Positions 1 through 59,036 of a stretch of DNA of 59,036 nt are shown here, one piece after another. Source of the DNA: a virus. Its lineage: Duplodnaviria > Caudoviricetes. Positions within the stretch are counted from its first letter, which is position 1, and each line of letters opens with the position of its first letter. The position numbers and the translations under genes were made by a program. The stretch lies in the IMG/VR virus record IMGVR_UViG_3300032258_000001, positions 1 to 59,036 of that record; one strand, given 5' to 3'. The notes beneath the pieces are model-generated. The model had not been told where the DNA came from and ran no database searches. It saw nothing but the letters and a program-made list of their open reading frames with translations.

Positions 1-60
1 ATCGTATTCGGTGGAGTTGCCCTCCGTGTAGACGGGTATTGTGTTCGACCAGTTAGTCAT
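1..60 (-). CDS. 5' fragment of a gene running off the left edge (baseplate/tail-fibre region)
   Basis: ATG at 60 preceded by a GAGGTGA ribosome-binding site; reads MTNWSNTIPVYTEGNSTEYD with no stop to the edge. Confidence 0.6.
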   Translation of the reverse strand, partial: MTNWSNTIPVYTEGNSTEYD

Positions 61-70
61 GACTCACCTC

Positions 71-637
71 CTAGGGCGTCTCTTCGAATTGTACGGAAGC
101 GGTGATCCCTACCTGAATATTCGCTGCCTTCAGAATGGGTGAGAAAACGCCGCTGTTCTTGATAACGGCTACGTTGTAGACTTCGTCCTGAGTAGGATCG
201 TCTATGTCGGCGATATGGACCAGGGCCACCGTGAAGAACTCGGTGGTTCCGTCAATGACGTCGTTCTTGCTGGCCGTCACGGGATCGGTGACGGCCACCA
301 AGGATGCCTTGTTGGACTGGTAGTTGCCGCCCGTGCTACTGAACTGCGGCGGTAGCGTGATGGGGACTCGAACATAGCCGAGGTCCCCAGCATACCCGGC
401 ATCTTCGAGAGCCTCGTAATAGCTTCTGGCCCTGGTTGCCGCTACGGGGCTTGGGTCTGTCGGGCTTCCCGAGTTGTCAAACTCGATGTACATGCCGTTG
501 ATGTACTTCTCACTCGTGGCCATGGATGCAAGAAGGTCATACCCCTCATACATCGTGGTATTCAGCATACGGGCGAGCTCGGGAGACATAACCCCGTCCA
601 ACACCTCGTGTATCGTAAACTCACAGGAAAGATTCAT
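71..637 (-). CDS. putative baseplate/tail-fibre attachment protein
   Basis: ORF 71..664; likely start is ATG 637 (MNLSCEF) with AAGAGG RBS; follows the baseplate wedge genes; function from position only. Confidence 0.4.
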   Translation of the reverse strand: MNLSCEFTIHEVLDGVMSPELARMLNTTMYEGYDLLASMATSEKYINGMYIEFDNSGSPTDPSPVAATRARSYYEALEDAGYAGDLGYVRVPITLPPQFSSTGGNYQSNKASLVAVTDPVTASKNDVIDGTTEFFTVALVHIADIDDPTQDEVYNVAVIKNSGVFSPILKAANIQVGITASVQFEETP

Positions 638-647
638 TGCGCACCTC

Positions 648-2033
648 TTAGAATAATTTTTCACTTCCTTTAATATATTCCGTTATCGTGATTATGTCCA
701 CTTCGTCAGCATCATTGGCATAAAAGCCAGGCAGCTCTTCGTCAGTGCAGAGTGGCACGGTATCCTCCTCTGCAGTGCCGAATACATTCATGAAAAAGGT
801 CGTCCCCGATGGGAGAGCTTGGTCCAGGTAACGTAAGAGCTTCAATGCGTTCTGATCCGGAACAACAGTAACATCAAGTGTTATGAACAGCGTAGCCGAC
901 GATAGGAAGTTGTCCCGTATGAGCACGAACGGGTTGACGACCCATGGGCGCTTCTGGTCACCTATTATGGCGGTCTGGAGATCTATGCCCCTGGCGGCGG
1001 CTTCCGCTTCGGCATTGGTCCAAAACTCCGCGACATCCGAGGCGTCTCCTCCTATCTGGAATTGATATGTATCCGTCTCCAGGTCGGAGTTCTCGAAGCT
1101 CAGGCCCTGCCCACTGGGCGTTTCCAGGAATGCCCTGCCTAACGTGAACTGCGGGAAATCCGCGGGATCTATGTAATCCTTACCGCCCACTATGGTAAAT
1201 ACGTCGAAAAGAAGCTGACCCTCCACTACGGTGTCACCCTCGGCGACGATCGCACGAGTAGTGCCTGGACAACTGTGAAGCATATCACCTATAGCCACCC
1301 AGGTCCGTGATCCTTCGTTCCAGACATGATCCACCATACCGTCTGTCTGCGCCACATCCGTGTCCGCAATGGCTCCTATGAACGCATTTACGCGATATTT
1401 GGTGGCTCCTTCCTGCAGGAGGTCATAAACGGCGTTCAGAATGTTCTTGTAATAGTCGCTGGAGGGCGTCAGCATGCCCACGACACGTCCATAATGGTCC
1501 TGGAGGTACCCAGCGTCATCAAAACCGTCCAGAAGCCACAGGTCGACCATCTTGATATTCTCTTCGTCGATCGTCTTGAGGTGCTGGCGGAACTCTTCGG
1601 AGAAAGGATCGGCGTAGATTAGCAGTTCACTGTCGATTATGTCGAATTCAGTGCCCCGCTGCCACATGATTTGGGGGGTTACGGGGCTATCCGTGATAAC
1701 GCTTATGTTCTCCAGGGGCGTAGGCATAGCCCACACCTGCGGATTTGTCTGTAATTCGTCCAAAGTGCGCCCTTCATCCATGTTGAAGGAGCCCAATGTC
1801 ACATATTTGCGCGTCAAAGTAAGCTCATCGACCAAAATATAGTCGGTTTCGCTGTATTTTTTGGCAGGAATGTCGAATCTATTGAGGAATTTAGGCAGCT
1901 CATCGACTTTTTGGCCTAATCTGGCGAACATGAAGGTCATGCTCGTGACTAAAGCGTCGTAGAACTCTTCCTCCTTCCAGACATTGTTCCAGAAGGACCC
2001 GAACATCTTCTTGATTTCGGCTCTCTGCGTCAT
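648..2033 (-). CDS. putative baseplate wedge protein (T4 gp7 / P2 gpI-like position)
   Basis: 461 aa; ATGA-coupled to the baseplate J-like gene; C-terminal 'LRYLDQALPSGT' resembles the wedge-protein L..l.PAgt motif. Confidence 0.5.
   Translation of the reverse strand: MTQRAEIKKMFGSFWNNVWKEEEFYDALVTSMTFMFARLGQKVDELPKFLNRFDIPAKKYSETDYILVDELTLTRKYVTLGSFNMDEGRTLDELQTNPQVWAMPTPLENISVITDSPVTPQIMWQRGTEFDIIDSELLIYADPFSEEFRQHLKTIDEENIKMVDLWLLDGFDDAGYLQDHYGRVVGMLTPSSDYYKNILNAVYDLLQEGATKYRVNAFIGAIADTDVAQTDGMVDHVWNEGSRTWVAIGDMLHSCPGTTRAIVAEGDTVVEGQLLFDVFTIVGGKDYIDPADFPQFTLGRAFLETPSGQGLSFENSDLETDTYQFQIGGDASDVAEFWTNAEAEAAARGIDLQTAIIGDQKRPWVVNPFVLIRDNFLSSATLFITLDVTVVPDQNALKLLRYLDQALPSGTTFFMNVFGTAEEDTVPLCTDEELPGFYANDADEVDIITITEYIKGSEKLF
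672..701 (-). promoter_or_regulatory. candidate phage promoter GTGGACA-N17-TATATT
   Basis: Minus strand gTGGACA taatcacgataacggaa TATATTaaa; same motif and 17-nt spacer as at 17508, 21872 and 48263. Confidence 0.65.
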
Positions 2034-3622
2034 ACTTCATCCTTCAATGCAACTGCCACGTTGGACGCGAGGCAGTAATAGAACGTATTCTTCTCCGTTA
2101 CCCAGGAATATGAAGAGTCCGGGACATTTATGCGGCCATTCAACACGCTGACGCTCTTCATGGAGCCGTCAGGCAGCTGAAATTCAGCCTGCATGGTTAC
2201 CGGGAACGCCACATGGAGCGTCTCGTCGACACCTTCGACGGCGTTTACGACTAGAGAGGCGTCCAAACCGTCCAAACCTATATCGGTATCGTTTATGGCG
2301 GCGGCCACTGCGTTCTGCAGCTTCTCCACCGTAGTGCCCGTGTCACCAGGAACCCGCTCGACGGTGACGGTTATACTCACGCTGGCCGGGTGTGGCGCCC
2401 TTATGAGCACGTCCTGGGCCTCGTTGCGGATACTGTCCCTGTTGATGAACTCCTGTAGTGTCTGTAGCTGAGGCATGGTGAGCAGTTCAAAGTCGAAAGT
2501 GAGCTCAACTGAGGTGCTCTCGTACTCGAAGCTGACCAAAGCCGTCTGGTAGATGCTGTAGCGTGCCGTATCCGCACTGAATACATGTGGGCCACCCTCT
2601 TCGGTTGCGTAGCCATATTCCACGGTAGCTTCATTCTCATCGGTAACCTGTACGCCGCTGCTGGTCTCCTTGATCGACAGTATCCTGTAAAAGCCCAAGG
2701 CAGTGTCGTTATCCAGGAAGGCGATCCATGGATCGTCAGTCGTGGCTCTGCTGGCTGTCACAGACACCGTTCGCACGGCAGGTATGTCGGACGTGCGAGG
2801 ATAGGTGTCTACCCTGCCGCCTGTACTGATACCGAACACATTGTCCCGATCCCGAATACACTCCGGATCGTTTATGCCGAACGAACGCTGGCTGAGGATG
2901 TTTACGCCGCTCTGGTCGGCGAACAGTGCGGTAAGATGTGCGTTGCCGCTGGGGATCTTCGCCGTCAGGCCGTTCTGGGCTTGCTCAAGTATATCAGCCG
3001 TGGATGCTTCCGCACGGCCGCCCACGACGCTGGAGCTAACTTCTATGCGGCTTACTGTAGCCGGCCGCCCGGTCATGGTTACGTTCAGGCCCTGGGCCGC
3101 GGTATCGTCCGTGAAGTCTGTCGTACGCACGGGCACTGTGAACACCCATTCAGCGCCCACTTGCACAAGCTGCCTGTAGACGGTATCATCCTTGTCCACG
3201 TAGTTGTCGGCGTTGGCCACGCCTACATACGTCCTGTCATTGGTCAGGCCCACACCGCCTGCCGACAGTTTGGAGCCTATCGGTATGTATACGTTGCTCT
3301 CCTGCCTAGTGTACACGGCGAGCTCGCCAGTACCATATATGCCCTCCTTGAGAGTCACGCGGAAGTTGGACGCCAGGGAAGCCACAAGCTCTTGGTCGGG
3401 CTCGTCCGCTATGCTGGCCAGATACAGGGACATGTTGGCCCGCAGTGTGTCCAGCTCTTCTTCGTCGTTGGCGGCTCTGACGGCCGTTGGGCGTATGACG
3501 GTCTCATACAGCAGGCTACCGTAGGACCACTCGTACTCGGGGTACAGCTCTTGATAAGCCGCTATGAAAGTCTCCTCGTAATCCTGCAGAATATCAGGAT
3601 CGATACTGTCTACATCAAGCAT
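2030..3622 (-). CDS. baseplate wedge protein (P2 gpJ / T4 gp6-like)
   Basis: 530 aa; 'YPEYEWSYGSLLYETVIRP', 'VYIPIGSKL', 'GGRAEASTADIL', 'GGRVDTY' follow the baseplate-J pattern; directly after a gp25-like gene. Confidence 0.75.
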   Translation of the reverse strand: MLDVDSIDPDILQDYEETFIAAYQELYPEYEWSYGSLLYETVIRPTAVRAANDEEELDTLRANMSLYLASIADEPDQELVASLASNFRVTLKEGIYGTGELAVYTRQESNVYIPIGSKLSAGGVGLTNDRTYVGVANADNYVDKDDTVYRQLVQVGAEWVFTVPVRTTDFTDDTAAQGLNVTMTGRPATVSRIEVSSSVVGGRAEASTADILEQAQNGLTAKIPSGNAHLTALFADQSGVNILSQRSFGINDPECIRDRDNVFGISTGGRVDTYPRTSDIPAVRTVSVTASRATTDDPWIAFLDNDTALGFYRILSIKETSSGVQVTDENEATVEYGYATEEGGPHVFSADTARYSIYQTALVSFEYESTSVELTFDFELLTMPQLQTLQEFINRDSIRNEAQDVLIRAPHPASVSITVTVERVPGDTGTTVEKLQNAVAAAINDTDIGLDGLDASLVVNAVEGVDETLHVAFPVTMQAEFQLPDGSMKSVSVLNGRINVPDSSYSWVTEKNTFYYCLASNVAVALKDEV

Positions 3623-3630
3623 AATTCCTC

Positions 3631-4041
3631 CTAACTGATCTCAAGGCTGGTCTTCAGAGATTCGCCCGAAGCAGATATTATCTCTATTTCAGCAGTGACT
3701 GAGTCTCCGGCCACCTGTATGTCCGTAACCAGAATATCCGATAGTATATCATCATCCGTAAGGTCCGTCCTGACGGACTGATCCTGCTCTATGACTGCAC
3801 GGACTTCAGCGATTGCCGCCGTGAAGTCGTTCTGGAGATCCTCGGAGTTACGCACATTCGACTGCCCTACATCCTGCAATATGCCGGTATCGAAAGTCCT
3901 TGCTGCGTCACTGGTGGATCTGGCCAGCATGGTGATCACCCGCTGAGCCAGCGTCACGCGGCCTTCGGCCATGCCTTGTATGGCGAACGGTATGGCCTTG
4001 ACCACCCCTTCGGTATCGTCCATGAACCTGAGATCCTTCAT
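3631..4041 (-). CDS. baseplate/sheath initiator (T4 gp25 / P2 gpW-like)
   Basis: 136 aa; 'GRVTLAQRVITML...ILSDILVTDIQV...VTAEIEIISASGES'; position immediately upstream of the J-like gene. Confidence 0.65.
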   Translation of the reverse strand: MKDLRFMDDTEGVVKAIPFAIQGMAEGRVTLAQRVITMLARSTSDAARTFDTGILQDVGQSNVRNSEDLQNDFTAAIAEVRAVIEQDQSVRTDLTDDDILSDILVTDIQVAGDSVTAEIEIISASGESLKTSLEIS

Positions 4042-4418
4042 AGATCAACCCTCTTTATGTTTGCGAGCAGCATGCCATCACTGTCCTTCTCATCGTCTGA
4101 GCTGCCTTCGTAAGTGGCTCGTTCGAGATAGATGATATAGTTACGCACATGGTTGAGTCTTGGATTAGTGGCGCTGTAGTTGTCCCTGGCAATGGACATC
4201 AGCAGATTGGAGCGCCTGCTGGCCGCCTGTATCGATGGGCGGATGTTATCGTCGGCGGCGTCGGTGACCTCCTTGTTCGTGAGGTCCACCACGTCCTGCA
4301 CCTTCTCTACCGTAATCTCCTCTGCAGGTGCATACGGCGTATCCTTGTCGGTTCCCAAGCAGGCATCTATTGTGGCCTGGAAGGACTCCTTGATGGAGTC
4401 ATATATCTTATCAAGCAT
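4038..4418 (-). CDS. hypothetical protein
   Basis: 126 aa ORF overlapping both neighbours in the operon. Confidence 0.55.
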   Translation of the reverse strand: MLDKIYDSIKESFQATIDACLGTDKDTPYAPAEEITVEKVQDVVDLTNKEVTDAADDNIRPSIQAASRRSNLLMSIARDNYSATNPRLNHVRNYIIYLERATYEGSSDDEKDSDGMLLANIKRVDL

Positions 4419-5190
4419 TGAGCTCCTCCCCTTCCTCTATCTTGGCGAGGATCTTGTTGATGCGCTTACTCACCGCCGGAGCGCTGATCTTGAGCTTCTT
4501 GGCAATGTCTCCCTTGGACAGCTTCTCGGAGCCACCATACCCCGTGCTGTATTCGTAGACCTTCTTGTCGATCGGGTCCAGCTCGAAGTAGACATAGTCA
4601 AGCCACATATCATAAGCTGACCTCTTGTTGTCGCCCTTGAGCAATAAGTCACCCTCCTCTCCCGTACTCCGTGACTGGGCGGAGGTTGGCTTGTACTGAC
4701 GGATACGCTGTATCTGCTTGGGTGAAAACTTGCTGCGGTCAGCCAGCTCATGCAGGTTAGGCTCGCGGTCGAATTCCGCCATGAACTCCTCTTGCACCTG
4801 GTTCAGGTGCGCCCGCTCCATCTGCACGTTCTCTGGGATGTGCATGACGTTGGAGCGTTCGTTGCGTATCCTGGTCAGCTTGTGCAGGCTGTTGCGGACA
4901 TGTGTGCGCTTGGAGGCACCTTTCTCTTCGTCGTAGTCCTCAAGTGCCTTGAGAGCCACCAGGTTGGCCTGCGTGCGCAAAGTCTCCGCCGCGCTACCGC
5001 CATAGTTACGCAAAGACGCGTCAATATCGGACTTGAGCTCTCCCAGAACCTTGCCCGCGTTGGCCGGGGTAGGCTTGGCTTTCCAGGCACTATAGGAAGC
5101 ATCCAGTGAGTTTGTGCTGACCGGCTTGCCTTCCTTATTCTTGTCTAGGAGCTTGTCCTTCTTTGCCCAGGGGCTCTTTATTTCGCTCAT
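4411..5190 (-). CDS. sigma70-family RNA polymerase sigma factor (regions 2, 3, 4; FliA/SigF-like size)
   Basis: Region 2 'ANLVALKALEDYDEEKGASKRTHV'; region 2.4/3 'SNVMHIPE...REPNLHELA'; region 4 HTH 'LDPIDKKVYEYSTG...LSKGDIAKKLKISAPAVSKRINKILAKI'. Confidence 0.85.
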   Translation of the reverse strand: MSEIKSPWAKKDKLLDKNKEGKPVSTNSLDASYSAWKAKPTPANAGKVLGELKSDIDASLRNYGGSAAETLRTQANLVALKALEDYDEEKGASKRTHVRNSLHKLTRIRNERSNVMHIPENVQMERAHLNQVQEEFMAEFDREPNLHELADRSKFSPKQIQRIRQYKPTSAQSRSTGEEGDLLLKGDNKRSAYDMWLDYVYFELDPIDKKVYEYSTGYGGSEKLSKGDIAKKLKISAPAVSKRINKILAKIEEGEELNA

Positions 5191-6785
5191 TTCTTGTTCC
5201 TCGCGTTGCTTATCGCCTCACTTGGGTAACCGCTCTGGTTGCCACCCTCTAGGCTCTGCTGTTGCGATCTAGTCATAACCTTGAAATCCTGGCCTGCGAC
5301 CGACTTCAACGACGACTTCGGCCCGCCGCTTATATTGTACATCGGATGCTCGCTCAGTGCGAGCGAATCCTGAGCTTCCGCCGACCGTACATGAGTTAGT
5401 GTCAGCTCCAGCGTCGCCCGGCTTCCGCCTGGCGTGGACTGAACCCTGAACGTTCCACTATTGATCATGCCGTATAAATCGTCCGTCTGCCCGACGTCGG
5501 CGATATACGGGTGCTCTATCTTTATAACATAACCCAAAGCGTCCAAAAATTCCAGACGATACCAAGGTACACCCAGATTTACGGTCACTCCGCCGTTCTT
5601 TATTTCGGTGAAGAATGCCTTCGCCATCATATCCGCTAGACTATCGAACTTCTCGTCATCCGCATCACGATCGGCCTTCGCGCGCTTTGCCGCCTTATTC
5701 GTCTTCCTGATGTTATCGTCCTTCTCCTCGGAGTCCTGGTTATGTAGGAAGGGGCTAAGCCATTGGGGCAGCTGCATCGTTCTAACCACACCGGACGCTG
5801 GCAGATCCTCGTTTGGAGGATAGAGTGCTACCTCCCCCATAAGGCCTATCAAAGGAACCAGTACGCCATCTATGTTATCCGCCATGGCGCTCAGGGCCGT
5901 GGTGTTGCGGAGCTTGAGGAGGCTGCCTGGTTTGATGGTCGCTATATGATCGGAGTCCCAGGGGAATGCCGGGAATATGTCCATCTGCCCTGACATAAGA
6001 GGAACCATGCTCATAAGAAGCTGTGTGCGTGCCACCAGCCCCACGGCGTTGAGAGGATTTCCGCGACGAAAAGCGTTTGTCACTGCCTGACACAAAAGAG
6101 CGTCCGTGTCTCCGGCTAGATTCGATATTGGGTCGGATGGTACTATCTTGCGCCCTCTGCGCTCGAAGTGCACCAGGACCGCATCAGAGTCATATCTATC
6201 ATTGCTTGCGCGCTCCAGTACGGCTCCGGCTGCCTGCAGGATATACTCCACGCAGTCTTCCGCAACACTGAACTCTCCCTCCCTCGAGGTTCCTAGATGA
6301 GTGAACACCTCCATGCCCAGCTTCTCCCCCAAGGACGTGGGAGGTCCGGTAAGATCCTCGTTCTTGGAGCTGCTGCCATACGTGGTGCCCCAATACTTAT
6401 AGTTCGACGCACTGAATGTTCCCATAAGGATAGGAGGAGCACTGCAATTTAGGACGACGCCAGTGTAAGACCCGGACGGATTCTTGGCTGCAAGACGATT
6501 TACCGACGTCACAACCCCCTGGAAGATTACCAGGCCAGTGCTCTGCCGATCGGCGTACAAGGTAAGCACTACCTTAGCAAATGCGTCCAACCCGTTCGTG
6601 GCCTTGACCGGGTCCAACGCTCGGCGTCTGGTTATGGAGGTTCCGTTGGCCAAGGTGATCTCGCAGGTCGCCGGATTGTTCAACCGCATGCTGAGATTGC
6701 AGGCGACGACGGGATACGCCTTGCCATCCACTGTGGCAATCAGCTTATCCAGCGAAAACTGTCTCATTCTTGATACGGAAGCCAT
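5187..6785 (-). CDS. putative baseplate hub protein (T4 gp27 / P2 gpD-like)
   Basis: 532 aa; 'LNNPATCEITL', 'VIFQGVVTSV' and C-terminal 'YGMINSGTF...ATLELTLTHVR' resemble hub proteins; downstream of the tape measure gene. Confidence 0.5.
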   Translation of the reverse strand: MASVSRMRQFSLDKLIATVDGKAYPVVACNLSMRLNNPATCEITLANGTSITRRRALDPVKATNGLDAFAKVVLTLYADRQSTGLVIFQGVVTSVNRLAAKNPSGSYTGVVLNCSAPPILMGTFSASNYKYWGTTYGSSSKNEDLTGPPTSLGEKLGMEVFTHLGTSREGEFSVAEDCVEYILQAAGAVLERASNDRYDSDAVLVHFERRGRKIVPSDPISNLAGDTDALLCQAVTNAFRRGNPLNAVGLVARTQLLMSMVPLMSGQMDIFPAFPWDSDHIATIKPGSLLKLRNTTALSAMADNIDGVLVPLIGLMGEVALYPPNEDLPASGVVRTMQLPQWLSPFLHNQDSEEKDDNIRKTNKAAKRAKADRDADDEKFDSLADMMAKAFFTEIKNGGVTVNLGVPWYRLEFLDALGYVIKIEHPYIADVGQTDDLYGMINSGTFRVQSTPGGSRATLELTLTHVRSAEAQDSLALSEHPMYNISGGPKSSLKSVAGQDFKVMTRSQQQSLEGGNQSGYPSEAISNARNKK

Positions 6786-7435
6786 TATCTGTTCATCATG
6801 TTCAACACGTACGCGGCCAAGCGGGTGGTCGGTACGGTGGAATCCTTGTATGGTTCAAAGTCGGCTGTCCACTCGACGCCCTCGAGGCCATCGAGCAGCT
6901 GCAGCACGGTTAAAAGGTTACGAGATGGTTTGCGGACGACCTCTATAGTGGCCGTGAAAGATGTTAGTGGGGCGGCACCGTTAAATGTGAACCGAAGCCC
7001 ACCATCGGACATGACGGGAGTGCCGGCCGCGCCCCACTCAACGGACTGGTCGATGCCGTAGGATACCGTGGATACCCCATCATAGGTTGCGCCTATGCTC
7101 CGCTCTACCCACAGATAGCCATCGGGATTCTCCAGTATCGAGACGGTTGTCCCGTCGGGCACGCCGCTTATTATCGTCGTTGACTCCTCCAGCGTGAGTA
7201 CCGGCCTGTCATAGGTGTTATGCGGATCAAGCTCCTTCAGCTGGGCGCTGAGCTTGCTATTGGACACTATACGGCAGATCTGATCAGCACAGAATTGTAG
7301 GTAGGACTTCTCCCGGGACTTGGGAACAAGTGCTTGTAGTTCCTGTAACCGCACCGGCTCCTGGGTGGACTTGCGGTAATACGCGACTGAGGGGTCCGCC
7401 TCCTCGACGAGCAGTCCATATAGTTTATTGATCAT
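6785..7435 (-). CDS. hypothetical tail/baseplate protein
   Basis: 216 aa, translationally coupled in the tail operon. Confidence 0.5.
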   Translation of the reverse strand: MINKLYGLLVEEADPSVAYYRKSTQEPVRLQELQALVPKSREKSYLQFCADQICRIVSNSKLSAQLKELDPHNTYDRPVLTLEESTTIISGVPDGTTVSILENPDGYLWVERSIGATYDGVSTVSYGIDQSVEWGAAGTPVMSDGGLRFTFNGAAPLTSFTATIEVVRKPSRNLLTVLQLLDGLEGVEWTADFEPYKDSTVPTTRLAAYVLNMMNR

Positions 7436-7932
7436 CTGAAAGCTCCTTGTATCGTCAGCGTGTACCGGAAAACGTCAAAATTGTTGTCCCCAACCATCTT
7501 GTGGGGCACCTGGGACAGCCCTGTCAGCACACCCTCGAAGACGACCTTGTCGAAGGTGACCTTGATCTTGGTTACGCCGTTCTTGTAGCGCTTGCTCCCG
7601 GCATGGCGGTTTCTATAGAGCTGCGCCAGGGTATCCTCCGATACGCCGTTCTTGCCTTCCTTGATGCCAGGGCAGGCTTCCGGAGGCAGCGCAATGCACA
7701 CAAGCTGCATAGGCTGCACCTTCTGCCCGAAGGAGGTTATCAACATGTCATCGTCGAATGTCTTGTCGATCTGGACGTCGGAAGCTGCCTGCGTGGTCTG
7801 GCTGAGCAAGTGGAACACGCCAGCCATGTTGCGTAACAGGCTGCCCTGGTACCCAATCTCTATCTTTACCGGTCGGCGCCTGTTGTAGTCGGCGGTCTTA
7901 CCGAACACCGTGTTGGGAAAAGGATCTGGCAT
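7432..7932 (-). CDS. putative tail tube initiator (gp48/gp54-like)
   Basis: 166 aa directly after the tape measure gene; 'ITSFGQKVQPMQL', 'VVFEGVLTGLS...FRYTLTI' beta-strand pattern of tube-fold proteins. Confidence 0.45.
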   Translation of the reverse strand: MPDPFPNTVFGKTADYNRRRPVKIEIGYQGSLLRNMAGVFHLLSQTTQAASDVQIDKTFDDDMLITSFGQKVQPMQLVCIALPPEACPGIKEGKNGVSEDTLAQLYRNRHAGSKRYKNGVTKIKVTFDKVVFEGVLTGLSQVPHKMVGDNNFDVFRYTLTIQGAFR

Positions 7933-7943
7933 AATCTATTCTC

Positions 7944-10355
7944 CTATCTCTTGTTAACCAAGGCTTCGATGGCCTCTGTCAGCCGTTGCAGGATGTTCTT
8001 CATATCAAGGGTGGGATCTCCCGCATCGAGGGCTTCGGCGCCCTTTCTAAGATCGCTTATGAAGTCGGCTCTGTCTTCTGAGTCCATATCAAGCCCCTCA
8101 AGCTGCTTCTCTATGTCCCTCACACTCTTGAACTTCTTGAACTGCCCTTTGTCGTCGAACAGTCTTGATCTTATGGAGTCACGCAGCTTGTCATTCTCTA
8201 TGCCTCCCAGAGCTGCATTGGCGGCTATCTTTCGCCCTATCTGCCTTTTAGCCCCTCTGTCTCTTGAATTTATGGCATCCCTATAAGCCTTGGCGTCTTC
8301 GCCTAGGTTGAAGCCGAGGAACTTGGTACCACCATACTCATCAAGAAGGCTCTCGGCTTCTTTCTGTTTGCCGGTACCCAGCATCTCATAAGCCGTATCA
8401 TAATCACCCTGATTCAAGGCTACGGCCAGATCCCGCTGTTGAGACTCATCCAGGTTAAGGAACCGTTCCGAATGTACGGAGCTCAGTATCGACTGTATCT
8501 TGCCCCGGGTAACAAGATCGCCACTCTGGTAGGCTTTCGATAGCTTCTCGCTCATACCTTTAACGCCGAACTTCTCCAAGACGTCCTTGGCACCGGTTAC
8601 ACCGAAGGCCGCTTGAATGTAATTACCTATGTTGCGAGTCTTGGTAGGATCTGAGAGCATGGCAAGCACTCCCATAGGACCCTTGGCCGTTGGCCCGAAC
8701 TTGGCATCCAATGCTGCTCGCCGTTCCGCCATGTCTTCCAGCATCTTGGATTGGCGCTGCTGCGCAATCATCTTCTGTAGCTCCTGGCCAGTGGCCCCAG
8801 CCCCCATGTAGGCCTTTGCCATGCCTTCCATCTGGCTGTCCACGATACCTGCCGCTATGGCCCTCTCCCCACCTGAGAAGTTGGCGGCTATATCGTCAGA
8901 GCCCAAAAGCTGCCCATCCCGCATGATCATACTCATTGAAATGGGCCGGCCCAGCCTACGCTCCAACGATCGTCTTATGGACCTGGCGGTATTTCTCTGT
9001 ACACGGCTTAAGTTCTGTCCTATGCCGAAGCGGGACACCCGTCTGTCATCCGCCATCATCTCCTTGGCGTCGTCCGACAATGAGGCTGTCTGTATGGCGG
9101 ATACCGAACCGCCCGCCAGCCGCGCCAGGCCTCCAACGTTGGTGATGCCCTGCGCATCCTCGAAGAATGCTTGCCTTTCAGCCTCTGTGTCCGCACGGCC
9201 AGTACGTTGTATATGATACTGGTAAGCCCCTGCGTAGTACTGGGACATCTTACTGGTTCCTGCGGCCACTCCCATACGAACGGACATTGCCCTGAGCCGG
9301 CCTTCGTTAATCCTGCGGCTGCCGAAGCCCATGCCTGCCGTATTGACGCCGAAGCCCATGCCAGTGACTTCCGCCGCCGTGGCACCGATGCCTGCGTCGA
9401 ATCCACCGCGCTCCGCGTATTCCCCGCCAGCCATCATCATCTGCGTTATGGAATCCATGGACTGGCCGGTAAGGGCACTCATCTGCTTCAGGCGCAATAC
9501 GCGGGACTCGAGCATCTTGCCGCCCATGGCGGAGGCCGTTCCGCCGAAAACCCTGTCCATCTTGTCGAATAGCTCGGGTATGCTGCCGCCGAAGAGCTCC
9601 TGCATACTCTTGACGGCTTTCGTCATCTCCTGGACGCTCTGCTTGGTCTGCTGCGAGCGTTCCGTCAGGAAGTAACCACCCTTACCCTCTGAATCCTTGC
9701 CCCACATGACGCTCATGTCCTCGGCGCCTACAAGGCTGCGTTTGGACATCTGCTCTAAGACCTGGGCCTGCTCCGCCCAGTTAGCCCCGCCATATAGTAG
9801 CGGGTTGTCGGTGAGATCACCCTTCATGGAGTTGACGAAGGCGGTCATCCGGTTACGGCCACGGCCAAATGAACCGCTGGAGCCTCCTATGCCAGGCGCG
9901 TAGACGTTGGCCGCCATAAAGGCCTGCGCATAGGACGCATCCGCCTGCGCCCCACCCATCGAGAACATCGCCAGTTCCGTGGCGAGTCCAACGGGGTTAT
10001 AAACGCTCATGGCGTTGGAAGCCTTGCGCATCGACGTTGGATCAGGGTTGCCTCCACCAAAGAAACCCTGTAATACACGCTGCTTGTAGGTGTCGTGGGC
10101 GTAGTTCCCGAAGTCGAAGTACCGCTTCTGCTGCTCATGCATCCAGATGTCGGTAATGCGCTGGTTAGGCTGCCCTACACGCATCTGCTGGTAGGCAAAC
10201 TGGTTGCCTGTCAGCAGGTTCATCATCATGGCGTCTATGTTGATCCCAGCAGCATTGAGGAGCCCTCCGCCAGGAATCATACCCCCGATAGGACGCAGTT
10301 CCCCACGATCATCGTAGTATTGCCCATACATCCTCGGTGGGGTGGGTGTCGCCAT
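7944..10355 (-). CDS. tail tape measure protein
   Basis: 803 aa, helical, G/A/M/Q-rich; directly downstream of a G/GT-type frameshifted chaperone pair. Confidence 0.7.
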   Translation of the reverse strand: MATPTPPRMYGQYYDDRGELRPIGGMIPGGGLLNAAGINIDAMMMNLLTGNQFAYQQMRVGQPNQRITDIWMHEQQKRYFDFGNYAHDTYKQRVLQGFFGGGNPDPTSMRKASNAMSVYNPVGLATELAMFSMGGAQADASYAQAFMAANVYAPGIGGSSGSFGRGRNRMTAFVNSMKGDLTDNPLLYGGANWAEQAQVLEQMSKRSLVGAEDMSVMWGKDSEGKGGYFLTERSQQTKQSVQEMTKAVKSMQELFGGSIPELFDKMDRVFGGTASAMGGKMLESRVLRLKQMSALTGQSMDSITQMMMAGGEYAERGGFDAGIGATAAEVTGMGFGVNTAGMGFGSRRINEGRLRAMSVRMGVAAGTSKMSQYYAGAYQYHIQRTGRADTEAERQAFFEDAQGITNVGGLARLAGGSVSAIQTASLSDDAKEMMADDRRVSRFGIGQNLSRVQRNTARSIRRSLERRLGRPISMSMIMRDGQLLGSDDIAANFSGGERAIAAGIVDSQMEGMAKAYMGAGATGQELQKMIAQQRQSKMLEDMAERRAALDAKFGPTAKGPMGVLAMLSDPTKTRNIGNYIQAAFGVTGAKDVLEKFGVKGMSEKLSKAYQSGDLVTRGKIQSILSSVHSERFLNLDESQQRDLAVALNQGDYDTAYEMLGTGKQKEAESLLDEYGGTKFLGFNLGEDAKAYRDAINSRDRGAKRQIGRKIAANAALGGIENDKLRDSIRSRLFDDKGQFKKFKSVRDIEKQLEGLDMDSEDRADFISDLRKGAEALDAGDPTLDMKNILQRLTEAIEALVNKR

Positions 10356-10358
10356 CGT

Positions 10359-10694
10359 CTACTCCTCGGGCTCTTTCGCTTTGCGGGCACCTTTGTGCTT
10401 TTTATACATATCGACCATGCTGGATACCATGGTCTTTTTCTTCTTACCCTCCGAGGGTTCATCCAGCAACCATGGCACCTTCGTATCCACGAACATCTTA
10501 CCAAACAAGGGCGCGCCTTTGGAATACGCCATATCAAACTGATAGAACGTATCGGCGAGAAGATCACGCTCAATGTCGAGCATGATCAGGCTCTCCCTGG
10601 TAAGGCTCGCCTTGTCGTCTCTCGTTATCTTCGTAAAGTCTAGGGCACCGGTCCGAGCGGCCTTGATCGCTAGAACGGCCCAGCGCCCTTGTAA
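10359..10694 (-). CDS. tail assembly chaperone GT extension (reached by -1 frameshift)
   Basis: The -1 frame is open from the slippery site (LQGRWAVLAIKAARTG...) into ORF 10359..10583 (MLDIERDLL...). Confidence 0.7.
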   Translation of the reverse strand, partial: LQGRWAVLAIKAARTGALDFTKITRDDKASLTRESLIMLDIERDLLADTFYQFDMAYSKGAPLFGKMFVDTKVPWLLDEPSEGKKKKTMVSSMVDMYKKHKGARKAKEPEE

Positions 10695-11323
10695 AAATTT
10701 TCATCGAAACATGCGTCCGACAGCGCCATCTTCAGGTTCACGAACGAGTTCTGCACTCTCGAGAACATGCCGATGATCTGCTCATCCAGCTCACCGAAGC
10801 GCTCCAGGAAGTCCTTGTCGGCTTCATCCGGCGTTTCCGCCTTGGATGGCTCCAGCTTGACCTCTTTGTCGCCCAGGCGGTATGCACGCAGCATATAGAT
10901 GAGCTGCAACTTGCTGACCTTCACGCGGAATACAGTTATGTCGTCGATCGCCGTGAACTCGGTAATCACCTTGTTCATGCGCTCGGCTGTCTTGGTATCC
11001 ACCGTCTCGAACGTGACCTCAAGCTCACCCTTCATCAGCGGATAGGTCTTGGAGAAACGCGTGCCGCCAAGTGTCGCTCGCATAAACTCGCGGACATCCG
11101 CCTCAGGCGGTGGCTGCTTCTCTTTGCCCGGGTCATTACCACATACTCTGCACGGGGATGCCACTGCTTCCTCTTTGGGAGTTTCGGTCTGAGCTGCTTC
11201 TGGTTCTTGTTCCTGATCTGCATTGGACTTGACCTCTGCAAGCACTTCGCCGAGCTTCTGACGCTCTTCCTCAGTCATGTTTTCGCCGAGCTTGACAACC
11301 TCGGTCTTGATTTCTTGTGTCAT
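10670..11323 (-). CDS. tail assembly chaperone G
   Basis: 217 aa; carries an A-AAT-TTT slippery heptamer a few codons before its stop; upstream of tape measure. Confidence 0.7.
   Translation of the reverse strand: MTQEIKTEVVKLGENMTEEERQKLGEVLAEVKSNADQEQEPEAAQTETPKEEAVASPCRVCGNDPGKEKQPPPEADVREFMRATLGGTRFSKTYPLMKGELEVTFETVDTKTAERMNKVITEFTAIDDITVFRVKVSKLQLIYMLRAYRLGDKEVKLEPSKAETPDEADKDFLERFGELDEQIIGMFSRVQNSFVNLKMALSDACFDENFYKGAGPF
10694..10700 (-). other. programmed -1 ribosomal frameshift site A AAU UUU
   Basis: Minus strand GAA AAT TTT TAC fits X XXY YYZ in frame, and the -1 frame joins the downstream ORF. Confidence 0.75.
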
Positions 11324-11349
11324 GGTGTTTTCCTTTCCTTGTCTTTGCG

Positions 11350-14079
11350 TTACTCGCTCTTATTAACAATATAATGCTTCAAGAACGTTTTGCCAATAAG
11401 ATAGTCTACCAGGACAGGTGAATCGGGCTCATGTCCGGGGTAGGGGTAGGTGTCTTCGTCGTCGCGGTCTTTTACCGGTTTCTGCTCCCAGTCGGAACCT
11501 CCGCCGCCGACACTGAGCATGTTCTGCCAGCGTACCGTATGCATCAGGAAGTCCTGCTGGTCGACATCATCCGGCTTGTCGAACTGGAACCAGGGCTTCA
11601 GTATGGTAGTGTCCGTATGGTTGAGTACCCCGAAGAATGCGTTCGGGATGAGTCCTACGGTGAATGGTTCTATGGTGAAGTTAGGTGGGGTGTACTCCCT
11701 TATATAAAGCCCAGTATCTTCCGGGGCGTTCTTGAACTGCCCAGTGGATGCCCTTATGGAAGCAGCCTGGATACCGCCCGTCAAATCCAATGAGGTCGCC
11801 TTTATGGAGCCATTGATGCTGAGGGAGACCTGAGACGGCGGCGTCACTTCTTCCTGGGTGTCTCCAGTTTCGTCCACCCATGGGAACCCGACGATGCCTT
11901 GTACGGTTCCGCCTATGGTCAATGCCCCGCACGCGAACTCCGCTGCGGTGGAGACTATCTGCATCTTGTCGTTATCTATTCCGAAGGCCGCCTGCCCGGC
12001 CGAGAACCCGACGGTAGTCTCGAAGCGTCCGTACAGATCGCTGCCCTGCATCCATATAGGACCACCACGCGAATCCAGAAAGATGGAACCAGGTATGCTT
12101 CGCTCGAGTCCTTCGGCGTCTTCTTGCGGGGTGACGCCTATATACATGTCCTGTCCGGTCATCCGGAGGTCCGCCTTGGTGCGTATGGTGATTCCTTTCT
12201 CGTCCTCCAGGTTGCCTGAGGGGGCCTCCGACCTGTCCTCGAGAAGGATGCGTCCGCCTTCTTCCCCGTTACCCGCCAATACGTCTACGTTGGTCTCGGC
12301 CTTGATGCGCACGTTGCCTTCATCGGACACGATCTGCACCTCCTCGCCGGCTATGGTGGCCTTCCTGCGTGGCACCAACTCTATCATGTCACGCCCGGGA
12401 CGCAGCTCCAGATCAGCGGCGGAAGAGATGGTGATCCTGCCACGGAACATGCGGATCTCGCTTCCATGGCCATCACTGATGACGATCGTGCCGTCCGGCT
12501 GCTGCCGTATAACCGACTCAAGCGCATACAAGCGCCTGCTGAGCTCCGTTACGGGGTCTTCCTCGTCTATATGCGGCGGCTCGTCGTAGAATGGCTTACC
12601 AGCCTCCAGTGTCTCCAATTCAGCGATTTTGTCAAGCTCCAGGTCGGGGTACTCCTCTTTGAGTTCCTCCCGGGTCATCATACGCCAATATTCAGGGCGC
12701 TCCTTCACCTTGGTATTGCGGAACTTGTCGCTGTCCTCGTCAAACTCCTTGCTCTCGAGTGCCGCCGCGAAAGGGTAGAAGTCCTCCTCCCCCTCTTCTT
12801 TGTAAGTCTTCTCGTATGGGCCTTCCGGATCGATTGTTTCCAGACTGGCTTCGTCCAGCTCCCTGTCATGAGGCTTAAGCTGCTCAGGCACCGGTATATA
12901 TACCGACTTGACGTGGTCTATGCCGCCTGCAGCCCTGGTTTCATGGCGACCATCGTATGTCTTCCTGACGCTTACCTTGCCTATAGGGGGTTTTCCAGAC
13001 GCCGTATGAACCTCGTCCTCCTCGAATGGGCGGAGTATGGCTTCGAGCTCCCCGTCAGCCATAGGGCCTGCAAGCTCCGTATGCCTGAAGACGCCCAGCT
13101 GGTCTTCCTCGGTTAGCTCAGGTGGTTCATCGTCTCCTCCGGAGCCTCCGCCTCCTTCAGATTCCCCGGAATCATCGCCTCCCAGGCTTATGCCGAATGC
13201 CGACGTAGGCAGGCCGAAAGCCTCAAGGGCACTGGCTGCGGCATTCCCCGCAGTCTCCAGAAGCCCAGGCTCATCGCCGCCTCCACCACCCTTGGTGAAT
13301 GGCTCACTCTCTCCAACGGCTCCCATGCCCTCACGCTCGTTCATGGCATGTCGTTTGTAGTACAGCATGCCCTCTAGACCAGGCTCCCTGCCGTCCTCCA
13401 CTGCCATGCCGCGGTCTTCGAAGCTCCTGGCCGTCATACGCAGCTTGTCGTGGAATGCGAAAGCCTCCACCATGGCCATTGGACTGGCTCCGATGGAAGC
13501 TTTGGAGGCACAAACGGTAAGGAATGTATGCAGCGACCCATACTTTACGAAGTCACCGGCGAACGTGTCTGCCGGTCTTCCGAAGCTTATGTCACGCAGT
13601 GTCTTGTCGATCTTCTGGGTGGTGGCATACCCTTCTACGTACGTCTGTACGAAATGGTCCAGATCCTCACCGTGGAGGGTGGACCCAGGATAACCCTGTG
13701 CGGAGTCCATGAAGTTTTCAGGAGCTGCGCACAGTATGTAGCCAACTGAGCTGTTATACTGGGACGAAAGACCCTCATAGGTCTCCCTGTGGCAGGCAAC
13801 GAGTACGGAATCCCGTGCTTCGTACACAGGACCTCCCTGAACCCCGCTGCGTCCAAAAGATCCCTGCATACTGCAGCATGTAATGACGGTGCCCTGTGTG
13901 GTGCCGTGCCGGGGGAGTACGAGGTACAGCCCCAGGCCAGGATATACCATTAAGACCTCGCCTTGGATGAGATCCAAGTTGAGGCCTTTAACAGTTTCCT
14001 CCAAAGGTTTCGTGTCCAAGCGTCCAAGGATCTCCTGGAACCTTTCGGGGGACGCAGCCATAGCGTCGTTATCAGCCAT
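11350..14079 (-). CDS. baseplate central spike/hub protein (gp5/VgrG-like)
   Basis: 909 aa; N-terminal OB-like region and beta-repeat segment 'DGTIVISDGHGSEIRMFRGRITISSAADLELRPGRD...VQIVSDEGNVRIKAETNVDVLA'. Confidence 0.6.
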   Translation of the reverse strand: MADNDAMAASPERFQEILGRLDTKPLEETVKGLNLDLIQGEVLMVYPGLGLYLVLPRHGTTQGTVITCCSMQGSFGRSGVQGGPVYEARDSVLVACHRETYEGLSSQYNSSVGYILCAAPENFMDSAQGYPGSTLHGEDLDHFVQTYVEGYATTQKIDKTLRDISFGRPADTFAGDFVKYGSLHTFLTVCASKASIGASPMAMVEAFAFHDKLRMTARSFEDRGMAVEDGREPGLEGMLYYKRHAMNEREGMGAVGESEPFTKGGGGGDEPGLLETAGNAAASALEAFGLPTSAFGISLGGDDSGESEGGGGSGGDDEPPELTEEDQLGVFRHTELAGPMADGELEAILRPFEEDEVHTASGKPPIGKVSVRKTYDGRHETRAAGGIDHVKSVYIPVPEQLKPHDRELDEASLETIDPEGPYEKTYKEEGEEDFYPFAAALESKEFDEDSDKFRNTKVKERPEYWRMMTREELKEEYPDLELDKIAELETLEAGKPFYDEPPHIDEEDPVTELSRRLYALESVIRQQPDGTIVISDGHGSEIRMFRGRITISSAADLELRPGRDMIELVPRRKATIAGEEVQIVSDEGNVRIKAETNVDVLAGNGEEGGRILLEDRSEAPSGNLEDEKGITIRTKADLRMTGQDMYIGVTPQEDAEGLERSIPGSIFLDSRGGPIWMQGSDLYGRFETTVGFSAGQAAFGIDNDKMQIVSTAAEFACGALTIGGTVQGIVGFPWVDETGDTQEEVTPPSQVSLSINGSIKATSLDLTGGIQAASIRASTGQFKNAPEDTGLYIREYTPPNFTIEPFTVGLIPNAFFGVLNHTDTTILKPWFQFDKPDDVDQQDFLMHTVRWQNMLSVGGGGSDWEQKPVKDRDDEDTYPYPGHEPDSPVLVDYLIGKTFLKHYIVNKSE
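11368..11396 (-). promoter_or_regulatory. candidate promoter TTGGCA-N17-TATATT upstream of the chaperone/tape-measure genes
   Basis: Same TATATT -10 as the repeated motif with a variant -35; about 45 nt upstream of ATG 11323. Confidence 0.45.
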
Positions 14080-14086
14080 GGTATCT

Positions 14087-14548
14087 CTACTTGATTTCGA
14101 GCCCGTTTAGCAGCATGGTCATGCCCGTCGTGACTACGGACAGGTCTCCGATCGACGTGACGCTGACTTGCAGGTTCGTGAGAACACAGCCTGCTGCCAG
14201 GAACGTGATTGGCGTGCCACCTTCTTCCTCACAGTCCTCGATACCACCTGGCTTTATCGTCAGCACGTTGCTGGCTGCCTGGCAGATGTCCGAGTACTTC
14301 TCGAGGAAGTTCTTGATGGCTGCGTTTGGACCGACCAAGGCCGTCAAGCTGACCGAACCACTACCGCGTCCACCGATCAGGTACGTACCCTTGGTGTTCA
14401 GCGGTCGGTAAGGCGTAACCTGCCGGCCGTACTGCATCTGGAATCCGATGGCGACGAGATCCTCGCCGCCCTCAACGGTAAGAACCGCTTCGTCGAGATG
14501 CCATGCTCCAGCGATCCGTGAATCGCTCTGGAAAATGTCATTGGCCAT
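14087..14548 (-). CDS. tail tube protein
   Basis: 153 aa immediately after the sheath gene; beta-rich ('FQMQYGRQVT...GSVSLTALVG...GCVLTNLQVSV'). Confidence 0.7.
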   Translation of the reverse strand: MANDIFQSDSRIAGAWHLDEAVLTVEGGEDLVAIGFQMQYGRQVTPYRPLNTKGTYLIGGRGSGSVSLTALVGPNAAIKNFLEKYSDICQAASNVLTIKPGGIEDCEEEGGTPITFLAAGCVLTNLQVSVTSIGDLSVVTTGMTMLLNGLEIK

Positions 14549-14560
14549 TTATGTACCTCC

Positions 14561-17446
14561 TTAGAAGATGCGGAATTTGATGTTCAGGATGTTGAGCGGC
14601 TCGGGAAGGTCGAGGTCGACTTCGCACCAGATTTGGTCCTTGTTGACCGGGTCCTTGTAGAGCTTCTCGATCGTCATGTCCTGCAACTGCGGGCCGATCT
14701 GCGGCGGGAAGCTACGAGCCGTGATCAGGCTCTTTACCGAGTAGAGGCGGGAGCGGATGAGCTCCAGCATCTCGTCGGATACGTTGCCCCTGCCGTAGAG
14801 GTCGGATACGTAGTCGCGGAAGTCGCGGACGATCGCGTCCGCGTTGGTCGTGACGCTCTGCTCGCGATGGCCGACATCCTGCATGTCTGTCGTCAGCTGA
14901 TGACGGGAGTAGACGTCGCCTGCAGCGTCCTCATGGACGATCCAGACGCCTTGCGCCGCCATGTTGTTCAACTGGGTACCACCGAGGGTAATCGTGGTCG
15001 TGATGTCGAGGTTTTGCAGCTCGTAGTGGCTCAACGGCTGATGCGGTGCCACTGCGCTGCGAAGACCTGCGATGTATGCGGCCAGGACAGCCTTGGATAC
15101 GTCCGTCTCTCCGCCGAAGGCGAGGGAATCGGACCACAGGGCGCAGACCCGGCGATTTTCATGCTGCTGTGCGACGGCGCCTACCGAAGCGACGTACTCG
15201 TTCGGAGTTGCCGTGCGCCAGACTTCCATCTTGATGGCGATGCCGATGTCGGCTGCCGGGGCCTCGGTCACGGTCAGCTCAGTATCGCTTACGACCTCGT
15301 CAATGACATAGGTATCGTATACGGTACCGCCCTTGTTGTCGGGCTGATAGTTGATGTGAACCTTGTCACCAGCCCGGACGCCCTCGGCGACGAACTCGGC
15401 GTTCGCGCACACCAGGTCGGTCCCGATGAGTGTGGCCAGCAGATCGTTCTCATCGTTGCCGATGGTGTAGAACGAATCGTAGACCGGAACGTCAATGCCG
15501 CGGATCAACTGGCGGTAGAGTGCCCGCTCCTTGGCGCTTGAGAACTCAACGCTGGCTTCCAGTGCGTCGCAGACATCCTGCTCCGTACTGTAAGGAACCA
15601 GACTGTAAGGCTCGAGGCGCCAGTCCTGGATTCCTGCAGCAGTTTCGTACCCGTCCAGGTCGTCGGTCTCCAGCTGGATGTAGTAGACCAGCGTACCGTC
15701 GGCGGGTGTGAGGGCCGCCTTGACCATGAGGCTCAGGGGGTTGTCCTCGACCGCCGGGCCGAGGTTGTCCTCGACGTCCAGCACGTTGCTGAGTCCGAGC
15801 AGCTTGTTGGCGTCGGCTGTGAGCAGCTCCCGGTATTCCATGTAGAGGTCACCGGAGAGGAGCGTGTGCGCCGTGGTGATTCCAAGATACATGGCCGTAG
15901 TATAGGTGGCTCCTCCGCCAACTATGATACTCGCGGTGCTCGCCGTCCACCACTCATCGCCTAGATCGATGTCGTCGATGAGGCTCAAGGTGACGTCCAG
16001 CGTGGACACGTCGGTCGCACCGGTCAGCTTGTCCCGCAGGACCAGCGTGCGGACTGCGCCGAGTCCGGCTGCCGTGACTGCCACGAGGTATTTGTCGCCG
16101 GTTACCAGGTCTTCGTCTTCCTGGAACTGCAGCGTCACGCCCTGCGTCCCGATGACATTGTGAGCATCGGCAGTGACTGCAGTCGTGGTCATGGCGTCAG
16201 AGCCATTGATGGTGGTCGCCTTGATCGTGACGCTGTTGGTAGACACATACTCGACCCAAGAACCCGTTTCGTCGGCGACGTACGAGGTCACGATGTCGAA
16301 TGTATCATCGGTTATCTTGGTAATGGTGAGCGCCGAGCCGTTGTAGCTCGTGGTGCCGCTTATGGTCACCTTGTCGCCGGACACGAGCCCGTGCGAGGCA
16401 GAGGTGATCCTGGCTGCGCCGCTACCGTTGTCGGCCACTGCGGTGATGTCACCACTCAAAGATCCACGCCCGACGATCCCACCAGTAACCACTTCAACGA
16501 TGTAAGTGGTGTCGATGGCACCGATGTAGGTACCGGCAGCTTCTAGCGTCGGTACGACGTTCTTGGCTTCAAAGGTGACGGTCATCGAATCGCCGACGTT
16601 GATGGTCTCTGACGCTCCGCTACCGAATTCGATGGTTGCACCCTGATCGCCTATCTCATAGGCCGTACCGTAGGCGCTTGCAGTGAGCTCGCCATCATCG
16701 TCTCCGTTATTAGCGGTTACGGTGAAGACAGTACCAGGCAGCTTGTTTCCACTGCCAGCAGTTTTGACGGTAAGAATGTATGTCTCGGATGGATGACCGT
16801 AAGCCAGCCCCGTGAAACCGGTCTCGTCCAGGGTGACCGTCATGGACGCTTTTCCTGGTAGCGGCGAATCTTCATTGCTACTGGCCGCCACTATCTCAGC
16901 TGCGTTTCCGGTATCAGGCGTAGCATCGCCGCCGGCAACGTCACCGGCCACAGTTGCCTCGTCGACGTCGGCCACAAGGCCGCTGACGATGCTGTCCACC
17001 GTGGTACTGCCGAAGGTAACGCGGATAGCGTCACCGATGCGGACATCCCGGCTACCTAGAACAGCGCTACGGCTGTAACCGTTGGCAGTCTTGAAGATGT
17101 AAGTATCGAAGCGGATGCGGTTACCGTTGTCCTCGAGGAGTCCGATTGGCGCAGTCCCGCCATCGCCGGTGACGGCGTCGTTGAAGTATTGAAGTACGGC
17201 ATCCTTTACCTTCAGGATGGCGGAACTGACGTCCACTACGCCATCGGCGGCCTTGTCGGGCCACGCGGTGAAGCTGTTGCCGCTGGTGTCATCGTACGCG
17301 CCGAGCAATGCCTCTTCCCCTTCCACACCGTAACGATGAAGCCCGTAACGGGGGGCGAGGATACAGGCATGCAGCGGCAGAGAGTTCGCGGCCGGGACGG
17401 ACACGAGTTCCTGCTCAATCAGCAGTGCGGGAGGTTGATAAGTCAT
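14561..17446 (-). CDS. contractile tail sheath protein
   Basis: 961 aa; N-terminal 'YQPPALLIEQE'; C-terminal sheath domain 'AAYIAGLRSAV..HQPLSH...REQSVTTNAD...YGRGNVS...DQIWCEVDLDLPEPLNIL'. Confidence 0.85.
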   Translation of the reverse strand: MTYQPPALLIEQELVSVPAANSLPLHACILAPRYGLHRYGVEGEEALLGAYDDTSGNSFTAWPDKAADGVVDVSSAILKVKDAVLQYFNDAVTGDGGTAPIGLLEDNGNRIRFDTYIFKTANGYSRSAVLGSRDVRIGDAIRVTFGSTTVDSIVSGLVADVDEATVAGDVAGGDATPDTGNAAEIVAASSNEDSPLPGKASMTVTLDETGFTGLAYGHPSETYILTVKTAGSGNKLPGTVFTVTANNGDDDGELTASAYGTAYEIGDQGATIEFGSGASETINVGDSMTVTFEAKNVVPTLEAAGTYIGAIDTTYIVEVVTGGIVGRGSLSGDITAVADNGSGAARITSASHGLVSGDKVTISGTTSYNGSALTITKITDDTFDIVTSYVADETGSWVEYVSTNSVTIKATTINGSDAMTTTAVTADAHNVIGTQGVTLQFQEDEDLVTGDKYLVAVTAAGLGAVRTLVLRDKLTGATDVSTLDVTLSLIDDIDLGDEWWTASTASIIVGGGATYTTAMYLGITTAHTLLSGDLYMEYRELLTADANKLLGLSNVLDVEDNLGPAVEDNPLSLMVKAALTPADGTLVYYIQLETDDLDGYETAAGIQDWRLEPYSLVPYSTEQDVCDALEASVEFSSAKERALYRQLIRGIDVPVYDSFYTIGNDENDLLATLIGTDLVCANAEFVAEGVRAGDKVHINYQPDNKGGTVYDTYVIDEVVSDTELTVTEAPAADIGIAIKMEVWRTATPNEYVASVGAVAQQHENRRVCALWSDSLAFGGETDVSKAVLAAYIAGLRSAVAPHQPLSHYELQNLDITTTITLGGTQLNNMAAQGVWIVHEDAAGDVYSRHQLTTDMQDVGHREQSVTTNADAIVRDFRDYVSDLYGRGNVSDEMLELIRSRLYSVKSLITARSFPPQIGPQLQDMTIEKLYKDPVNKDQIWCEVDLDLPEPLNILNIKFRIF

Positions 17447-17473
17447 GCCAGGTCTCTCCTGTGTTGTTTTACT

Positions 17474-18157
17474 TTATGACTTGTTCACAATAAAGCCTAT
17501 ACCTTTTAATATAGGTGCTATCGGTTTCAATTTCCACCCATGTGCGTTTGTCCAGGTGATTTGGACACCCACCATGTAGTTTTCGTGGTCATCTTCTATC
17601 TTCTGACTTTGGCTGATGGCTCCCACATGGAAGCCGCCTAGTTTGAAGTCTTGTTGTATGGCCGGACCGTACTCCAGAAGCATATAAAACACTTCCTCTG
17701 CAAGCCTTTCCGCCGCCATGTCGCTCTTGGCACTGCAGCATATAACCTGGTGCTGGCAGACGATGAGCTTCATAAAATCGATACCTTCCTGATTGCCCGT
17801 CTTGGGGCTGAAATGCGGTATGGCCCTATCGCGGAGAACTATCCGCTGCACCTGCACCTGTCCGCGGCTGACGTACAAAGCCGGCCGCTGTTGCAGGTGA
17901 GTGGCGTCATATTTCCGCCATGGCTCGATGTGCACCCTGCTCTGCGCATCCTCGTCATCGCTGTCCGGCAGCCAGATCAGCTTGCGGAGCTTGGAGTCGC
18001 TGATATTGGTGGCGCGGCTAAAATGGTTCTCGAGCAGCTTGAGTATGACCCCGGTCATTATACTCGGCCTGGTATCCGTGCTGCACAGCGAAGACGGGTC
18101 CGCCTCGGAGAGCACTTCTTGGGGAGTATCCCAGGTAGGTTCAGGTAGTATGGGCAT
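17474..18157 (-). CDS. putative tail terminator/completion protein
   Basis: 227 aa between neck genes and sheath; 'QQRPALYVSRG', 'AERLAEEV'. Confidence 0.55.
   Translation of the reverse strand: MPILPEPTWDTPQEVLSEADPSSLCSTDTRPSIMTGVILKLLENHFSRATNISDSKLRKLIWLPDSDDEDAQSRVHIEPWRKYDATHLQQRPALYVSRGQVQVQRIVLRDRAIPHFSPKTGNQEGIDFMKLIVCQHQVICCSAKSDMAAERLAEEVFYMLLEYGPAIQQDFKLGGFHVGAISQSQKIEDDHENYMVGVQITWTNAHGWKLKPIAPILKGIGFIVNKS
17508..17537 (-). promoter_or_regulatory. candidate phage promoter GTGGAAA-N17-TATATT upstream of the sheath gene
   Basis: Minus strand gTGGAAA ttgaaaccgatagcacc TATATTaaa, about 60 nt before the sheath ATG. Confidence 0.65.
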
Positions 18158-19017
18158 TAGAATTCATCCTCTTCGCATAAATCGTCATACCAGGTATGCT
18201 CGGTTCCAGTTGTAACCACCACAGGTTCCTCGGTGGCTTTGTCGTTTCCTTCGGGCTCCTTGTAGATGACGTCGGTCATAGGTATCCTGTGCAGCGTAAG
18301 TTGGTAAATAATGGGCACGCCCTTGATCTCGGTTACATCCTTTACTCCGCGGACAACCCACCTTGTACCGTTGTTGGAGTCGAGCCACAGGTCGTTCTCC
18401 TTGATTAGCGTCGGGTAGGCCACGCAGCGTACGACGCGCTTGGTGTCATCCTGCAGGGCCAGGTCGGTACGCTGCATGAGGTGGCTGCGACCCACCGGGT
18501 TCACCGTGAGCGGGATGGGCGCGTAGTAGCCGTCCACTATGCCAGTGCCAAAGCATACTTCGCACTGCCCATCCACAGGCTCGTCAGTATCGTAATCCGC
18601 ACACTCGGTACATGTCGTGCCCCACTCTCGTCGCTTGAGAATGACGCCGGGAAGACCGAGCTTAACGTAACTGAGCAGCTCCTTGCGAGCGAGCTCCCTT
18701 GCCAAGATGAAATCTTCCCTGGACCAGTTTCCTATGGAGCGTACAGGAACCGAGTACACCCAGTTTCCACCGCCGTCACTGTCGTAGCGTACGCGATAGA
18801 AGGTGTTCATATCCTTGTTCCAGTTCCAGCGAACTGGGTCGATATAGTTGCAGTCATCCGTGATCGGCCCTGCAACCTCTTCCCATTCACCGCCTGATCG
18901 CGCCTTGTCTATATAGAAGTCGACGGACCCGTCCGGGGAGAAGTTGCCCTTCATCTCCCAGTGGATGATCTTCTGCATTCTCAGATCGGTGCGTACGTAT
19001 GTCCACTCAAAGCTCAA
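18157..19017 (-). CDS. putative neck/head-closure protein with Cys4 zinc-binding motif
   Basis: 286 aa; 'CTECADY...CEVCFGTGIVDGYY'; lies between the adaptor and terminator genes. Confidence 0.55.
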   Translation of the reverse strand: MSFEWTYVRTDLRMQKIIHWEMKGNFSPDGSVDFYIDKARSGGEWEEVAGPITDDCNYIDPVRWNWNKDMNTFYRVRYDSDGGGNWVYSVPVRSIGNWSREDFILARELARKELLSYVKLGLPGVILKRREWGTTCTECADYDTDEPVDGQCEVCFGTGIVDGYYAPIPLTVNPVGRSHLMQRTDLALQDDTKRVVRCVAYPTLIKENDLWLDSNNGTRWVVRGVKDVTEIKGVPIIYQLTLHRIPMTDVIYKEPEGNDKATEEPVVVTTGTEHTWYDDLCEEDEF

Positions 19018-19916
19018 TAGACTCTCCAGCCTCCAAAGGCAGCGCTGCCAAGATTACCATAACAAGCATGCGAGTTAAGCCTGACCTTCTCCTGCTTGGC
19101 CCAGCTGCGCCACTCGTCGATCAACTTCTGGCCCAGGTTCTCGTAAGCATCCCACTTGCGCTTGTCGTTGACGGAAAGACCGCCCGCGCTGTACTGCAGG
19201 TCATCCCGCAGATACTTGCGGGCGGCAGTGCGCATCAGATAACCGGCGGTGGCTTTCCGCCAGTTTTCGCGATACGGGAAAGTCGCGCCCGTGAAGGTCT
19301 TCACCGGGGGTAGCATCTCGTTCCACTCCTCGATCGGGCGCATCATGCAGAAGGCGATCTCAGTGTCGCTGAACTCGTACTCCAGTAACAAATTGTTGGC
19401 CTCCGGCATGCTGTCGCGCAAGACAAGCCGCACTTCGGCGATGTTGATCGGCGTATTACCACTGACGGTCTGAGTGATGCTTTTACGCACCTCCAACCAC
19501 ATCGGCCACTCGGCGATGATCTCCTCGCTGGCATTGTAGCCCACTATACCAGCATACCACATGCCCGCATACGGGATGTCGGCTGGATCGAGGTCCAGGG
19601 TGACGATGCCGTCAGTCCCTGGCGGAGAAGCCATGTTCACATCCTTCTCCAGGTAGAAATCCTGATGATGGAGCATCTCCTTGGCCCAGAACTTGAGGCT
19701 CGTTACGCCCAGCGCTTCCAGGTCACTCTCGACAGCGCCTACGAGTGTCTTGTACAACTGGATGGTGAACGTCTTCTCCATGTCTGTGACAAGAGACAAT
19801 ACGGGGTAACCGGCGTCTTCGTGGCCGCCTTCGTTGTTGTTACCACCGCCGCCGCTTCCACCGCCGCCGACGCCACCGCCGCCACCTTGGCCTAAGCATA
19901 GTTCTGGTATGGGCAT
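19014..19916 (-). CDS. putative head-tail adaptor/neck protein
   Basis: 300 aa; C-terminal 'EVRLVLRD...NNLL..EFSDTEI...YSAGGLSVND' is adaptor-like; Gly-rich N-terminus. Confidence 0.6.
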   Translation of the reverse strand: MPIPELCLGQGGGGGVGGGGSGGGGNNNEGGHEDAGYPVLSLVTDMEKTFTIQLYKTLVGAVESDLEALGVTSLKFWAKEMLHHQDFYLEKDVNMASPPGTDGIVTLDLDPADIPYAGMWYAGIVGYNASEEIIAEWPMWLEVRKSITQTVSGNTPINIAEVRLVLRDSMPEANNLLLEYEFSDTEIAFCMMRPIEEWNEMLPPVKTFTGATFPYRENWRKATAGYLMRTAARKYLRDDLQYSAGGLSVNDKRKWDAYENLGQKLIDEWRSWAKQEKVRLNSHACYGNLGSAAFGGWRVY

Positions 19917-19927
19917 GATCTTCTCCT

Positions 19928-19959
19928 AAATAAGAGGCTGCGGGCCTGAACCCGCAGCC
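19928..19959 (-). terminator. hairpin / probable intrinsic terminator after the patatin gene
   Basis: Perfect 9-bp stem GGCTGCGGG/CCCGCAGCC (19936-19959) with a 6-nt loop, followed by TCTTATTT on the minus strand. Confidence 0.55.
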
Positions 19960-19999
19960 GGCAGCAAGGGCAGGTACGAGCTAACCCAGGACACCAAAT

Positions 20000-20875
20000 T
20001 CACTTTTCGAAAAACTTCTCGCACACTTCGTTGAACTCCTTGTCGTGCTGCTGGGCCATGGCCTCCAGCACTGGTATAAGGTCAGCCCTGTCGAGCTCCC
20101 ATTTCGGGTCGACCTCGACCGGGTTGAATATCTCGCATTTGGCGAAACCGAACTGCTTCGCCACGAACTCGGACCTAATCTCGTTGACACGGGTGATGAA
20201 GTGCAGCAGTGGGAAAACCCAGTGCAGCCTCGACCAATGTCTAACCTTGCGCATATCCCGCTTTGTGGGCGGAAGACGGCCCGTGCCCAGCACCATGATC
20301 TCCATATCGCCATACTCGATACCCAGCTTATGGTGCAATGCCGCCGCAACTTCTGTTACCGGCATATTCGCCATCAGCCCGCCATCTACATAGCGTAGAA
20401 AAGGAGGAAAGTAGGTAGGTGCTGCGCTCGTGGCTCTGGCCACCGCCCACGCTTCTCGTTTATGGTCCTCATTCTTCGTCAACGTATCGAACACCTTCGG
20501 CTTGTCGTTCTCGAAGTCAATGGCAGGTATGACTATCGGTGCCTTCAGCTCCTTGAGAGTCATGGGCAGCAGAGTCTGCAACACCTGCTCGATGTCCTTG
20601 TTGTCGTACTTCGTCCTGAACGGATTCATACGCCACCACCAGGGCATCTTCGGAAAAGCCTTCTTGCCCAGTGTCTTGAAATCATGCAAGACGTTCTGGG
20701 CGCTGGTACCGCTGGCATAGGCCAGGGACAGTATCCCGCCTATAGATGTGCCAGCGAAACAATCAAATTTATCCAGCAGGTTCTCCTCTCTGAACCTGCC
20801 TGCCAGTAAAGCGGCCGGTATGGCGCCGAACACACCGCCACCAGCTACCACCAGAACTTTATAAGAGGAGCGCAT
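20000..20875 (-). CDS. patatin-like phospholipase
   Basis: Oxyanion 'GGGVFG', nucleophile 'GTSIG', 'ARATSAAPTYF', catalytic 'DGG'; likely start ATG 20875 just after the upstream stop. Confidence 0.92.
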   Translation of the reverse strand: MRSSYKVLVVAGGGVFGAIPAALLAGRFREENLLDKFDCFAGTSIGGILSLAYASGTSAQNVLHDFKTLGKKAFPKMPWWWRMNPFRTKYDNKDIEQVLQTLLPMTLKELKAPIVIPAIDFENDKPKVFDTLTKNEDHKREAWAVARATSAAPTYFPPFLRYVDGGLMANMPVTEVAAALHHKLGIEYGDMEIMVLGTGRLPPTKRDMRKVRHWSRLHWVFPLLHFITRVNEIRSEFVAKQFGFAKCEIFNPVEVDPKWELDRADLIPVLEAMAQQHDKEFNEVCEKFFEK

Positions 20876-20877
20876 GC

Positions 20878-21294
20878 TCAATGAGCCGCCAGGGCCTTGG
20901 ACACACACATGCCCTGACACTGCTGGGGCCTCACGGTTCTCTTGAAATCAATCATGGAGAAGAACTTCTTCAGGGGGCCTTTCTCCGGTACCATGATGTC
21001 GTTCGGAGCGATTATCTCCGCATGATGCTCTTTATCCAACTCTGCCACCAGCAACGGTATCTCCTTGGTCTCCGCCGCCGAGAACAACTCCCTTGGTGGG
21101 ATGCTGTAGTCGAGCTCTCTGTCACAGATGATCAGCGAGGCCTTTTCCTTGCCCTCGTAGATTTCGATCAACGCTTCCTGTACAGTGGGTACCTTCACGA
21201 TGAGGCACTCTCGGCTCTTTACCTGCTCGACAGCCCTTGCAAGCTTGTCGGCTTGCACTAGCCCACTGGTTACCCATATAATCTTAGTCATCAT
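20878..21294 (-). CDS. receiver (REC)-like domain protein, degenerate
   Basis: 138 aa; 'KIIWV...TVQEALIEI...SLIICDREL...EIPLLVA' follows the CheY-like pattern but lacks the N-terminal acidic pair. Confidence 0.45.
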   Translation of the reverse strand: MMTKIIWVTSGLVQADKLARAVEQVKSRECLIVKVPTVQEALIEIYEGKEKASLIICDRELDYSIPPRELFSAAETKEIPLLVAELDKEHHAEIIAPNDIMVPEKGPLKKFFSMIDFKRTVRPQQCQGMCVSKALAAH

Positions 21295-21836
21295 AGCAGT
21301 TTGTCTGTTACCTCCGCTTTTAGCGTTCTTACTTCGTCTTCGACGTATTTTTCAAGGCCCTCCGTATCGTTGAAGGTCAAGATACTCTCACGCATCTTGT
21401 CTTCCAGTGCCTTGAAGCTCTCTTTTGCAACGTACGACCCCGAAGGAGTTCCCTTATGCTTGAACTCGTCCAGGGTATCTTTTACCCGCAAAAACCCAGA
21501 ATCGAACACGCTCTCGAGGCACCACTGCCCTGGGGTGAAGGGTGGTTTGCCCGCCCGCACATAGTCCAGCAGGAATCTGCTGAGGGTAGCCTCGAAGTTT
21601 TGGTACGTTATAGATACGACCACCTTTATCTGTTGCGGAGAGTTATTACCCTCATACTGCCTCGAGATAGTGGTTACCTCCGTCTCTATCCTATCCAGCT
21701 TACCGGTATTATCCTTCTTGTCCTTACTACGAAAGAACATAATAAGACCGCCAGCAACCACGGTAAGAAACGAGAACCCGGCCGAAATGGCCTCTCCCAC
21801 GGATACCATAACCTGATTGTCGGGTACTTCGATCAT
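21291..21836 (-). CDS. single-pass membrane protein
   Basis: 181 aa; N-terminal hydrophobic helix 'AISAGFSFLTVVAGGLIMFF' followed by basic residues. Confidence 0.6.
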   Translation of the reverse strand: MIEVPDNQVMVSVGEAISAGFSFLTVVAGGLIMFFRSKDKKDNTGKLDRIETEVTTISRQYEGNNSPQQIKVVVSITYQNFEATLSRFLLDYVRAGKPPFTPGQWCLESVFDSGFLRVKDTLDEFKHKGTPSGSYVAKESFKALEDKMRESILTFNDTEGLEKYVEDEVRTLKAEVTDKLL

Positions 21837-21871
21837 TTTATTTCCTTTTTGTCATAATGCGCTCTTTACCT

Positions 21872-21901
21872 AAGATAGCATGAAACCACACTTTTATCCA
21901 C
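21872..21901 (-). promoter_or_regulatory. candidate phage promoter GTGGATA-N17-TATCTT
   Basis: Minus strand gTGGATA aaagtgtggtttcatgc TATCTTagg in the AT-rich intergenic gap; also has an extended -10 TG. Confidence 0.6.
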
Positions 21902-23610
21902 TAAGCATAGAAGTCGGGTGCGCGGTTCTTGGTTGCCATGTTGTTCGATTGGTAATGCAAGTCAACCGTGAACAGGAACGGATCGATGTTTCCGGCGTCC
22001 GCACTCAGATAGGTGCGGCACAGGATAAGCCCGTCAACCTCGATGGCAACACCACCGAGCTGGCCGCTACCGTCCGTAAGCTGCACCTCACTGACGACAT
22101 GCCCGTACTGAGGGACGTTTATCGCCGATGCATCGTGCGTAACCGTCTTGTTCGTCGTCGCCGGGAACGCGGCCGGGGTCGTGTCGTTACGCTTCTGGAA
22201 CGTGGCGTCGAAACCCCAGGTGATCGAATTGGCGGTATCCGCAGTGTCCAGGCCCCAGTGTGCGTGGATGTAGAGCTCACTGCCTGGGACATAATCATGG
22301 GGAATGTGGAACACGTGCCACACTTCGTCGCCGACGACATCAAATTGATATGCGCTGATGTTCGTGCGGAACACGGCCCAGGTCGGGGTATTAGATCCGC
22401 CCTTTACGCTGATGTCCGACGTGATGTCACGCCAGCCGAAAGATGGACTTGCTGGGTCTACCTTGATGCCGAGCCCGGACGTCTTCGGTAGGATAAGGCC
22501 AGTAGTTGCGTAGATGTTCGTTGCCTGGGCCTCTCCGTCTACGTCCAGTAGTTTAGCCGGAGTGCTCGTTCCGATACCCACACGATCTGTAGAAGCATCG
22601 GCGAAGAGTAGGTTAGGATCGGTATCGCCCTCGACGCGGAAGTCGCGGTCATTACCTGCTTCGTTGAAGACCGCACCGCCGTCTACGTTTAGCGTGGTGC
22701 CATCCCAAGTAAGCCTTGTCTCTGTAGTAAACTGACCCGCTGAACCATCGTAAAAGGCTATGGCATTGTGATTTTCTACACCATTCCAAAATGGGAAATA
22801 CCTTATTAGTTCGTCTATGTTATCGCCACTCGCGTTGGACGTGACACCACTTGTCTGCCCCGTAAGCACTTCGCCTGTGAGGAACGAGCCCGATGTTCTC
22901 TTCCATACGAGAACGGTTCCCGAACCTGAGTCGCTGACTACAGTTGCCATCTCTCCCGTCACGTTTCCTTCTATGATTTCGCCCGTTTGGTAAGTGCCAC
23001 CTGCTTGGTTGTTATATCCGATGCCTACGTTTCCATTGTGATTGGCGAATAGATCATTGGTCTCGTCCCATACGATGCCGACAGGAGAAAGACTACCGCG
23101 ATTGATCATCATGCCTGAGAATCGATCCGTCGTGCCAGCACCCGTTTCATCATCGTTCAGGTACAGCAGGGGGTCGTCCAGCTCCTGCCGGAACAGTTTG
23201 TATAGAGCAGCGTACTCGTTCTCGGTCAGCGTTTTGAACACAGTCCATGTGCCTGTGTGTTTCAACAGCTGCCCGTTACCTGCATTATAGACAATCCAGC
23301 CGTCCTCCGGCACGTAGAACTTCCATGCGCTGCCGTCCCACTCGGCTATATGGCCAGCGTGGCCTGCCCATGCATCCGTAGGAGGGTTATCCACCAAGTA
23401 CCGATCACCAAGTGTGGGGCTTCCCGGAGGCGTGGTCTGTTCTCCTAGCACCAAGTCCTGGAAGGACAGCTTCTTGAGATTTCCCAGTATCGCCCCGGAG
23501 TTGTCGTCACTGGCGTCGGGGGTGGTCGTTACGGTGACCTTGGAAAAGGTAGGCTCAGCCGCCGTGTCCAGGTCCTGGTCCATCTTCTGTGCGTGTCTGT
23601 TGTGACTCAT
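21901..23610 (-). CDS. fibre protein with DUF2793-like domain
   Basis: 'TTPPGSPTLGDRYLV...AWAGHAGHIAEWDGSAWKFYVPEDGWIVY' (DUF2793 pattern); 'RVGIGTSTPAKLLDVDG' fibre repeat. Confidence 0.7.
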   Translation of the reverse strand: MSHNRHAQKMDQDLDTAAEPTFSKVTVTTTPDASDDNSGAILGNLKKLSFQDLVLGEQTTPPGSPTLGDRYLVDNPPTDAWAGHAGHIAEWDGSAWKFYVPEDGWIVYNAGNGQLLKHTGTWTVFKTLTENEYAALYKLFRQELDDPLLYLNDDETGAGTTDRFSGMMINRGSLSPVGIVWDETNDLFANHNGNVGIGYNNQAGGTYQTGEIIEGNVTGEMATVVSDSGSGTVLVWKRTSGSFLTGEVLTGQTSGVTSNASGDNIDELIRYFPFWNGVENHNAIAFYDGSAGQFTTETRLTWDGTTLNVDGGAVFNEAGNDRDFRVEGDTDPNLLFADASTDRVGIGTSTPAKLLDVDGEAQATNIYATTGLILPKTSGLGIKVDPASPSFGWRDITSDISVKGGSNTPTWAVFRTNISAYQFDVVGDEVWHVFHIPHDYVPGSELYIHAHWGLDTADTANSITWGFDATFQKRNDTTPAAFPATTNKTVTHDASAINVPQYGHVVSEVQLTDGSGQLGGVAIEVDGLILCRTYLSADAGNIDPFLFTVDLHYQSNNMATKNRAPDFYA

Positions 23611-23620
23611 CTAGTACTCC

Positions 23621-25795
23621 TTATACATGTTCGCCATCGCGGAACTGCAATGCCTTAACGAGGAAGGATATGCCATAGATATTGCCAGGGCGGGCATCCG
23701 CTTCTATGTTAAGCCATAAGAGCTCTGCCGGGACGCCTGCGCCCTCCGTACCCTTGTCGGAAATGTCCAGCTCGAATTCGAATGTGGTCTGTTCACCGGC
23801 CGTCATTGTCTTGGTGACGGAGTCGCTCACCTCTCCTGTTGTTGACGTCGGGTCTGTTGTGCTGATCGTGTCTCCGTCAACACTCGAGTTAAGCCAGGCT
23901 ATCATGGTCAGGTCGTCAGTGGTGGGTGTGCCTGTACCCGCTGAAGAAACTACGATAACTTCAACCTTCAGCGGAGCGGAAGTGTCCACCCATCGCGGAA
24001 GCGGGAAGGCCGCGCCGACGCTGTCGCCGTCACTGTTGAAGTTGTTGTTGATGAACCCTGCCTTGCAGTTCGTACTGCGCCACAGGTCCTGGTCCGTCAG
24101 AGCGCCCCCGACGTCCTGGAAGCTGTTCCAGAACACCGGTATGCCGACATAGGCCCTGGCCTTGCCGAACATCTCGCGATAGCCGTCCGAATTGAGTTCC
24201 GTACGGTCGGTATGCAGTTTGATCTGCTCGAACGTCGGCGGAGTGGTTATCGTGGCCGTCGTGATGCGGAAGCGTATCCAGTAATAGTTCGTTCCAAGCG
24301 ACGGCGGGTCGTTCCTGGCCCAGTCGGAGTCTATCCGCGGGTCGAAGGTCATCTGGTAGCTGCCAGCCGCCGCGGTGAACTTGGCGCCGTCCTGGCGATA
24401 GTACGGAACGCTGCTCTGGCAGGTCATGGTGTTGAACGCCGTCCACGCCGAGCCGTCCCAGTATTCCGCCACCATGTCGCCTGAGCCGAGAACGGCAGCG
24501 ACTGTGGTGAGGAACTTGATGCCGAAGAACCGATGGTAGTCCGACGCCGAGATGGGAACCCTGGAGCCCAGGTACAGGGCGTCGTCGACGTCCGAACCCA
24601 TAGGGACCGTGCTGCCGTCAGGACTGGACGCTTCTGTAGTCCAGTCCGTGTAGGACGTGAGTCCGTCGTCGTAGGTGTAAACCAGCATGCCATTGACGTA
24701 GCTGTCGCCGCCGCCGAAGGCTGATTCACGCGGGAAGCCTGGTGACCCTACATGCAGTTCCGCCAGCGTCGTCCATGACTCGTCTCCAGGGACCAGGCTC
24801 AGGAAGCTCGCCTGGAGGACGGCCTCGGGGCTGATGGCGAAGGTGTCGGGGTTGGTGATACCGAATCCGCGGGAGATCGTCCCTGCACCGGCCTGGTAGT
24901 TGGCGACGGTGTTCTCGAGCATACCTGCGTTGTACCCCTCGAAGATGCTGCCGCTGCCGGTGTTGTCCACGCCATAATCGTTCTCGTTGAAGATGCCGGC
25001 ACGTACAACGAGCTTCCCGCCTGACTCTACGAACGCGCCCTTGGTGGCCAGCTTGACTGCGACTTCGTTGGCGTCCAGCTCCGCGGAATTGGAGCAGCGG
25101 ATGCCGTTTACGACACCGTCCTCTTCGGAGAACAGCCCGAGGACATGGACATGCGTCCCGGACCCGGTCGCCCAGACCAGGTCGGTAAGCGCCGCCGCGC
25201 CGCCGGTTCTGACGTTGTAGATCACCGCGTCGCCAGCCTCAACCTTGATGCCGACCGCCATGGCCTGGCTGAACGGCAGGAACACGGGCTGCCTTACGGT
25301 AACCCTGGCGCTGGCGTTGTTGACGCGCAGACAGCTCGTGACGTTGATGAAGGACACGTCGTCGACGATGTAGCTTCCCGCTACGTCGATGTCGATGGCG
25401 TAGGCCGACGACAGGTGGTTCTGGATGGCCACGTTCCGGATCTTGGCTCCGGAAGTCAGGAAAACGGCTTCCTGGGTCGTGTTGCCCGTGTAGTCCAGTA
25501 TGACGCCGTTAGTCAGTCCCTGCAGCGATACGTACGCCGGAACGGACAGCACATTGTCACCGATGCTGTGCACGCCCGGGTTAAGGTAGACGGCATAGGG
25601 CTTCGACAGGCTTGAATCCGTTATGGTAGCCAGGGCGGCTGCAATGTCGTCGCCTACGCTCAGCCACAATGCCTGCACATTGAGACCGACCTCGGGGGCT
25701 TCGCCGCCACCGGGCGTCTGTACCTTTACGAACGTCGGGGAAGCGGTGCTGCCGACGTCCTGGTCCATCTTCTGTGCAAAATCATTGTGGCTCAT
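23621..25795 (-). CDS. tailspike-like protein with right-handed beta-helix (pectin-lyase fold)
   Basis: 724 aa; 'IAAALATITDSSLSKPYAVYLNPGVH...VPAYVSLQG' is the typical cap preceding a beta-helix, followed by beta-repeats. Confidence 0.65.
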   Translation of the reverse strand: MSHNDFAQKMDQDVGSTASPTFVKVQTPGGGEAPEVGLNVQALWLSVGDDIAAALATITDSSLSKPYAVYLNPGVHSIGDNVLSVPAYVSLQGLTNGVILDYTGNTTQEAVFLTSGAKIRNVAIQNHLSSAYAIDIDVAGSYIVDDVSFINVTSCLRVNNASARVTVRQPVFLPFSQAMAVGIKVEAGDAVIYNVRTGGAAALTDLVWATGSGTHVHVLGLFSEEDGVVNGIRCSNSAELDANEVAVKLATKGAFVESGGKLVVRAGIFNENDYGVDNTGSGSIFEGYNAGMLENTVANYQAGAGTISRGFGITNPDTFAISPEAVLQASFLSLVPGDESWTTLAELHVGSPGFPRESAFGGGDSYVNGMLVYTYDDGLTSYTDWTTEASSPDGSTVPMGSDVDDALYLGSRVPISASDYHRFFGIKFLTTVAAVLGSGDMVAEYWDGSAWTAFNTMTCQSSVPYYRQDGAKFTAAAGSYQMTFDPRIDSDWARNDPPSLGTNYYWIRFRITTATITTPPTFEQIKLHTDRTELNSDGYREMFGKARAYVGIPVFWNSFQDVGGALTDQDLWRSTNCKAGFINNNFNSDGDSVGAAFPLPRWVDTSAPLKVEVIVVSSAGTGTPTTDDLTMIAWLNSSVDGDTISTTDPTSTTGEVSDSVTKTMTAGEQTTFEFELDISDKGTEGAGVPAELLWLNIEADARPGNIYGISFLVKALQFRDGEHV

Positions 25796-25797
25796 TA

Positions 25798-26109
25798 TTA
25801 AATCTCCTCTGGCGGTGCCGGGAAGTCCTCGCTGGTAAGTTCCCGAATGTCTTGTCCGAAAGCGGAAAGGAAGGCATCACGGTCTTCCTGGGGGACGCCG
25901 ATGTAGTCCAGGCGTTCGGTGGGGATGCGGGGCACGGCCCACTCGCCGCTGGCCATCTCAGTGGGGCCTTCGCACCACTTGGTGGTCTGGCAGGCCGTGG
26001 GGTCCGGAACGCCATTGCGGAGTCCTACGATGGGGAACCAGTCGGTCCCGTTGATGGCTGTGACGCAGGCGTCTCCTTCTGCCTCTGTTGCAAATACATA
26101 ATATTCCAT
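25798..26109 (-). CDS. small hypothetical protein (possible fibre chaperone)
   Basis: 103 aa with a GGAG RBS, in the fibre cluster. Confidence 0.5.
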   Translation of the reverse strand: MEYYVFATEAEGDACVTAINGTDWFPIVGLRNGVPDPTACQTTKWCEGPTEMASGEWAVPRIPTERLDYIGVPQEDRDAFLSAFGQDIRELTSEDFPAPPEEI

Positions 26110-26119
26110 GATGTGTCTC

Positions 26120-26941
26120 CTATGAGTTTAAGTAAGGTGGTGTTGTTTTGTACGGGTGGCCACCTGGAAGGTTTGCGTCCAGGCCCCACTTGTGGGCAAG
26201 GTAGCCTTCAACCTTTTGGCGCGTCGCATCATCAGCCTGATTAAGAACTACCATCTCGCCAAGATTGGTTACTATCTTAGAATAGTAAAAACCATCAACA
26301 TCACGATAATAGGCTCCGACTCTAAACGTGTCTTCCACGACATTAACCGGCCTCGACGAGAAAAATATTCTGGTAAATTCCGTTCCGTTCTCGAATATCT
26401 TCGCATCTGTAATATCGGCAGAAGCGGCTCTTTGACTAGAGTAGAGATAGCCTTCCTCAGCCCCGGGAATCGTAAGAACCGGATCATAGTAAACGTAGGT
26501 TGAGTAGTAATACCGAAGGCCGCTGTTCGAAGTCGCTCCCATAACAACTCCGCCAGGAGCCTGCTGATCATCACCTAGCTGGCATATCGTCCTGGGGCCT
26601 GTCTGCGCCGGACCTTTCGTGAGAGCCGCAACTACTGTAAGAGCGTTGTCCCCGGTAAGCCCGAACCCACTCATTTCGAGATAGTTGGCACCGTTGAAAT
26701 ATAAGGCATTCTTGCCTCCTAAAACAACTGTTTTGTTAGCCAGGGGTTGGAGTCCGCCACCCACTTGAGCCAAGTGTCGATCGTTTCCACTCTTGTCGTC
26801 CCATTGGGATACGAATCCGCCGGTTTCAACGATAGTAGAGAGGTCGTCTGCATCGTACCATGCATGGGTCGCCATTACAGCTGGAGTCCACAGGAACGGC
26901 TTTCGTGCGTTATTACTACTGTCTACTATATTCGTGCTCAT
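26120..26941 (-). CDS. LamG/concanavalin-like receptor-binding domain protein (1 repeat)
   Basis: 'AWYDADD...VSQWDDKSGN...KVEGYLAHKWGL..LPGGHPYK'. Confidence 0.7.
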   Translation of the reverse strand: MSTNIVDSSNNARKPFLWTPAVMATHAWYDADDLSTIVETGGFVSQWDDKSGNDRHLAQVGGGLQPLANKTVVLGGKNALYFNGANYLEMSGFGLTGDNALTVVAALTKGPAQTGPRTICQLGDDQQAPGGVVMGATSNSGLRYYYSTYVYYDPVLTIPGAEEGYLYSSQRAASADITDAKIFENGTEFTRIFFSSRPVNVVEDTFRVGAYYRDVDGFYYSKIVTNLGEMVVLNQADDATRQKVEGYLAHKWGLDANLPGGHPYKTTPPYLNS

Positions 26942-27141
26942 GATCCGATCCTCGTGATGCGTTCCACCTTGACGTTGTCAACGACGGCACTGTCGGTAGC
27001 GCCGGCGATGGCCACGACGATGTCGTATCCGGCCTTGGCGGCGTCAAACCAGGCCGCTGTTGTGATTTCAGCAGGTGTCCAGATCGGTGTATTACGCCTG
27101 ACTCCAGGTAAACTATCATGCTTTATTATGCTCTTGCTCAT
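26938..27141 (-). pseudogene. chimeric deletion remnant of fibre-cluster genes
   Basis: 67 aa; N half 'WTPAEITTAAWFDAA' is the start of the LamG-like repeat; C half 'DIVVAIAGATDSAVVDNVKVERI' matches the end of ORF 33193..33828 ('DLAVVIDGATGYGVVDNVKLERI'). Confidence 0.6.
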
Positions 27142-27150
27142 CGTAAACTC

Positions 27151-29400
27151 CTATGCCGTCGGTGGACTGAATCTGTACGGGTGCGTTGACGGCAGCTGGC
27201 TTACCAATCCCCACTTATGGGCCAGGTAGCCCTCTACTTTTTGTTTGTCATCCAAGCTCAATTCAGTATCAAACCATAACAGTTCACCAAGTTTATAGAA
27301 CTGAGTTGGACCCACATCTAAGTCCGCTCTCCCCATTATCCTATTGAGGGCAAAAGAGTTGGTTGAAACCATCTCAATAACGTTGGCTCCAGTTCGGACT
27401 GCCGTATCTGAATGTCCTGTTGCAACTGCACTGTCAGAACCACCATTGAGGCTATATTTTCCTGTGTTAGTTCCAAGACCATCAAAGGATGTCTGTGTAT
27501 CATCCCATCTCACAAACTCTTCTGGGCCACCGCTATCGATATTTCCAAACATCATAATCTTGTTTGGTGAACTAGGCTCGACAGAAACGTCATATACAGC
27601 AAAACATGATTTGACCGTATCGGCATTAGCCACAGCCATATCAGCAGAACCTTCGACAGCATTGCCTGTTAGAACATTGAGTCCATTGATCGTGGCGTTA
27701 CCCGTTAATGGCTGATTTGCTCCTGCACCCTGTGTAGCGTGGTTACCGTTACCACTCTTGTCATCCCATTGACTGACCGCACCGGCGGTTTCAGTGATTG
27801 TGTCTGCATCAGCAGCATCATACCACGCAGACGTGGTGAGCTGACTTGGCTCCCACATGTTCACGCCGGATTTGTTCTTTGTGGGCGGTACGTGGCGGTA
27901 GGGATGGTTCAGCGGCAGGTTGGCCGTGAGGCCCCACTTGTGGGCGAGGTACCCTTCAATGCGTTGCCGGGTTGCCTGCGAGCAGTCTTCAACAATAATG
28001 ACCTCTCCGTATTTACCTGTAAACTTCTTCGTGAGTCCCGAGTTGATTCCGAGCAGGAACGTGCAGGGTGTATCCAGCTTCGTCGTATACGCCCCATCCG
28101 GTGTTCGCTTGACACCATCAACGAAGGCATTGCTGATGCTACTGTCCCAGTCAAAGTTCACATTGAACAGGCGGAAACCCGTTCCATTATAAGGGCCGCC
28201 AGTAAGGTCATTACTGGCACCGACACCTCTTACAGCCAGACGTCCGTCCCAGCTTCCAAATGTTTTTGAGATTAGGTTAAAGTCATTCGGAGTCGTACCG
28301 AGTGTACCGAACATACCGTCAAAGTTGCTGTTAGATGCGTCAAATTCTGTGACTGAAAAGACGGCGAAGTTACCCGAAGTAGGTATGGGGAACGAGGTCT
28401 TCTCCATATAGTCGCTATTTGCTACGAGTACATTTAGACCGTTCTGTGTGTCTACGCCTGTGGCGAATTGATCTGTTCCGACTGCCTGTACGAGGTGCTC
28501 GTCATCACCACTCTTATCATCCCACTGGGATACCGCACCGGCGGTTTCGGCTATAGTGTCTGCATCAGCGGCGTCATACCAAGCAGTGGTTTTGATGTCG
28601 CTTGGCAGCCAGAGCTGCTCCTGCTGGACGGCTTGTGTCGGTGGGTTCAGCTTGTAGGGGTGGTCGTAGGGGAGCTGCGCTTCCAGGCCCCACTTGTGGG
28701 CAAGGTAGCCCTCGATGCGCTTACGGGTGTCATCAGATACATCTTTCGTTAGGATAATCTCACCAATATCTCCTTGGAGAAAGTTTCCAGTGAACGCACC
28801 TATTCTAAGTTCTGTTGCACCGAACGCACCAGTATATGGGGCATCACTTGATGGTGTTCCTCCGTTTACACGCACTCTGCCGCCCACGCTGTCATATACC
28901 ATACCACCAATAAACGGTTCACCATAAGTTATATCTACAGTTCCACTACTTGTACTGTTTCGTGTAACCCTAATATTTTCATTTGTAGCTCCTCTCAAAA
29001 AAGCTACACCAAGAGGGTCACTGAAGTCAGTACCTCCAGCATTAAGACCAACTATCCTCGCACCTCCAAATGATCCATTTTCCATCGTACAGACTGCTAC
29101 AATCTGCACGTCTGGGTCTGTCAATGAGAAAGAAGTGGATACCATTAAGTCGTCAATTCCATCAAACTGTAGGGCATTGAGACCGTTTATTGCCCCTATC
29201 GTTGGCTGTGCGGAACCTGTTCCTTGAGCCACATTGTATCCGTTGCCGCTCTTGTCATTCCATTGGCTTACGGCACCGCCAGTCTCGGCGATTGTATCGC
29301 TGTCCGCGGCATCATACCAGGCTGCTGTCTGAATAGCGGCAGGCGTCCACTTCTTGAACTTGGTGGCGTTACTTATACGTTTTATCAGTGACTTTGCCAT
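27151..29400 (-). CDS. protein with three tandem LamG-like 'EGYLAHKWGL' domains
   Basis: 749 aa; three ~245-aa units, each AWYDAAD...SQW.DKSG ... EGYLAHKWGL...LP..HPY...PP. Confidence 0.8.
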   Translation of the reverse strand: MAKSLIKRISNATKFKKWTPAAIQTAAWYDAADSDTIAETGGAVSQWNDKSGNGYNVAQGTGSAQPTIGAINGLNALQFDGIDDLMVSTSFSLTDPDVQIVAVCTMENGSFGGARIVGLNAGGTDFSDPLGVAFLRGATNENIRVTRNSTSSGTVDITYGEPFIGGMVYDSVGGRVRVNGGTPSSDAPYTGAFGATELRIGAFTGNFLQGDIGEIILTKDVSDDTRKRIEGYLAHKWGLEAQLPYDHPYKLNPPTQAVQQEQLWLPSDIKTTAWYDAADADTIAETAGAVSQWDDKSGDDEHLVQAVGTDQFATGVDTQNGLNVLVANSDYMEKTSFPIPTSGNFAVFSVTEFDASNSNFDGMFGTLGTTPNDFNLISKTFGSWDGRLAVRGVGASNDLTGGPYNGTGFRLFNVNFDWDSSISNAFVDGVKRTPDGAYTTKLDTPCTFLLGINSGLTKKFTGKYGEVIIVEDCSQATRQRIEGYLAHKWGLTANLPLNHPYRHVPPTKNKSGVNMWEPSQLTTSAWYDAADADTITETAGAVSQWDDKSGNGNHATQGAGANQPLTGNATINGLNVLTGNAVEGSADMAVANADTVKSCFAVYDVSVEPSSPNKIMMFGNIDSGGPEEFVRWDDTQTSFDGLGTNTGKYSLNGGSDSAVATGHSDTAVRTGANVIEMVSTNSFALNRIMGRADLDVGPTQFYKLGELLWFDTELSLDDKQKVEGYLAHKWGLVSQLPSTHPYRFSPPTA

Positions 29401-29414
29401 AAGGCGTTACCTCC

Positions 29415-30473
29415 TTACGGTGCAATCCAGTAATCCGTTCCATTGTGCCAGAACTTCTCGCCGGCATAGAGTACCGAGATTTCCCGGCCGGTCGTTCCGA
29501 TGACGCCTTCGACGTTGCCGCTGGTGGTCTTCGCGAATGCGCTGTTGGCGCCGGCGATCTTCTTGATACCTACCAGGAAGTTGTCATAGTCGGCGCCTAC
29601 GGGAAGGATCACGTCGACGTCACCTCCGGTGGTATCAACCAGCAGCAGTTCGTCTATGTCCTGAACGTTGTACGGGCTGTCGGCGAACGTGATGGTCTTG
29701 CCGTACAGATCGTTGCTGCGCGGGATGCTGTCACTTGGACGCCACGGCAGCACCTTGATGGTGTCGGCATCTACAACTTCGGCTACCGGATCGCTGAGGT
29801 ATGTCATACCCTGTGGCTCAGTGGCCGTCAGCTCACTAGCTGTAGCACTGAGGAACAGATACTCACCAACAGGGAACCCGTGTGATGGCCAGGGTACCTT
29901 ACCGTGTGAAACCACGATGAAGTTGTCGTCGTCAACTTTAAGGATAACGCCTTGTGTCAGCGTTTCCCTGTCGTCAGCCTGTGCGGCCGTCCAGGTACCG
30001 GCGTCGTTGTATACCGGATCACCGGTATCGAAACCGTGAGCCACGACGTTATAGATGTCGTGGGTGTAAGTGGCATGCTCCGTGGCTGTCAGATGGTAGT
30101 ACTCGTCTGTAGTACCACCCTGGAGATCGCTCCTGTCATTGTGGAGGAGGTTCGTCGCTTTGGCGTCTACGTATGCCTTGACGGACTGCTGTGACGGAAC
30201 CTTGGTAGCGTCGTCACCCGACATATCGTCCTGGTCCAGGAAGTAACCATTACCTACCAGGGAGGTGTCGGCATTCATCGTGGCGCCGGCCGCATCCACG
30301 TTGGTGGTGTCAGTGACATCGGCACCAGCTTCTATGTTGTCCAGCTTATCTGCCTGGGCTACCGTCATCAACCCCTTCTGGGCGGGGCCGGGACTGGTAG
30401 GCTGTGCGTTTTGAATATCATCAGTACCGTCGATATGTTCTGCGGCGTGTAATTTATTGTGTCCTGAAGCCAT
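29415..30473 (-). CDS. fibre/structural protein
   Basis: 352 aa; common phage fibre motifs 'GLMTVAQADKLDNIEAGADVTD', 'VPSQQSVKAYVD', 'HNDRSDLQGGTTDEYYHLT'. Confidence 0.65.
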   Translation of the reverse strand: MASGHNKLHAAEHIDGTDDIQNAQPTSPGPAQKGLMTVAQADKLDNIEAGADVTDTTNVDAAGATMNADTSLVGNGYFLDQDDMSGDDATKVPSQQSVKAYVDAKATNLLHNDRSDLQGGTTDEYYHLTATEHATYTHDIYNVVAHGFDTGDPVYNDAGTWTAAQADDRETLTQGVILKVDDDNFIVVSHGKVPWPSHGFPVGEYLFLSATASELTATEPQGMTYLSDPVAEVVDADTIKVLPWRPSDSIPRSNDLYGKTITFADSPYNVQDIDELLLVDTTGGDVDVILPVGADYDNFLVGIKKIAGANSAFAKTTSGNVEGVIGTTGREISVLYAGEKFWHNGTDYWIAP

Positions 30474-30503
30474 AGTCTGTGCCTCCTACGCATTGGATGT
30501 TTT

Positions 30504-33191
30504 CTAGCTCTGCATTATGGATATTTCTACTCCGGCCTGTACGAACGCCCCTACGGCATAGGGTTTCTCATCCCCCGCCGTCCAGTCGTCATACGGGCTT
30601 TGGCCGATCTGCTGGACCCATCCGAGCTTCCCTGAGGCCGATATGGCTCTGCCAGCGAGAGCGTTCCACGCCTTCCCTATGACGGGGGCATAGGTCGCAC
30701 GGTCGAGAAGGCCATTGTTGACCCCCCAAGAGAACCCGAATGTGAAGAATGATGTACCTGAGGTTTCGGGGTATGGAGGGTCGGTGGCGTCCAGTAGGTT
30801 TGACCCCCAGAAACCATCGTCACGCTGGCAGGCGGCCAGAGCCACGGCCATCTCAGTGAAGACGGTTTCGTACTCTGTCCGATATGGACTGTCCGAAGGT
30901 AGATCCGTGAGTACCCGAGCCAGCCCTGCGAAGACCCAGCCGTTGCCACGCGACCAAAAGACCTTTGACCCGTTCGCGGTTTGATTGGCTGGATAGAACC
31001 AATTCTCGTCACGGTACCACAAGTGGGATGTCTCGTCGTACAGTCCCCCCGACCAAGTTGATCGGCAGAAAGTCCAGAAGTCATTCGCCGCATCGTGGTA
31101 GGAATTGTCCCCCTGTATGACCCCCATCTTCGTGAAGGTGGCGGGAGCCATGTACACGGTATCACACCAAGTCCAATAGTTCACGGCTGGAAGCAGGGCG
31201 ATCTGAGCGTCAAGATTAGCCTTGATGTTGCTGATCTTGCTCGGGTCTGTACTGCCCTCATATTCATAGTAGTCAGCATAGACTTGACCGCATAGTTGGT
31301 CATCCGCGTGATAGGCTCCAGGGAATCCACCCCTTGTCGGCTTGTTCCAAGAGAAACGGTTCCCCCAGTTCTCAACATAGGTGTCCACGGCTGGGGCGTC
31401 CGTTTCTTCCAGCAGACGCATCGCGCCCGTCAGGTATGCGGCGTCGTCCCACGTTCTATCCATTACAGTGTACGGGTAATTGGTCGCCCAATAGGTGTTC
31501 ACCAGTTCAGCCGTGGATAGGGCGACGGCGGCGGTCGGAAGGCTTGAGCTGATGTATGACGGAGCTGGCGTCGTGGACGCTCTAGGTGGCTCTAGCTTGT
31601 ACGGGTGCCCCACGGGGAGGCTGGCAGTCAGCCCCCACTTCCACGCGAGATAGCCTTCCAACTTTTCCCGTGTTTCGTCACTGACCTCATCCTTGATCGC
31701 GATGACCTCACAGATCGCGCCGTCCCACGCGAATTCTACTATGGAGTCGGGGGCGGGTGCCCTTCTCAGCGAAGCTCCAACTCCCCACCCGTTGCTGAAC
31801 AGGAGGTCGTGACGGACTCCCGAGGTCAGATCCTGTAGGTTGTCTCCGCCGTCAATGCCGATACGCCAACAGGCACCCGCCTCCCTCACGAAATTGGTCT
31901 GATGGGAGTCCGTGTTGATGCTTGGCAGAGTGTTCTTGGATGCCGCGCATCTGTCAACAAAGGTTGCGGCTGTTGCCTCGTCAAACACGGAAAGCACTTC
32001 GTCGGTCAACGCTCCCGTCTGTGAACCGAGGGCAATACCATTGGAATATTCTGTGCCGTATATCGAGGCAAGGAATGGGGGGCTGTAGGACGGTGGTGAG
32101 GGGAATTTTACTGGGAGGGCTTCCGTGATCACCTCATTTGACTTGAAGACAATGAACAAGCTCTTGATGTCGTTGTCCAACCCCGTGGCGTCGAACATAT
32201 GGGTATAATCTTCTTTCGTGAACTCAATCGCATTGAGACCGTTGACCGTGGTCTGCGTTGGGCGACGGGCAGGGTTCGGTTGGAGCAGGAACTTCCCAAC
32301 CTTCCCCGACTTGTCTCCCCATGAGGCATACTTGCCGTTCTCGTCCATGATCAATGTGGTCGTGTCGGCTCCGTCATACCACCCCTCGGTCGTTATGTCT
32401 GATGCCGAGAATAGCGGGGGTGCATCTACACCGACAGTCGGTTTGTCGTATTTGTACGGGTGTAAGTAAGGGAGGTTAGCTGTCAGTCCCCATTTGTGGG
32501 CGAGGTAGCCTTCAATCTTCTGACGTGTGGATTCGGTACAATCCTCGATCAACAGAATCTCGCCATATAGCCCCGATAGTGACGGATTGCCGAAGTTCCT
32601 GCCTATCTGTATGTCATCATATAGTGTAACGGGTGACGCCACATAGTCTGATCTACTATTGTAGTTCTGACCGTTGATGTAAATCCCCAAGAGGTCATTG
32701 CCTGCGTCGGCAAACGCACTTACAATACAAGGATCATTGAACGGGGAGTTGGGTGCGCTGAACTCCCGTGTATATGCACCGTTAATAAACTTTAGGCTAG
32801 GATTGAAACTTGTGTCATCCGTCCCATCTATAACCGCAAATTTGTCCCCCCCTGCCGTCCGTAGTGATACTATAGCGGGGTCATTGACGTTGGATTGGAG
32901 AGTAAAGTCATATACTGCAAACATTGCTATGTTTCCCGAAGGGACTGCGATATTGGCTCCAAGGTTCTGCAACAAATCGGCATTGAACGTCAGGACATTC
33001 AGACCGTTCAGCGTATCTTGACCGCTTACGGGTCTAGTGACTCCCGTTCCTGTCAGATCATAGCCATTACCACTTTTGTCGGCATATCCCGTAACTGGTG
33101 CTCCCGTGATCGTGGAGAGATCACTTGGGTCATACCATGCCACTTTAGCAATGTCGGCAGGTGTGAACGGTCGTGTTCCTATAAGTGCCAT
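30504..33191 (-). CDS. two LamG-like domains fused to a GH105/GH88 unsaturated glycuronyl hydrolase
   Basis: Likely start ATG 33191; C-terminal (alpha/alpha)6 motifs 'HADDQLCGQ', 'WTWCDTVYMAP', 'FWSRGNGWV', 'ETSGT', 'YAVGAF' as in YteR-like GH105. Confidence 0.85.
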   Translation of the reverse strand: MALIGTRPFTPADIAKVAWYDPSDLSTITGAPVTGYADKSGNGYDLTGTGVTRPVSGQDTLNGLNVLTFNADLLQNLGANIAVPSGNIAMFAVYDFTLQSNVNDPAIVSLRTAGGDKFAVIDGTDDTSFNPSLKFINGAYTREFSAPNSPFNDPCIVSAFADAGNDLLGIYINGQNYNSRSDYVASPVTLYDDIQIGRNFGNPSLSGLYGEILLIEDCTESTRQKIEGYLAHKWGLTANLPYLHPYKYDKPTVGVDAPPLFSASDITTEGWYDGADTTTLIMDENGKYASWGDKSGKVGKFLLQPNPARRPTQTTVNGLNAIEFTKEDYTHMFDATGLDNDIKSLFIVFKSNEVITEALPVKFPSPPSYSPPFLASIYGTEYSNGIALGSQTGALTDEVLSVFDEATAATFVDRCAASKNTLPSINTDSHQTNFVREAGACWRIGIDGGDNLQDLTSGVRHDLLFSNGWGVGASLRRAPAPDSIVEFAWDGAICEVIAIKDEVSDETREKLEGYLAWKWGLTASLPVGHPYKLEPPRASTTPAPSYISSSLPTAAVALSTAELVNTYWATNYPYTVMDRTWDDAAYLTGAMRLLEETDAPAVDTYVENWGNRFSWNKPTRGGFPGAYHADDQLCGQVYADYYEYEGSTDPSKISNIKANLDAQIALLPAVNYWTWCDTVYMAPATFTKMGVIQGDNSYHDAANDFWTFCRSTWSGGLYDETSHLWYRDENWFYPANQTANGSKVFWSRGNGWVFAGLARVLTDLPSDSPYRTEYETVFTEMAVALAACQRDDGFWGSNLLDATDPPYPETSGTSFFTFGFSWGVNNGLLDRATYAPVIGKAWNALAGRAISASGKLGWVQQIGQSPYDDWTAGDEKPYAVGAFVQAGVEISIMQS

Positions 33192-33192
33192 A

Positions 33193-33828
33193 TTAGCCGA
33201 TCCTCTCAAGTTTGACGTTATCCACGACACCGTAGCCAGTAGCTCCATCAATAACGACGGCAAGGTCATTTCCGACTAATGCCGCATCCGTAACAGGATC
33301 AGTCTCATAAGTACCTACAAAAGTCTGTAGTTCACCTGTATCTGTCACCGTACCGCTTAGTGTTATAATCACATACGGATTAAACGCACTTGCCCCTGCC
33401 GCAAAGTCCTGCCTATCGAAGAGAGCGGGCAAGGCACAGAGATGAACTTCATATATTCCTCCTGCTTCACCATAACCAAATGCCGAGATATGACGATTAT
33501 AACCAATATCAACGGTGAGTTGATACTTAACGGTGTTGACATTTATATCACCGATCACACCGTCGGCAGTACAAGCTCCGCTATTGGTATACAACATACC
33601 GAGGGCTTGTTCATTCCCGACTTGTGCAGTTACCCAGTCCCCGCCATCTTTGTTGATCATCCCAAAGCGACCTGCACCAAAGCCAGTATCAGCACCAAGC
33701 CAGTTGCCATTATCGGGTAATTGACCTTCGACATAGCCACTTATCACTGGGGACTCGAAGTCCTCAGTAAACAGCACGGCGGGAACGAGTAGCCGCTTAC
33801 CAGTAGGAATGATCAGGTTAGTACTCAT
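33193..33828 (-). CDS. putative carbohydrate-binding jelly-roll protein
   Basis: 211 aa; 'LFTEDFESP' start and 'VDNVKL' end typical of CBM-like beta-sandwiches. Confidence 0.5.
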   Translation of the reverse strand: MSTNLIIPTGKRLLVPAVLFTEDFESPVISGYVEGQLPDNGNWLGADTGFGAGRFGMINKDGGDWVTAQVGNEQALGMLYTNSGACTADGVIGDINVNTVKYQLTVDIGYNRHISAFGYGEAGGIYEVHLCALPALFDRQDFAAGASAFNPYVIITLSGTVTDTGELQTFVGTYETDPVTDAALVGNDLAVVIDGATGYGVVDNVKLERIG

Positions 33829-34544
33829 ACACTTAATACCACGAAGTAGGTTTGTGTTCCGTCATAGTAACACTTCTTGACGTTGTTGGCATCGATACGC
33901 TCGATCCAATGGAACCCTGCAGGTGGGTCTACTGGGGCCGAGGCATATTCTACAAGTGTCATACCTGATCCACCTGTGGGGGCGACTTCAACCGTAACAC
34001 CGCTTTCCTGCAAGTCTCCGTCAGTGTCGGTCGTGATGACGTTGTCACCGGTGTTCAGACTTGTAATACGTGCGTTGGGGAGGCTCAGAAGACTTCCATC
34101 CCAAGTCAAGTTGGCATCGCCTTCCAGCGTTCCGTCACCGGTCCATACACCGACCTGGTTGTCCACTGGGGTTCCCACCTTAGTAACACCGCCTGCAACG
34201 ACTTCGTCAATAGCTTCCTGTACGTCCGTGGCAGTCAGGCCGCTGGTCGTGTTGTCATATGAAACGCCCGATGCTTCTGGGCTTCTGTCGTCTTTTGCCC
34301 ACAAACCACCCTGTAATACGACCCGGTCACCTATTGCCCAGTCATTAACTCCGTCGATGGAAGTCGTGCCCGCCACATTAACAATGTAATAGTCACCTTC
34401 ATCTGCGGGTGAACCGTCTACTAGGCCGCCGTCGGCCAATGCTACGCCACCAGGGGCCGTCAGGTTGTTAGTCGCATCCCAGGTGCCTCTATATACCAGG
34501 CTACCGGAGGCTCCACCACCACTAATTACATTAATAATAGGCAT
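33825..34544 (-). CDS. fibre/structural protein
   Basis: 239 aa; 'YRGTWDATNN...GDYYIVNVAGTTSIDGVNDWAIGD', 'SGLTATDVQEAIDEV' phage fibre motifs. Confidence 0.65.
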   Translation of the reverse strand: MPIINVISGGGASGSLVYRGTWDATNNLTAPGGVALADGGLVDGSPADEGDYYIVNVAGTTSIDGVNDWAIGDRVVLQGGLWAKDDRSPEASGVSYDNTTSGLTATDVQEAIDEVVAGGVTKVGTPVDNQVGVWTGDGTLEGDANLTWDGSLLSLPNARITSLNTGDNVITTDTDGDLQESGVTVEVAPTGGSGMTLVEYASAPVDPPAGFHWIERIDANNVKKCYYDGTQTYFVVLSV

Positions 34545-34570
34545 CGTTTATCCTCCTGCCTGGGTATTGG

Positions 34571-34897
34571 CTATCGACACACCTGGACGCATAGGCTCTT
34601 GGTTCCTGTGCCGCCATGGATGGCCCATATCTCGCTTATACACAAATTGGTTCTGTTGATCTCGTAAGCACCGCCGTTCGCGGTAAGAAAAATTCCTTTA
34701 CCCACTTCGGCCTGATTGGTCGAGCCGTCGGGGCTGTTCTTCAGGGCCAGGTAGATACCCTCATCGGAGGCGTTGGTCAGTACGATGACTTTTACGCCTT
34801 TGCGGCCGAGGACAGGCTCCCTGGCCAGTACAAGAGAACCTGAAGTGGTGACGTTAATGCCGTCGATCTCTCCACCATTGTTGATAATGTCGGCCAT
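34571..34897 (-). CDS. small beta-rich structural protein
   Basis: 108 aa, GGAGG RBS, first gene of the fibre cluster. Confidence 0.55.
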   Translation of the reverse strand: MADIINNGGEIDGINVTTSGSLVLAREPVLGRKGVKVIVLTNASDEGIYLALKNSPDGSTNQAEVGKGIFLTANGGAYEINRTNLCISEIWAIHGGTGTKSLCVQVCR

Positions 34898-34955
34898 AAT
34901 GCCTCCTGTATGTCGTTAAACCGTCGAGGGCCCTGGTGGGCCCCCTCGGCGTCAT

Positions 34956-35657
34956 TTATTTATTCTTGGCCGCCGCCTTCTTCTTGGCTTCCCGATTCTT
35001 CTTGCGGGTAGCTGCCGCCTTCTTCGCTGCTTCGCTGCGCTTCTTGGCGGCCGCTGCTTCCTTCGCGGCCTCCGCCTTGGCGAGCTTGGCGATCGGATCG
35101 CCCACGTTCTCGGTCAAAGCGTCTTCCATGTCGATGTCCTTGGCCTTCTGCACAGTGCGTGGGTCATCGGTCTCGGGCTTTTCCCAGCCCATGGCGTCAC
35201 GCATGGTGACGGTCTTCTGGCCAGTGGCCTTCTGGACGAGGTCTTCAGCGTCCTTGAGGCGGCCTTCGCCTTCCTCTACGGCGTTGATGATCTGCGTACG
35301 CTTCTTCGGCTTCGGTTCTTCTTCCACCTTGGGCTCTTCCTTGACTTTGGCCTTCTTCTTGGCTTCCGCCTTGGCCTTCTCGACGGCTTCGCCGTGGACC
35401 ATTCTGTTCTGGATGGAGTCCACCTTGGTGGTACTCACGCCGTTGACCTGATAGGACAGCTCAACCATCTTGGTGTTGACGGCAGTGGCCAGCATCTTGC
35501 GCTGCACCGGAGTGGCTGCCGTGTAAACATCGAATGGGACGATAACGGAGCTCTTCGCCTTGACGAAGATGCCGCTCTTACCGAGCCAGGTGTACTTCAA
35601 GCTGCGATTGGTCGGATTCGTTACGACCGTCGCGATTAGGGGTTCTGTGTGATGCAT
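34956..35657 (-). CDS. hypothetical protein with Lys/Ala-rich C-terminus
   Basis: Likely start ATG 35657; ends 'AAAKKRSEAAKKAAATRKKNREAKKKAAAKNK'. Confidence 0.65.
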   Translation of the reverse strand: MHHTEPLIATVVTNPTNRSLKYTWLGKSGIFVKAKSSVIVPFDVYTAATPVQRKMLATAVNTKMVELSYQVNGVSTTKVDSIQNRMVHGEAVEKAKAEAKKKAKVKEEPKVEEEPKPKKRTQIINAVEEGEGRLKDAEDLVQKATGQKTVTMRDAMGWEKPETDDPRTVQKAKDIDMEDALTENVGDPIAKLAKAEAAKEAAAAKKRSEAAKKAAATRKKNREAKKKAAAKNK

Positions 35658-35689
35658 TATTTCGTACCTTTTTGCTGTTGGGGATATAT

Positions 35690-35725
35690 AGAAAGCCCCC
35701 GGACCCGAGGTCCGGGCACGGGGGC
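35690..35725 (-). terminator. probable intrinsic terminator after the major capsid gene
   Basis: Stem CCCGGACC-cga-GGTCCGGG (35698-35716), extendable through GC pairs, followed by TTTCT on the minus strand. Confidence 0.6.
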
Positions 35726-35750
35726 ATACCATAACACAAAGGACAACTGC

Positions 35751-36725
35751 CTAGAGTGCCAGTCCGGTGCGCCAGTTGATGGGGCTGCCGGCGAACTCGA
35801 CGCAGGCGACTGCGGCGACGTTGGCAACCGTGGCACCAACACACTCGTAAGCGTAGAAGCTCATGATGAAGTCTTCGTGCTTGGTGGACATGCAGATGTT
35901 GTCCAGTACGAAGAAGTCACCGAGATACTTCGGCGCTGCGAACATGTACATTTCGTAGTCCGCGACGAGGTTGTTCTTGATGGTGATGTTCCACTTCAGA
36001 CCCATGATCTGACGCTCGGTGAAACCGTTGACGAACATGTCTTCGGCCAAGTCACCACCGATCGCGGTGCGGTCCAGAGCAACAACGTCCCAGATGGTGA
36101 TGTTGTTGATGAGCGCTGCGGCCGGGTTCAGACGACGGTTCGTGGTGGGGAGACCACGCATCGCGTTGGCGAGGTTGGGGCGATCAATCGCACCACCTTC
36201 GATGTACTGACACGCGCCAAGGGCTGTGTTGACAGTGTTCTGACCACCGGAGTCGGTCTTGACGATGGTGTCAACCACGCTCATGAACTTCCGGTCTTCC
36301 TCTTCAAGGATGTCCTTGAGGATGAAGTCGTTGAAGATCTGGCGGATGTCCATGTCGTACGTGAGCAACTCGTTGACGTCGGAGACGTAACGACGGCTCA
36401 TGATACGGTCGAACATGACGCGGTACCGGGGTGCGGTCAGGTTGCTGTCCATGGGGGAAGTTCCGAACGGCACGGTGTAGGCGCCAGCGGAATTCGGTTC
36501 CATGTCCTTTACGATGACGGGCAAGGGAGTGTCCACCTGCTTGTCGAGGTCAGCGGGAGTGACGTCGGCAACGTCGTAGAACTTACGAGCGAAACCTTCT
36601 TCACGCTGTCTCAAGCGCAGGTAGTTGTTGACCTTGTCCTCAGCCTGTTTGCGGATGCCGCTGTCTTGGGAGGTGAGTCCGTTGACGACGGATTCGTTCA
36701 TCATTTTGACTTCAGTCGGATTCAT
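35751..36725 (-). CDS. major capsid protein (probable HK97 fold)
   Basis: 324 aa; protease-scaffold-decoration-capsid gene order, strong codon bias, followed by a terminator. Confidence 0.75.
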   Translation of the reverse strand: MNPTEVKMMNESVVNGLTSQDSGIRKQAEDKVNNYLRLRQREEGFARKFYDVADVTPADLDKQVDTPLPVIVKDMEPNSAGAYTVPFGTSPMDSNLTAPRYRVMFDRIMSRRYVSDVNELLTYDMDIRQIFNDFILKDILEEEDRKFMSVVDTIVKTDSGGQNTVNTALGACQYIEGGAIDRPNLANAMRGLPTTNRRLNPAAALINNITIWDVVALDRTAIGGDLAEDMFVNGFTERQIMGLKWNITIKNNLVADYEMYMFAAPKYLGDFFVLDNICMSTKHEDFIMSFYAYECVGATVANVAAVACVEFAGSPINWRTGLAL

Positions 36726-36736
36726 GATGATTCTCC

Positions 36737-37252
36737 TTAAGAGTCAGCGCCGGCCGGAATGTACTCAGTCCAGAAACGGAGCACGCTCTTGCCGTCTTTG
36801 TTAGTTTCTACGCCCGTGGATACGACGCCGACCGCGGTCAGCGCGCCATAGGGCAGCACTCCGAGCAACGTGATGGAACCGTCTGCGCTCTGCAACAGAT
36901 CGTTGGGAGCGTAGGTTTCGCCATCGTCGTACTCGGTTGACTCGACTTCGAAGGCACCGCTGCCGACGAGACCGGACATCACTCCACCGGAGATGTTGCC
37001 CTTGTCGGAGTTGGTGTCAAAGTCGTCTTGACTGTTGATCACGAAGATCGGCATCGGTTTGTTGCCGACCGCGCCCACCGGACAGCCCTTGACGAGTTCG
37101 CCATTGGAGTCCAGGGAGCAGCACATGCCTTCGACGATCGCTTCATCGGCCTTGGGAGCCGCGGCGAAGTCGAGACGACGTGGAGCGATGGCCCCTTTTA
37201 CGGGGACCAACGTGTGGTCATACATTTGACCAGGAGTAAGGGTACCAGCCAT
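36737..37252 (-). CDS. putative capsid decoration/cement protein
   Basis: 171 aa just upstream of the capsid gene; 'FEVESTEYD...YAPNDLL...VGVVS' beta-tulip-like. Confidence 0.55.
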   Translation of the reverse strand: MAGTLTPGQMYDHTLVPVKGAIAPRRLDFAAAPKADEAIVEGMCCSLDSNGELVKGCPVGAVGNKPMPIFVINSQDDFDTNSDKGNISGGVMSGLVGSGAFEVESTEYDDGETYAPNDLLQSADGSITLLGVLPYGALTAVGVVSTGVETNKDGKSVLRFWTEYIPAGADS

Positions 37253-37275
37253 GATAGCCTCCTGTTAGTTAATAT

Positions 37276-37665
37276 CTATGCTCCGTTGCCGAAGCCTTCT
37301 TCCCATGCTTTGTCCGAAGGGGCGAGATCTTTCTTGCTGGCTTTCGCCGCGCTTTTCTTGATCTTCGCGGTGTGTCCCAGTGAGTTCGTCGGGGCGCTTT
37401 CGCGTTCGGTGAACTTACTGACGACACGCTGCAGACTCAGCAACGCTTGATCCGGATCTTCCCGGAACGACTGCACTAGGTCATCCGAGGCCTCTTTCGA
37501 GAGCACATCGGACTCAACCAGCTTTTCAGCGGTCTGTGCAAGGACTTGGTCGCTGAAAGCGGGTTTCGCGTTGGCTTCCGAGGCCTCCTTCTGGAGCTCC
37601 GCGATAGCTTCCTGCGAAGCCTCAACGTAGTCGATGACCGTGTTGATGAATTCCCGCTGTTTCAT
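37276..37665 (-). CDS. head scaffold-associated hypothetical protein
   Basis: 129 aa, helical; LQKEA, LSKEA, IKKSA motifs. Confidence 0.55.
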   Translation of the reverse strand: MKQREFINTVIDYVEASQEAIAELQKEASEANAKPAFSDQVLAQTAEKLVESDVLSKEASDDLVQSFREDPDQALLSLQRVVSKFTERESAPTNSLGHTAKIKKSAAKASKKDLAPSDKAWEEGFGNGA

Positions 37666-37676
37666 GACTTATCCTC

Positions 37677-38744
37677 CTACTTCGCGCTTTGAATTGCTTG
37701 AAGAGCTGTCAGAAGAGTGCTCTTCCGGTCGGGAGTCTCTTCCTTCTCGGAGGCTTCCTTCGGCATTTCCTCGGGAATTTCCTCTTCGACGGGAGCCTCT
37801 CCTACGGGAGCCTCTTCGCCCATGCCGCCTGCTTCCTCTTGAAGGACCTGGATGATCTCTTCGTCGGATGCACCGGTCTCGGCCTTGATGGCTTCAACCT
37901 GGGCCTGAGCTTCCATCAACTCTTCGGGAGTGATGCCTGCGGCATCTAGTTCAGCTGCTAGTTGTTCCAGAGCGGCCGCGTCTTCTTCTGGAATGGCGGC
38001 TTCCGGCTGGGCCTCCTCGGGGAGGACTGCCTCCGGGGTCTGGACAGCAGTGGCGTCGAGAAGCGCAGCGGCCTGATCTTCATCAGGAACAATGCCGCTT
38101 TCCACGACGTCGTTTATGTCCTCAGCCTTCTTTTGCAGGCCTCTTTCGAAACCGGCACTGTAGGCCAGAAAACTGTTGAGCACATCCTCATCGACTTCCA
38201 GGTCGTCCTCTTCCGAGGCTTCCTTCTCGATGGGCTCTTGTGCGGTTGCTTCGTCCTCAAACTGGGCGAGGGCGATGGTTTGAAGGATGGACTCGGCCAA
38301 ACGCTCGGCACGGGCAACCTTGGCGATTTCGCTCGGGGCGGCATGCGCGGTGGTAACGTCCGTTACGTTTACGTTGTCGCCTTCCATCACGACGGATTCG
38401 TCGGCGTTGAGTTCCTTGGGAGAGTTCGGGTTGTCCTGCGGGTGCACGACTTCGTCCTCTTCCTTGTTCTGGGCCGCGTCTTCGGTAGCCAATTGGGCAT
38501 TGCCCTTGACCGCGCCGATTTCGCTGTCCTTCAGGTCTGCTTCCATTTCGGCACCGCGGTCTTTCTCGGCGGCCAACGTATTGTCGGCGTCAACCTCGGT
38601 AACCTCGTGGCCAGTCTTCTTCTCTTTGATCTTCTCGGACCCTGCACCTTGCGGATTAGTAGAGTCGGCGGCTTCTTTCTGAAGGTCGATCTGAGAGAAG
38701 AACTCGTCGCAGAGCGATCCAACCAAGTCTTTGTTGTTCGACAT
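37677..38744 (-). CDS. putative prohead scaffold protein
   Basis: 355 aa, very acidic and E/A-rich, between protease and capsid genes; five KxA motifs. Confidence 0.6.
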   Translation of the reverse strand: MSNNKDLVGSLCDEFFSQIDLQKEAADSTNPQGAGSEKIKEKKTGHEVTEVDADNTLAAEKDRGAEMEADLKDSEIGAVKGNAQLATEDAAQNKEEDEVVHPQDNPNSPKELNADESVVMEGDNVNVTDVTTAHAAPSEIAKVARAERLAESILQTIALAQFEDEATAQEPIEKEASEEDDLEVDEDVLNSFLAYSAGFERGLQKKAEDINDVVESGIVPDEDQAAALLDATAVQTPEAVLPEEAQPEAAIPEEDAAALEQLAAELDAAGITPEELMEAQAQVEAIKAETGASDEEIIQVLQEEAGGMGEEAPVGEAPVEEEIPEEMPKEASEKEETPDRKSTLLTALQAIQSAK

Positions 38745-38786
38745 CTCTCGTGTCCTCTTCTGTTTTCCGTTTGTTAGATGTACCTA

Positions 38787-38820
38787 ATTATACTGTAGCA
38801 CACATTTGTGCCACAGACAA
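38787..38820 (-). promoter_or_regulatory. candidate promoter upstream of the scaffold/capsid genes
   Basis: Minus strand ttgtctGTGGCACaaatgtgtgctacagTATAATtagg: perfect TATAAT, but the GTGG element is spaced 15 nt; an alternative reading is TTGTCT-N17-TACAGT. Confidence 0.45.
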
Positions 38821-40230
38821 ACGCTGTTCGGTATCGGTCAATCCGTCAGCGAAGGACAGCAGGTAGTTGGCGTACTCGGTGGCCAGTAGTTCGGCCCTCT
38901 CGCTTACCTCACCCGCCTTCTTCTCGATGACAGTCTTGCCGCCTACAGGAGTGCCGTTAACGACAGCCCTGATTACCCGAACCCGCACAGGTTCAGCGTG
39001 AATGGAACACTCAGGCATCATTGCCTCGGCGTCCCGCATCATGGCCCCATCGCAGCATCCGGATTCCTCGTAGCTTCCGTCACCGAGCACCTCACCAACG
39101 TTGGAGCTTTCAAGGACGCGTCCCAGAACACCCGGGATGCTGGCCTTGACGTCGTCCATGTCTGGTTCGATGTCGGCGAATTTGTCGCCCATGATCATGC
39201 GGAAGAAAAGATCCGCAGGAAGAACGACCTTGAAGCGCTTGAGTGCACCAAGCACCGCGTGTGGGTCCTCGCCGGACAAGCGCCCAACGATGTCATCGTC
39301 CACTTCACCGAATCCGCTACCGTGGCAGAAGCCTTCGATACCTTCTTCGGGGTCGGTGGACATCAAAATCTCTTTCTCTATCTTGGCGAGCTTCTGCAAC
39401 AGGTTGTACCTGCGCGCCGCGCTACTGCCGTAGGGGAATATCTCGGCGGGTGGGGCCAGGCTGTACATCTCGGCGAGCTCCGCCCCGGTGATTACCTGAC
39501 TGGCTACCTTGCGTAGGCCGAAGCAAATCTTCTCCGCCGGGCGTCCCACTCCACTAATATCGTGGAAGAATGGCCTCGGCGTGAGGGCGCAGACCTGGGT
39601 GCCATCACTGGCGATCTGCATGGCATGCTTCTTCAGATGGACGCAGTAGTCGGAAAGCTTGCGGGCCTCATTATGGCAGTATGAGCAAATGTCCTCTGGG
39701 CAGTCGCTGCCCATGCTGAAGTAAATGGGTTCGCCACTGGCGACCTTTTGCAGCTCGTTGCGCCACTTGCTCTCGTCTACCCCAACGATGAGTTCTCCCC
39801 GGTCCATATTACTGTTGTACGCCGCTTTGACTATATAACCACTGGGGGTTCCGTCTTTATGCTTGTTGACATGATCCTTATACACCTTTCCATTCTTCAT
39901 GAACGTCTTGTCGTGGTACTCCGTAAGCCCACCCGTCAAATCGATGGTCTTCCTGGAGGGGTCTTTCGGATGCGGACAGGTATGGGTGGCATTCTTGCGG
40001 ATGAACGCATCGCCGTTATTGTTCGGGCCGTAGCGATCCCAGGCACCCACACTGATGAGGTGGATGTATTGATGGCCGGGCTTGCGCTCGAAACTATCCA
40101 GGTCGTTGTCGAACATAGCGGCTCGTTTGTGTAGCCACTGGTCATCTACGCCACGGCTATGCAGCGGCACTAGACTTGCCGTCGGCATGCCAAAGTCGAA
40201 CGCATCTGGAAATATCAGTTTCTGTATCAT
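38788..40230 (-). CDS. prohead (maturation) protease
   Basis: 'NNNGDAF', 'VYKDHVN', 'FSMGSDCPEDICSYC', 'FHDISGVGRPAE' fit the His/Ser/Asp pattern of HK97/assemblin-type head proteases with a Cys insert; start ATG 40230 overlaps the upstream stop. Confidence 0.75.
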   Translation of the reverse strand: MIQKLIFPDAFDFGMPTASLVPLHSRGVDDQWLHKRAAMFDNDLDSFERKPGHQYIHLISVGAWDRYGPNNNGDAFIRKNATHTCPHPKDPSRKTIDLTGGLTEYHDKTFMKNGKVYKDHVNKHKDGTPSGYIVKAAYNSNMDRGELIVGVDESKWRNELQKVASGEPIYFSMGSDCPEDICSYCHNEARKLSDYCVHLKKHAMQIASDGTQVCALTPRPFFHDISGVGRPAEKICFGLRKVASQVITGAELAEMYSLAPPAEIFPYGSSAARRYNLLQKLAKIEKEILMSTDPEEGIEGFCHGSGFGEVDDDIVGRLSGEDPHAVLGALKRFKVVLPADLFFRMIMGDKFADIEPDMDDVKASIPGVLGRVLESSNVGEVLGDGSYEESGCCDGAMMRDAEAMMPECSIHAEPVRVRVIRAVVNGTPVGGKTVIEKKAGEVSERAELLATEYANYLLSFADGLTDTEQRLSVAQMCATV

Positions 40231-41765
40231 GGTGCCCACTCCGGTGGTACGCCGGTTGCGTTTTCTTCCAGGTAGAGCTCTGCCCGGCGTTGCGAAAGGT
40301 TCTCTTCATGGCGGCGTTGTGCGTCACGGTCTCTGGCCGCATCACGCGCTTCTCTCATTTGAGCCTCTTCCTGTTTTGCAGCCATCTCACGCTCCTTGAG
40401 CTTATTGGCCGCTTTGGTGGCTGAATCATCCTTTGCCGGTTTCTTCTCAGGCGCACTACTGCCGCCGGGAATCTCCATTCCAGGAAGAACGCCGCCTTCA
40501 CCTGCCTCCAACTGCTTGGTGGCTTCGTCAATGTCGGCTATGCGTCCCTTCTTGATCTCCTTGCCAATGTCCTGCAGCTGCTTGATTGTTGCAGGATCAT
40601 AGACGTTACCTTGAACAAGCTGCTCACGGACCAAGGACTTGAGCCAGGCCGTGTACTTCTCGTCAAGCAGCTCCGGCATGGCTCCGACGATATTGTTGAA
40701 AGCTTCGATGGAGTCATCGATGGGATAATCCTTGATAAAATCATCCGAAGCTATATCGGTGAAAGCCTGCGTGGCCCTCAACTCGAGAAGCCTGTTTCGC
40801 AATTCGGCGTTGAAGGCCTCTTCATCCACCTTCTTGTGCCCTTGGGCAAGATGGCTGCCTATCGGAAGCGTCATGAACTTCTTGATAGGATCGGAAATAA
40901 GTGTGTCGGATACATGCTTGGTGGCTTTACCTAGCCCGCTCACTCCCTTTACTGTCCCTCCCGCTAGGGTAGGAAGGACAGCTGCCGACTTTTTTAGCAA
41001 TGCACCTGCCCTGGCATGCTCCCGTGCCTCGTCCATCGCAATTGCGATGCTGGTGAATGGTTCACGCAACGGGAAAAGAGCTGCATTGGCGGTCTTCTCC
41101 AATGGAAGCTCCTTGTCGATATAAGCTCCGATAAGCTTCATGAGGCGGACACCGTCATCACCATACTTGTTAACGGTAATATGGGCCACCTTGTTGAGCG
41201 CCTTGTCCTGCATCTTGCGCATAACCTGGCAGGCTCTATGGATAGCGTCTTCACTGGCCTGCTTGCGTATGCCGACATTCTCGCGAAGCTTCTCCATCTT
41301 GCGCTCCAGCCGGATAGTCGTTCTATACAACTCACGCTCGAGGACTCCTGGGGCTTCCGGCGCTTCAGGTGCTTCCGATGCATCCCAAGCTACCTTCTCC
41401 AAAGTTCTCCGTAATTCCGGAATGTTCTGCTGAGGTGTCGGTGCTGGGAAGAGCAGATCGGCACCGGCCACTTTCTTATGATAGCCATACATCTCGCTCG
41501 CAACCGCTGCCGGATCGACAAGCTCGAAGTCCTCCGCACGGTCCTCGGACGCGCGCTTCTGGAGAGTGTATACCGACTTCGACTTGTTGTATGCCTCGCA
41601 GGCCCTGGTCGCTAGGGCTGGGGTCATGCCGTCGATGCCGGACAGAACGTCGGCGGCGATCTTGTTGAGATCCTCACCGGGGCTATGCTTGCTGCGGTCG
41701 ATTATCTGCTCAATCGCCGACACGACAGCTTGCTCTTTGCTCTTATCCAGTTTGTCGAACTTCAT
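40227..41765 (-). CDS. putative internal head protein
   Basis: 512 aa, helical, about eight KxA motifs. Confidence 0.55.
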   Translation of the reverse strand: MKFDKLDKSKEQAVVSAIEQIIDRSKHSPGEDLNKIAADVLSGIDGMTPALATRACEAYNKSKSVYTLQKRASEDRAEDFELVDPAAVASEMYGYHKKVAGADLLFPAPTPQQNIPELRRTLEKVAWDASEAPEAPEAPGVLERELYRTTIRLERKMEKLRENVGIRKQASEDAIHRACQVMRKMQDKALNKVAHITVNKYGDDGVRLMKLIGAYIDKELPLEKTANAALFPLREPFTSIAIAMDEAREHARAGALLKKSAAVLPTLAGGTVKGVSGLGKATKHVSDTLISDPIKKFMTLPIGSHLAQGHKKVDEEAFNAELRNRLLELRATQAFTDIASDDFIKDYPIDDSIEAFNNIVGAMPELLDEKYTAWLKSLVREQLVQGNVYDPATIKQLQDIGKEIKKGRIADIDEATKQLEAGEGGVLPGMEIPGGSSAPEKKPAKDDSATKAANKLKEREMAAKQEEAQMREARDAARDRDAQRRHEENLSQRRAELYLEENATGVPPEWAP

Positions 41766-42592
41766 TTCTTGGGTTCCTCGTCTTCGAATTTCCGACTCGT
41801 AATCTGTTCTGCTTCCTGTATCAAATCTGATCTGGGCGGCTCAATGGCATGCCCAATAGCCTCACTGACGCCTGCCGCGTCTGCCGAATTGTCTGCCTGG
41901 CCTTCGGCATCCGCCTTGTCCCACGTCGATGTGACGGAGATGGCAGAAGTGCCGGCCCCATCAATTAACTTAGCATAAGTATGGCTTGATTTCAAAACTG
42001 TCTTGACGTGTTCGCTCACTCCCATCTGCCTGACCCAGTTCCTAAGCTCCGGGACTAGAGCGCATCCATCTATGGCATACTGCGTGAGATATTTGGTTCC
42101 GCCGTGATACGCAACCACCTTCCACATGTACGCCGAGTCGAACTTTATATTGTCCGATATATACTTGTTGGGGACGAAAAGATTACGCTGCACCCAAAAA
42201 GGCCTGTTGACACATTCCTGGACATCATAGAACAGATGAGAATACATATGGATAGTCTCCACCGTGACCAATGGATTGACCTGGGCGACGAAAAAGTCAT
42301 GTGGGGCATTCGGGTCGAGCAACGCCGCCTCCATAGTGTCCCGCATACCACCAGCCGATACATCCTCGTACAGCCTGAGAGCCAGAGTGGCCGCCTTGGT
42401 AGTCTCATACGCCATCAGAGCATCCGGGTCAACCCTATACCTGCCGCTCCTCATCCTCACTACACGCTTAAGAAGGACTATATAAGGGTCTTTGGACGGC
42501 CTGTAGATGGGCAGGCCGGCTTCTTCACGCTCAATCTCCTTGAGCGCGATGCCGTACCGCCAATCAGGGGTGTATGTCAGTGGATCAAGCAA
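41762..42592 (-). CDS. hypothetical protein
   Basis: 276 aa coupled ORF in the head operon. Confidence 0.6.
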   Translation of the reverse strand: MLDPLTYTPDWRYGIALKEIEREEAGLPIYRPSKDPYIVLLKRVVRMRSGRYRVDPDALMAYETTKAATLALRLYEDVSAGGMRDTMEAALLDPNAPHDFFVAQVNPLVTVETIHMYSHLFYDVQECVNRPFWVQRNLFVPNKYISDNIKFDSAYMWKVVAYHGGTKYLTQYAIDGCALVPELRNWVRQMGVSEHVKTVLKSSHTYAKLIDGAGTSAISVTSTWDKADAEGQADNSADAAGVSEAIGHAIEPPRSDLIQEAEQITSRKFEDEEPKK

Positions 42593-44774
42593 AATTCTCG
42601 GTCAACTCGTCGTTGAAGAGGTTGCTGTCTTCGCCGCTGCTCGTGTTGTGCAGGAACAGCGTCAGTTCGGAAACGTTCTGGAAGTTGTCGCGGAGGCTGT
42701 CCTCCAGTTCGCTCATCTTCTCGTGGCCATACTGGTCCTTGAACTGGTTGTAATGCCAGTAGAACATGAACAGGATGCGGCCGATGCGGTCCATGGCCAG
42801 CATGAGATCCTGCAGGTAGTCTTCCACCATACGGGACGGGCTACCGGAAGATGCGAGCGACTTCAGCACGCTGACGTCCATGACGTCCTTGACACCCTTG
42901 TCGCTGGCGTCGACGACCTCGTCCACCTCTTCGGTTGCCATCTCCGGGTCCATGTACTCGCTTTCCTCATATGGCGTGGACTCCTGGAATCCTACCGAAG
43001 GCTCCTCATCGTGGCTGTCGGGCCACTTCGGATCGGACGCAGCGTACTTGACCAGGAAGGTTTCGCGCGAAGGCTTGCCTACGCTCGCTTCCTTGTTGAT
43101 GATCATGCGGGCGTCGGCGGCGGAGATTCCGTGATCCTTGACCAGCTTGATCAGGGCGGCCTGCTTGCTGAGCATGCGCTCCCTACCGAACTTGCCGTCG
43201 ATCATGTAGTCGACGCCATCGGTCTGGACGGTTAATGAACGCCAACCTGCAGTCTTGATGATCTTGTGCTTGATGGTCTCCAAGTCGCCGACCGGCATTT
43301 CGCCGCCCCAGCACTTGCAGGCCACGATGCGTGCACCTTCCGGAATGTAAAGATGGGTACCCTTGCGGCAGACCATGCCGGGTTTACCGGTCAGCTCCAC
43401 GATACCATCATCATCACACCATTCATCTGTGTCGCTCGGCAGCTTTGCCCCGGCGATCTTGTTGCCGACAAGCTTGCCATTGTTCATTTCGAAGCGTTCA
43501 TAGTTGCCCTTCGAGTCGATGGCCAGGCAGCTGTGCCATTTGTAGGAGTCCGAGCCCATATCGTAGGCTTCCTCAGTGTCTCTGTCAGCGTCCTTACGGA
43601 ATTTGGACATAAGGCTGGTAGGCTTGATGCCGATGCCGCTGATGTCGGTGTCTTCCCGGGCTTCCAGGTTACGACACAGGATGGGCCGATCGCAGACGTG
43701 CGCTTCGTTCGGCTTGTTCAGGTCGATGACCATATAGCTGAACTCTTTGATGTCCGCGCTCTTGTGCTCCGGGTTCCTGGTGAGCTTCGACCAGCTGGTC
43801 TTACCCTTCGGGGCTACAATAATGTAGCACTTCTTGAAGCTACCATCAGCCATGAGGACTTCAAAGTAGCCATTCTTGCCTGGTGTAGCCAAGCTGCCAC
43901 TGGCCTGCTTGTCGACGAAGACGGTGGAGGTCTTCTTCCGTCCATCGACTACATAAAGGCCATCCCGCAGGACGACTTCCTTAGCCTTGTCATCGAGTTT
44001 CTTGACGGCATCGGTGTCTTCCAGGGTGATGATCTGCAGCTGGTTCTCGTTGTGGACTGCATCCACCATGAGGGGATACGTCCCGTCCTGTACTTCGCTA
44101 CCATCGGGGGGAGGCTGATTGTCCTTGACGGATTCGGCTATCTTGCGGATGTCCTCCGGTTCATAGAACTTGAGTATTGCGTTGGCGAAGTCCGGGTTGG
44201 TGTTCAGGGTCCTGAAGAAGCTGACTGCCGCATGTTTTCCGAGGCGCGGTAGCCACTCCCTTAGGTCAAATCTGTCTTTGCCGCGTTCATCGTAGACGAG
44301 GACCATGTCCGCGATGTCGTCGTGGATTCCTTCTTTGTCGATGAAGCTCGCGCCCTTGAACATGATGCTCTTGCTCTTGGAATCACGGCGGAGGCTGACG
44401 GCGTCTGCCCGCTTGGGCTTGCTCTTCGGCATGTCTCCGGACTTCTCGCCCAGCAGTGCCGTACGGTTCTGGCGGATGTAGGAGACCCATGTGTCCTTGG
44501 CCGGTACGAACTGGCTCTTCTCCGGCAGATACATCATGTCGTATCCACGGATGCGGCCATTGAGGAAGAACGCCGGGACATAGATCCACTGCTCGCCTAC
44601 CTTATAGACCATAACACCCATACCACGTGTGCCATCGTCGTCGCGTTCGACCAGCTGGAAGCCGACCTTGTATTCGTTGAGAGACGGCAGCCGTTGAGTG
44701 ATCTCGGCATCCGCCACGTTTGCAAGCTTGACTTCAAAATCGTCAGCAGCAGTCTTCCTGATAACACCTATCAT
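42585..44774 (-). CDS. putative internal head protein
   Basis: 729 aa, ATGA-coupled to the RNAP beta'-C gene; about ten KxA motifs. Confidence 0.55.
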   Translation of the reverse strand: MIGVIRKTAADDFEVKLANVADAEITQRLPSLNEYKVGFQLVERDDDGTRGMGVMVYKVGEQWIYVPAFFLNGRIRGYDMMYLPEKSQFVPAKDTWVSYIRQNRTALLGEKSGDMPKSKPKRADAVSLRRDSKSKSIMFKGASFIDKEGIHDDIADMVLVYDERGKDRFDLREWLPRLGKHAAVSFFRTLNTNPDFANAILKFYEPEDIRKIAESVKDNQPPPDGSEVQDGTYPLMVDAVHNENQLQIITLEDTDAVKKLDDKAKEVVLRDGLYVVDGRKKTSTVFVDKQASGSLATPGKNGYFEVLMADGSFKKCYIIVAPKGKTSWSKLTRNPEHKSADIKEFSYMVIDLNKPNEAHVCDRPILCRNLEAREDTDISGIGIKPTSLMSKFRKDADRDTEEAYDMGSDSYKWHSCLAIDSKGNYERFEMNNGKLVGNKIAGAKLPSDTDEWCDDDGIVELTGKPGMVCRKGTHLYIPEGARIVACKCWGGEMPVGDLETIKHKIIKTAGWRSLTVQTDGVDYMIDGKFGRERMLSKQAALIKLVKDHGISAADARMIINKEASVGKPSRETFLVKYAASDPKWPDSHDEEPSVGFQESTPYEESEYMDPEMATEEVDEVVDASDKGVKDVMDVSVLKSLASSGSPSRMVEDYLQDLMLAMDRIGRILFMFYWHYNQFKDQYGHEKMSELEDSLRDNFQNVSELTLFLHNTSSGEDSNLFNDELTENFA

Positions 44775-46603
44775 TGTTGGACCTCTTGTATGTTTACTAG
44801 CCTCGGAAAATACGATGTGCTTTGTTTTTCGCTCATGGCGCCGCGCTCGGCCGCCCGAGTCATTACTCGCTTGAGATTCTCTCCTGCGAGTCGTGTCAAC
44901 AGATCCTTATCCGTCGACATGAAATCCTGCGCTCGGGTAACTTCGGGCTCAAACGGCGGCGGCTCCGAGTGAGCCAGCACCGTCTTGACGCCTGCCTTCT
45001 GCAATCGCTTGGCAATACGCGGAGTCACGCGCGTGCCTATCGTATAGTGCAGATAGGGTTTCTCTAAGTATAATTTATTCGCTGTAGTGACACTTTTCAA
45101 GGCAGCCCCCTCACGAGGCTTCCAGTTCGACGCTATCGTGGAGTAGTCCACGACGTCGTCCGGCAGGTATCCTTCAACCCCGTCCGGGTCGGTCACGCGC
45201 ACCCTGCCGATAAACTGTCTGGCCAGATATTCAAGGTTACGGCGGTTGGTGCTCGCCCCTGAATTCTTGAGAATCTCACGGAGATGCTTGAGGAAGTAGA
45301 CTCGTCCCTCTCCGATTCCTTTATGCTTAACGACCTCGGCAGCGTTCATCATCCCATCGGAGATCATGTCGCCGGCCTCAACTACGTCGCCCTGCCTGAC
45401 TTTGACCTCGTAGCCTTGTGGGACATAGTGCCGGTCCGGGCCTATCATGACGTAATGGCCGCCTTGCGGCGCTTTCTTGATCCCGGCTACCTTGCCGTCA
45501 CGCTGTGCGACGGTGGCTGCCCCTGGAAACTCCTTCGGCACCTGAAAAAACTTGTTGACGGCCGAAAAGCCGGTCTCTATCCTGGAGGTCTCACCGACTT
45601 CTCCACCTACATGCTTGGAGGAGATGGCACTCTGCGTCAGAGGTTCTATGAACGTACGTGCGCCGGTAACCCCGACAGCGTCTCCTATGTTCGGCAACGC
45701 GCCGGTCTCTCGGACTCCGGCGCACTTGGCACAGATGCCCTCCTTAGCCTGGCACGTCAATGCGCTGCGACCAACGATCTCCCTGTCCTTAACGAGCGCG
45801 ATATTTTCATCGTCTAAAATAGTTCCGGCCTTGAGCTGCCCGGTATCCTTGGCCAGGACGGTACCGACATTGTCCTGGTCGTCTCCGGCCAGCTCGATAC
45901 CTTCGGTCGTGCCACAATCCTCTTCGGTGACGACACTCCTGTGTCCTACATTGGTGATCTGTTTACCGAAGTAGCCGCTGTCCGCCGTAGCGAACTGCAC
46001 ATCCACATAACCCTTCCGGGCTCCATGGCTCGCAGCCCAATATGCCAGTGGGCTCACGCCCTCAGCGTATCCCTCGAGGCTCGGGTAGGGGACTGGGCGT
46101 CCCTTGGAGTCGGCACTGATCAGGTTACCTAGTAGAAGCTGACGCAGCTGGAAAGGCTTGCCACGGCTGCCACTGTTGATCTGAAGTGCGAACGATCCGT
46201 CGCGCTCGGTTACAGCATTGAGCAGATCCTGGTCGATGGTCTTGCTAAAGTCCGTGACCATTTTCATGACGGTTTTGGTCTTCTGCTCCGTGGACATAAG
46301 GGGGCTATCATACACCTGGGCGACTTTGGCCTTCAGCTCGTCACGCCGCTTGGCGATCTCAGGCGGGACCTTGAAGTCATCGGGGCGTAGGGAGGCTACC
46401 CGCCCATACAAGGATACGGTGTTGACTGCAAGCGTGTTAAGCTTGTGCAACACATCCTCATACTTCTCCGGGTCCTCCTGTGCGAGCCTAGTGTAAAAAG
46501 CCTCGATCTCCTTCTTTCCCATGACCCCTTTGAATTGGTCCCGGTACTTTTCGGGGATCGCGGCCTTCACCTTCTCGCGGCCCAATGTCGTGACTATCGC
46601 CAT
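44771..46603 (-). CDS. rpoC: phage RNA polymerase beta' subunit, C-terminal part
   Basis: 'TTLGR', 'INSGSRG', bridge helix 'SHGARKGYVDVQFATADSGY', 'VTEEDCGT', Zn site 'RSALTC...GICAKCAG', trigger region 'GDAVGV...EPLTQSAISSKHVGG'. Confidence 0.92.
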   Translation of the reverse strand: MAIVTTLGREKVKAAIPEKYRDQFKGVMGKKEIEAFYTRLAQEDPEKYEDVLHKLNTLAVNTVSLYGRVASLRPDDFKVPPEIAKRRDELKAKVAQVYDSPLMSTEQKTKTVMKMVTDFSKTIDQDLLNAVTERDGSFALQINSGSRGKPFQLRQLLLGNLISADSKGRPVPYPSLEGYAEGVSPLAYWAASHGARKGYVDVQFATADSGYFGKQITNVGHRSVVTEEDCGTTEGIELAGDDQDNVGTVLAKDTGQLKAGTILDDENIALVKDREIVGRSALTCQAKEGICAKCAGVRETGALPNIGDAVGVTGARTFIEPLTQSAISSKHVGGEVGETSRIETGFSAVNKFFQVPKEFPGAATVAQRDGKVAGIKKAPQGGHYVMIGPDRHYVPQGYEVKVRQGDVVEAGDMISDGMMNAAEVVKHKGIGEGRVYFLKHLREILKNSGASTNRRNLEYLARQFIGRVRVTDPDGVEGYLPDDVVDYSTIASNWKPREGAALKSVTTANKLYLEKPYLHYTIGTRVTPRIAKRLQKAGVKTVLAHSEPPPFEPEVTRAQDFMSTDKDLLTRLAGENLKRVMTRAAERGAMSEKQSTSYFPRLVNIQEVQQ

Positions 46604-46613
46604 TTAGTATATC

Positions 46614-47438
46614 CTACTTCTTTTTGGGGTCTATTACGCCTCTGCGCCCAAGCCAGCCACGGGCGTTTAGCTTCTGCAGCGTATTGTAGCCTGTCTTTGC
46701 GGTAGGTCCTGCAGCCAGCCCACCAAGAAGGAGTCCCAGGCCGGTAGCGCTGCCCCACCTCCCGGCACTGGTCAGGAAGGATCGTGAGGCATTTCTATGC
46801 GCCATATTTTCCAGAACTTCTCTCGCTGGATCGACGCTTGTTGACGTGCTTCTGCGAAGACCCTCAAGAGCATCCTCAAGTGCACCAGCCGAGTATTGAT
46901 TGCTTAAGCGCGTTGATATAGCAGCGAGATCTGGAGAAGTGCCGCCACTGGCTATCTCAGCTCGAATTGCTCTTAGGGCATTGCGTGCCTCCTCGGTGCG
47001 CGCGTTTGCTACAAGCTTTTTACCTAACCTGTGTCCACCAAAAGTCCCGACAGCACTACCACCAAGGACAGTGACTGGGTCGGTAATTCCTTCCTTGAAG
47101 GATTTCACGACATTCTCAGCATGCGATCTGTTGGCGAGCTCCAACTGCCTGGCTATTGCCTCTTGCTCTTCACGTTCCTTCTTGCTCAGCTCTCCAGCAC
47201 CTGCGTCCTGTAGTGCCTGTGCACCGATAGTCCCTACTGCAGCACCGGCACCTGCACCCATGAGACCAGGTATGAAACCCTTGAGGCCTAGGATATAGCG
47301 CGTACCAAGATAGCCTGCAGCTCCGCCGCCGAGTGCTCCGATCAACCGAGCCATCTGCTTCTTATTCATACTGGTCGGCTTTTCGGGGTCGTTGTCGTTC
47401 TTATTTTTTATAGCCTGCTTATAAAGCATGTATTCCAT
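46614..47438 (-). CDS. glycine-zipper hydrophobic protein (putative virion/ejection protein)
   Basis: 274 aa; 'LIGALGGGAAGYLG', 'GLMGAGAGAAVGTIGA', 'GLGLLLGGLAAG'; N-terminal LYKQA. Confidence 0.55.
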   Translation of the reverse strand: MEYMLYKQAIKNKNDNDPEKPTSMNKKQMARLIGALGGGAAGYLGTRYILGLKGFIPGLMGAGAGAAVGTIGAQALQDAGAGELSKKEREEQEAIARQLELANRSHAENVVKSFKEGITDPVTVLGGSAVGTFGGHRLGKKLVANARTEEARNALRAIRAEIASGGTSPDLAAISTRLSNQYSAGALEDALEGLRRSTSTSVDPAREVLENMAHRNASRSFLTSAGRWGSATGLGLLLGGLAAGPTAKTGYNTLQKLNARGWLGRRGVIDPKKK

Positions 47439-47449
47439 CGGGAGACTCC

Positions 47450-48232
47450 TTATTTACCGGCCACCTTCGTCCTGCTCCAATGATCCATGGCCATCTTCGG
47501 CATGGTCTCCGACGGGAACTCCCCAGGAGGCATACCGCTCTCCATGGCAGCCATCATCGGGTCCATTCCGCCCATGGCCGGGTCTTCCATGCCTGCGGCA
47601 ACGGCTGCTATATCTTCCGGAGCTGCCGCTTCGCCGCCAATAGAGGTATCACCCCCTACCCCGACGTCACCAGCCGGAAGCTGTACGCCAGTGGCGGCTG
47701 CCAACGCTTGCAGCGACTCCTCGATGGTCTGCATCTTGGCCATGATGTCCTTGTTCGTAACACGTTTGGACTCGGACTCCGGTGCGCCTTCGCCGCCTTC
47801 ACCCTGTAGCTCACTGATGACGAGCTTGAGATCTTCAAGATTCAAGGTGACGGGGGTACCTGCAGCTGCAGGGTCTTCCATCGGGGGAGCGCCGCCGGCC
47901 AGGGCGTCTTCGAGCGGAGGCATGCCTCCCATCATGGCGGGGTCCATTCCCATCATGGCCGGGTCCATCGGGGGTGCGCCGCCCATCATGGCGGGGTCCA
48001 TCGGGGGTGCGCCACCCATCATGGCGGGGTCCATCGGGGGTGCGCCACCCATCATGGCGGGGTCCATTCCCATCATGGCGGGGTCCATTGGAGGAGCTCC
48101 GCCGGCCATAGCCGGGTCCATGGGGGCTGCGCCCTGCTGGGCCGCCGCTGCCTGGGCCTCTGGGGTCATCGGGTTGAAAGCTTCTTTCGAGATGTTTTCT
48201 CGGGCCTGTTTCAGCAACTTATGGTCTAGCAT
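47450..48232 (-). CDS. low-complexity Met/Pro/Gly repeat protein
   Basis: 260 aa; tandem MDPAMMG(GAPP) units; KQA/KEA at the N-terminus, KMA/KVA at the C-terminus. Confidence 0.7.
   Translation of the reverse strand: MLDHKLLKQARENISKEAFNPMTPEAQAAAAQQGAAPMDPAMAGGAPPMDPAMMGMDPAMMGGAPPMDPAMMGGAPPMDPAMMGGAPPMDPAMMGMDPAMMGGMPPLEDALAGGAPPMEDPAAAGTPVTLNLEDLKLVISELQGEGGEGAPESESKRVTNKDIMAKMQTIEESLQALAAATGVQLPAGDVGVGGDTSIGGEAAAPEDIAAVAAGMEDPAMGGMDPMMAAMESGMPPGEFPSETMPKMAMDHWSRTKVAGK
47880..48130 (-). repeat. coding tandem repeat of 33-bp and 21-bp units
   Basis: Repeated catcatggcggggtccatcgggggtgcgccaccc and catcatggcggggtccattcc on the plus strand. Confidence 0.85.
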
Positions 48233-48262
48233 GATTCCTCCTGTGATTAAATCTTTGTGTTT

Positions 48263-48292
48263 AATATACCAGCTATGTCACTTATTTTCCAC
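48263..48292 (-). promoter_or_regulatory. candidate phage promoter GTGGAAA-N17-TATATT
   Basis: Minus strand gTGGAAA ataagtgacatagctgg TATATTaaa spanning the RNAP stop codon, about 30 nt before ATG 48232. Confidence 0.65.
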
Positions 48293-51200
48293 TATTACAA
48301 TAGGCGTGTCGATGTCTATCTCACCCTTATTGAAGGCTTCCTGAGCCTCTTTCACTGTTCTGAACGTCTTCTTGGGTTTCTCCTTCTTGGCTCTGGTAGC
48401 TAGATAGAGGCCCTGCACAAACTCCTGACTGGGAGTATAATTGGCCCTGAAGCTCCGTGCGCTAAGAAGGTTGCTTTTCGGCATCATCTTCTCTCTCGCC
48501 TCTTCGACCGCATTCTTACTGACAGGAACATAATAAGTGACAGTGTCACCATCAAAATCCATGCCATACGGACCGACAATAGAGGGGCTAACCTGCACGG
48601 TATCGCCCTTGACCAGCACCGGGTCGAATGCCATGACGCTGTACTTATGCAAGCTGGGGGCACGGTTCACTATGACGGGACGCTGCTTGACGGCATCCTG
48701 TAGAAACTTCTGCGCACGATCATCACGATCCTTGACCATTTTTATGGCTGCTGTGGGCCCGTAACCATGTCGTACCATAGCGCGTACCACAAAAGGCTCG
48801 TAGACATCCCATGCCTGCTTGATCGGAATGCCCATCTGGTTGAGCTTCAGCGCAGGATTGGGGGTAACGACGCCACGACCAGCTACATCCATGGACGTGC
48901 CCAGTATACGGCGATGGTATGCTCCCCGCTTAGCGCTACCCTTACCAAATACCCACTTGAGCAGCCCTTGGACGTTCTTCTCTTCCAGCTTAGCATCGTC
49001 CGGGTCGTATAGGCCAGTAAGGGCTTTGTATGACTTATAGATATTGCCGCGCGCACCCTTGAGCATCTCGTCTGGGAGCCTATCCTTGGCGCTGCGCAGG
49101 TCGTCCCTGGCGAATACCAGGCTACGATACATCATATTGGCGTCCGCACTGACATTGACACCTTCGAGCTGGGTGACCGGGCGGAACTTGGGGGGCAGCA
49201 CTGGGATACGCTCCATCATGAAGTCCTTGGGGTGCACTCCCTGCTCCTCCATGCTCTTCAACGCTCTATAACGCTTGAGGGCCTTGTCCTTCTTGCTTGG
49301 CTTACTATGCTTCAGCTCCTGCAGTGCACTCTTGACCTCGTTTTTAAGATCCAGCTTCCCGAGGGCCGCCTTTATGGCATTACCACCGCTCAGACCATTG
49401 AGCTCTTCCTCACCGTTCATAATGGCGTTGAATCTCTTCTGGGTCATGTTGAGTATATTGCTCATCGACCGCTCCATCACCGGGTTGGGCATAGGCTCGT
49501 CAAGCTGGATGTATGCCCAGTCGTCACCGTTGTGGCCAAACAGTTTGGGGTCGAACAAGCCGCCGTCGATCGGCTTCATGGTCTTCTGGTCGAACGTCCT
49601 GGCTATCTGCAGCTCATGGCCCTTGCTCAGCTTCCTGGCCTGGTCGTTGGTCATACCGAAAAAGTTGACGCGGTCACTGTTCTCATCGACATTGATTCCT
49701 GCTGCCTGCAGGTGCTTGTAAAACTTCTCATGGACAAGGCTCTTGCCAGGCACCTTTGGCATACGCCCCAGTCGGAAGTCACGCCAAAACTCGTCATTAG
49801 ACTGCCCTCTTACCAGCTTGGCGTCCTTGAGAACCTGCATGGCGCCATGGCTTACCACGGCGGACGTGTGTAGCCCGCCCATCTGCTTGGCTCCAGCAGG
49901 TCCACCACGAAGCGGCGTTTCTTCCGCCGTAACGCCGCCGACGCCGCGCGCGCCTATCTTGTCCTCGGCTACATGCATCATACGATGGAAGAATGCGTCG
50001 CCAGTCAGCACTTCAGGTATCTTGCGGCCGGTCTGTGGGTCGTATAGATCTTCGTTCGGAGAAATTCCGGAATCCCGTAACTTCTGCTCGTAATACTTGA
50101 TGAGGTCCTTGTCCTCGAAGCCTTCCACAGCCTCCGGCTTGCCTGTGTGCCTAGCCAGCTTGCCGGCCATTACTTCGACCACCTGCATGGGGTTGACACG
50201 GCCTATGATACCAAGGCTGTTGGCCACGACGTCCAAAGGATTGCCGTCCTTATCCAGCGGCATCTCGCTATCAGGTAGCACATTCACTACGCCTTTGGCT
50301 GCATACCTGTTGGAGTTACCCGACCATACTGTCTTCCCATTACGCCTAGTGTAGAGGATGTGGTTACGTTCCAGCTCTGGGCAATAAACGTTACCTACGT
50401 AATCAACCCACTCGTCGGTCTGGGCCGATTGCTTCTTAACGTGGCTATGATTGATTGTAGGCTGGTTCTTCTGCCGGTATGTAGATACTATATAAGATGG
50501 CCTTATCGTCTGTACGGTCTTGCCGTTTATGACGACCGGGTGTTTAGGTATAGCTTTGCGCTTGATTGTTGCTGACATGCCGAGGTGTAAGCATACCCTC
50601 TGCCAGTCTCCCGCTAGACGGTATGACGTGGTATGGATACCATGCCCAGACTGAGTCCTGTACCCATCACCGAACATAAACCACTCGTAGAACACCGCAA
50701 TGCGCTCAGGAGGCAGTTCCAGGATATTCTCTGGTATATACTTCTCGTATGACTTGCCAAACTGTCGTAGGTATGTGGCCCAGTGCTTCGAGTATACCCT
50801 CACCTTATCGCCCGTCGTGGACCACTTAAGTCCAGCCGCATCAAATGCATCCCGGACTATCTGAGGGTTGTCCCCTTTGGCAACGCATATATCGAATGCG
50901 TAGTCAGATGTCTTATCCTGCCATACTATATTACCATCAGACAGGAAAAGACCCATAACCATTAAATAGGTGTCAATCGCTACTTCTGGCCCTTCCACCA
51001 ATGTCGGGTGGCAGTCGTTCTTTCCATGGGGCAATGTCTTATAGACATCGGGAAGCTTAAATGTATTAGCGTCTTGGCCTAGCCAGGTGCCGGTCTTCAG
51101 AAGCCTATACCGGCTCATCCCGTGTAACCTAGAGGACGGTATGAGTTCATAAGAGTCTTTGTGCCTTAGCTTGGCATAATGCTTATGGTCCGCTGTCGTG

Positions 51201-53704
51201 CAGAAGTTCACCTGGGTTGTATTGACCATATGCATACGCCCTTCGTGGGCATATTCATGCAGGTAACTCACTTCAACGTACTCGATCTCGTGTGTATCGG
51301 GATTAAGGGAAGCCACCTTGTCCCCGGACATAAGATCGGATACGACGCACCAACCACGCTCGGTCAGGACTTCGGTCTCTTCGTCATAGCACATCTTGTC
51401 CCCGTTCTTCATCGGGATATTGGCGCGGACGTAGACCGTGGCATGCTTATCACCGACATCCACATCGACGACCTTTCCTTCATACTTGTGCTCCCAGGTC
51501 TGCGTGAGGGCGGTCTTCGTCTTGCGGCCCATGCTGCCTGGTTTAGGGTCGTTCTGCCGTACGGCGACGATGAGGGGATCTCCCTCCCTGACGACCGTTC
51601 CTCGCTTGACGATACCTTTCTCGCCGATAGTGCCCATCTGCTCCTTGGTGAACTTTCCGGAGAACTTACCCATGAACGCCTTCTTGTCGAAGTCGGTATT
51701 GCTGGACACCGGTATGCGGCTCTTGTACATCTTCTCGGCAGCCATCTTCTTCGCAGCGCTCGCACTTATGATGATGGCATCCTCGAAGTTCATGCCCTTC
51801 CAAGGCATGTAGGCTACACGCAGATTCCTACCCTGGGCCGCGACACCCTCATCGTCAGTGTAGTTAGTCGTGCTGAGTACCTGGCCCGGTTTGATCTCGT
51901 CACCGACCTTTACCTGCGGAATACTGCGCATATAACCCTTCTGGTTGAAGGGATGGTTGTCGTAAAGCTCATATACCTGGGTGCCTTTGACCCCACGAAC
52001 GACGATCTTGTCGGCGTCTATGCTGGCCACCCTGCCCCCATCGGAGGCTTTGTTGACGCCGAACATTTCGCCAAGCTTGGCTTCTACCGTGGTGTCCCGG
52101 TGCTTCGCCCGGAACAATGGGGCCTCCCGGTGTGCCAGCGGCATGCTCTGTCCGCCGTACTTACCACCCATATGCAGCCTGTTCGCCATGATGCCGTTCT
52201 TTCCTGGTACGGCGTTCGCCCCAAAGCTGTACATGTTCGACTCATCCGGAATGTAGAAGTTCACTTCCTTCTTGGGCACGATACCGATGCCTCTGCTTCC
52301 ACGGAAGGCCGGTACGAACTTGCCGTTGGATTGCATCTCTTTCTTGGTAGCGACTTTGCTGCGGGCCGCCGTCAGACTGTCCACCCACCGCTCTTCGCCC
52401 GTACGCGCGTCTATCATCCTGGTGTAGAGTCTACCATCGTCACCCTTGCGGACGCCCTGGTTAAGATACATATCCAATCCGACACGGGTACTTTCGACTG
52501 ATCGTACCGGATCGATGAAGCCCGCGAAGCTGTCTTGTACGGCGCGGGTTTCCGAAGGTGCCGTACGTCCACTGGCTATGCCACCTTCACCGATTCGGGT
52601 AATCTTGGTGGATAGGTCGATGGCGGAGAATGGGCTGCTGCCATCTATATAGCCCGCATGCTTGGACTCGTTAAATATTGCGTCCACGTGCTTATTGAGC
52701 GGAGCTGGGGGAATATCCTTGAAATCGCCGCTGCGACTGATCCGCCACAGTAAGTTTCTGGCAAGCCCTCCGCCGTCCCTGATGATCCTCTCCGCGAAAT
52801 AGTCCGCCGGGCCGTCTATCTTCTGGAACTCAAGGCCATCGCGATAGTCGGCTTCCTCTTCGCCCTTGCTCAGCCTTATGATCTTGGCACTGGACTCGAG
52901 CAGCGTCTCGGGGGTGATCTTCTTATGGGCGCGCCCAAGCGTCATCTCCGTCGCCACGGGGTCCAGTTCGGACTTCTGCAGCTGCTCGAGCAGCTCGTCA
53001 TAGTGGCTCGCGTAATCGGCGGCTACCTTGGAGACTCCGCCTTGAAATCTGTGTACCGGATTCGGGACGTCACTGGCCTGCCTGTTGACATCCAACAGCT
53101 CCTTGCCCCAACTCTTCTTGATCTGGTCGTCCGTCACTCCTGCCCGTTTAAGAAGAGGATACAGTTTGTAGCCTCTGGTGCCCTTGCGCACGCGCATGAT
53201 ACCCGTCTTGGGGTCCAGCTCTATCTTGAACTGACCACCAGTCCCCTGCTTTGGATTGACATGGGCCTCCACAAGCCCGTTATCCTTCTTGCGGGAGTAT
53301 ACACCCGGAGTCAGGCGGAACATATAGTTGATGGCCTTCTCGCTTCCGTTGCGAATAAACGTGCCCCTGCGGGTCATGTAGGGTACGTTCATGAGTATCC
53401 GAGGCTGGCTCTTCTTGACCTCCCCGGTCTCCTTGTTCGTCAGCACCCAGCGTCCACGAAGCTTCTTAGTGATATTGGCGTTCTTGAGCGTGGCGTTCTT
53501 TTCATCTCGGAGTGTAGGCTCCTTATCATCGTAAGTGAGCTCGTCGACACTGAGGACATAGCGCTCGTTCTCCACCGGAAACCGCTGAAGAAGCGCGGCC
53601 TTGGTGTTGTTGAACAAGCGCTCACGAACGGCCCTATAATCCGTGGGATCGTAAGGCTCTGACTTGACCGGGTCAAGCAGTCTTGTCTGGAAGGCTTCAG
53701 GCAT
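48278..53704 (-). CDS. rpoBC: phage RNA polymerase beta / beta'-N fusion protein, intein-containing
   Basis: Beta motifs 'GFIDPVRSVESTRVGL', 'ANRLHMG', 'GRNLRVAYMPWKGMNFEDAI', 'GDKM|SNRYAAKGVV', 'HVAEDKIGARG'; beta' motifs 'KPIDGGLFDPKLFG', 'PVLPPKFRP', 'NRAPSLH', catalytic 'GMDFDGD'. Confidence 0.95.
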   Translation of the reverse strand: MPEAFQTRLLDPVKSEPYDPTDYRAVRERLFNNTKAALLQRFPVENERYVLSVDELTYDDKEPTLRDEKNATLKNANITKKLRGRWVLTNKETGEVKKSQPRILMNVPYMTRRGTFIRNGSEKAINYMFRLTPGVYSRKKDNGLVEAHVNPKQGTGGQFKIELDPKTGIMRVRKGTRGYKLYPLLKRAGVTDDQIKKSWGKELLDVNRQASDVPNPVHRFQGGVSKVAADYASHYDELLEQLQKSELDPVATEMTLGRAHKKITPETLLESSAKIIRLSKGEEEADYRDGLEFQKIDGPADYFAERIIRDGGGLARNLLWRISRSGDFKDIPPAPLNKHVDAIFNESKHAGYIDGSSPFSAIDLSTKITRIGEGGIASGRTAPSETRAVQDSFAGFIDPVRSVESTRVGLDMYLNQGVRKGDDGRLYTRMIDARTGEERWVDSLTAARSKVATKKEMQSNGKFVPAFRGSRGIGIVPKKEVNFYIPDESNMYSFGANAVPGKNGIMANRLHMGGKYGGQSMPLAHREAPLFRAKHRDTTVEAKLGEMFGVNKASDGGRVASIDADKIVVRGVKGTQVYELYDNHPFNQKGYMRSIPQVKVGDEIKPGQVLSTTNYTDDEGVAAQGRNLRVAYMPWKGMNFEDAIIISASAAKKMAAEKMYKSRIPVSSNTDFDKKAFMGKFSGKFTKEQMGTIGEKGIVKRGTVVREGDPLIVAVRQNDPKPGSMGRKTKTALTQTWEHKYEGKVVDVDVGDKHATVYVRANIPMKNGDKMCYDEETEVLTERGWCVVSDLMSGDKVASLNPDTHEIEYVEVSYLHEYAHEGRMHMVNTTQVNFCTTADHKHYAKLRHKDSYELIPSSRLHGMSRYRLLKTGTWLGQDANTFKLPDVYKTLPHGKNDCHPTLVEGPEVAIDTYLMVMGLFLSDGNIVWQDKTSDYAFDICVAKGDNPQIVRDAFDAAGLKWSTTGDKVRVYSKHWATYLRQFGKSYEKYIPENILELPPERIAVFYEWFMFGDGYRTQSGHGIHTTSYRLAGDWQRVCLHLGMSATIKRKAIPKHPVVINGKTVQTIRPSYIVSTYRQKNQPTINHSHVKKQSAQTDEWVDYVGNVYCPELERNHILYTRRNGKTVWSGNSNRYAAKGVVNVLPDSEMPLDKDGNPLDVVANSLGIIGRVNPMQVVEVMAGKLARHTGKPEAVEGFEDKDLIKYYEQKLRDSGISPNEDLYDPQTGRKIPEVLTGDAFFHRMMHVAEDKIGARGVGGVTAEETPLRGGPAGAKQMGGLHTSAVVSHGAMQVLKDAKLVRGQSNDEFWRDFRLGRMPKVPGKSLVHEKFYKHLQAAGINVDENSDRVNFFGMTNDQARKLSKGHELQIARTFDQKTMKPIDGGLFDPKLFGHNGDDWAYIQLDEPMPNPVMERSMSNILNMTQKRFNAIMNGEEELNGLSGGNAIKAALGKLDLKNEVKSALQELKHSKPSKKDKALKRYRALKSMEEQGVHPKDFMMERIPVLPPKFRPVTQLEGVNVSADANMMYRSLVFARDDLRSAKDRLPDEMLKGARGNIYKSYKALTGLYDPDDAKLEEKNVQGLLKWVFGKGSAKRGAYHRRILGTSMDVAGRGVVTPNPALKLNQMGIPIKQAWDVYEPFVVRAMVRHGYGPTAAIKMVKDRDDRAQKFLQDAVKQRPVIVNRAPSLHKYSVMAFDPVLVKGDTVQVSPSIVGPYGMDFDGDTVTYYVPVSKNAVEEAREKMMPKSNLLSARSFRANYTPSQEFVQGLYLATRAKKEKPKKTFRTVKEAQEAFNKGEIDIDTPIVIVENK
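50315..51391 (-). mobile_element. intein with LAGLIDADG homing endonuclease (359 aa)
   Basis: Starts CYDEETEVLT (block A), 'TADHKHY' (block B), 'MGLFLSDG' and 'WFMFGDG' (LAGLIDADG), ends 'VYCPELERNHILYTRRNGKTVWSGN' before Ser+1; removal restores GDKM-SNRYAAKG. Confidence 0.93.
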
Positions 53705-53707
53705 TGT

Positions 53708-54772
53708 TTACACCGTGGCTATGTTACGTGACAAGGTATCGGTGGGATCGATCTCCTGGTCCTCCAGGGCTGCCGCTTTCAACTTATCCGGGTCTACCCG
53801 TGGGCCTGAGCCGGTGATATGCTTGTCCAGCGACTTCTTGATACGAGGATCGATGGAGCCGATGATTGCAGGCGGCCTGGATTGGAGGGCCATACGTTTG
53901 GCGGCCTTCTCGGCGGCTTTTAGCCGCTGCCTGTTCTCGTCGCGGTCGTCAGCCCATTGTTTGCCGAAGTACGCGCCGCCGGTGAACGCAGTCAGCGCTG
54001 CCAATACGGCTGCAGCCGGAAGCGTATCCAACCAGGAACCTTCACGGCTCTTGTCCTTCGCTGGCATTCCAGCCAACAGTTTATCCTTCCAGTCCTGTAG
54101 GATGGAGCCCGCATTCTTGTTGAGGACATTCTCGTCCAACCCGCGCATCTCCTCTGAACGCTCACGTTCCACGTCCGTGAGGCTCGGGTCAGGGCTGAGG
54201 ATCGGCATAGCCGCCCTTACATTGGTTTCGATCTTCTTGCGGCCCTGCTGCTCTTCCTTCTTACGCTCCATGGCGTTCAGGAGATACTTCAGCCCGAAGG
54301 AGAGCGTGCCGTACGTCGAGGCCAGTGCCAGCGTCTTGAACAAAAGCATGTCAGTATCGGTGTGCTTCGATTGCATGCTTGGCTTGAACCATTTTGGAAC
54401 TACAACCTGCCCACCGAATCCTTTTACACCCTGGAAAGGGTTGAACATCGTGCCGATCATTCCTGGAGGTATGTTGACGGCGGCTTCCTTGCGGACAGCC
54501 TTGAGGATCTCCAGATTGGTCTTGCCAAGTCTGTTCAGATTCTGGCGGATGCGCTCCTGCCGATCTTTCTCCGCCTCTGCATCGGTCATTGTGTTGGCAC
54601 TTTTGTAGCCTGCCAGACTCGCCAACAGGACCGCAGCAGCTGGGATGGCCATTCCAAGCGATTTAGAATCAAGCAGAGCTCCATCACCCTGTCTGGCCCC
54701 ACCTTCGCCGCTTACGCGCCAACCACCACCGAGATCCAATGAAGCGCTGGCTTCTTTTCTATGTTGTTGCAC
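53708..54772 (-). CDS. hydrophobic-segment protein (putative virion/ejection protein)
   Basis: 354 aa; three hydrophobic helices separated by KEA/KNA motifs. Confidence 0.55.
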   Translation of the reverse strand: MQQHRKEASASLDLGGGWRVSGEGGARQGDGALLDSKSLGMAIPAAAVLLASLAGYKSANTMTDAEAEKDRQERIRQNLNRLGKTNLEILKAVRKEAAVNIPPGMIGTMFNPFQGVKGFGGQVVVPKWFKPSMQSKHTDTDMLLFKTLALASTYGTLSFGLKYLLNAMERKKEEQQGRKKIETNVRAAMPILSPDPSLTDVERERSEEMRGLDENVLNKNAGSILQDWKDKLLAGMPAKDKSREGSWLDTLPAAAVLAALTAFTGGAYFGKQWADDRDENRQRLKAAEKAAKRMALQSRPPAIIGSIDPRIKKSLDKHITGSGPRVDPDKLKAAALEDQEIDPTDTLSRNIATV

Positions 54773-55094
54773 GGGACATATCCTCCGGTTCGATATATTT
54801 ATGATGTAAAAGCCTCAAAAATACCTTCCAGGTCTCGAGCCTGGGTATCCACTCCGACTTCTCCTCGGAGATCTGGGCCCAACCAAGGGCCACTTCGTTG
54901 AGAAGCTCGGCGTATCTGTCCCGATCCTTCTCTTCGTCCATGGTGAAGATGTAGACCTTGACCTCCGCCCTGCGCCTGGGACGCATGGACGCCGGGTCAT
55001 CGTTCTTCAGATTCAGAGGGGGGCCGGTATAGGGCAAGCCCTCATACATACCATCGATGTGTTCCCCGCTGGGTCTCTTGGCGCCTTTCTTCAT
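54759..55094 (-). CDS. hypothetical protein
   Basis: 111 aa coupled ORF. Confidence 0.6.
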   Translation of the reverse strand: MKKGAKRPSGEHIDGMYEGLPYTGPPLNLKNDDPASMRPRRRAEVKVYIFTMDEEKDRDRYAELLNEVALGWAQISEEKSEWIPRLETWKVFLRLLHHKYIEPEDMSRATT

Positions 55095-55414
55095 ACGAAC
55101 ATATCTCTCTTTCTGCCAACTGGAGCCTTCTTTGATTGATCGCGCAGCTTGCGTTTCAGTGCATCCATCTTGCGTTGCTGTAGTCCAAGCTCTTCCCGGA
55201 CCTTGACGTCCATAACTCTGTCCTGGATAGACTTGATGTCGCTATCTGCTGGTGAGGTCATCTTGGAGCCGACGACACCGGAAACCAGCCCGGCAGCAGC
55301 TGGAACTGCGATCATAAGCCCAAGCAACGAAAAAGCGTTCTCGCTGAGTTCCGCCCCGGCTCTGAGGGCACTCCCGCCTGCTTCCTTGTTCAAATATTCA
55401 GTGCACCTGTCCAT
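55091..55414 (-). CDS. small membrane-segment protein
   Basis: 107 aa; LNKEA followed by 'LLGLMIAVPAAAGLVSGVVG'. Confidence 0.6.
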   Translation of the reverse strand: MDRCTEYLNKEAGGSALRAGAELSENAFSLLGLMIAVPAAAGLVSGVVGSKMTSPADSDIKSIQDRVMDVKVREELGLQQRKMDALKRKLRDQSKKAPVGRKRDMFV

Positions 55415-55424
55415 GTTGTATCTC

Positions 55425-56210
55425 CTACGTTATAAGTCCACTTGTTCTCAAAGCATTTGCAATCCCGCCGGCCATACTGGCGGCCCGCGTTATGGGCGCT
55501 GGTAGTGAGAAGATCTTCCCCAAAGCATACCCCGCCACTGCACCTCCTGCATATCCAAGGCCTGCCCTGATGGCTCCAGCAGTAATGTCGGCCATACTGG
55601 CATTACCCTTCTGATCAGGCGTCTTGTTGAAAATGGTGCCTATGGCCGCCTTCTGGCTGCTATTCAGATACGGGTCGTTGGCAACGATCTCCTTTGCATG
55701 GTCCAGCGGAATGATGTCCTGCTGCATGATGGCTGGATTGGCATACAAGTCCGCTTCCTTCTTCAAGGAGCCTTCCTTGTTCATATAATTCCAGTCGGTC
55801 ATGCTCTTCCACGGGTACTTGGGGTCGAAATGGGTGGCTACGCTCAGGCCGCCGCCAAGAAGCGCTGCCACGATCGCCATACGCTTGCGCATGCGCTTTA
55901 TTTCTTCCTCTTCTTCTATAGGCTCAATTGGTTTTACACCAGGCATCTTGTTGCGGACGGCCAACAAGCCTTTGGCAAGCCAAGGAGCCGTAAGGTATGC
56001 GCCGCCGGCAGCAAGCCCGGCAGCAGCCAAAGCGCTGCCTATGGGTGCTCCCGTGACATTCTTCCAGCCACGATAGGCCTTGGCAGGCTCGAACGAGGAC
56101 AGCCAGTTGGGTTTGAAAGCCTCCCCGGGCTGTACCGGTCCCTTACTCTTGTCTCGGCCCGTCATCCTCTCGAGTAAACTGGCTCTGTTCTGTGATACTG
56201 GTGGCATCAT
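55425..56210 (-). CDS. glycine-zipper hydrophobic protein (putative virion/ejection protein)
   Basis: 261 aa; 'GSALAAAGLAAGGAYL', 'AGLGYAGGAVAGYALG'; LKKEA. Confidence 0.55.
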   Translation of the reverse strand: MMPPVSQNRASLLERMTGRDKSKGPVQPGEAFKPNWLSSFEPAKAYRGWKNVTGAPIGSALAAAGLAAGGAYLTAPWLAKGLLAVRNKMPGVKPIEPIEEEEEIKRMRKRMAIVAALLGGGLSVATHFDPKYPWKSMTDWNYMNKEGSLKKEADLYANPAIMQQDIIPLDHAKEIVANDPYLNSSQKAAIGTIFNKTPDQKGNASMADITAGAIRAGLGYAGGAVAGYALGKIFSLPAPITRAASMAGGIANALRTSGLIT

Positions 56211-57076
56211 TCACCTCTCATGAAGCTCATAAACTTGTTGGAAAACGCCGGCTTTGGTGGCTTCTTGTAGAAATTCCTGTTGTACGCCCATGCGTTCGGG
56301 TCTCTGGCGGGGACCGTGGAAACTTCCTTCTTATCGTCGTCATCCATAAGATTGGCCAGTCCCAGTACGGCGCCCGTTCCGAGAGCGGCCGCTCCGATCC
56401 ACTTGCCGTGGGTGCCCATGAAGCCCTTTACCTTGTCCCAGATCATCTTATTCCTCTCGGTTCTATAAGTGTCCGGCATGCTGGACAGACTGGATAGGTA
56501 CTTCTTCCTGTACTCATCTCCGAAACGGGCACGAGCCTTGGAGAAAGCCAATGGGTTTGGCTTTTTAGCCGCCATACGGTTAAGCTGGCTATCGTTGGGG
56601 TCCTTAGGGTTGAAAGGGGTACCTAGGTATATAGCTGATGCCAGCCGGGCCGTGGGATTGTGCATCTCTTGTGGTAGCTCCCACCGGGCGTACTCAGACT
56701 TAGCCCCCACAGGATCGCTTACGAACCTGGAGAAGCTCTGCATGCTCTGAGCCATAGGCATTCCGCCCTTCGTGAGTATTCCTGTAAAGTACTTGCGCCC
56801 CGCTTGCTCCCCAGCCGCAGAAATAAGCTTGGCATGTTCCGGCTTGATCGGCTTTATGAGCATGCCTCCTGACAAATAACCCATCTGCTTAGCCTTCTCC
56901 AGCATAGCCTGCGTAGATACGCGCTTGGCCTCTATGGCACGTTGGCGTCCCTCAGCCGCCCTCTGACGGTTGAGGTTGAAGCGCTTCAAAACAGCCTGTG
57001 CGGGATCTTCACCCTCGGCCGTCTTGCGCAGTAATGCTGTAGTTAAATAGGTCACCTGCCTACCTCTCAAGTACAT
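56207..57076 (-). CDS. basic protein with C-terminal hydrophobic segment
   Basis: 289 aa (start uncertain); LRKTA; 'WIGAAALGTGAVLGLA'. Confidence 0.55.
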   Translation of the reverse strand: MYLRGRQVTYLTTALLRKTAEGEDPAQAVLKRFNLNRQRAAEGRQRAIEAKRVSTQAMLEKAKQMGYLSGGMLIKPIKPEHAKLISAAGEQAGRKYFTGILTKGGMPMAQSMQSFSRFVSDPVGAKSEYARWELPQEMHNPTARLASAIYLGTPFNPKDPNDSQLNRMAAKKPNPLAFSKARARFGDEYRKKYLSSLSSMPDTYRTERNKMIWDKVKGFMGTHGKWIGAAALGTGAVLGLANLMDDDDKKEVSTVPARDPNAWAYNRNFYKKPPKPAFSNKFMSFMRGE

Positions 57077-58745
57077 TCGGGAAAAGGTTGTCGTCTCCGA
57101 GTGTCTTCAGCTTCTTCTCGAGGTCCTGCAACGCTTTCAGCTTGGCTCTTGGCTGCCTGTTGCCAATGGAACTACCTCCAGTAGGTTGGTATGCCTCCCA
57201 CGGTTCGGCCTTACTGACAGCCCTTCTCCAGTTTTTATAGTAAATGTCCTTATCACCGAGCAGTTCTGGCTTGTACTTAGAGGACACATGCTGGAATGGC
57301 AGCCACGCCTCCTTGGCCTTTTTCAACTGGTCAAACGCAGCGGACCTCTCCGTCCGCATATCCTCCAGCTTCTTCTCGAACGATTCTCTGTAGGGGGCTC
57401 TGGCCACAGACTGTATCTGGAACAATGAGTCTATGTCTCTTCTCATGTTTTTATAGGTGTCTTCTATACCAGGGGAGGCCTTTTCCAAGGCTTCCAACTT
57501 ACGCCGTGCAGCAGTTATCGAGGCCTCTGGGAACGTTCCGGGCGCCTTCTTGTTGCGCTCTTCCATGACCGCCAAAGCCCTCCTTGCGGGTCCGACGACT
57601 TTGCTGAAATTATCGTAGCGACTCTTCGCCGCTTTATACTTATTCAGGATCTCGGCTCCTTTGGGCCCTTGTAGGAGGTTCCACCTGGCACCTGGATCAG
57701 CCATCGCCTCGGCTGTGGCCTCATCGCCGAAGTGGGTCTGCAACGCGGTCATCAAATTCGCATCTTTGAGACCCCAGTGCCTCAGGGCCACGGGATCGAC
57801 ACCTCCTTTGCTGCCTACACCCGCTACACGTTCGTCAATCTCCGGCAACGGCATCTTGTCCGCCCCCGGGAACGGTGGTACAGAAGTCTCACCAGGAAGC
57901 CGGGGCTGGAAGGCCTCACGGGCTGCAATGACCCGAGGATTCTCGATGCCATAAGGCAGTGAGTCTGCGTCAAGCACGGCTTCTACAGTAGGCGGCTTGC
58001 CAGTGTAGGGCATAGTCTTCACCTGAGCTCCGCCACTGGCATCAGGAGTCTCGCCGGCGTCAGTGAACTCGTCCTCAACGCTCACATCTTCTCCAGCTCC
58101 TTCCTTGAGCTTGGTCTGCACGTGCTTTGCCCGCTCTTCAGGAGTCATAGCCTTCTGAACGCTGCTATTGAGAGACTCATGCATCTCAGTCTGCTTGGAG
58201 GGGTCGGCACCTGAGTTGTTCACGGTCTTGGTGACCATGTTGTCATAGTTCTTTCCGAAGAAGCCAAACTTACGGGCCATGAACAGAAGAGCACCACCTA
58301 GGATAGCGCCCACTACGGCACCCCGCTTACCGCCAAGAAGCGCACCTGCCAGTCCACCTAACAGTACCCCCGCCAGGCCGGACGCCGACGAATATCTGTC
58401 CATCGGAGCCTTTTGGGCAGCCACATGTTGATAGAGAACGGCGTTATACCCAAGCCCGCCATCGGAGAACAGTTTTGTGGCGTACTCCTGGGCGAACGCT
58501 TCCTGCAGTTTGTCGCCTTCCAGATCTGGATGCGCCTGTGAGTACTTTGCCAGGGCGGGGCCGACCACTTCCTGGCTCAAAGCCTTGTTGTAATCCGCCA
58601 TGGCCTTCTTGGCTGCCGCTGCATATCGAGGCTCCTCAACGAAGGTATCCTTGGCCTTACGCTTTATGTCTTCCATAATGTCGGCCGTCTTCTCAATCAG
58701 TTCCGCACCTTCACGGGCCGCTATAATGTCTGCCTTGGTAAGCAT
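57060..58745 (-). CDS. glycine-zipper protein (putative virion/ejection protein)
   Basis: 561 aa; IEKTA; 'GLAGVLLGGLAGALLGGKRGAVVGAILGGALLF'. Confidence 0.6.
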   Translation of the reverse strand: MLTKADIIAAREGAELIEKTADIMEDIKRKAKDTFVEEPRYAAAAKKAMADYNKALSQEVVGPALAKYSQAHPDLEGDKLQEAFAQEYATKLFSDGGLGYNAVLYQHVAAQKAPMDRYSSASGLAGVLLGGLAGALLGGKRGAVVGAILGGALLFMARKFGFFGKNYDNMVTKTVNNSGADPSKQTEMHESLNSSVQKAMTPEERAKHVQTKLKEGAGEDVSVEDEFTDAGETPDASGGAQVKTMPYTGKPPTVEAVLDADSLPYGIENPRVIAAREAFQPRLPGETSVPPFPGADKMPLPEIDERVAGVGSKGGVDPVALRHWGLKDANLMTALQTHFGDEATAEAMADPGARWNLLQGPKGAEILNKYKAAKSRYDNFSKVVGPARRALAVMEERNKKAPGTFPEASITAARRKLEALEKASPGIEDTYKNMRRDIDSLFQIQSVARAPYRESFEKKLEDMRTERSAAFDQLKKAKEAWLPFQHVSSKYKPELLGDKDIYYKNWRRAVSKAEPWEAYQPTGGSSIGNRQPRAKLKALQDLEKKLKTLGDDNLFPNVLER

Positions 58746-59035
58746 TATATCATTCCTCCCTCTTCTATGTAAGGGGCGATATGTCTATCATAATCCTCTT
58801 GGTCATACATCTCTACTTGCTCCCGGCCCTTCTGCTGCAGCCTTGCAAGCGCTTCATTCGCAGCACTACGATGTTCAGGCGTTACGAAGCCTTCCGCCAT
58901 AATCTGGTCGGCAGTTATGCCGTATTTGCGCTCCGAATCACGTAGTTCCCTAGCCGCCTGCGTGCTGCTGCGTGCCAGGTCCATGAGCTTCCTGTTGTGC
59001 TGGGCGTAGTAGTCGCCCTGGGGCTGCTGCGCAGG
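58745..59035 (-). CDS. 3' part of a gene entering from the right edge
   Basis: The frame of ORF 58745..58984 stays open upstream to the window edge (PAQQPQGDYYAQHNRKLM...). Confidence 0.6.
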   Translation of the reverse strand, partial: PAQQPQGDYYAQHNRKLMDLARSSTQAARELRDSERKYGITADQIMAEGFVTPEHRSAANEALARLQQKGREQVEMYDQEDYDRHIAPYIEEGGMI

Positions 59036-59036
59036 C

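Follow-up and report, generated by a model that had tools for sequence, protein, structure and literature searches.

Why does a short promoter-like motif recur at gene boundaries in the 59,036-bp stretch of phage DNA analysed here (the window), and which RNA polymerase would read it? The window covers 59 kb of the genome of an uncultured Arash-like myovirus, and its minus strand carries every gene. Salmonella phage Arash (OQ632216.1; PMC10585845) is the one cultured relative that was found. The initial annotation had described four minus-strand copies of GTGGAHA-N17-TATMTTA and suggested that they are read by a sigma factor encoded by the phage.

When both strands of the window were searched, the exact pattern matched four times, always on the minus strand (Table 1), whereas none of 100 dinucleotide-preserving shuffles contained a match (mean 0.00). 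Thus, the repeat is borne out on the coding strand, and comparison with shuffled sequence places it beyond chance in the window as well as in the relatives described below. TATATTA is present in three minus-strand copies and one plus-strand copy, and GTGGA lies exactly 17 nt upstream of all three on the minus strand. More generally, four of the six minus-strand TAT[AC]TTA sequences are part of the motif; the two without it are at 52468 and 11403. The last base of the -10 hexamer is separated from the start codon by 34, 61, 35 and 30 nt at copies 1 to 4, in agreement with the approximately 30-60 nt claimed previously. The motif does not belong to any of the 20 largest direct-repeat families of at least 20 nt in the window. 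The spacer is exactly 17 bp at all four sites, which also share A at -11 and T at -7; scored against the generic sigma70 pattern (TTGACA-N17-TATAAT) they reach only 8-10 of 12 positions, and generic matches of 8-10/12 are not commoner in the window than in shuffles.

With respect to coding sequence, the four copies fall into three contexts. The 3' end of ORF 648-2033 contains all of copy 1 and that of ORF 17474-18157 all of copy 2, while copy 3 is intergenic except for a one-base overlap with the stop codon of ORF 21901-23610. At copy 4, the -35 is in the last codons of the RNAP beta/beta'N ORF and the -10 is beyond its stop codon. These ORF ends match the earlier description of two sites wholly and one partly within coding 3' ends. 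The start codons downstream are the ATGs of a 188-aa ORF (71-637; copy 1), the 961-aa sheath-like ORF (copy 2), ORF 21291-21836 (copy 3) and the ORF for a 260-aa repeat protein, with beta'C further downstream (copy 4). Copy 3, which matches the generic sigma70 consensus at only 8/12 positions, heads a three-gene cassette; its last gene is patatin-like, a label confirmed by its Patatin score (Table 1), and a hairpin closes it. The sheath label is a lead only: it draws on Atlas feature and structure neighbours of the 961-aa protein, which include tail-sheath clusters, whereas the protein has no Pfam or PHROG match; its identity to the Arash structural protein gp236 is 25%.

Both variants reported in addition to the four copies exist, but only one is kept in relatives. 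The site at 11396-11368 is 44 nt upstream of the ATG of a 217-aa ORF (10670-11323) and has orthologs in G002, a complete relative (TTGGAA-N17-TATATT), in L032 (TTGGTA-N17-TATATTAAAGG) and in G001 (TATATTAAAGG). In the variant at 38814-38787, TATAAT contains the stop codon of the upstream ORF, and the sequence in G002 is TATAGG, so that T at -7 is lost.

Table 1. Promoter-like sites and associated features of the window
Feature	Coordinates	Strand	Description
Copy 1	671..701	-	TGGACA 700-695, N17, TATATT 677-672, then AAAG
Copy 2	17507..17537	-	TGGAAA 17536-17531, TATATT 17513-17508, then AAAA
Copy 3	21871..21901	-	TGGATA 21900-21895, TATCTT 21877-21872, then AGG
Copy 4	48262..48292	-	TGGAAA 48291-48286, TATATT 48268-48263, then AAAC
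Related site	11368..11396	-	TTGGCA-N17-TATATT (or TGGCAA-N16); 10/12 sigma70 matches
Doubtful variant	38787..38814	-	GTGGCA-N16-TATAAT; precedes 355-aa ORF
Sigma70-family factor	4411..5190	-	259 aa; regions 2, 3 and 4
Fused RNAP beta (Rpb2_6) and beta' N-terminal half	48278..53704	-	1808 aa
RNAP beta' C-terminal half (Rpb1_5)	44771..46603	-	610 aa
Structural protein, probably tail sheath	14561..17446	-	961 aa; downstream of copy 2
Patatin-like phospholipase gene	20000..20920	-	Patatin 94.5 bits (cut-off 27.7)
GC-rich hairpin	19936..19959	-	10 pairs, then T-rich tail; conserved in G002

A 34-nt matrix built from the four window sites was used to scan both strands of G002 (194,576 bp), for which the null maximum over 20 shuffles had a mean of 13.3 and a 95th percentile of 16.0 bits. 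Exactly three outliers were obtained (30.9, 25.8 and 24.8 bits), each of them at an orthologous gene boundary on the coding strand, with a called start 19-57 nt downstream. Orthologous sites far above shuffled controls were found in G002 and four other relatives; G001 has two outliers (28.8 and 21.0; null 17.2), and L027 and L028 score 35.5 and 38.1, respectively. With a matrix restricted to the two blocks, 11 windows of at least 16 bits were found on the main coding strand of G002 and two on the other strand, as opposed to 0.1 per strand in shuffles. Both other-strand windows precede genes of a small opposite-strand block, in one case the terminase gene (TGGACA-N16-TATATTAGA).

Site by site, the copy 1 ortholog in G002 is TGGACA-N17-TATGTTATA (the 24.8-bit outlier) and the copy 2 site is kept in G002, G001/L029, L027 and L028. 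The copy 3 ortholog in G002 is ambiguous, with overlapping TGGATA-N16-TATATG and TTGACT-N17-TATTTT. The non-coding -10 of copy 4 is conserved in 3/3 genomes (G002, TATATTAAA; G001, TATATTTAA); in G002 and G001 the remaining sequence up to the gene is not. The core conserved across the clade is TGGAnA-N17-TATATTAAA(G/A). Its -35 is one base from TTGACA (G at -34), and its -10, extended by an A-rich stretch, combines A at -11 and T at -7 with an invariant T at -8. Of the GTGGA box proposed initially, TGGA is kept in the relatives, but the leading G is specific to the window and is T or C elsewhere. TGGA rather than TTGA is likewise kept: G at -34 is present in 6/6 genomes at the sheath site (including a re-created site in L032 described below), in 3/3 at the post-beta site and in 2/2 at the putative post-baseplate site. 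Arash, L030 and L031 have no match to the window motif.

Part of the conservation across genomes is confounded by coding constraint. Conserved C-terminal peptides, which in the orthologs read W-x-L-x-PIAPILK, D-I-x-T-I-T-x-Y-I/V and I-V/L-E/D, are encoded at the -35 of every copy except copy 3 and at the -10 of the first two copies. One could therefore argue that the sites are not promoters and reflect conserved peptides plus chance, or that the motif has a different function, e.g. as a signal at the RNA level or as a site where proteins bind for packaging or replication. We consider this very improbable. The copies are spread over three contexts, are strictly on the coding strand and fall within a narrow range of distances to start codons, and Rfam gives no family match anywhere in the window. 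Moreover, the coding -10 of copy 2 is held by rare codons, i.e. at the level of nucleotides. The peptide PIL is spelled CCT-ATA-TTA in 5/5 phages with GC contents of 44-64%. Among Leu codons, the share of TTA is 3.5% for the window and 1.5% for G002, and the joint probability of this codon choice is 0.0024 and 0.00027, respectively. L032 spells the same peptide with ATC-TTG, so that its coding -10 is decayed to TATCTT, and it has acquired an intergenic TGGACA-N17-TATATT 30 nt upstream of the same sheath-like gene.

Because they are kept in related phages, the four sites are very probably real sigma70-type internal promoters of the late block, an activity that we infer from sequence. In this model, the four sites and the site at 11396-11368 would be sigma70-family promoters in which 17 bp separate the -35 from the -10, lying within a long single-strand block of putative late (virion) genes and acting as internal re-initiation or booster promoters. 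Transcripts would start approximately 7 nt past the -10 and have leaders of roughly 23-54 nt; no RNA run was found to contain the sequence. The units served would be the 188-aa gene after the baseplate-like genes, the sheath-like gene, the patatin cassette, and the genes that follow the RNAP beta/beta'N fusion, among them beta'C. The sigma70-type geometry proposed in the initial annotation is supported by strand, start distance, conservation at orthologous positions and selection on nucleotides.

As for the reader of these sites, the sigma factor assigned earlier to ORF 4411-5190 is confirmed by a match to Pfam Sigma70_r3 (27.4 bits; cut-off 25.3) and by profile matches to SigA/RpoD structures in the PDB (E 1e-8). 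It is the ortholog of Arash gp10, and its own gene is inside the late block. The fused RNAP ORF contains Rpb1 domains 1-3, the MDFDGD catalytic motif and an intein-like insertion of about 317 aa. The best explanation overall, at about an even chance, is that the sites are sigma70-family promoters in the late block, with a holoenzyme containing the phage sigma as their most likely reader, the core of which would probably be the phage-encoded beta/beta'; region 4 of sigma would read TGGAnA and region 2 the extended -10. Reading by the phage sigma, taken by itself, is plausible at slightly under an even chance. In its favor, the lineage encodes beta/beta'N, beta'C and a sigma, and all three Arash counterparts are virion proteins, with beta, beta' and gp10 detected by proteomics according to the Arash description (PMC10585845). 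A second sigma was sought in the complete G002 genome and only one sigma was found. The departures from consensus (G at -34, T at -8 and the AAA extension) persist across phages of widely differing GC content. Finally, Arash, which lacks the motif, also has an entirely different region 4.2 helix (KNINQYNYESSKL in gp10 versus ISAPAVSKRINKI in the clade).

Three observations speak against the phage sigma. First, a sigma whose gene lies in the late block and whose Arash ortholog is packaged would be predicted to have early rather than late targets, by analogy with packaged RNAPs such as the virion RNAPs of phiKZ and N4. Second, the motif is near the housekeeping consensus, yet in alignments the phage sigma lacks the region 2.3 aromatic residues (...HVRNSLHK... 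aligned to ...YATWWIRQ...) and departs from sigma70 at presumed -35-contacting positions, as detailed below. Third, G002 contains canonical TTGACx sites with the TAyATTAA -10.

Host sigma70, by itself or aided by a phage activator, is a serious rival, although we judge either form unlikely. In the first form, the host housekeeping sigma70/sigmaA holoenzyme would read the sites and the phage sigma would serve others, e.g. early promoters of an injected holoenzyme. TGGAnA would then be a slightly weak -35 and TATATT a near-consensus -10, in line with 9-10/12 matches to TTGACA-N17-TATAAT at exact 17-bp spacing with A at -11 and T at -7. The phage sigma also differs from group-1 sigmas at positions reading the -10 and -35: it has A, P, S and K aligned to R, E, R and Q of sigma70, which we take to be -35-contacting residues. 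Late genes of phage N4 are transcribed by host sigma70 RNAP. An early role of the phage sigma is suggested by the presence of its ortholog among the Arash virion proteins (PMC10585845). In addition, G002 has canonical TTGACA/TTGACG-N16/17-TAyATT sites elsewhere with the same extended -10 (TAyATTAA), several of them directly after terminator hairpins. As a consequence, TGGA, first suggested as a mark of the phage sigma, is no clean signature separating two sigma specificities. However, if host sigma70 were the reader, T at -34 should be at least as good, whereas G is kept at all three sets of sites listed above. The invariance of T at -8 and of the AAA extension goes far beyond the requirements of sigma70, and the phages, with GC contents from 44 to 64%, presumably infect different hosts. 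In the complete G002 genome, no second recurrent motif of promoter type was found as a candidate target of the phage sigma.

Sigma appropriation, in which host sigma70 (or the phage sigma) reads the -10 while a separate phage late activator binds GTGGA/TGGAnA, would follow the model of T4 middle promoters, at which MotA/AsiA replace the -35 contact. A conserved non-consensus upstream box at a fixed distance from a near-consensus -10, the confinement of the sites to the late block and the many ORFs without known function as activator candidates fit this idea. Against it, no activator candidate was identified, the box is exactly at the position of the -35 hexamer and one base off TTGACA, and the site at 11396-11368 uses TTGGnA. 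We regard it as distinctly improbable, and holoenzyme with the phage sigma as the most likely reader.

Like bacterial sigma70/sigmaA promoters, the sites consist of two hexamers 17 bp apart with A at -11 and T at -7, and they match the consensus at 8-10/12 positions. They differ in having G rather than T at -34, an invariant T rather than A at -8 and a conserved A-rich extension (TATATTAAA), and in being embedded in coding 3' ends without upstream terminators. Phage sigmas that act on host core include SPO1 gp28 and gp33/34, phiEco32 gp36 and T4 gp55 (late, TATAAATA). These systems share with the window a phage sigma70-family protein and a few uniform late promoters departing from the host consensus. 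However, the window phage also encodes its own beta/beta' core, its sigma gene is part of the late block, and the -35 of its motif is close to canonical, while T4 late promoters have no -35. As a further parallel, N4 packages an RNAP for early genes, and its late promoters, which are read by host sigma70 RNAP plus N4 SSB, are sigma70-like with an imperfect -35. The N4 vRNAP, by contrast, is single-subunit and N4 encodes no sigma, whereas the window phage encodes multisubunit beta/beta' and a sigma.

In Arash, structural, RNAP and sigma genes are syntenic with the window, but protein identity is only about 25%, a second sigma (gp196) is present that is absent from G002, G001 and the window, and the recurrent upstream motifs, (T)GGTATAAG and CTAAAATA, differ and have no -35. 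PhiKZ/AR9-type jumbo phages likewise encode beta/beta' homologs within the structural gene block. According to a review (PMC7598289), however, their virion and non-virion multisubunit RNAPs use no sigma70-family factor, the AR9 nvRNAP uses gp226 and reads the template-strand motif 3'-UUGU-N6-AU, and recognisable sigma homologs occur in those jumbo phages that lack an RNAP of their own. By contrast, the lineage described here combines one RNAP set (beta fused to beta'N, plus beta'C) with a true sigma70-family protein and promoter-like sites of classical -35/-10 geometry.

The initial annotation had described four copies of GTGGAHA-N17-TATMTTA, and in every checked detail (strand, N17 spacer, distance to the start codon and coding context) this description proved correct. 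The 59,036-bp window contains four matches, all on the minus strand, and because this strand carries all long ORFs of the window, every copy lies on the coding strand. The minus strand has just three occurrences of TATATTA, and GTGGA is found exactly 17 nt upstream in all three cases. The next start codon, an ATG, follows the last base of the -10 by 34, 61, 35 and 30 nt for copies 1 to 4, respectively. Copies 1 and 2 are located entirely within the 3' ends of unrelated ORFs; copy 4 straddles the end of the upstream ORF, with the -35 in the final codons and the -10 past the stop codon; and copy 3 is intergenic except for a one-base overlap with a stop codon. Repeat analysis of the window revealed no longer dispersed repeat containing the motif, and no Rfam family matched in the window.

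Coordinates of the motif copies, the patatin-like gene and the transcription genes in the window
Feature	Coordinates	Strand	Remarks
Copy 1	701-671	-	exact pattern match
Copy 2	17537-17507	-	exact pattern match
Copy 3	21901-21871	-	exact pattern match
Copy 4	48292-48262	-	exact pattern match
Sigma70-family protein	4411-5190	-	259 aa; Sigma70_r3 27.4 bits vs cut-off 25.3; PHROG 351 at 6.5e-9
Patatin-like phospholipase	20000-20920	-	94.5 bits; last gene of three-gene copy-3 cassette
RNAP beta' C-terminal half	44771-46603	-	Rpb1_5
RNAP beta + beta' N-terminal half fusion	48278-53704	-	1808 aa; Rpb2_6, 141.9 bits; Rpb1 domains 1-3; MDFDGD catalytic

The spacer is 17 bp at all four sites, which match the sigma70 consensus at 10, 9, 8 and 9 of 12 positions (the count of 8 for copy 3 was made by eye). 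A at -11 and T at -7 are present at every site (TATATT three times, TATCTT once) and likewise in the listed orthologs. Generic scans of the window for the sigma70 consensus gave 10 matches versus 11.2 in shuffles, 19 versus 10.2 and 19 versus 10.6; because these counts are near or modestly above those of the shuffles, such a scan alone cannot single out the sites. The specific motif gives a different picture, with four matches in the window and none in any of 100 dinucleotide-preserving shuffles, and we regard it as highly improbable that the sites are not promoters. We suggest that they are very probably real promoters, whichever sigma factor reads them, with activity and start site deduced from sequence. 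In a search of sequencing runs, the window sequence was matched by two DNA runs from sediment metagenomes, which may be its source, and by no RNA run.

Several features of the neighboring genes are described here for completeness; the labels chaperone, scaffold and post-baseplate given to genes in the initial annotation are putative. The sheath assignment of the gene following copy 2 (ORF 14561-17446) is a lead from the Atlas and from gene order; AlphaFold2 modeled its C-terminal 432 aa with a mean pLDDT of 50.8, and a PDB profile search with A1 returned nothing meaningful. The 260-aa ORF following copy 4 (47450-48232, minus strand) is of low complexity, rich in Met, Asp, Pro, Ala and Gly, and built from tandem units of 33 nt (MDPAMMGGAPP-like); homologs are present in the relatives G002 and G001, and it has no family match. 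A GC-rich hairpin with a T-rich tail (35698-35716, minus strand) directly follows the major-capsid-like gene 35751-36725 and is kept in G002; its position is that of a classical attenuator or terminator.

The relatives compared include G002, a 194,576-bp genome with terminal repeats that is rated 100% complete and is the one complete genome of the clade in the collections searched. It has a GC content of 59%, and its beta' C-terminal half is 72% identical to that of the window. The window itself spans the entire record and is ~30% complete (CheckV), and 38 of the 55 ORFs called in it have a G002 homolog, with their order kept. The other relatives, metagenomic like G002, are G001 (96 kb, GC 44%), L027, L028 (GC 64%), L029 and L032. 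The genes of all relatives are simple ORF calls, the start codons of which are possibly off. L032 (DYLS01000052.1) was binned with a Blastopirellula MAG and L033 (CAYXXQ010000145.1), also of this phage clade, with an uncultured Rhodobacter MAG; this may at most be a weak hint to the host, and a binning artefact is possible.

A 34-nt matrix built from the four window sites only and applied to both strands of G002 yielded three outliers at 30.9, 25.8 and 24.8 bits, while the null maximum in 20 shuffles had a mean of 13.3 and a 95th percentile of 16.0, and the next G002 match scored 16.0. All of these outliers are coding-strand matches that precede called starts by 19-57 nt, at boundaries orthologous to copies 2, 4 and 1, respectively; as orthologs, they are not independent observations. 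The same matrix gave two outliers in G001 and one each in L027 and L028. Using a two-block matrix in which the spacer is ignored, 11 matches of at least 16 bits were found on the main coding strand of G002 and two on the other strand, compared with 0.1 per strand in shuffles; both other-strand matches precede genes of a small opposite-strand block that includes the terminase. Three conserved high-scoring two-block sites deep in genes (reversed-window 13937, 17042 and 53483; window ~45100, 41995 and 5554) and their G002 counterparts were discounted as probably reflecting coding conservation. A de novo EM motif search in 133 upstream regions of G002 converged on coding periodicity and was replaced by the window-trained matrices.

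Codon choice and site replacement indicate that selection acts on the DNA of the sites, beyond the protein alone. Copy 2 is embedded in the conserved peptide HGW-x-L-x-PIAPILK, and in five of five phages that keep the site, with GC contents of 44-64%, P-I-L is encoded by CCT-ATA-TTA. Leu is rarely encoded by TTA (3.5% of its codons in the window, 1.5% in G002), and the joint codon probability at copy 2 is 0.0024 in the window and 0.00027 in G002. L032 writes the same peptide with ATC-TTG and, as a consequence, the embedded -10 is degraded to TATCTT; this phage has a new intergenic TGGACA-N17-TATATT 30 nt upstream of the start codon (ATG) of that sheath-like gene. At copy 4, the -10 lies outside coding sequence and is conserved (TATATTAAA, TATATTAAA and TATATTTAA), and the remaining leader has diverged. 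Finally, the patatin cassette is bracketed by copy 3 and a strong, conserved hairpin (19959-19936) that ends it only ~20 nt before the next ATG, and G002 has the same layout.

The conserved core is TGGAnA-N17-TATATTAAA(G/A). The leading G of GTGGA in the initial annotation turned out to be specific to the window; it is T or C in the relatives, tracking Val/Leu codon choice. The variant proposed before the putative scaffold gene (38814-38787) reads TATAGG in G002; for lack of conservation, it was excluded from the family, and it probably arose by chance. The site at 11396-11368 before ORF 10670-11323 (217 aa) reads TTGGCA-N17-TATATT, with TTGGAA in G002 and TTGGTA in L032; an alternative reading with N16 puts TGG first again. 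In G002, the copy-3 site consists of TGGATA-N16-TATATG overlapping TTGACT-N17-TATTTT. Elsewhere, chiefly in its non-structural region and in many cases right behind terminator hairpins, this genome contains canonical TTGACA/TTGACG-N16/17 sites with the -10s TACATTAAC, TATATTAAC and TACATTAAG, as well as TATATTATA, TACTTTAGA and TATTTTATT. Among the sites examined, T at -8 is invariant in the TGGA and the TTGACx sets. Because of these shared -10 features, the TGGA sites look more like a subset of one promoter family than like a cleanly separate class. For the idea that TGGA in place of TTGA marks a phage-specific promoter, the comparison points both ways: -34 is conserved as G and -8 as T, yet TTGACx sites of G002 have the same -10. 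We consider it very unlikely that the reader is a host or phage sigma factor assisted by a phage activator bound to the TGGA box. Taken together, we conclude from these comparisons that the sites represent a conserved, lineage-specific variant of the classical -35/-10 promoter that would mark internal transcription units of the late block.

Other recurrent signals were found in the relatives. ATTAACAC, often as CCATTACCATTAACAC, immediately precedes the Shine-Dalgarno sequence in at least seven G002 genes and several G001 genes, and is also present at ~37270 in the window; the 8-mer was seen seven times in G002 versus 0.48 expected. It was rejected as an alternative G002 promoter, as it follows promoter-like sites and precedes start codons by 10-35 nt, and a transcript starting past it would lose the ribosome-binding site. 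Its probable role is that of a leader, processing or translation signal. A T7-like promoter resemblance in G001, GACCCACTATAC, was also rejected because this sequence encodes the conserved C-terminal end shared by 14 small tandem paralogs (3.7-11.2 kb), in which the DPLYxDLLKVKEL coding end overlaps the ribosome-binding site of the next gene. At ~44,440 and 76,500 in G001, the perfect palindrome GTCTAACGCGTTAGAC adjoins two promoter-like sites, one of which is the copy-4 ortholog; the palindrome looks like an operator.

Which sigma factor would read the sites? The suggestion that ORF 4411-5190 encodes a sigma70-family protein is borne out by the Sigma70_r3 match above cut-off and by matches of its profile (23 homologs) to SigA/RpoD structures (E 1e-8 over regions 2-3). 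Region 4 is weakly supported because it aligns weakly to the 256-aa sigma 8x6g_H and matches Sigma70_r4 at E 0.0025, below cut-off. Sigma70_r2 had no match in G000, G001 and G002. By similarity and synteny, the protein is assigned as the ortholog of gp10 of Salmonella phage Arash; Arash and three Vibrio phages are the only cultured relatives found (23-25% identity). The sole sigma found in the complete G002 genome is an ortholog of this protein. A weak Sigma70_r4-like match in G002 (G002:C1:108110-108982, minus strand) was rejected as a second sigma, as it is a 189-aa XRE/Cro-type HTH protein, and no homolog of the Arash sigma gp196 was found in G002, G001 or the window (best tblastn E 0.87). 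The beta/beta'N fusion has a ~317-aa insertion (residues ~773-1089) that is absent from the 1401-aa G002 ortholog. This insertion is probably an intein, because it begins with C-Y-D-E-E-T, matches LAGLIDADG_3 weakly and hits PHROGs containing RNR/ThyA proteins with inteins. In G001, the ortholog is 2245 aa long and contains two insertions.

We suggest that the phage sigma may be the reader, an assignment that we hold with a confidence slightly below even. No other recurrent promoter-like motif was found in G002, and the departures from the sigma70 consensus stay with the phage across very different GC contents. Moreover, the motif co-occurs with the sigma clade in the window, G002 and G001 (sigmas 41-56% identical, same region 4.2 helix), and is absent from Arash, L030 and L031; the helix is ISAPAVSKRINKI in 23 clade members versus an unrelated KNINQYNYESSKL in Arash gp10, although this is a single, weak contrast. 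The predicted complex of sigma with the beta'N clamp region scored equal to its control and counts neither for nor against. By analogy to packaged RNAPs, a sigma that is encoded in the late block and is a virion protein in Arash would be predicted to have early targets, which counts against a role at late promoters.

Reading by host sigma70 alone draws on the same observations. The -35 of the motif is one base from TTGACA, and the TTGACx sites of G002 share the -10 of the TGGA sites. In group-1 sigmas, region 2.3 aromatics and region 4.2 residues read the consensus, and in alignments the phage sigma lacks both, which also weighs against it as the reader. By contrast, the phage sites keep the non-consensus G (-34) and T (-8); we consider reading by host sigma70 alone unlikely. 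Returning to the phage sigma, a more far-reaching and more tentative proposal, which we are inclined to doubt in its full form, is that TGGAnA-N17-TATATTAAA is its cognate promoter on the phage's own, probably packaged, beta/beta' RNAP, with the same sigma serving TTGACx and late TGGAnA promoters. This lineage of ~190-kb phages would then possess a complete, portable sigma-dependent holoenzyme-promoter system.

With the motif, studies of a transcription system about which little is known gain a concrete DNA target, in a lineage that comprises Arash among cultured phages and several sediment and aquatic metagenomic genomes. Because this lineage has both a true sigma and a bacterial-type RNAP core of its own, the interest of the motif lies in this context, and the sites are candidates for the first concrete templates for such a system. 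If the phage sigma reads them, the four window promoters and their orthologs would be templates for reconstituting a minimal sigma-dependent viral holoenzyme and could show how timing is tuned by the -35 G/T base and an extended -10. With host sigma70 as the reader, an RNAP-packaging phage would hand late transcription back to the host, as does N4, which packages its own RNAP and yet leaves late transcription to the host. With either reader, the sites improve the operon annotation of uncultured genomes.

The sites differ from two known types of phage promoter. T4-type late promoters, which depend on gp55, consist of the -10 element TATAAATA only and have no -35, whereas the window and its relatives keep a TGGAnA box at a fixed N17. 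Promoters of the sigma-less phiKZ/AR9 msRNAP type are short motifs at the start site or close to it that are read without a sigma70-family factor, the AR9 motif being that given in the 2020 review of jumbo-phage RNAPs (PMC7598289). The sites are not of this type, as the window has -35/-10 geometry and a sigma70-family gene; the proposed phage holoenzyme, if true, would be distinct from those enzymes. In Arash (OQ632216.1), minus-strand (non-structural) genes are preceded by ~40 copies of (T)GGTATAAG-N4-GTGTAAAC, and CTAAAATA is found before many of the structural genes on the plus strand, both motifs being without a -35; the word "promoter" is absent from the main text of the Arash paper (PMC10585845). 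According to the virion proteomics of that paper, purified Arash virions contain beta, beta' and gp10, with beta the most abundant protein by spectra, and gp196 is not in the virion list printed in the main text (PMC10585845). Two sigmas and two motifs suggest that Arash has two phage-specific promoter classes. The 2020 review treats an own msRNAP and a recognizable sigma homolog as alternatives (PMC7598289). The Arash-like lineage combines a two-gene RNAP core with a true sigma70-family factor.

Follow-up and report, generated by a model that had tools for sequence, protein, structure and literature searches.

A GH105/GH88-type domain joined to lectin-like repeats among the fibre genes of an uncultivated phage

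Bacterial GH105 enzymes of the 5NOA/4Q88/4CE7 subgroup are encoded in glycan-utilisation loci and usually bear a leader or lipoprotein signal, whereas the GH105/GH88-type domain considered here is leaderless, is joined to a virus-type lectin repeat and lies among fibre genes. Phage depolymerases are known as endo-acting lyases or hydrolases on tailspikes. What, then, does a domain of this kind do in a phage? We examined this question in an IMG/VR phage fragment of 59,036 nucleotides (the window, meaning the whole stretch that was analysed), which represents ~30% of a ~197-kb genome.

The longest open reading frame at the locus spans 30504..33269 on the minus strand (921 aa), with a start at 33269 that overlaps the upstream gene. 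Judged from the sequence, the start is probably M27 of this frame, at nt 33191, which lies 1 base past the upstream stop codon, has GAGAGGA upstream and agrees with the gene call of the collection (P0001). The resulting coding sequence (30504..33191, minus strand) specifies 895 aa plus the stop codon, and its reading frame runs uninterrupted through the linker that joins the two halves of the protein.

The C-terminal half (aa 554–895; 30507..31532, minus strand) is a GH105/GH88-type domain that, in sequence and model, is full-length and apparently intact. With Pfam PF07470 (Glyco_hydro_88) it gives a full-length match (E 3.8e-63; 214 bits, cut-off 26.6) that was confirmed on the DNA and covers profile positions 7–349 of 352 and residues 592–917 of the 921-aa form (envelope nt 30519–31499). 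This is the HMMER match that a prior sequence-only reading of the window had proposed to look for, and it is enclosed by the interval which that reading gave for the domain (30504–31510). In the PDB, sequence matches were obtained to 5NOA (5e-67), 4Q88 (8e-61), 4CE7, an unsaturated beta-glucuronyl hydrolase of ulvan breakdown (4e-41), and YteR (7e-10). The AlphaFold2 (AF2) model of aa ~555–895 has pLDDT >90 and twelve long helices arranged as an (alpha/alpha)6 barrel, with target-normalised Foldseek TM-scores of 0.88–0.91 to 5NOA/4Q88, 0.85–0.87 to 4CE7 and 0.74–0.76 to YteR; Foldseek E values range from 1e-11 to 7e-27 for solved GH105 structures, against 8e-08 and weaker for the GH88 UGLs. 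The domain had been described as complete and YteR-like, a description that the profile coverage, the 5NOA match and the barrel bear out. It resembles the bacterial 5NOA/4Q88/4CE7 subgroup (Bacteroides; Nonlabens ulvanivorans Nu_GH105) in PF07470, in the barrel (TM 0.85–0.91) and in the active-site motifs, at 29–37% identity (Foldseek).

All four motifs that had been listed for the domain were located on the DNA: HADD at nt 31299–31310, WCDTVYM at 31149–31169, FWSRGNGW at 30936–30959 and ETSGT at 30753–30767. Within W-C-D-T-V-Y-M, Asp677 (Asp703 in the 921-aa numbering; codon 31161..31163, minus strand) is the equivalent of the YteR catalytic Asp143. The spacing of W675-x-D677-x-x-x-M681 equals that of YteR Trp141/Asp143/Met147, and that of W746-x-R748-G-N-G-W752 equals Trp211/Trp217; in addition, HMMER aligned query residue 698 (921-aa numbering) with YteR residue 138, and the offset to 1NC5 puts the Asp at 143. 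All 148 bacterial rows and 4/4 phage rows have this Asp. PMC4528949 lists Tyr41, Asp88, His132, Trp141, Asp143, Met147, His189, Trp211 and Trp217 as the YteR pocket residues, and D630/D631 of the HADD motif are likely, from sequence, to be the equivalent of Asp88. At the point of YteR His189, characterised subgroup members and phage proteins alike have (Y/A)RD and no His189 equivalent was placed; nor were equivalents of His132 and Tyr41 placed without a residue-level alignment to YteR.

The N-terminal half consists of two lectin-like repeats, followed by a P/S/T-rich linker that precedes the GH105 domain (aa 533–553; 31533..31595, minus strand; LEPPRASTTPAPSYISSSLPT) and corresponds to the P/T/S linker of the sequence-only reading. 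Repeat 1 (aa 1–263; 32403..33191, minus strand; phrog_10356 / Laminin_G_3-related) ends in EGYLAHKWGL...HPYK, and the more divergent repeat 2 (aa 264–532; 31596..32402, minus strand) in EGYLAWKWGL...HPYK. The two repeats match one another at BLASTP E 7e-14 and have the common ending EGYLA(H/W)KWGL...HPYK, so the earlier claim of two repeats stands, while their LamG identity is supported indirectly. On the fusion's own repeats, PF13385 scores E 0.089 and 13.4 bits, below the cut-off of 27.6, and covers 50 residues of repeat 1 only. The bridge is the protein P0078, three stretches of which match PF13385 (E 8.6e-25); repeat 1 aligns with six successive P0078 repeats at E 1e-11 to 1e-05, and the aligned part takes in the surroundings of the PF13385 match at 74–221. 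One Atlas neighbour cluster is 96% PF13385 (score 0.98). Because the AF2 model of the N-terminal ~550 residues failed (pLDDT ~30), the relation to Laminin_G_3, and with it a ConA-like fold, is suggested through transitive homology only. An Atlas model of this half gave TM 0.81–0.87 to viral proteins of 279–300 aa and 0.78–0.82 to DUF8202 proteins, and in that structure comparison no family passed the tool's bar.

The repeat family itself is viral, with 88–100% Viruses in the top three Atlas feature clusters and in the four best-scoring structure rows. Bacterial clusters are also present further down the structure list. The family carries the label 'virion structural protein' in PHROGs (phrog_10356, E 1.6e-37) and in cyanophage records, in keeping with the earlier description of a fusion to virion-type lectin domains; the label is an annotation, and a literature search for its experimental basis returned nothing useful. 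The cyanophage single-repeat proteins so labelled (KBS-S-2A CPKG_00053, S-CBS4) are 29–37% identical to the fusion's repeats and differ from it in having one repeat and no enzyme, the KBS-S-2A gene lying between head and neck genes.

The gene stands in a fibre/spike cluster encoded on the minus strand. Downstream is a 352-aa fibre protein (29415..30473), the N-terminal part of which matches fibre gp28 of cyanophage P-SCSP1u, followed by two paralogues with three lectin-like repeats (749 aa; 27151..29400) and one such repeat (273 aa; 26120..26941), a beta-helix tailspike-like protein with beta-sandwich C-terminal domains (724 aa; 23621..25795) and a DUF2793 tail-fibre-like protein (569 aa; 21901..23610). 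The last and the spike share their first ~25 residues, and no comparable N-terminal anchor is recognisable in the fusion protein. The beta-helix spike of the sequence-only reading is well founded, its model (pLDDT 87.5) being a right-handed beta-helix with phage tailspikes and depolymerases as best PDB structure matches. Its suggested role as a lyase found no such backing: no Pfam family came up for the spike even with E values as high as 10, its sequence matched no PDB entry, PF12708 had no match in the window record or in a second record with a related GH105 gene (L002; 99 kb), which are 30% and 47% complete, and the fold is common to lyases, hydrolytic tailspikes and epimerases. Nor did the ORFs scanned in these two records include any lyase family, and neither the spike nor the LamG proteins have a homologue in L002, a weak test at 47% completeness. 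The two-step lyase-plus-hydrolase system that had been built on the spike is therefore plausible but unsupported, since nothing marks the spike as a lyase and the L002 relative stands without spike and LamG homologues.

Four GH105 genes in phage context were found, that of the window and three others, and they form one clade with an SH-like support of 100 (FastTree, 163 rows). The other three are 48–53% identical to the window's domain, and no bacterial sequence found exceeds 43%. In P0002, a protein encoded on an independent 197-kb contig, the fusion is conserved, with 47% identity over repeat 2 and the GH105 domain (P0002 is known by the fusion only). In L004, a stand-alone GH105 begins 14 nt past a LamG-like gene, and in L002 the GH105 gene is flanked by genes for fibres of 2053 aa and 1506 aa. 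The window and L002 also share a homologous fibre-tip domain next to the enzyme gene (E 3e-39): over its C-terminal 207 aa, the 29415..30473 product has 37% identity with the giant-fibre tip beside the L002 gene. Such genes are rare, as the sequence-only reading had presumed in calling GH105/GH88 no usual phage enzyme. IMG/VR scans with increasingly broad motif sets returned only one other contig with a relative, and among 50,697 deposited phage records the enzyme part matched just four, of which the two that could be judged were bacterial DNA (MT836317, a glycan-utilisation locus, and a 501-kb Salmonella contig). Full-text literature searches returned no described phage with a GH105-type enzyme.

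As the reading that we favour, though by little more than an even chance, the fusion gene would encode an accessory protein of the fibre/spike cluster in which a lectin-like arm and a flexible P/S/T linker bear a catalytically competent GH105 domain of the unsaturated beta-glucuronyl hydrolase subgroup, acting on lyase-cut ends. The two ConA-like (Laminin_G_3-related) modules would form the arm, serving either to dock the protein to the particle or, in the manner of carbohydrate-binding modules, to bind polysaccharide. By the mechanism of characterised GH105 enzymes, C4 of a 4,5-unsaturated uronic acid, left at the non-reducing end of a chain by a beta-eliminating lyase, would receive a proton from the conserved Asp; hydration of the C4=C5 double bond would follow and release the terminal residue. 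An enzyme that removes the terminal unsaturated residue would thus be exo-acting and dependent on lyase-cut ends, and during adsorption the domain may cut back or hold on to such ends in the acidic capsule, sheath or slime of the host. We infer incorporation into the virion from gene position and domain family only; the substrate and any partner lyase are also inferred. Against this proposal, it is not obvious how an exo-enzyme that takes one residue per chain end would help a phage through a capsule; the missing N-terminal anchor, the lack of any lyase family among the ORFs scanned in two fragments (30% and 47% complete) and the unplaced His189 equivalent also count against it.

In 148 distinct bacterial relatives, 67 alignment columns reach a conservation of 90% or more; all four phage proteins keep 52 of these, among them all the 100%-conserved ones but for a single Pro, as well as the catalytic Asp, despite a sequence divergence of ~50%. 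Such retention is what selection for catalysis would lead one to expect, and a lectin would not need it. It therefore counts against the GH105 pocket serving mainly as a recognition head that would hold a uronic acid at the end of a glycan on the host surface; in such a role catalysis, if any, would be receptor-releasing and no lyase partner would be needed. We regard this role as unlikely, even though binding heads of phage fibres are usually found at the C-terminal tip, where the domain lies in this protein, and fibre genes are its neighbours in 4/4 contexts (P0002 by fusion only). The L002 record, with a GH105 gene and neither spike nor LamG proteins, and the failure to detect a lyase among the ORFs scanned in fragments 30% and 47% complete also agree with a recognition role, and the pockets of known GH105 enzymes, as PMC4528949 describes them, fit a planar unsaturated ring, which does not.

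YteR and UGL-type enzymes are cytoplasmic, and a leader-like N-terminus is absent from 4/4 phage proteins by the crude measure of Kyte-Doolittle hydropathy. In the window's protein, the highest 9-mer of the first 40 aa reaches 1.1, against 2.1–3.1 in five bacterial relatives with leader-like N-termini, and no hydrophobic segment was found there with this crude measure, in agreement with the prior claim of no signal peptide. These features would suit an auxiliary metabolic enzyme that stays outside the particle and acts in the infected cell on lyase-derived oligosaccharides, like bacterial cytoplasmic GH88/GH105. We consider such a role improbable: the repeats joined in frame to the enzyme belong to the viral family with a structural label described above, every context seen places the gene within fibre/spike clusters rather than beside metabolic genes, and the ORFs scanned contained no transporter or downstream uronate-pathway gene.

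Similarly, little credence is given to the possibility that the domain is itself a lyase, which would remove rhamnose caps by beta-elimination if 5NOA is the PL27 L-rhamnose-alpha-1,4-glucuronate lyase. The query matches 5NOA (5e-67) more closely than it does 4CE7 (4e-41), a proven hydrolase; the entry title of 5NOA, the closest solved relative, is 'Polysaccharide Lyase BACCELL_00875', and PMC8377490 assigns BACCELL_00875, with an (alpha/alpha)6 barrel, to PL27. However, the same paper describes PL27 as a beta-sandwich plus barrel, whereas the 5NOA chain is a single 381-aa barrel that its depositors named 'Family 88 glycosyl hydrolase'. In MT836317, the gene matching 5NOA (phmmer E 2e-211) is directly 3' of a BNR_4 (GH145-type) gene, an order that resembles the GH145/GH105 pairing of B. 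plebeius PUL5 (PMC8406133), and the GH105 catalytic Asp is invariant throughout the subgroup. Finally, misassembly of a bacterial GH105 gene onto phage DNA, or host contamination of the viral contig, a possibility raised by the two GH88/GH105 matches in the deposited-phage collection that proved to be bacterial DNA (MT836317 and the 501-kb Salmonella contig), is very improbable here, given the continuous frame with its linker, a G+C of 0.57 near the gene against 0.50–0.62 across the window, the identical fusion type in the independent P0002 contig, two more independent contigs with clade members among fibre genes, and the separation of the four phage genes as their own clade.

Returning to the proposed accessory enzyme, two further known systems come near it. 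The putative unsaturated glucuronyl hydrolase AaV_078 is found in particles of Aureococcus anophagefferens virus (AaV) with the pectate lyase AaV_038 and ConA-like proteins, according to PMC7507832, and is the best structural match of the phage domain in a viral structure library (E 1.6e-05, 13% identity). The likeness is that of a virus particle with this enzyme type beside lectin-fold proteins. AaV is, however, a giant virus of a eukaryotic alga, in which the enzyme is a separate protein, reportedly from the algal host, and proteomics detected both it and an identified partner lyase (PMC7507832). The tailspike depolymerases (beta-helix lyases and hydrolases such as Klebsiella K2-2 TSP, Depo32 and the Sf6 tailspike) are virion-borne, process host surface polysaccharide at adsorption and have the fold of the window's own spike, but they are endo-acting trimeric beta-helices, in contrast to GH105, an (alpha/alpha)6 barrel that takes one terminal residue and needs prior lyase cleavage.

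The fusion protein is a real, rare variant of phage glycan-processing proteins. It is possible, although we lean against it, that the particle displays an active exo-acting unsaturated glucuronyl hydrolase on a lectin-like arm, as part of a two-enzyme capsule or sheath route or with lyase-cut ends as an attachment cue; in the latter case, the ends might include those left by lyases of the host or of neighbours feeding on algal or plant polysaccharide. Full-text literature searches returned no report of a phage adsorption apparatus with an exo-enzyme confined to lyase products, and such an enzyme, if active on the particle, would be the first in phages and a parallel to the packaged enzyme set of AaV. 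Some phages would then break down the slime of their host by two successive reactions, or take the scars left by lyases as a landmark; a wider set of enzyme families would be worth seeking when phages are mined for capsule- or biofilm-degrading tools, and glycan analysis would gain a compact leaderless GH105 with built-in binding modules. Should the protein be absent from the particle, the gene would be an unusual auxiliary gene among fibre genes.

As to the origin of the gene, the phylogeny that had been suggested as a way to the donor lineage places the phage clade next to ten Bacteroidota rows with a support of only 50 and on a long branch, and on these grounds we make no donor claim. Many bacterial relatives in the subgroup are, like the phage protein, joined to binding-type domains, and also to secretion tags. 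One bacterial fusion of GH105 with Laminin_G_3 (P0025) was considered as the source and rejected; its domain order is the reverse and its lectin sequence unrelated, which points to an independent fusion. A nucleotide search of deposited phages with 25 kb of the window gave no match, and a search for tRNA genes as clues to the host found none. The nearest cultured phages have Salmonella and Vibrio as hosts, yet at an identity of 25–31%, and the fibre and lectin modules are cyanophage-like.

The fusion protein is encoded on the minus strand, where its longest open reading frame spans 30504..33269 (921 aa). Its true start is probably Met27 at 33191, giving 895 aa; this codon lies one base past the stop of the upstream gene, is preceded by GAGAGGA, and agrees with the protein collection's own gene call (895 aa). 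Residue numbers refer to the 895-aa form unless stated. The downstream gene begins 31 nt past the fusion-protein stop, with a strong AGGAGG before its start, and all large open reading frames of the window lie on this same strand. We read the protein, with a slightly better than even chance of being right, as an accessory of the fibre cluster in which a lectin-like arm would hold a catalytically active unsaturated glucuronyl hydrolase, an exo-enzyme whose substrate would be the chain ends that a lyase leaves in an acidic polysaccharide of the host.

Assignment of the C-terminal domain to GH105/GH88, made earlier from the sequence, was confirmed by profile search: for Pfam PF07470 the E value is 3.8e-63, and the match covers positions 7-349 of the 352 in the profile. 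PF07470 (Glyco_hydro_88) takes in CAZy families GH88 and GH105. The top PDB sequence matches are 5NOA (5e-67), 4Q88 (8e-61) and 4CE7 (4e-41); the entry title of 4CE7 names the unsaturated beta-glucuronyl hydrolase that takes part in ulvan degradation. For YteR, the enzyme on which GH105 was founded, E is only 7e-10. The AlphaFold model of the domain is a confident twelve-helix barrel (pLDDT >90), with Foldseek target-normalised TM scores of 0.88-0.91 to 5NOA and 4Q88, 0.85-0.87 to 4CE7, and 0.74-0.76 to YteR, and GH88 glucuronyl hydrolases rank below these four structures. According to PMC4528949, the conserved pocket of YteR consists of Tyr41, Asp88, His132, Trp141, Asp143, Met147, His189, Trp211, and Trp217, with Asp143 hydrating the C4=C5 bond. 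The four motifs picked out in the sequence-only reading were all found (nt 30753-31310). The spacing of W675-C-D677-T-V-Y-M681 is identical to that of Trp141/Asp143/Met147, and W746-S-R-G-N-G-W752 has the spacing of Trp211/Trp217; the HMMER alignment to YteR (1NC5) begins at query residue 698 (921-aa numbering) and chain residue 138, so that D677 falls on Asp143. Equivalents of His189, His132, and Tyr41 were not placed in the phage domain; in the His189 region, a (Y/A)RD segment is common to the phage proteins and the proven enzyme 4CE7. In an alignment with 148 distinct bacterial relatives out of 161 loci, all four phage proteins keep the bacterial residue in 52 of the 67 columns conserved at ≥90% in bacteria, changes in the remaining 15 are mostly conservative, and every column 100% conserved in bacteria is retained, bar one Pro to Ala change in the window only. 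Based on the retained motif spacing and column conservation, we judge that the domain very probably functions as an enzyme and belongs to the unsaturated beta-glucuronyl hydrolase subgroup. Set beside these retained columns, a role as a binding head, for which no lyase would be needed, appears rather unlikely.

The neighbouring spike at 23621-25795 (724 aa), proposed earlier as a possible lyase partner, does have the beta-helix claimed for it. In its model (pLDDT 87.5), a right-handed beta-helix leads into beta-sandwich domains, and the PDB structures that match it best are those of phage tailspikes and of capsule depolymerases (LME-1, KP32gp38, K2-2 TSP, Depo32, CBA120 TSP3, and Sf6), with alginate epimerases also among the structure matches. 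The lyase assignment gained nothing from these data, as nothing separates a lyase from a hydrolase: searches found neither a Pfam family nor a PDB sequence match for the spike, and PF12708 occurs in only 1 of its 36 homologues. PF12708 is absent from the window record and from L002, an IMG/VR contig of 99 kb that encodes a T4-type Gp23 head protein and has a stand-alone GH105 gene; both records are fragments. L002 contains the enzyme and no homologue of the spike or the lectin module, a weak test of the partner idea because these records are fragments. The spike and the adjoining DUF2793 fibre (21901-23610, minus strand) have their first ~25 residues in common (MSHN..AQKMDQD...PTF.KV), as interchangeable receptor-binding proteins often do at the N-terminus, and this segment looks like a common adaptor by which two alternative receptor-binding proteins would be attached.

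Residues 1-263 and 264-532 of the fusion protein are a duplicated module (BLASTP E 7e-14), each copy ending in EGYLA(H/W)KWGL...HPYK. The duplication in the earlier claim of two LamG-like repeats therefore stood, and their LamG-like identity is supported indirectly, by transitive homology: the module's own sequence missed Pfam Laminin_G_3 (PF13385; E 0.089) and aligns to successive repeats of P0078, a protein matching that family at E 8.6e-25. The repeats match phrog_10356, 'virion structural protein', over two stretches (E 1.6e-37), and the same family is matched by two paralogues immediately downstream, one built of three repeats and the other of one. In the ESM Atlas, the module groups with all-virus clusters (0.98), one of them 96% Laminin_G_3, and its structure neighbours are viral proteins of ~280 aa (TM 0.81-0.87) and DUF8202 proteins. 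Among deposited phages, 10 of the 14 matching records carry it: cyanophages of Pseudanabaena and Synechococcus, Xanthomonas phage Xoo-sp2, and a phage of Rheinheimera; in cyanophage KBS-S-2A, a 'virion structural protein' encoded between the head and the neck genes consists of a single repeat. With such an arm, the protein is quite unlikely to be an intracellular auxiliary enzyme. Of the sequence-only reading, the observation was confirmed and the interpretation held by half: the enzyme, the fusion, the missing leader, and the beta-helix neighbour stood, and a lyase partner, a virion location, and the substrate are inferred for the fibre-cluster accessory. In Pseudanabaena phage Pam2 (ON014754.1, 57604-58359), the gene that the repeats match carries the annotation 'botulinum neurotoxin type A', most likely a mislabel arising from a common lectin-type fold.

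The title of 5NOA, 'Polysaccharide Lyase BACCELL_00875', conflicts with its molecule name, 'Family 88 glycosyl hydrolase', and raises the question of whether the phage domain is itself a PL27-type lyase. BACCELL_00875 is described in PMC8377490 as a PL27 rhamnose-glucuronate lyase composed of a beta-sandwich and an (alpha/alpha)6 barrel, whereas 5NOA is a single barrel of 381 aa, aligned from its first residue. In MT836317.1, a glycan locus of Bacteroides-like character, the gene directly after a BNR_4 (GH145-type) gene closely matches 5NOA (phmmer E 2e-211); this order agrees with the GH145 and GH105 genes described together in B. plebeius PUL5 (PMC8406133), and the GH105 catalytic Asp is invariant across the whole subgroup. 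We therefore read 5NOA as GH105 rather than PL27, and the lyase alternative is improbable. Although deposited under the title 'UNVERIFIED: Bacteriophage sp.', MT836317.1 (15 kb) is no phage; its DUF2264, BNR_4, GH88-type, GH43, GH97, and HemN-like genes are those of a bacterial glycan-utilisation locus. Bacterial members of the subgroup are often fused to BNR_4, DUF4861, DUF2264, F5/8-type-C, or type IX secretion tags; BNR_4 has the GH145/PL42-type rhamnose-glucuronate lyase fold, and BNR_4-GH105 fusions would unite the lyase and hydrolase steps in one protein.

Four phage-context GH105 genes are known. P0002 (544 aa, N-terminus apparently cut), on a 196,989-bp contig, is 47% identical to the window protein over a stretch that takes in repeat 2, the junction, and the enzyme, and thus bears the same fusion; the joining of enzyme and lectin claimed earlier is borne out, and an assembly artefact is very improbable. 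Among 151 proteins surveyed (the best 150 of 1.84 billion cluster representatives plus P0002), these two alone combine the lectin-tail and GH105 motifs. On the metagenome contig L004, the enzyme (359 aa) stands alone and starts 14 nt past a LamG-like gene; further upstream come another LamG-like gene and a fibre of at least 2006 aa, and downstream comes an F5/8-type-C protein. In L002, the stand-alone 372-aa enzyme is flanked by fibres of 2053 and 1506 aa. Just downstream of the fusion gene, a 352-aa fibre (29415-30473, minus strand), whose N-terminal part has a match in gp28, the solved fibre of cyanophage P-SCSP1u, ends in a 207-aa domain common to the tip (L002 9316-9933) of the L002 giant fibre just upstream of the enzyme (37% identity, E 3e-39). 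Fibre-gene neighbours and this tip domain indicate that the enzyme travels with fibre genes across otherwise differing phages. The tip domain, of no known family, adjoins a GH105 gene in two otherwise different phages, and it was not found in L004. The four genes form one clade (support 100; FastTree, 163 rows), placed beside ten Bacteroidota rows with a support of 50 only and on a long branch, so the phylogeny proposed for finding the donor lineage names none. The best bacterial matches (34-43% identical) are mostly from Bacteroidota, and also from Verrucomicrobiota, Planctomycetota, and Acidobacteriota.

The protein is one of the phage-borne glycan-processing proteins, already a known kind. 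That its enzyme family is unusual in phages, as first suggested, agrees with our literature search, which found no report of an unsaturated glucuronyl hydrolase, GH105, or GH88 on a phage. The enzyme part is matched in 4 of the 14 matching deposited-phage records: MT836317.1, a 501-kb Salmonella contig, and two short contigs of the same series, bacterial origin being judged for the first two only. The best match in a viral structure library is a presumed unsaturated glucuronyl hydrolase of Aureococcus anophagefferens virus, which packages it in virions with pectate lyase and ConA-like proteins (PMC7507832). This is the closest precedent, and that virus is a giant virus of an alga.

The window record is linear (59,036 bp; 30% complete by CheckV), with no DNA-level near relative among 50,697 deposited phages. 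It contains a major head protein candidate (phrog_2522) and multisubunit RNA polymerase genes. Compared with Salmonella phage Arash (181 kb) and three Vibrio phages of 187 kb, it shows 25-31% identity in the polymerase and the head protein. Two contigs, 194,576 and 196,989 bp long, hold homologues of window proteins, which fits a complete genome of roughly 197 kb. In one 1808-aa open reading frame (48278-53704, minus strand), part of RNA polymerase beta (Rpb2 domain 6) is joined with the N-terminal part of beta-prime (Rpb1 domains 1-3); the frame may contain an intein, given a weak LAGLIDADG match (aa 1012-1052) and, at aa 767-874, PHROG matches to ribonucleotide reductase and thymidylate synthase. 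The C-terminal part of beta-prime is a separate 610-aa gene (44771-46603, minus strand). A patatin-like phospholipase (PF01734, E 1.2e-26; 20000-20920, minus strand) lies just downstream of the fibre cluster and, beyond it, a sigma-factor-like protein (phrog_351, E 6.5e-09; 4411-5190, minus strand). Small proteins of 211 and 187 aa without known family (window 33193-33828, minus strand; L004 6828-7391) sit among or beside the lectin-like genes of the two clusters, and by eye their ends are alike (..VDNVKLERIG in the window, ..LDTVRIPGC in L004).

Follow-up and report, generated by a model that had tools for sequence, protein, structure and literature searches.

The question raised by this locus is why one short pentapeptide recurs in so many of its head proteins. 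The window, by which we mean the whole 59,036-nucleotide stretch analysed (IMG/VR record IMGVR_UViG_3300032258_000001), belongs to a tailed phage in which [LIVMF]xKxA, with Ser or Ala as the usual next residue, is dense in the head-core proteins; hundreds of relatives have the same feature. A sequence-only reading had proposed that this is a Lys-x-Ala cleavage motif of the neighbouring protease and that it predicts the internal virion proteome. Every pentapeptide listed there is present in the proteins named, and translation confirmed the coordinates. Sites had also been missed in the protease ORF (IRKNA, IVKAA, LKKHA and LQKLA; 483 aa, 8 sites in all) and in a 729-aa ORF (MFKGA, LGKHA, VDKQA and FRKDA; 10 in all), and the 3 sites of the 129-aa ORF 37276-37665 are further additions. 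All features given below by coordinates lie on the minus strand.

For single ORFs of the window the expected count was the mean of 500 within-protein shuffles, and these agree with the pooled comparison. The head side (19 ORFs, 35751-58984) holds 51 motif sites against 14.4 expected (Poisson P = 6.5e-14) and the tail side (33 ORFs) 11 against 11.6; the earlier observation is confirmed and goes well beyond what chance would give. Six head-side ORFs together carry 36 sites (4.7 expected), and in five of them (37276-37665, 37677-38744, 38788-40239, 40227-41765 and 42585-44774) the observed count exceeded that of all 500 shuffles. The remaining 13 head-side ORFs pooled give 15 sites versus 9.75 (P = 0.07), and there are no sites in the RNA polymerase (RNAP) beta' piece (610 aa), a 276-aa ORF and a 171-aa ORF. 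The early position of the motif in many neighbours, also remarked on from the sequence, is borne out: 11 of the 19 head-side ORFs, but 1 of the 33 on the tail side, have a motif start between residues 2 and 36, with 1.3 sites expected per group. The 20-residue flanks of 34 sites show 6.4% pairwise identity, compared with 6.5 ± 0.3% for random windows of the same proteins, so the sites are not copies of one repeat unit.

The same enrichment is found in Salmonella phage Arash, though its capsid protein is only 25% identical. Arash gp218, gp220, gp222, gp223 and gp225 have 4-9 sites each (0.5-1.0 expected) and gp221 has 2 (0.34 expected), and its first 50 kb is at expectation (gp1-17, 9 versus 7.6; the mostly non-structural remainder, 8 versus 10.9). 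In 50 non-redundant IMG/VR loci, collected like every relative locus for carrying a homologue of the 38788-40230 protease, the head side holds 1517 sites against 379 expected (4.0-fold) and the tail side 120 against 83; these pooled statistics count related sequences, so that z-scores are inflated. Enrichment reached P < 1e-3 in 48 of the 50. No motif enrichment is seen in Rhodococcus phage Finch, where the protease domain has a weak homologue.

An unbiased scan of 1027 ORFs from the relatives placed L.K.A first among gapped triplets (729 versus 163 expected), then F.K.A and M.K.A, with K.AS (594 versus 126) and EK.A (651 versus 142) leading their own gap classes. The requirement for Lys and for Ala is strict: head-side ratios in the relatives are 1.02 for the reversed motif, 1.03 for Lys to Arg, 0.91 for Lys to Glu, 1.09 for Ala to Gly and 1.21 for Ala to Ser. 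Directly after the Ala (P1') Ser is found at 2.8-fold, Glu at 2.1-fold, Ala at 1.9-fold and Pro at 0.19-fold, and at P2 Gly, Pro and Asp stand at 0.23- to 0.27-fold, preferences which, judged from sequence, resemble the subsite profile of a protease. A site starts within the first 36 residues of 273 of the relatives' 615 head-side ORFs (37.8 sites expected). Selection appears to act on the motif itself, since its flanks are unrelated, its sites shift between adjacent columns of orthologue alignments, and it is kept in the scaffold-position ORFs of 52 non-redundant relatives (186 sites versus 44.3 expected), which have no BLAST similarity to the protein of the window. As a positive control, the proven [LI]xE motif of T4 was counted in gp22 (16 versus 5.7), the protease gp21 (7 versus 2.5) and the tail tube (1 versus 1.3); its distribution follows the same pattern as that of the K-x-A motif.

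The candidate prohead (capsid maturation) protease is encoded at 38788..40230 and has 480 aa counted from the ATG, or 483 aa if translation starts at an upstream GTG (40239). Its gene lies upstream of those for the scaffold-like and capsid proteins, the usual place for a protease. ORF 38788-40239 has 8 motif sites against a shuffle mean of 0.71. In its product a disordered linker joins a catalytic-type N-terminal domain (about residues 38-235) to a helical C-terminal domain. Among 58 homologues found, 40 were aligned; H106, H120, S172, D224 and S226 are, among others, invariant, as is a C182/C185/C196/H198 cluster. The AF2 model has a mean pLDDT of 81.7, with residues 232-268 below 50. In a Foldseek search of BFVD, matches to annotated prohead proteases had E values of 1e-5 to 1e-3 and the match to phage G gp19 had 2.4e-8; the fold neighbours include proteins with prohead protease, COG3740 and DUF2213 annotations; the ESM Atlas named neighbours (Peptidase_S77, S80, S78 and DUF2213, score 0.92) serve as a lead only. 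Searches of Pfam, including S77, S78 and S80, gave no match. The 40-sequence profile was not matched by hhalign to HK97 gp4 (probability 0.2) or T4 gp21, and Foldseek against the PDB gave nothing at E <= 0.001. The model suggests a prohead-protease fold, and by sequence the protein falls into no described family. H120 (in VYKxHxN) and S172 (in YFSMG), 52 residues apart, are candidate catalytic residues by analogy.

Motif sites border the catalytic domain on both sides. On its N-terminal side LHKRA (40120..40134) has the motif at the same column in 37 of 40 homologues; it is a predicted autocleavage site, and a cut there would remove about 37-40 residues. LRKVA followed by Ser (39502..39516; translation checked) comes right after the last conserved block of the domain, is kept in 39 of 40 homologues and falls within the low-confidence segment 232-268; it is predicted to be the autocleavage site that parts the protease domain from the helical C-terminal domain. 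A further site at K162 of the catalytic domain, present in 35 of 40, is inside the confidently folded helix 157-164.

Between the protease and capsid genes lies an acidic scaffold-like protein (37677..38744, 355 aa) with 5 sites versus 0.67 expected, at residues 21, 140, 172, 203 and 327. It has no family match in Pfam or PHROGs, and its position and composition suggest that it is the scaffold. The adjacent 129-aa head-module protein (37276..37665) has 3 sites (residues 24, 55 and 102) versus 0.38. In the 512-aa protein at 40227..41765 the 7 sites (1.34 expected) all lie in residues 33-261, 24-54 residues apart, and the C-terminal half has none; a long, multiply cut propeptide is predicted. 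Its orthologues in 10 non-redundant loci hold 72 sites against 11.7 expected. The conserved 729-aa head-module protein (42585..44774; 10 sites versus 1.09), for which a fold search matched solely an uncharacterised phage protein, has its sites clustered at residues 1-10, 140-290 and 480-580 across 29 aligned orthologues, and they are nearly absent elsewhere. The three most conserved (reference positions 6, 140 and 576) are in or beside AF2 segments with pLDDT <50 (residues 1-9, 105-167 and 580-608); four conserved sites are inside confidently folded helices.

The major capsid protein (ORF 35751-36725), identified by PHROG 2522 (E 1.1e-5) and Arash gp226, contains IRKQA at residues 24-28 (36642..36656; translation checked). 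This is the predicted maturation site for removal of a 28-residue N-terminal propeptide. Among 51 capsid-protein ORFs (BLAST matches from non-redundant loci) 36 have the strict motif at the aligned place, and in most of the others K-x-A is retained but the hydrophobic position is changed. In Arash gp226 the site is LVKEA, at residue 25.

Several further head-side proteins may carry short leaders. The 274-aa protein at 46614..47438 has a predicted 9-residue leader ending in LYKQA, and the 260-aa protein at 47450..48232, with Pro/Met/Gly-rich repeats, has 3 sites (0.45 expected, shuffle fraction 0.012): LLKQA (residue 6) and ISKEA (14) in the leader and MPKMA (244) near the C-terminus. Of the four ORFs in 55091..58745, three have one site in the first 21 residues, namely LNKEA at 8 (55091-55414), LRKTA at 16 (56207-57076) and IEKTA at 17 (57060-58745), and for these short cleaved leaders are predicted; the fourth (55425-56210) has a single internal site. 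Overall motif counts in these ORFs are at expectation, and only the N-terminal placement is unusual.

The RNA polymerase genes help to define what the motif marks. The C-terminal part of beta' (44771..46603, 610 aa; Pfam RNA_pol_Rpb1_5, E 1.1e-21) is a head-module neighbour with 0 sites versus 1.05 expected. Beyond residue 50, its 44 orthologues have 22 sites versus 35.0 (P = 0.013) and the capsid protein of the relatives has 9 versus 16.1 (P = 0.04), a slight deficit in proteins that should remain intact. The 1808-aa fusion of beta with N-terminal beta' (48278..53704; Pfam Rpb2_6, Rpb1_1 and Rpb1_2, and PHROGs) has 6 sites versus 2.96 by shuffling (fraction 0.082), alone not significant; those at 184 and 224 are within the N-terminal ~330 residues, which match no polymerase family. 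The Arash proteomics study places the Arash beta' orthologue among the most abundant proteins of the virion preparation (PMC10585845). The motif therefore appears to mark processed proteins and not all packaged ones, and there is only partial support for its proposed role as a code that directs the entire internal proteome into the head.

We consider it probable that [LIVMF]xKxA is the cleavage motif of a prohead protease with a new K-x-A specificity, which cuts before Ser or Ala. This part of the earlier proposal is the best-supported reading of the data; the data establish the motif with its required residues, its spread over the proteins and its conservation, whereas we infer the cutting itself, by the 38788-40230 protease at the Ala-Ser/Ala bond. 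The reading is based on clade-wide conservation of the motif in proteins otherwise diverged beyond BLAST, on the strict Lys and Ala with subsite-like preferences that include exclusion of Pro, on the location of sites in N-terminal leaders and either side of the protease catalytic domain, and on the T4 gp22/gp21 control. Within the procapsid the protease would assemble together with scaffold-like and internal head proteins. There the protease would release its own catalytic domain via the conserved sites on both flanks, take the propeptide off the capsid protein and trim leaders of 9-40 residues off internal proteins, and the scaffold-like proteins and long propeptides would be chopped to fragments of roughly 25-120 residues able to leave the shell. 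The core specificity would be Lys at P3 and Ala at P1, the bond cut being that between Ala and the next Ser or Ala, with further preferences for L/M/F/I at P5, E/Q/V at P4, Q/T/E at P2, S/A/E at P1' and D/E at P2'.

Some observations count against cleavage. In the models several conserved sites lie in confidently folded helices, not loops. Also weighing against the proposed reading are the missing sequence-level tie of the 480-aa protein to characterised proteases and the lack of enrichment in Finch. The available portion of the Arash virion proteomics paper makes no mention of protease, cleavage or proteolysis (PMC10585845), and the motif-rich gp221, gp223 and gp224 are listed in its table with a sequence coverage of 100% (PMC10585845), which is unexpected under complete cleavage with loss of fragments. 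The preparation had, however, been through a sucrose gradient only, with 116 of 272 proteins detected (PMC10585845).

The motif could instead be an uncut binding or targeting element, a short helix docking scaffold and internal proteins to the inner capsid, the portal or each other, although we think this unlikely. Many sites are in predicted helices, the proteins in which the motif is concentrated are expected to assemble together in the procapsid, its N-terminal placement would also suit a targeting signal, and the high coverage of the motif-rich Arash proteins fits an absence of cleavage. It would be surprising, however, for a docking helix to flank the protease catalytic domain in 37-39 of 40 homologues, to occur in disordered linkers, or to exclude Pro after the Ala and prefer Ser, Ala or Glu there; nor would such a helix have to occur 5-11 times in one protein, in places with a spacing of just 5-8 residues. 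The targeting leaders of T4 internal proteins end in a cleavage motif, and thus targeting and cleavage are compatible.

There is a slim chance that the motif is cut by another enzyme, either a host protease or a different phage protein, and that the 480-aa protein is a mere substrate. The analogy-based assignment of its catalytic residues, its place outside known protease families by sequence and the selection of all loci for its presence would fit such a role. Retention of the motif across Salmonella phages, Vibrio phages and varied metagenomes nevertheless disfavours a host enzyme, given such different sources. The fold of the 480-aa protein matches prohead proteases, its gene is in the usual protease position, and its distant phage G homologue is motif-rich (7 sites versus 0.73 expected), as a self-processing enzyme would be, like T4 gp21.

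Slimmer still is the chance that the motif marks lysines for covalent modification or cross-linking (isopeptide bond, acylation or methylation) with no peptide bond cut. The failure of Arg to replace Lys is what use of the epsilon-amino group would predict, and the layout of hydrophobic residue, Lys and fixed residue recalls lysine-directed consensus sites, but the equally strict Ala, the preference for Ser or Ala after it and the tendency of sites to fall in leaders or at domain borders would be left unexplained. Pfam and PHROGs scans of the head-module ORFs gave no transferase or ligase candidate, and the only enzyme travelling with the motif is the protease-fold protein. That the enrichment is a functionless by-product of composition, helical periodicity or shared repeat ancestry is hardly credible: Lys, Ala and helices do abound in the enriched proteins, but the counts were composition-corrected and shuffle-tested, and the idea is contradicted by the reversed motif and near variants at expectation, by the unrelated flanks and by persistence of the motif in scaffold-position ORFs where other similarity is gone.

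Taking the motif as a cleavage site, the system can be compared with known capsid maturation proteases. In HK97 gp4 (Peptidase S78), FFNHK at position 65 and GMSVGF at 114 (49 apart), positions which we take to be those of the catalytic His and Ser, resemble the H120 and S172 contexts in sequence and spacing. As with HK97 gp4 and DUF2213-type prohead proteases, the gene is found immediately upstream of the capsid module. The HK97 capsid protein differs in reading TFNK-SLG around residues 103-104, where the maturation cut presumably falls between K103 and S104, and HK97 gp4 and gp5 have 0 and 1 copies of the motif. Herpesvirus assemblin is in the same broad fold class as phage prohead proteases, as the 480-aa protein would be. 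Assemblin maturation and release sites read (V/L/I)-x-Ala then Ser and, if the cut here follows Ala, would share Ala at P1, Ser at P1' and a variable P2. Unlike the herpesvirus sites, with their hydrophobic P3, the motif needs Lys there and has its hydrophobic residue two positions further out; herpesvirus scaffold proteins have one or two sites, compared with 5-11 here.

T4 gp21, phiKZ gp175 and SPN3US gp245 are prohead serine proteases of the herpesvirus-protease fold. All cut after Glu, at [LI]xE, [SAG]xE and AxE (PMC5694885, PMC10052503). Here there is no fixed Glu, and Lys and Ala are fixed together with a hydrophobic P5; the 480-aa protein also differs in its Cys3-His cluster, its ~240-residue helical C-terminal domain and the lack of any sequence match to T4 gp21 or Pfam S77, S78 and S80. 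Common to all are a short P3-x-P1 motif that recurs in the scaffold or core, in N-terminal propeptides and in the protease itself, several sites per propeptide giving small fragments, and a protease self-cut C-terminal to the catalytic domain, here predicted; SPN3US also prefers Ser at P1' (PMC5694885, PMC10052503). Outside the Arash and Vibrio D69 group, the nearest cultured homologue is Bacillus phage G gp19 (tblastn E 3e-4, in addition to the Foldseek match), which has been named a head maturation protease (PMC12484599). The phage G head module is otherwise weakly enriched, its capsid protein N-terminus is without K-x-A at the matching place, and gp19 differs in having 300 aa and no helical C-terminal domain. 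The gp19 sites include ones near the start and at the domain end, where LEKVAS is equivalent to the LRKVA-S of the 480-aa protein.

The contig consists entirely of the window's 59,036 bases, and its minus strand carries every long ORF. Tail, baseplate and fibre-type genes occupy 71-35732, and the head module 35751-58984. The head module holds the major capsid protein (PHROG 2522; 35751-36725) with small ORFs, an acidic scaffold-like ORF (355 aa, 37677-38744), a 480-aa protease candidate (38788-40230), several large uncharacterised proteins and a multisubunit RNA polymerase split between two genes, which comprises a 1808-aa fusion of β with the N-terminal part of β′ (48278-53704) and a 610-aa C-terminal part of β′ (44771-46603). 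The closest cultured relatives are Salmonella phage Arash and the Vibrio phages D69, D181 and D148, with capsid protein identity of around 25%; Arash and the window have a common gene order.

Expected counts of the motif [LIVMF]xKxA were obtained from 500 within-protein shuffles. The entire head side has 51 sites against 14.4 expected, while the 33 tail-side ORFs have 11 against 11.6. This composition-corrected comparison had been proposed in the sequence-only reading as its own check; every pentapeptide listed there was found, along with additional sites, and the enrichment is confirmed as real and beyond chance. The excess is concentrated in six ORFs (3 vs 0.38, 5 vs 0.67, 8 vs 0.71, 7 vs 1.34, 10 vs 1.09 and 3 vs 0.45 expected), whose combined total is 36 sites where chance would give 4.7 (P = 4e-20); the remaining 13 head-side ORFs are weakly enriched (15 vs 9.75). 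All seven sites of the 512-aa protein (40227-41765) fall in its first half. A site starts within residues 2-36 in 11 of the 19 head-side ORFs but in only one of the 33 on the tail side. The flanks of the sites are mutually unrelated (6.4% identity, 6.5% in random windows), thus the motif is short and isolated with no repeat unit, and an origin of the sites in repeats is ruled out.

A profile built from 40 of 58 protease homologues located 465 relatives of the protease in IMG/VR. The best 80 of these 465 were cut to 55 loci sharing less than 30% of 6-mers. ORF calling was confined to the gene strand and to ORFs of at least 80 aa, and the longest ORF was taken greedily, a rule which sometimes pushed starts upstream, and five of the 55 loci, whose capsid ORF is undetectable by BLAST, were omitted from the head/tail split. 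Pooled, the relatives contain 1517 head-side sites against 379 expected (4.0x) and 120 tail-side sites against 83 (1.4x), figures which include related sequences and whose z-scores are therefore inflated. Three results are free of pooling. Tested individually, 48 of 50 loci are significant at P < 1e-3. The ORFs in the scaffold position of 52 loci hold 186 sites against 44.3 expected, without BLAST similarity to the window's protein. Lastly, sites shift among adjacent alignment columns in homologues. Conservation of the motif reaches down to around 27% protease identity, in a large clade of phages of about 160-230 kb with a virion RNA polymerase that is almost wholly uncultured, Arash and the Vibrio D69 group being its cultured members. 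A sub-group of loci (L035, L042, L047, L059 and others) has a single full motif in the scaffold-position ORF.

An unbiased scan of single-residue triplets in eight spacing patterns placed L.K.A first (729 vs 163), with F.K.A, M.K.A and I.K.A also high; in the other spacings the top places went to K.AS, K.AA and EK.A. The resulting logo is [L/M/F/I]-[E/Q/V]-K-[Q/T/E]-A-[S/A/E]-[D/E/A]. Head-side controls were flat: 1.02x for the reversed motif, 1.03x with Arg and 0.91x with Glu in place of Lys, and 1.09x with Gly and 1.21x with Ser in place of Ala. An origin in helical periodicity combined with composition is ruled out by these control variants, whose counts are at expectation. At locus L028, whose protease is 31% identical, the full motif is near expectation (9 vs 7.0) and K-x-A-S is not (17 vs 1.6). 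The hydrophobic position is lost there and K-x-A-S kept, so the core of the motif is K-x-A followed by Ser or Ala; the pattern suggests a relaxed requirement at P5. Rhodococcus phage Finch has a weak homologue of the protease domain, yet shows no enrichment (1 vs 1.26 in gp17), thus the motif is not common to every relative of the protease fold.

In Arash itself, gp218, gp220, gp222, gp223 and gp225 have 4, 9, 6, 8 and 6 sites where 0.5-1.0 are expected in each, and gp221 has 2 (0.34 expected). The first 50 kb of that genome, where the terminase lies together with another block of structural genes and many genes for non-structural proteins, is at expectation (9 vs 7.6 and 8 vs 10.9). The capsid protein site is LVKEA at residue 25 in Arash and IRKQA at residue 24 in the window.

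The predicted catalytic domain of the 480-aa protein has the fold of prohead serine proteases (the herpesvirus-protease fold; MEROPS S21, S77, S78, S80). Its AF2 model (mean pLDDT 81.7) matches predicted structures in BFVD annotated as prohead proteases and also gp19 of phage G, termed a head maturation protease in a 2025 paper (PMC12484599). Sequence searches were negative: Pfam gave no match to the protein at E <= 0.01, none of the 40 aligned homologues matched Peptidase_S77, S78, S80 or DUF2213 at E <= 1, phmmer found nothing among PDB sequences, and hhalign against HK97 gp4 and T4 gp21 gave a probability of 0.2, that is, no profile match. Foldseek of the model against the PDB returned nothing at E <= 0.001, antibody chains topping the list. 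Feature neighbours in the ESM Atlas were S77, S80, S78 and DUF2213 clusters (score 0.92), which we treat as a lead only. The gene's neighbours in the head module include the scaffold-like and capsid genes, in the order protease, acidic 355-aa ORF, 129-aa ORF, 171-aa ORF and capsid protein, an order also found in Arash and the IMG/VR loci. We file the 480-aa protein as prohead-protease-like by its modelled fold and gene position and as apparently outside any described sequence family. Every locus was picked via this protease, so the pairing of motif and enzyme seen here is not an independent association.

Five residues, H106, H120, S172, D224 and S226, are invariant in the 40 homologues. H120 and S172 resemble, in context and spacing, positions 65 and 114 of HK97 gp4, which we take to be its catalytic residues; by analogy H120 and S172 would be catalytic here. 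Inserted right after the putative nucleophile Ser is a Cys-x2-Cys...Cys-x-His cluster (C182, C185, C196, H198), three of whose four residues are invariant, with C182 present in at least 90% of the homologues. The cluster resembles a small zinc-binding knuckle, a feature not known from the HK97 or T4 proteases. Two homologues, P0026 (696 aa) and P0058 (813 aa), are longer and have precomputed Pfam matches to PF14890 with PF14623 or PF14528; with these intein and homing-endonuclease domains, some relatives have inteins in their protease gene as well.

The placement of the sites is what would be expected of cleavage. Of the 615 head-side ORFs in the relatives, 273 carry a site within residues 1-36, the expectation being 37.8 sites. 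The capsid protein site falls at a single place in the alignment for 36 of 51 capsid-protein ORFs, and most of the others retain K-x-A at that place. In the protease family a site directly precedes the catalytic domain in 37 of 40 members and another (LRKVAS) directly follows it in 39 of 40, the latter within a segment of the AF2 model (residues 232-268) of pLDDT <50; further along, the site at K280 is kept in 32 of 40 and sites near 431-442 drift. Sites in the family of the 729-aa protein (42585-44774) cluster at residues 1-10, 140-290 and 480-580, with nearly none in three folded blocks, and the three best-conserved ones adjoin disordered segments. The sole match in a fold search with the 729-aa protein was an uncharacterised phage protein. 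Beyond residue 50 there is mild depletion in β′ (22 vs 35.0) and in the capsid protein (9 vs 16.1), proteins expected to stay whole in the head.

From their residue preferences, the positions neighbouring the fixed residues appear to act as subsites of a protease: after the Ala there is a preference for Ser, Glu or Ala and Pro is rare (0.19x), and the position between Lys and Ala tends to avoid Gly, Pro and Asp. As a control, the proven [LI]xE motif of T4 was counted in the same way; it is enriched in the scaffold core protein gp22 (16 vs 5.7) and in the protease gp21 (7 vs 2.5), the tail tube being not enriched, so a protease with many copies of its own motif has a precedent in gp21. Multi-site propeptides and C-terminal self-cleavage are described for SPN3US and phiKZ in two reports (PMC5694885, PMC10052503). 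Some conserved sites lie inside confident helices, for example that at K162 of the catalytic domain; these may serve late self-inactivation or be conserved for a structural reason. The Arash paper (PMC10585845) gives its virion proteome as coverage percentages, which for three motif-rich proteins reach 100%. Taken literally, these values speak against complete processing, but they come from a preparation purified by sucrose gradient only, in which 116 proteins were called, and so do not decide the matter. No cleavage information was found in that paper. On placement, depletion, subsite profile and the T4 control, we judge it probable that the motif is the cleavage code of a protease of new specificity. 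The Lys-x-Ala specificity proposed from the sequence alone thus stands as the best explanation, with cleavage itself a prediction.

Lys and Ala are equally strict within the motif, and a cut after Lys is a possible alternative register. We prefer a cut between Ala and the following Ser or Ala since this places a fixed residue at P1, a variable P1 being unlikely, and gives a P3-x-P1 layout. That layout is common to the motifs of T4, phiKZ and SPN3US and to the Ala-cut reading. Herpesvirus assemblin sites are likewise cut at an Ala/Ser bond, resembling the Ala-Ser/Ala register preferred here.

The further proposal that the motif predicts the internal virion proteome proved only partly right: the motif does not extend to the whole internal proteome because the polymerase β′ subunit is without the motif. 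The 1808-aa polymerase fusion has an insert in its β part (approximately 50321-51391, minus strand; residues ~772-1128), running from a Cys after GDKM to ...SGN followed by Ser. The insert divides the Rpb2 domain-6 match in two, has a weak LAGLIDADG_3 match below cutoff (E 0.0013) and is matched by PHROG reductase and thymidylate-synthase families. It is probably an intein, judged from these sequence features, and the reductase and thymidylate-synthase matches probably reflect shared intein sequence. Next to the fusion, a 260-aa protein (47450-48232, minus strand) consists mostly of GGAPPMDPAMM-like Pro/Met/Gly-rich repeats bounded by two leader sites and one C-terminal site; Pfam and PHROG searches gave it no family match. 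The ORFs at 46614-47438, 55091-55414 and 56207-57076 (minus strand) combine a motif-bearing leader with Gly-rich hydrophobic stretches that look membrane-spanning or membrane-active, and their products may be ejected proteins.

On the tail side, a 921-aa virion structural protein (30504-33269, minus strand) has a C-terminal GH88 domain (residues 592-917, E 3.8e-63) preceded by a PHROG 10356 virion-protein region, and probably serves as a tail spike or fibre that degrades polysaccharide. Two adjacent ORF pairs lie on the same strand. The N-termini of 21901-23610 and 23621-25795 are strikingly similar; in 26120-26941 and 27151-29400 the similarity is a short stretch a few residues in. The pairs suggest exchangeable fibre or receptor-binding genes sharing an attachment module.

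Head maturation by motif-directed proteases is well known. No report of a motif such as this one was found in full-text literature searches or in the accessible text of the Arash and phage G papers (PMC10585845, PMC12484599). We put forward tentatively, and with somewhat more doubt than belief, that the clade has a protease of a new sequence family with Lys at P3, Ala at P1 and Ser at P1′, whose motif is a readable code. If so, sequence alone would give, throughout the clade and to some extent for phage G, the mature N-terminus of the capsid protein, the short cleavable leaders by which internal and ejected proteins enter the procapsid, and the sites at which scaffold and protease destroy themselves. 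For dozens of proteins now called hypothetical, in hundreds of phage genomes from metagenomes, there would be testable predictions as to which are internal or ejected, where their mature ends fall and which are scaffold. A second, unrelated specificity would mean at least one rewriting of the code with the strategy retained. Arash is cultured and virion LC-MS/MS data exist (PMC10585845), so the prediction is directly testable on existing spectra.

The motif extends in part to phage G. Its gp19 (5650-6552 of comparison locus L082) has 7 sites against 0.73 expected, and gp13, the portal gp14 and gp20 each have a single site near the N-terminus; the N-terminus of its capsid protein has no K-x-A at the place matching the window's capsid site. 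With T4 and the giant phages the window phage shares site-rich scaffold or core proteins, propeptides and protease, the motif being concentrated in these and not in the tail. The characterised phage head-protease motifs end in Glu (PMC10052503). These Glu-specific systems ([LI]xE, [SAG]xE, AxE) have Glu at P1, whereas the window motif fixes Lys and Ala instead. Glu is not favoured as the terminal residue here: the head-side ratio for [LIVMF].E.A is 0.91x, and of the seven (0,2,4) triplets that the unbiased scan ranked above the SSS homopolymer only K.A.E ends in Glu, which is the same motif extended. Read as a cut after Ala, the specificity of the clade would differ from that of the Glu-directed phage enzymes and lie nearer to that of herpesvirus assemblin, which cuts an Ala/Ser bond.

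Follow-up and report, generated by a model that had tools for sequence, protein, structure and literature searches.

A phage-encoded bacterial-type RNA polymerase with β fused to the N-terminal part of β′ and a separate β′ C-terminal chain

Bacterial-type RNA polymerases have the composition α2ββ′ω, with α acting as the assembly platform. Cellular fusions of β to β′ occur in Helicobacter, and such fusions keep the whole of β′, as well as α and ω; in fusions of the Wolbachia type, β is joined head-to-tail to β′ in a single reading frame. The cyanobacterial γ/β′ split (rpoC1/rpoC2) follows the catalytic barrel. Phage sigma factors usually redirect the host polymerase.

Several phages encode multisubunit enzymes of their own. 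The available text on the phiKZ and AR9 polymerases describes phage-encoded enzymes that function without α or ω, one form of which is packaged and injected; their β′ is cut directly after the catalytic double-psi barrel, β is also split, there is no fusion, and each genome has two sets and no sigma (PMC7598289). The metagenomic mReC lineage comprises caudoviral contigs with bacterial-like β and β′ outside the cellular clades, and in the portion of the report available it has separate β (900–1563 aa) and whole β′ (899–1391 aa) in 89 of 89 table rows and a capsid protein matching PF07068 (Weinheimer and Aylward 2020, PMC7481178). In the cultured Salmonella phage Arash, both polymerase chains are labeled "subunit beta" in the sequence record (OQ632216.1); the available part of the accompanying paper calls them β and β′ and contains no mention of a fusion or a split (PMC10585845).

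The stretch analyzed here (the window; 59,036 nucleotides of a caudoviral IMG/VR record from a large, uncultured phage, about 30% of its genome) encodes a polymerase of a different layout, with the features listed below.

48278..53704, minus strand: precursor chain 1, an ORF of 1808 aa in which β (with an intein) is fused in frame to the N-terminal part of β′ (Pfam, alignments)
51392..53704, minus strand: N-extein, aa 1–771, the N-terminal two thirds of β, last residues GDKM (alignment)
50315..51391, minus strand: intein, aa 772–1130, 359 aa, with Cys1, block B TADH, two LAGLIDADG motifs, and a C-terminal WSGN followed by Ser+1 (motifs, model, Foldseek)
48281..50314, minus strand: C-extein, aa 1131–1808, the last third of β and the β′ N-terminal part, via DFDGD to a C-terminal TPIVIVENK (alignments)
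49649..49699, minus strand: β/β′ junction, about aa 1336–1352, GINVDENSDRVNFFGMT (alignments)
48545..48559, minus strand: DFDGD catalytic metal-binding motif, aa 1716–1720 (motif)
47450..48232, minus strand: intervening gene 1, 260 aa, rich in Met, Pro, Ala, and Gly, with PPMDPAMMGG repeats (composition, related loci)
46614..47438, minus strand: intervening gene 2, 274 aa, rich in Gly and Ala, with hydrophobic glycine-zipper-like segments (composition)
44771..46603, minus strand: chain 2, the β′ C-terminal part, 610 aa, from the TTLGR motif on (Pfam, alignments)
42585..44774, minus strand: 729-aa gene directly after β′-C (related loci, match to Arash gp218)
35751..36725, minus strand: candidate for the major capsid protein (HK97 fold), homologous to Arash gp226, marking the head module (profiles, homology)
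4411..5190, minus strand: putative sigma-70 family protein, 259 aa (probable regions 2–4), homologue of the virion-detected Arash gp10 (profiles, homology)

The 1808-aa ORF matched Rpb2_6 (PF00562, E 3.7e-41), Rpb1_1 (PF04997), Rpb1_2 (PF00623, E 3.1e-23), and only the start of Rpb1_3 (PF04983), and Rpb1_5 (PF04998, E 1.1e-21) was matched by the 610-aa ORF, whose N terminus is MAIVTTLGRE. Against solved structures, aa 88–715 of chain 1 corresponded to residues 133–800 of Mycobacterium tuberculosis β (E 4e-38), aa 1132–1352 to β up to residue 1155 of 1183, and aa 1421–1794 to residues 161–540 of Escherichia coli β′ (E 6.9e-52; aligned extent up to 160–551); β is unsplit. Chain 2 aligned with about residues 665–1185 of β′. 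At the junction, ~10 residues separate the last β motif from the first β′ motif, and this arrangement is conserved in the lineage. A preliminary description had read one ORF as running from β motifs directly into the β′ N-terminal motifs and DFDGD; the ORF, its domains, and DFDGD were borne out, but an intein interrupts β, so "directly" does not apply. The resumption of β′ at TTLGR in a 610-aa ORF after two genes was confirmed by coordinates, lengths, and Pfam. That the locus encodes the phage's own bacterial-type catalytic core in two chains, with this anatomy, is in our view practically certain.

Compared with cellular systems, the window shares the in-frame head-to-tail joining of the Wolbachia-type fusion, but β′ is whole there and split here. 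The cut lies after the catalytic barrel, as in cyanobacteria; chain 1 ends 88 residues downstream of DFDGD, at about γ residue 560 of 624, and the cyanobacterial cut is ~60 residues further on. With the phiKZ and AR9 enzymes, the window's polymerase shares phage encoding, the lack of α and ω genes, and a β′ cut after the catalytic barrel; it differs in an unsplit, fused β, in a single polymerase set (as judged from relatives), and in an accompanying putative sigma-70 family gene. The earlier view that phiKZ-like polymerases are cut differently and are far more diverged thus holds for β, which they have split and unfused, and for their sequences, but not on the β′ side, where the split falls directly after the same domain.

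Further details set the phage chains apart from cellular ones. The N-terminal zinc ribbon of β′ is missing, an alignment gap of ~37 columns being found in the window, related loci L007, L014, and L068, and Arash, and its CxC...CxxC pattern is present at that position in Salmonella and in Rhizobium phage RHph_Y65. The second four-cysteine cluster of β′ is kept in chain 2 (C230, C284, C291, and C294), each cysteine being conserved in 75 of 82 homologues, and would bind zinc. A β motif that is RHGNKG in bacteria is RYAAKG in the window. The residues of the rifampicin pocket (G/D/L/K/T/D) differ from Q513/D516/H526/R529/S531/I572 of Salmonella, and insensitivity to rifampicin is predicted for this reason.

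The layout is widespread. A search of IMG/VR gave 125 confirmed stretches, the best 80 of which were kept, and conservation was counted over 84 related loci. All matches to the fused chain lay within one open frame in 78 of the 84, including those of Salmonella phage Arash and Vibrio phage D69, both cultured, and in 69 of 84 the β′-C gene was on the same strand, downstream of it. β′-C-like proteins formed 299 clusters at E ≤ 1e-10; among the 120 of these listed, 100 were of 523–636 aa, 19 carried intein or endonuclease domains, and a single cluster (755 aa) was longer without such domains. No description of the fused-and-split layout was found in the literature searched. The concern that faulty assembly or a frame error produced the fusion or the split, or that bacterial DNA was miscalled as viral, has in its favor only the interruptions in six of the 84 loci, which consist of homing endonuclease genes, a stop within the frame, or a shift of frame. 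Against it, the junction and the cut recur identically in 78 of 84 loci and in complete cultured genomes (Arash, D69), phage structural genes lie next to the polymerase, and the tree described below separates the phage clade from 35 bacteria; we give this explanation a negligible probability.

The β′ cut falls in a short loop. Related metagenomic phages encode uncut, single β::β′ fusions of 2050–2500 aa that read through this loop, and these full fusions, which map the cut and reveal where it was made, are a new observation; none was found among the cultured phages of the phage collection. The 729-aa gene that follows β′-C in the window was beside none of 46 full-fusion loci, indicating that full-fusion phages lack the window's gene neighborhood. 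A single clade for all split-type enzymes was rejected by an AU test (p 4.4e-5); the group was named after the tree had been seen and includes long branches, so the claim is restricted to the split, or its reversal, not having been a single clean event.

A β′ tree was built from phage fused enzymes, mReC-type sequences, and 35 bacteria. The fused phage enzymes, the bacteria, and the mReC-type sequences each formed a clade with support of 99, so that the phage enzyme is not nested among the bacteria; the window's β′ has 26–33% identity to β′ of many bacterial phyla, and Arash, on a long branch, fell outside the subclade to which the window belongs. Wolbachia, despite its fusion, grouped with the Alphaproteobacteria, which indicates that its fusion arose independently of the phage one. 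The window and the mReC lineage are both caudoviral with bacterial-like β and β′ outside cellular clades, and membership of that metagenomic lineage had been considered possible. It was not supported: mReC-type sequences, including L221, fell in a clade apart from the window's, mReC genes are unfused and unsplit in the 89 table rows, and PF07068, which the mReC capsid protein matches, was not found in the capsid candidate of the window, nor was any other Pfam family.

The polymerase genes form a co-directional, gap-free block with head genes, the head module lying after them, and the capsid homologue of Arash gp226 at 35751–36725 upholds their location inside a head gene cluster. The 729-aa gene is conserved next to β′-C in 61 of 84 loci, and the C terminus of its product matches the Arash virion protein gp218. 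The two intervening proteins belong to no Pfam, PHROG, or NCBIfam family, and in a protein atlas their only matches were viral hypothetical proteins scoring below 0.9, with a weak indication of a glycine zipper (score 0.80) in the 274-aa protein. The 260-aa protein, predicted to be disordered (model pLDDT 0.42), keeps its position between the chain genes across the lineage; the 274-aa protein had no tblastn match in the 84 related loci. A candidate for the expected phage sigma gene is present and has homologues in five of five relatives searched. It matched phrog_351 (E 6.5e-9) and NCBIfam SigB/F/G (E 1e-8; profile positions 30–224 of 227, far below the curated cut-off), and putative regions 2–4 were read from motifs by eye and from these profile matches.

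In profile searches (controls, 14 of 14), α (PF01000) had no match in the window or in five complete relatives, and ω (PF01192) had none in the five complete relatives, which were the scope of the ω search; the earlier statement that neither gene is seen in the window is borne out for α. As the window covers only part of its genome, statements on the phage's own gene content rest on these relatives, each of which has one polymerase gene set (5/5). Absence of α and ω genes is not the same as independence from these subunits, and host α could be recruited. A conserved ORF of ~80 aa directly upstream of β′-C (65 of 84 loci) was considered as an ω-like subunit and rejected: it is absent from the window, L007, L009, L010, Arash, and D69, and is thus not obligatory.

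These observations bear on whether the enzyme is a hybrid, its phage chains needing the host α dimer, and perhaps ω, for assembly and not being self-sufficient. The chains are clearly bacterial-type, with their 26–33% identity to β′ of many phyla, cellular fused enzymes such as that of Wolbachia keep α, and a substitute assembly subunit was not found in this analysis, all of which would fit a hybrid. On the other side, α and ω genes are absent from all five complete genomes, an enzyme that is injected would stay idle until host subunits became available, and, in the text available, the phiKZ and AR9 polymerases function without α or ω (PMC7598289). On balance we hold the hybrid to be rather unlikely and regard function without host α as evenly poised.

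The closest described relative is Arash, whose Gp206 (1525 aa), Gp216 (606 aa), and sigma factor Gp10 are the counterparts of the window's proteins (OQ632216.1; PMC10585845). At about 30% identity, the two phages have the same fusion junction, cut point, and chain ends, and homologues of gp10, gp13, gp206, gp216, gp218, gp222, and gp226 occur in the same order. Arash likewise has no α or ω gene and one polymerase set; it differs in lacking the intein and in having nine genes between the chains, where the window has two. Its polymerase genes are placed between those for the portal and the capsid. In the virion mass spectrometry data available for Arash, Gp206 had 100% coverage with 128 unique peptides and 3516 spectra, the highest of all proteins, Gp216 had 40 unique peptides and 1210 spectra, and Gp10 had 24 unique peptides and 467 spectra (PMC10585845). 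Because Arash particles carry the same enzyme, the window's enzyme is probably injected with the DNA. The proposal of a virion-packaged enzyme is in this way sustained by homology to a relative at ~30% identity, and we consider packaging of the window's polymerase somewhat favored on that analogy.

The same data can be read otherwise: the polymerase would be a non-virion enzyme, made during infection for middle or late genes, the phage sigma would redirect host polymerase to the early genes, as is the usual role of such factors, and the presence of the phage enzyme in Arash particles would reflect carry-over. According to the available text, the Arash virion preparation contained 116 proteins, including DNA ligase, primase, uracil glycosylase, and ribonucleotide reductases, which makes carry-over possible, and its authors themselves offer carry-over of abundant non-structural proteins as an alternative (PMC10585845). 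Yet the spectral count of Gp206 exceeds that of every other protein, the capsid protein included, and its 128 unique peptides compare with 2–3 for the replication enzymes (PMC10585845, available data). The position of the genes, between portal and capsid in Arash and in the gap-free head block of the window, and the single polymerase set per genome also weigh against a non-virion enzyme, which we judge quite unlikely.

A two-chain phage polymerase that is packed and injected is, overall, the best explanation and a likely one. Chain 1 is made as the 1808-aa precursor, chain 2 supplies the remainder of β′ from TTxGR on, and the two chains with the phage sigma would constitute the working enzyme. 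The polymerase genes would be expressed together with the head genes, and the enzyme, by analogy with Arash, would enter the capsid, be injected, and start transcription, in a form expected to be insensitive to rifampicin. More tentatively, and with less than even odds, a complete, self-sufficient holoenzyme (two chains and sigma, without α, ω, or the β′ zinc ribbon) would be packed and injected and, as the only polymerase, would transcribe the entire genome without relying on the host and regardless of rifampicin; if true, a third kind of virion polymerase, dependent on sigma, would stand besides those of N4 and phiKZ. Packing of the 230-kDa enzyme, or its threading through the tail, may be the purpose of the cut and of the disordered Met/Pro-rich protein encoded in it. 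The lineage is widespread (phage genomes of 175–225 kb and hundreds of metagenome protein clusters) and includes cultured Salmonella and Vibrio phages. It seems to need only two chains, joined and cut at unusual places, for an enzyme that uses sigma. It also offers a natural experiment on the needs of a minimal bacterial-type core and a workable system for asking whether phage tails can deliver a sigma holoenzyme.

The intein of the window's β is also a new observation. It splits the active-site GDK...KG motif between GDKM and SNRYAAKG, and the intein-free chain 1 has an expected length of 1449 aa; splicing (Cys772, Asn1130, Ser1131) would be needed for this active chain. Arash and D69 lack an insert at the exact site, between GDK(V/I) and TGLHGNKG, which is filled by 353 aa in L009 and by a 150-aa mini-intein without the endonuclease core in L085. 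The class 1 intein features C1, TADH, N359, S+1, and HINT fold are present, with two LAGLIDADG motifs (GLFLSDG and MFGDG), although the LAGLIDADG_3 Pfam match (E 0.0013) was below its cut-off. The structure model (pLDDT 83, pTM 0.81) had its best Foldseek matches among homing-endonuclease inteins, namely the TliVMA intein (E 3.7e-15), PI-SceI, and PI-PfuI, and also matched I-DmoI; in PI-SceI, TliVMA, and PI-PfuI, as here, a LAGLIDADG domain is inserted into a HINT fold, and in the window this domain would direct homing into intein-free alleles. Homing-endonuclease inteins usually have a penultimate His, whereas the window's has Gly (WSGN), as do seven of eight aligned inteins of the lineage. 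Inteins are known in eukaryotic RPB2 genes (PMC1635734), where they likewise interrupt a conserved motif in the second-largest subunit of the polymerase, the host gene in the window being phage β; the string GDK was not found in the text on those inteins (PMC1635734). The fused polymerase gene of this lineage is, more generally, unusually rich in inteins.

The window, an entire IMG/VR virus record, is linear (59,036 bases; GC content 0.50-0.62) with a completeness estimate of 30% (CheckV), and its minus strand carries 49/49 gene-like ORFs. The polymerase is divided between two of these, a chain 1 in which β is fused to the N-terminal part of β′ and a chain 2 with the C-terminal part:

48278-53704, minus strand: chain 1 ORF, 1808 aa; Pfam Rpb2_6 (E 3.7e-41), Rpb1_1, Rpb1_2 (E 3.1e-23) and the start only of Rpb1_3
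47450-48232, minus strand: intervening ORF, 260 aa, between chain 1 and chain 2
46614-47438, minus strand: intervening ORF, 274 aa, between chain 1 and chain 2
44771-46603, minus strand: chain 2 ORF, 610 aa; Pfam Rpb1_5 (E 1.1e-21)
4411-5190, minus strand: putative sigma, 259-aa ORF; phrog_351 (E 6.5e-9)

In comparisons with solved structures, M. tuberculosis β residues 133-800 aligned with chain 1 residues 88-715 (E 4e-38), β up to residue 1155 of 1183 with chain 1 residues 1132 to ~1352, and E. coli β′ residues 161-540 with chain 1 residues 1421-1794 (E 6.9e-52). DFDGD is at residue 1716. Chain 2 aligned with β′ residues ~660-1185, starting from its own residues 3-5. These positions, and Rpb1_5 in the 610-aa ORF, bear out the preliminary description of a β′ that resumes in a separate ORF after two genes. 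Its reading of the 1808-aa ORF as β running directly into β′ holds for the fusion, which Pfam and the structure alignments support, but it missed a 359-residue intein within β.

The intein occupies the GDK site of a β active-site motif. Gp206, the fused chain of the cultured Salmonella phage Arash (OQ632216.1), and its counterpart in the cultured Vibrio phage D69 read GDK(V/I)-TGLHGNKG at this site, and the window reads GDKM, 359 extra residues and SNRYAAKG. The insert begins with Cys, ends with Asn, is followed by Ser, and contains a TADH block and two LAGLIDADG motifs; its penultimate residue is Gly, not His, as in 7/8 aligned lineage inteins. A model built from eight lineage inteins (pLDDT 83, pTM 0.81) resembles the homing-endonuclease inteins TliVMA (E 3.7e-15), PI-SceI and PI-PfuI, and its centre matches I-DmoI. 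If the insert splices, mature chain 1 should be 1449 aa. The GDK site also holds a 353-aa intein in the related locus L009, which has a further intein directly after DFDGD, and a 150-aa mini-intein lacking exactly the central endonuclease part in L085. Close relatives of the window differ, with the intein present in L006 (70% identity) and absent from L007 (72%). Across relatives, chain 1 has at least five Cys-type intein sites, that is, at least four besides GDK. The polymerase genes are an intein hot spot in this lineage, in chain 1 of L009, L011, L029, L033-35, L041, L067 and L084 and extending to chain 2 homologues (P0012 and others).

At the fusion junction, the last β motif (AAGINV) and the first β′ motif (FFGMTNDQARKLSKGHEL, aligning to Salmonella IALASPDMIRSWSFGEV) lie ~10 residues apart, and the junction is kept in 16/16 relatives examined. 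Salmonella and Rhizobium phage RHph_Y65 both have the β′ zinc ribbon with its four Cys, where the alignment shows a gap for the window, L007, L014, L068 and Arash. At the β′ cut, the lineage profile stops 3 positions past E. coli β′ residue 551; against the 624-aa cyanobacterial γ it stops after residue 557, so the phage cut precedes that of cyanobacteria by ~60 residues. Across this region, metagenomic fusions without the cut have the sequence ...KGEIGKTDIIRV-GGA-ETTVGQ..., and the two window chains have the termini ...KGEIDIDTPIVIVENK (chain 1, C-terminal) and MAIVTTLGRE (chain 2, N-terminal). The cut is clean, falls in a loop and loses no sequence. The commonest N-termini of chain 2 homologues fall just ahead of the TTxG motif, and each of four Cys residues in chain 2 is conserved in 75/82 homologues.

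A close search returned two loci, and an IMG/VR profile search gave 125 confirmed stretches, the best 80 of which were retained and, together with Arash, D69 and a second cultured Vibrio phage, D181, form the set of 84 loci. All chain 1 matches lie in one open frame in 78/84. Six loci are exceptions (D181, L008, L010, L015, L070 and L071). In D181 a homing endonuclease gene (L002:10462-11410) splits the fused gene into frames of 533 and 1014 aa, unlike in its sister D69, where the gene is uninterrupted. L008 has a 1.65-kb insertion (L008:13541-15195) directly after DFDGD, in frame until a TAA and resembling either an intron or a degenerate intein. L070 and L071 share an identical in-frame TGA (L070:814-816 and L071:5819-5821) in a conserved β motif (SGRYG*GDKGVV), explicable by recoding, by an error in sequencing or by a true break. 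In 69/84 loci, chain 2 follows downstream at a distance of 0.8-6 kb and on the same strand; ten of the other 15 end within 2.4 kb of the chain 1 gene, and L074, L075, L078, L080 and L081 have no chain 2 within 4-10 kb. The preliminary description had allowed for an assembly error behind the fusion or split, but the layout, recurring as it does across these loci, is not an artefact. A chain 2 protein search (8000 candidates scored) gave 299 clusters at E <= 1e-10. Among the 120 listed, 100 are 523-636 aa, 19 have intein or endonuclease Pfam domains, and one, at 755 aa, exceeds the stand-alone form in length with neither domain on record.

A scan of IMG/VR gave 78 new loci, and at 46 of them (L177:2860-9030 and 45 others within L169-L246) single ORFs of ~1950-2500 aa are complete β::β′ fusions with a canonical NADFDGD; none was found among cultured phages of the phage collection. 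A tree was calculated from 418 residues around DFDGD, extracted from all loci (IQ-TREE quick mode, LG+C20, 440 columns, SH-aLRT support only), with 232 full-length rows reduced to 184 non-redundant and 91 sampled: the window, split-type rows (6 chosen, 14 at random), full fusions (20 at random), the complete set of 18 unfused phage rows, and 35 bacteria. The bacteria (>=12 phyla) and one probably bacterial 'viral' contig form one clade (support 99), 14 unfused phage sequences a second (99), and all 40 remaining phage rows a third (99; branch length 0.76). Within the third, the window pairs with L007 (100) inside an 18-row split-type clade (99), and Arash falls among the full fusions on a long branch (1.86). 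A single clade of all 20 split-type rows, a group named after the tree was seen, was rejected (AU test, p 4.4e-5). The full fusions are either a sister group of the split type or mixed with it. The window enzyme lies outside every sampled bacterial group in this unrooted tree, and the nesting within bacteria raised in the preliminary description was not found; because the root was not inferred, only non-nesting is claimed.

The second clade includes L221, which agrees in metagenome id and length with a contig from the study of the metagenomic phage polymerase lineage mReC. Each of the 89 phage rows consulted, out of ~104 in that study's supplementary table, gives two proteins, with β′ of 899-1391 aa, and the mReC capsid proteins match PF07068 (PMC7481178), whereas the window's capsid candidate has no Pfam match. 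The window lineage, fused and split, therefore differs from mReC in architecture and clade, and the suggested membership in that metagenomic lineage does not hold. The words 'split', 'intein', 'sigma' and 'virion' do not occur in the main text on mReC, which says 'fused' only of crAssphage (PMC7481178). Several mReC contigs carry two polymerase sets, a and b (e.g., 1364+1005 aa and 1000+902 aa; PMC7481178), recalling the two sets of phiKZ-like phages. The fused-and-split layout is absent from the sections consulted of reviews from 2020, 2021 and 2026.

The search for alpha and omega proposed in the preliminary description was made in five complete genomes: those of Arash and D69, and three IMG/VR records that are 195-224 kb long and have terminal repeats. 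Neither alpha (PF01000) nor omega (PF01192) was matched in them (controls, 14/14 scored), and each has a single frame with the catalytic β′ domain. The 259-aa putative sigma ORF matches NCBIfam SigB/F/G at E 1e-8, under the curated cut-off, and has homologues in 5/5 relatives, each 98-100% complete; Arash gp10 is its homologue. At RpoB positions 513, 516, 526, 529, 531 and 572 (Salmonella alignment), the window has G, D, L, K, T and D. Bacterial rifampicin resistance arises from changes at several of these positions, and the phage enzyme is predicted on this alignment to be insensitive.

The polymerase genes had been described as lying among head genes, and they do belong to a run of genes, with almost no space between genes, that continues as far as the homologues of gp218, gp222 and gp226 (capsid protein) of Arash; in Arash, the portal gene is followed by the fused polymerase gene. 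Mass spectrometry of Arash virions gave Gp206 the highest spectral count (3516 spectra, 128 unique peptides, 100% coverage), with Gp216, the β′-C chain, at 1210 spectra (40 unique peptides, 89%) and Gp10, the sigma, at 467 (24 unique peptides, 100%); the same list has ligase, primase and reductases at 2-11 unique peptides, and the authors themselves allow for carry-over into the preparation (PMC10585845). With Gp206 covered in full, these data speak against a large propeptide being removed from it.

Between the chains, Met, Pro, Ala and Gly make up 57% of the 260-aa protein, which has ~8 copies of a PPMDPAMMGG repeat and is predicted to be disordered (protein atlas model); similar Met/Pro-rich proteins hold this position in most loci. 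A conserved ORF of ~80 aa (72-95 aa; e.g., L014:15041-15289) lies immediately upstream of β′-C in 65/84 loci; the window, L007, L009, L010, Arash and D69 lack it. In its place the window has the Gly/Ala-rich 274-aa protein, with no detectable homologue among the 84 loci. Far from the polymerase genes, the Arash record weakly matches chain 2 residues 225-310 a second time (7557-7820; E 1.3e-4, 32% over 96 residues). Elsewhere in the window, three paralogous minus-strand genes (26120-26941, 27151-29400 and 30504-33269) match phrog_10356. Two of them are separated by 209 bases (26942-27150) that, by eye, begin with an ATG and code a similar N-terminus, perhaps as a short ORF or as the remnant of a gene.
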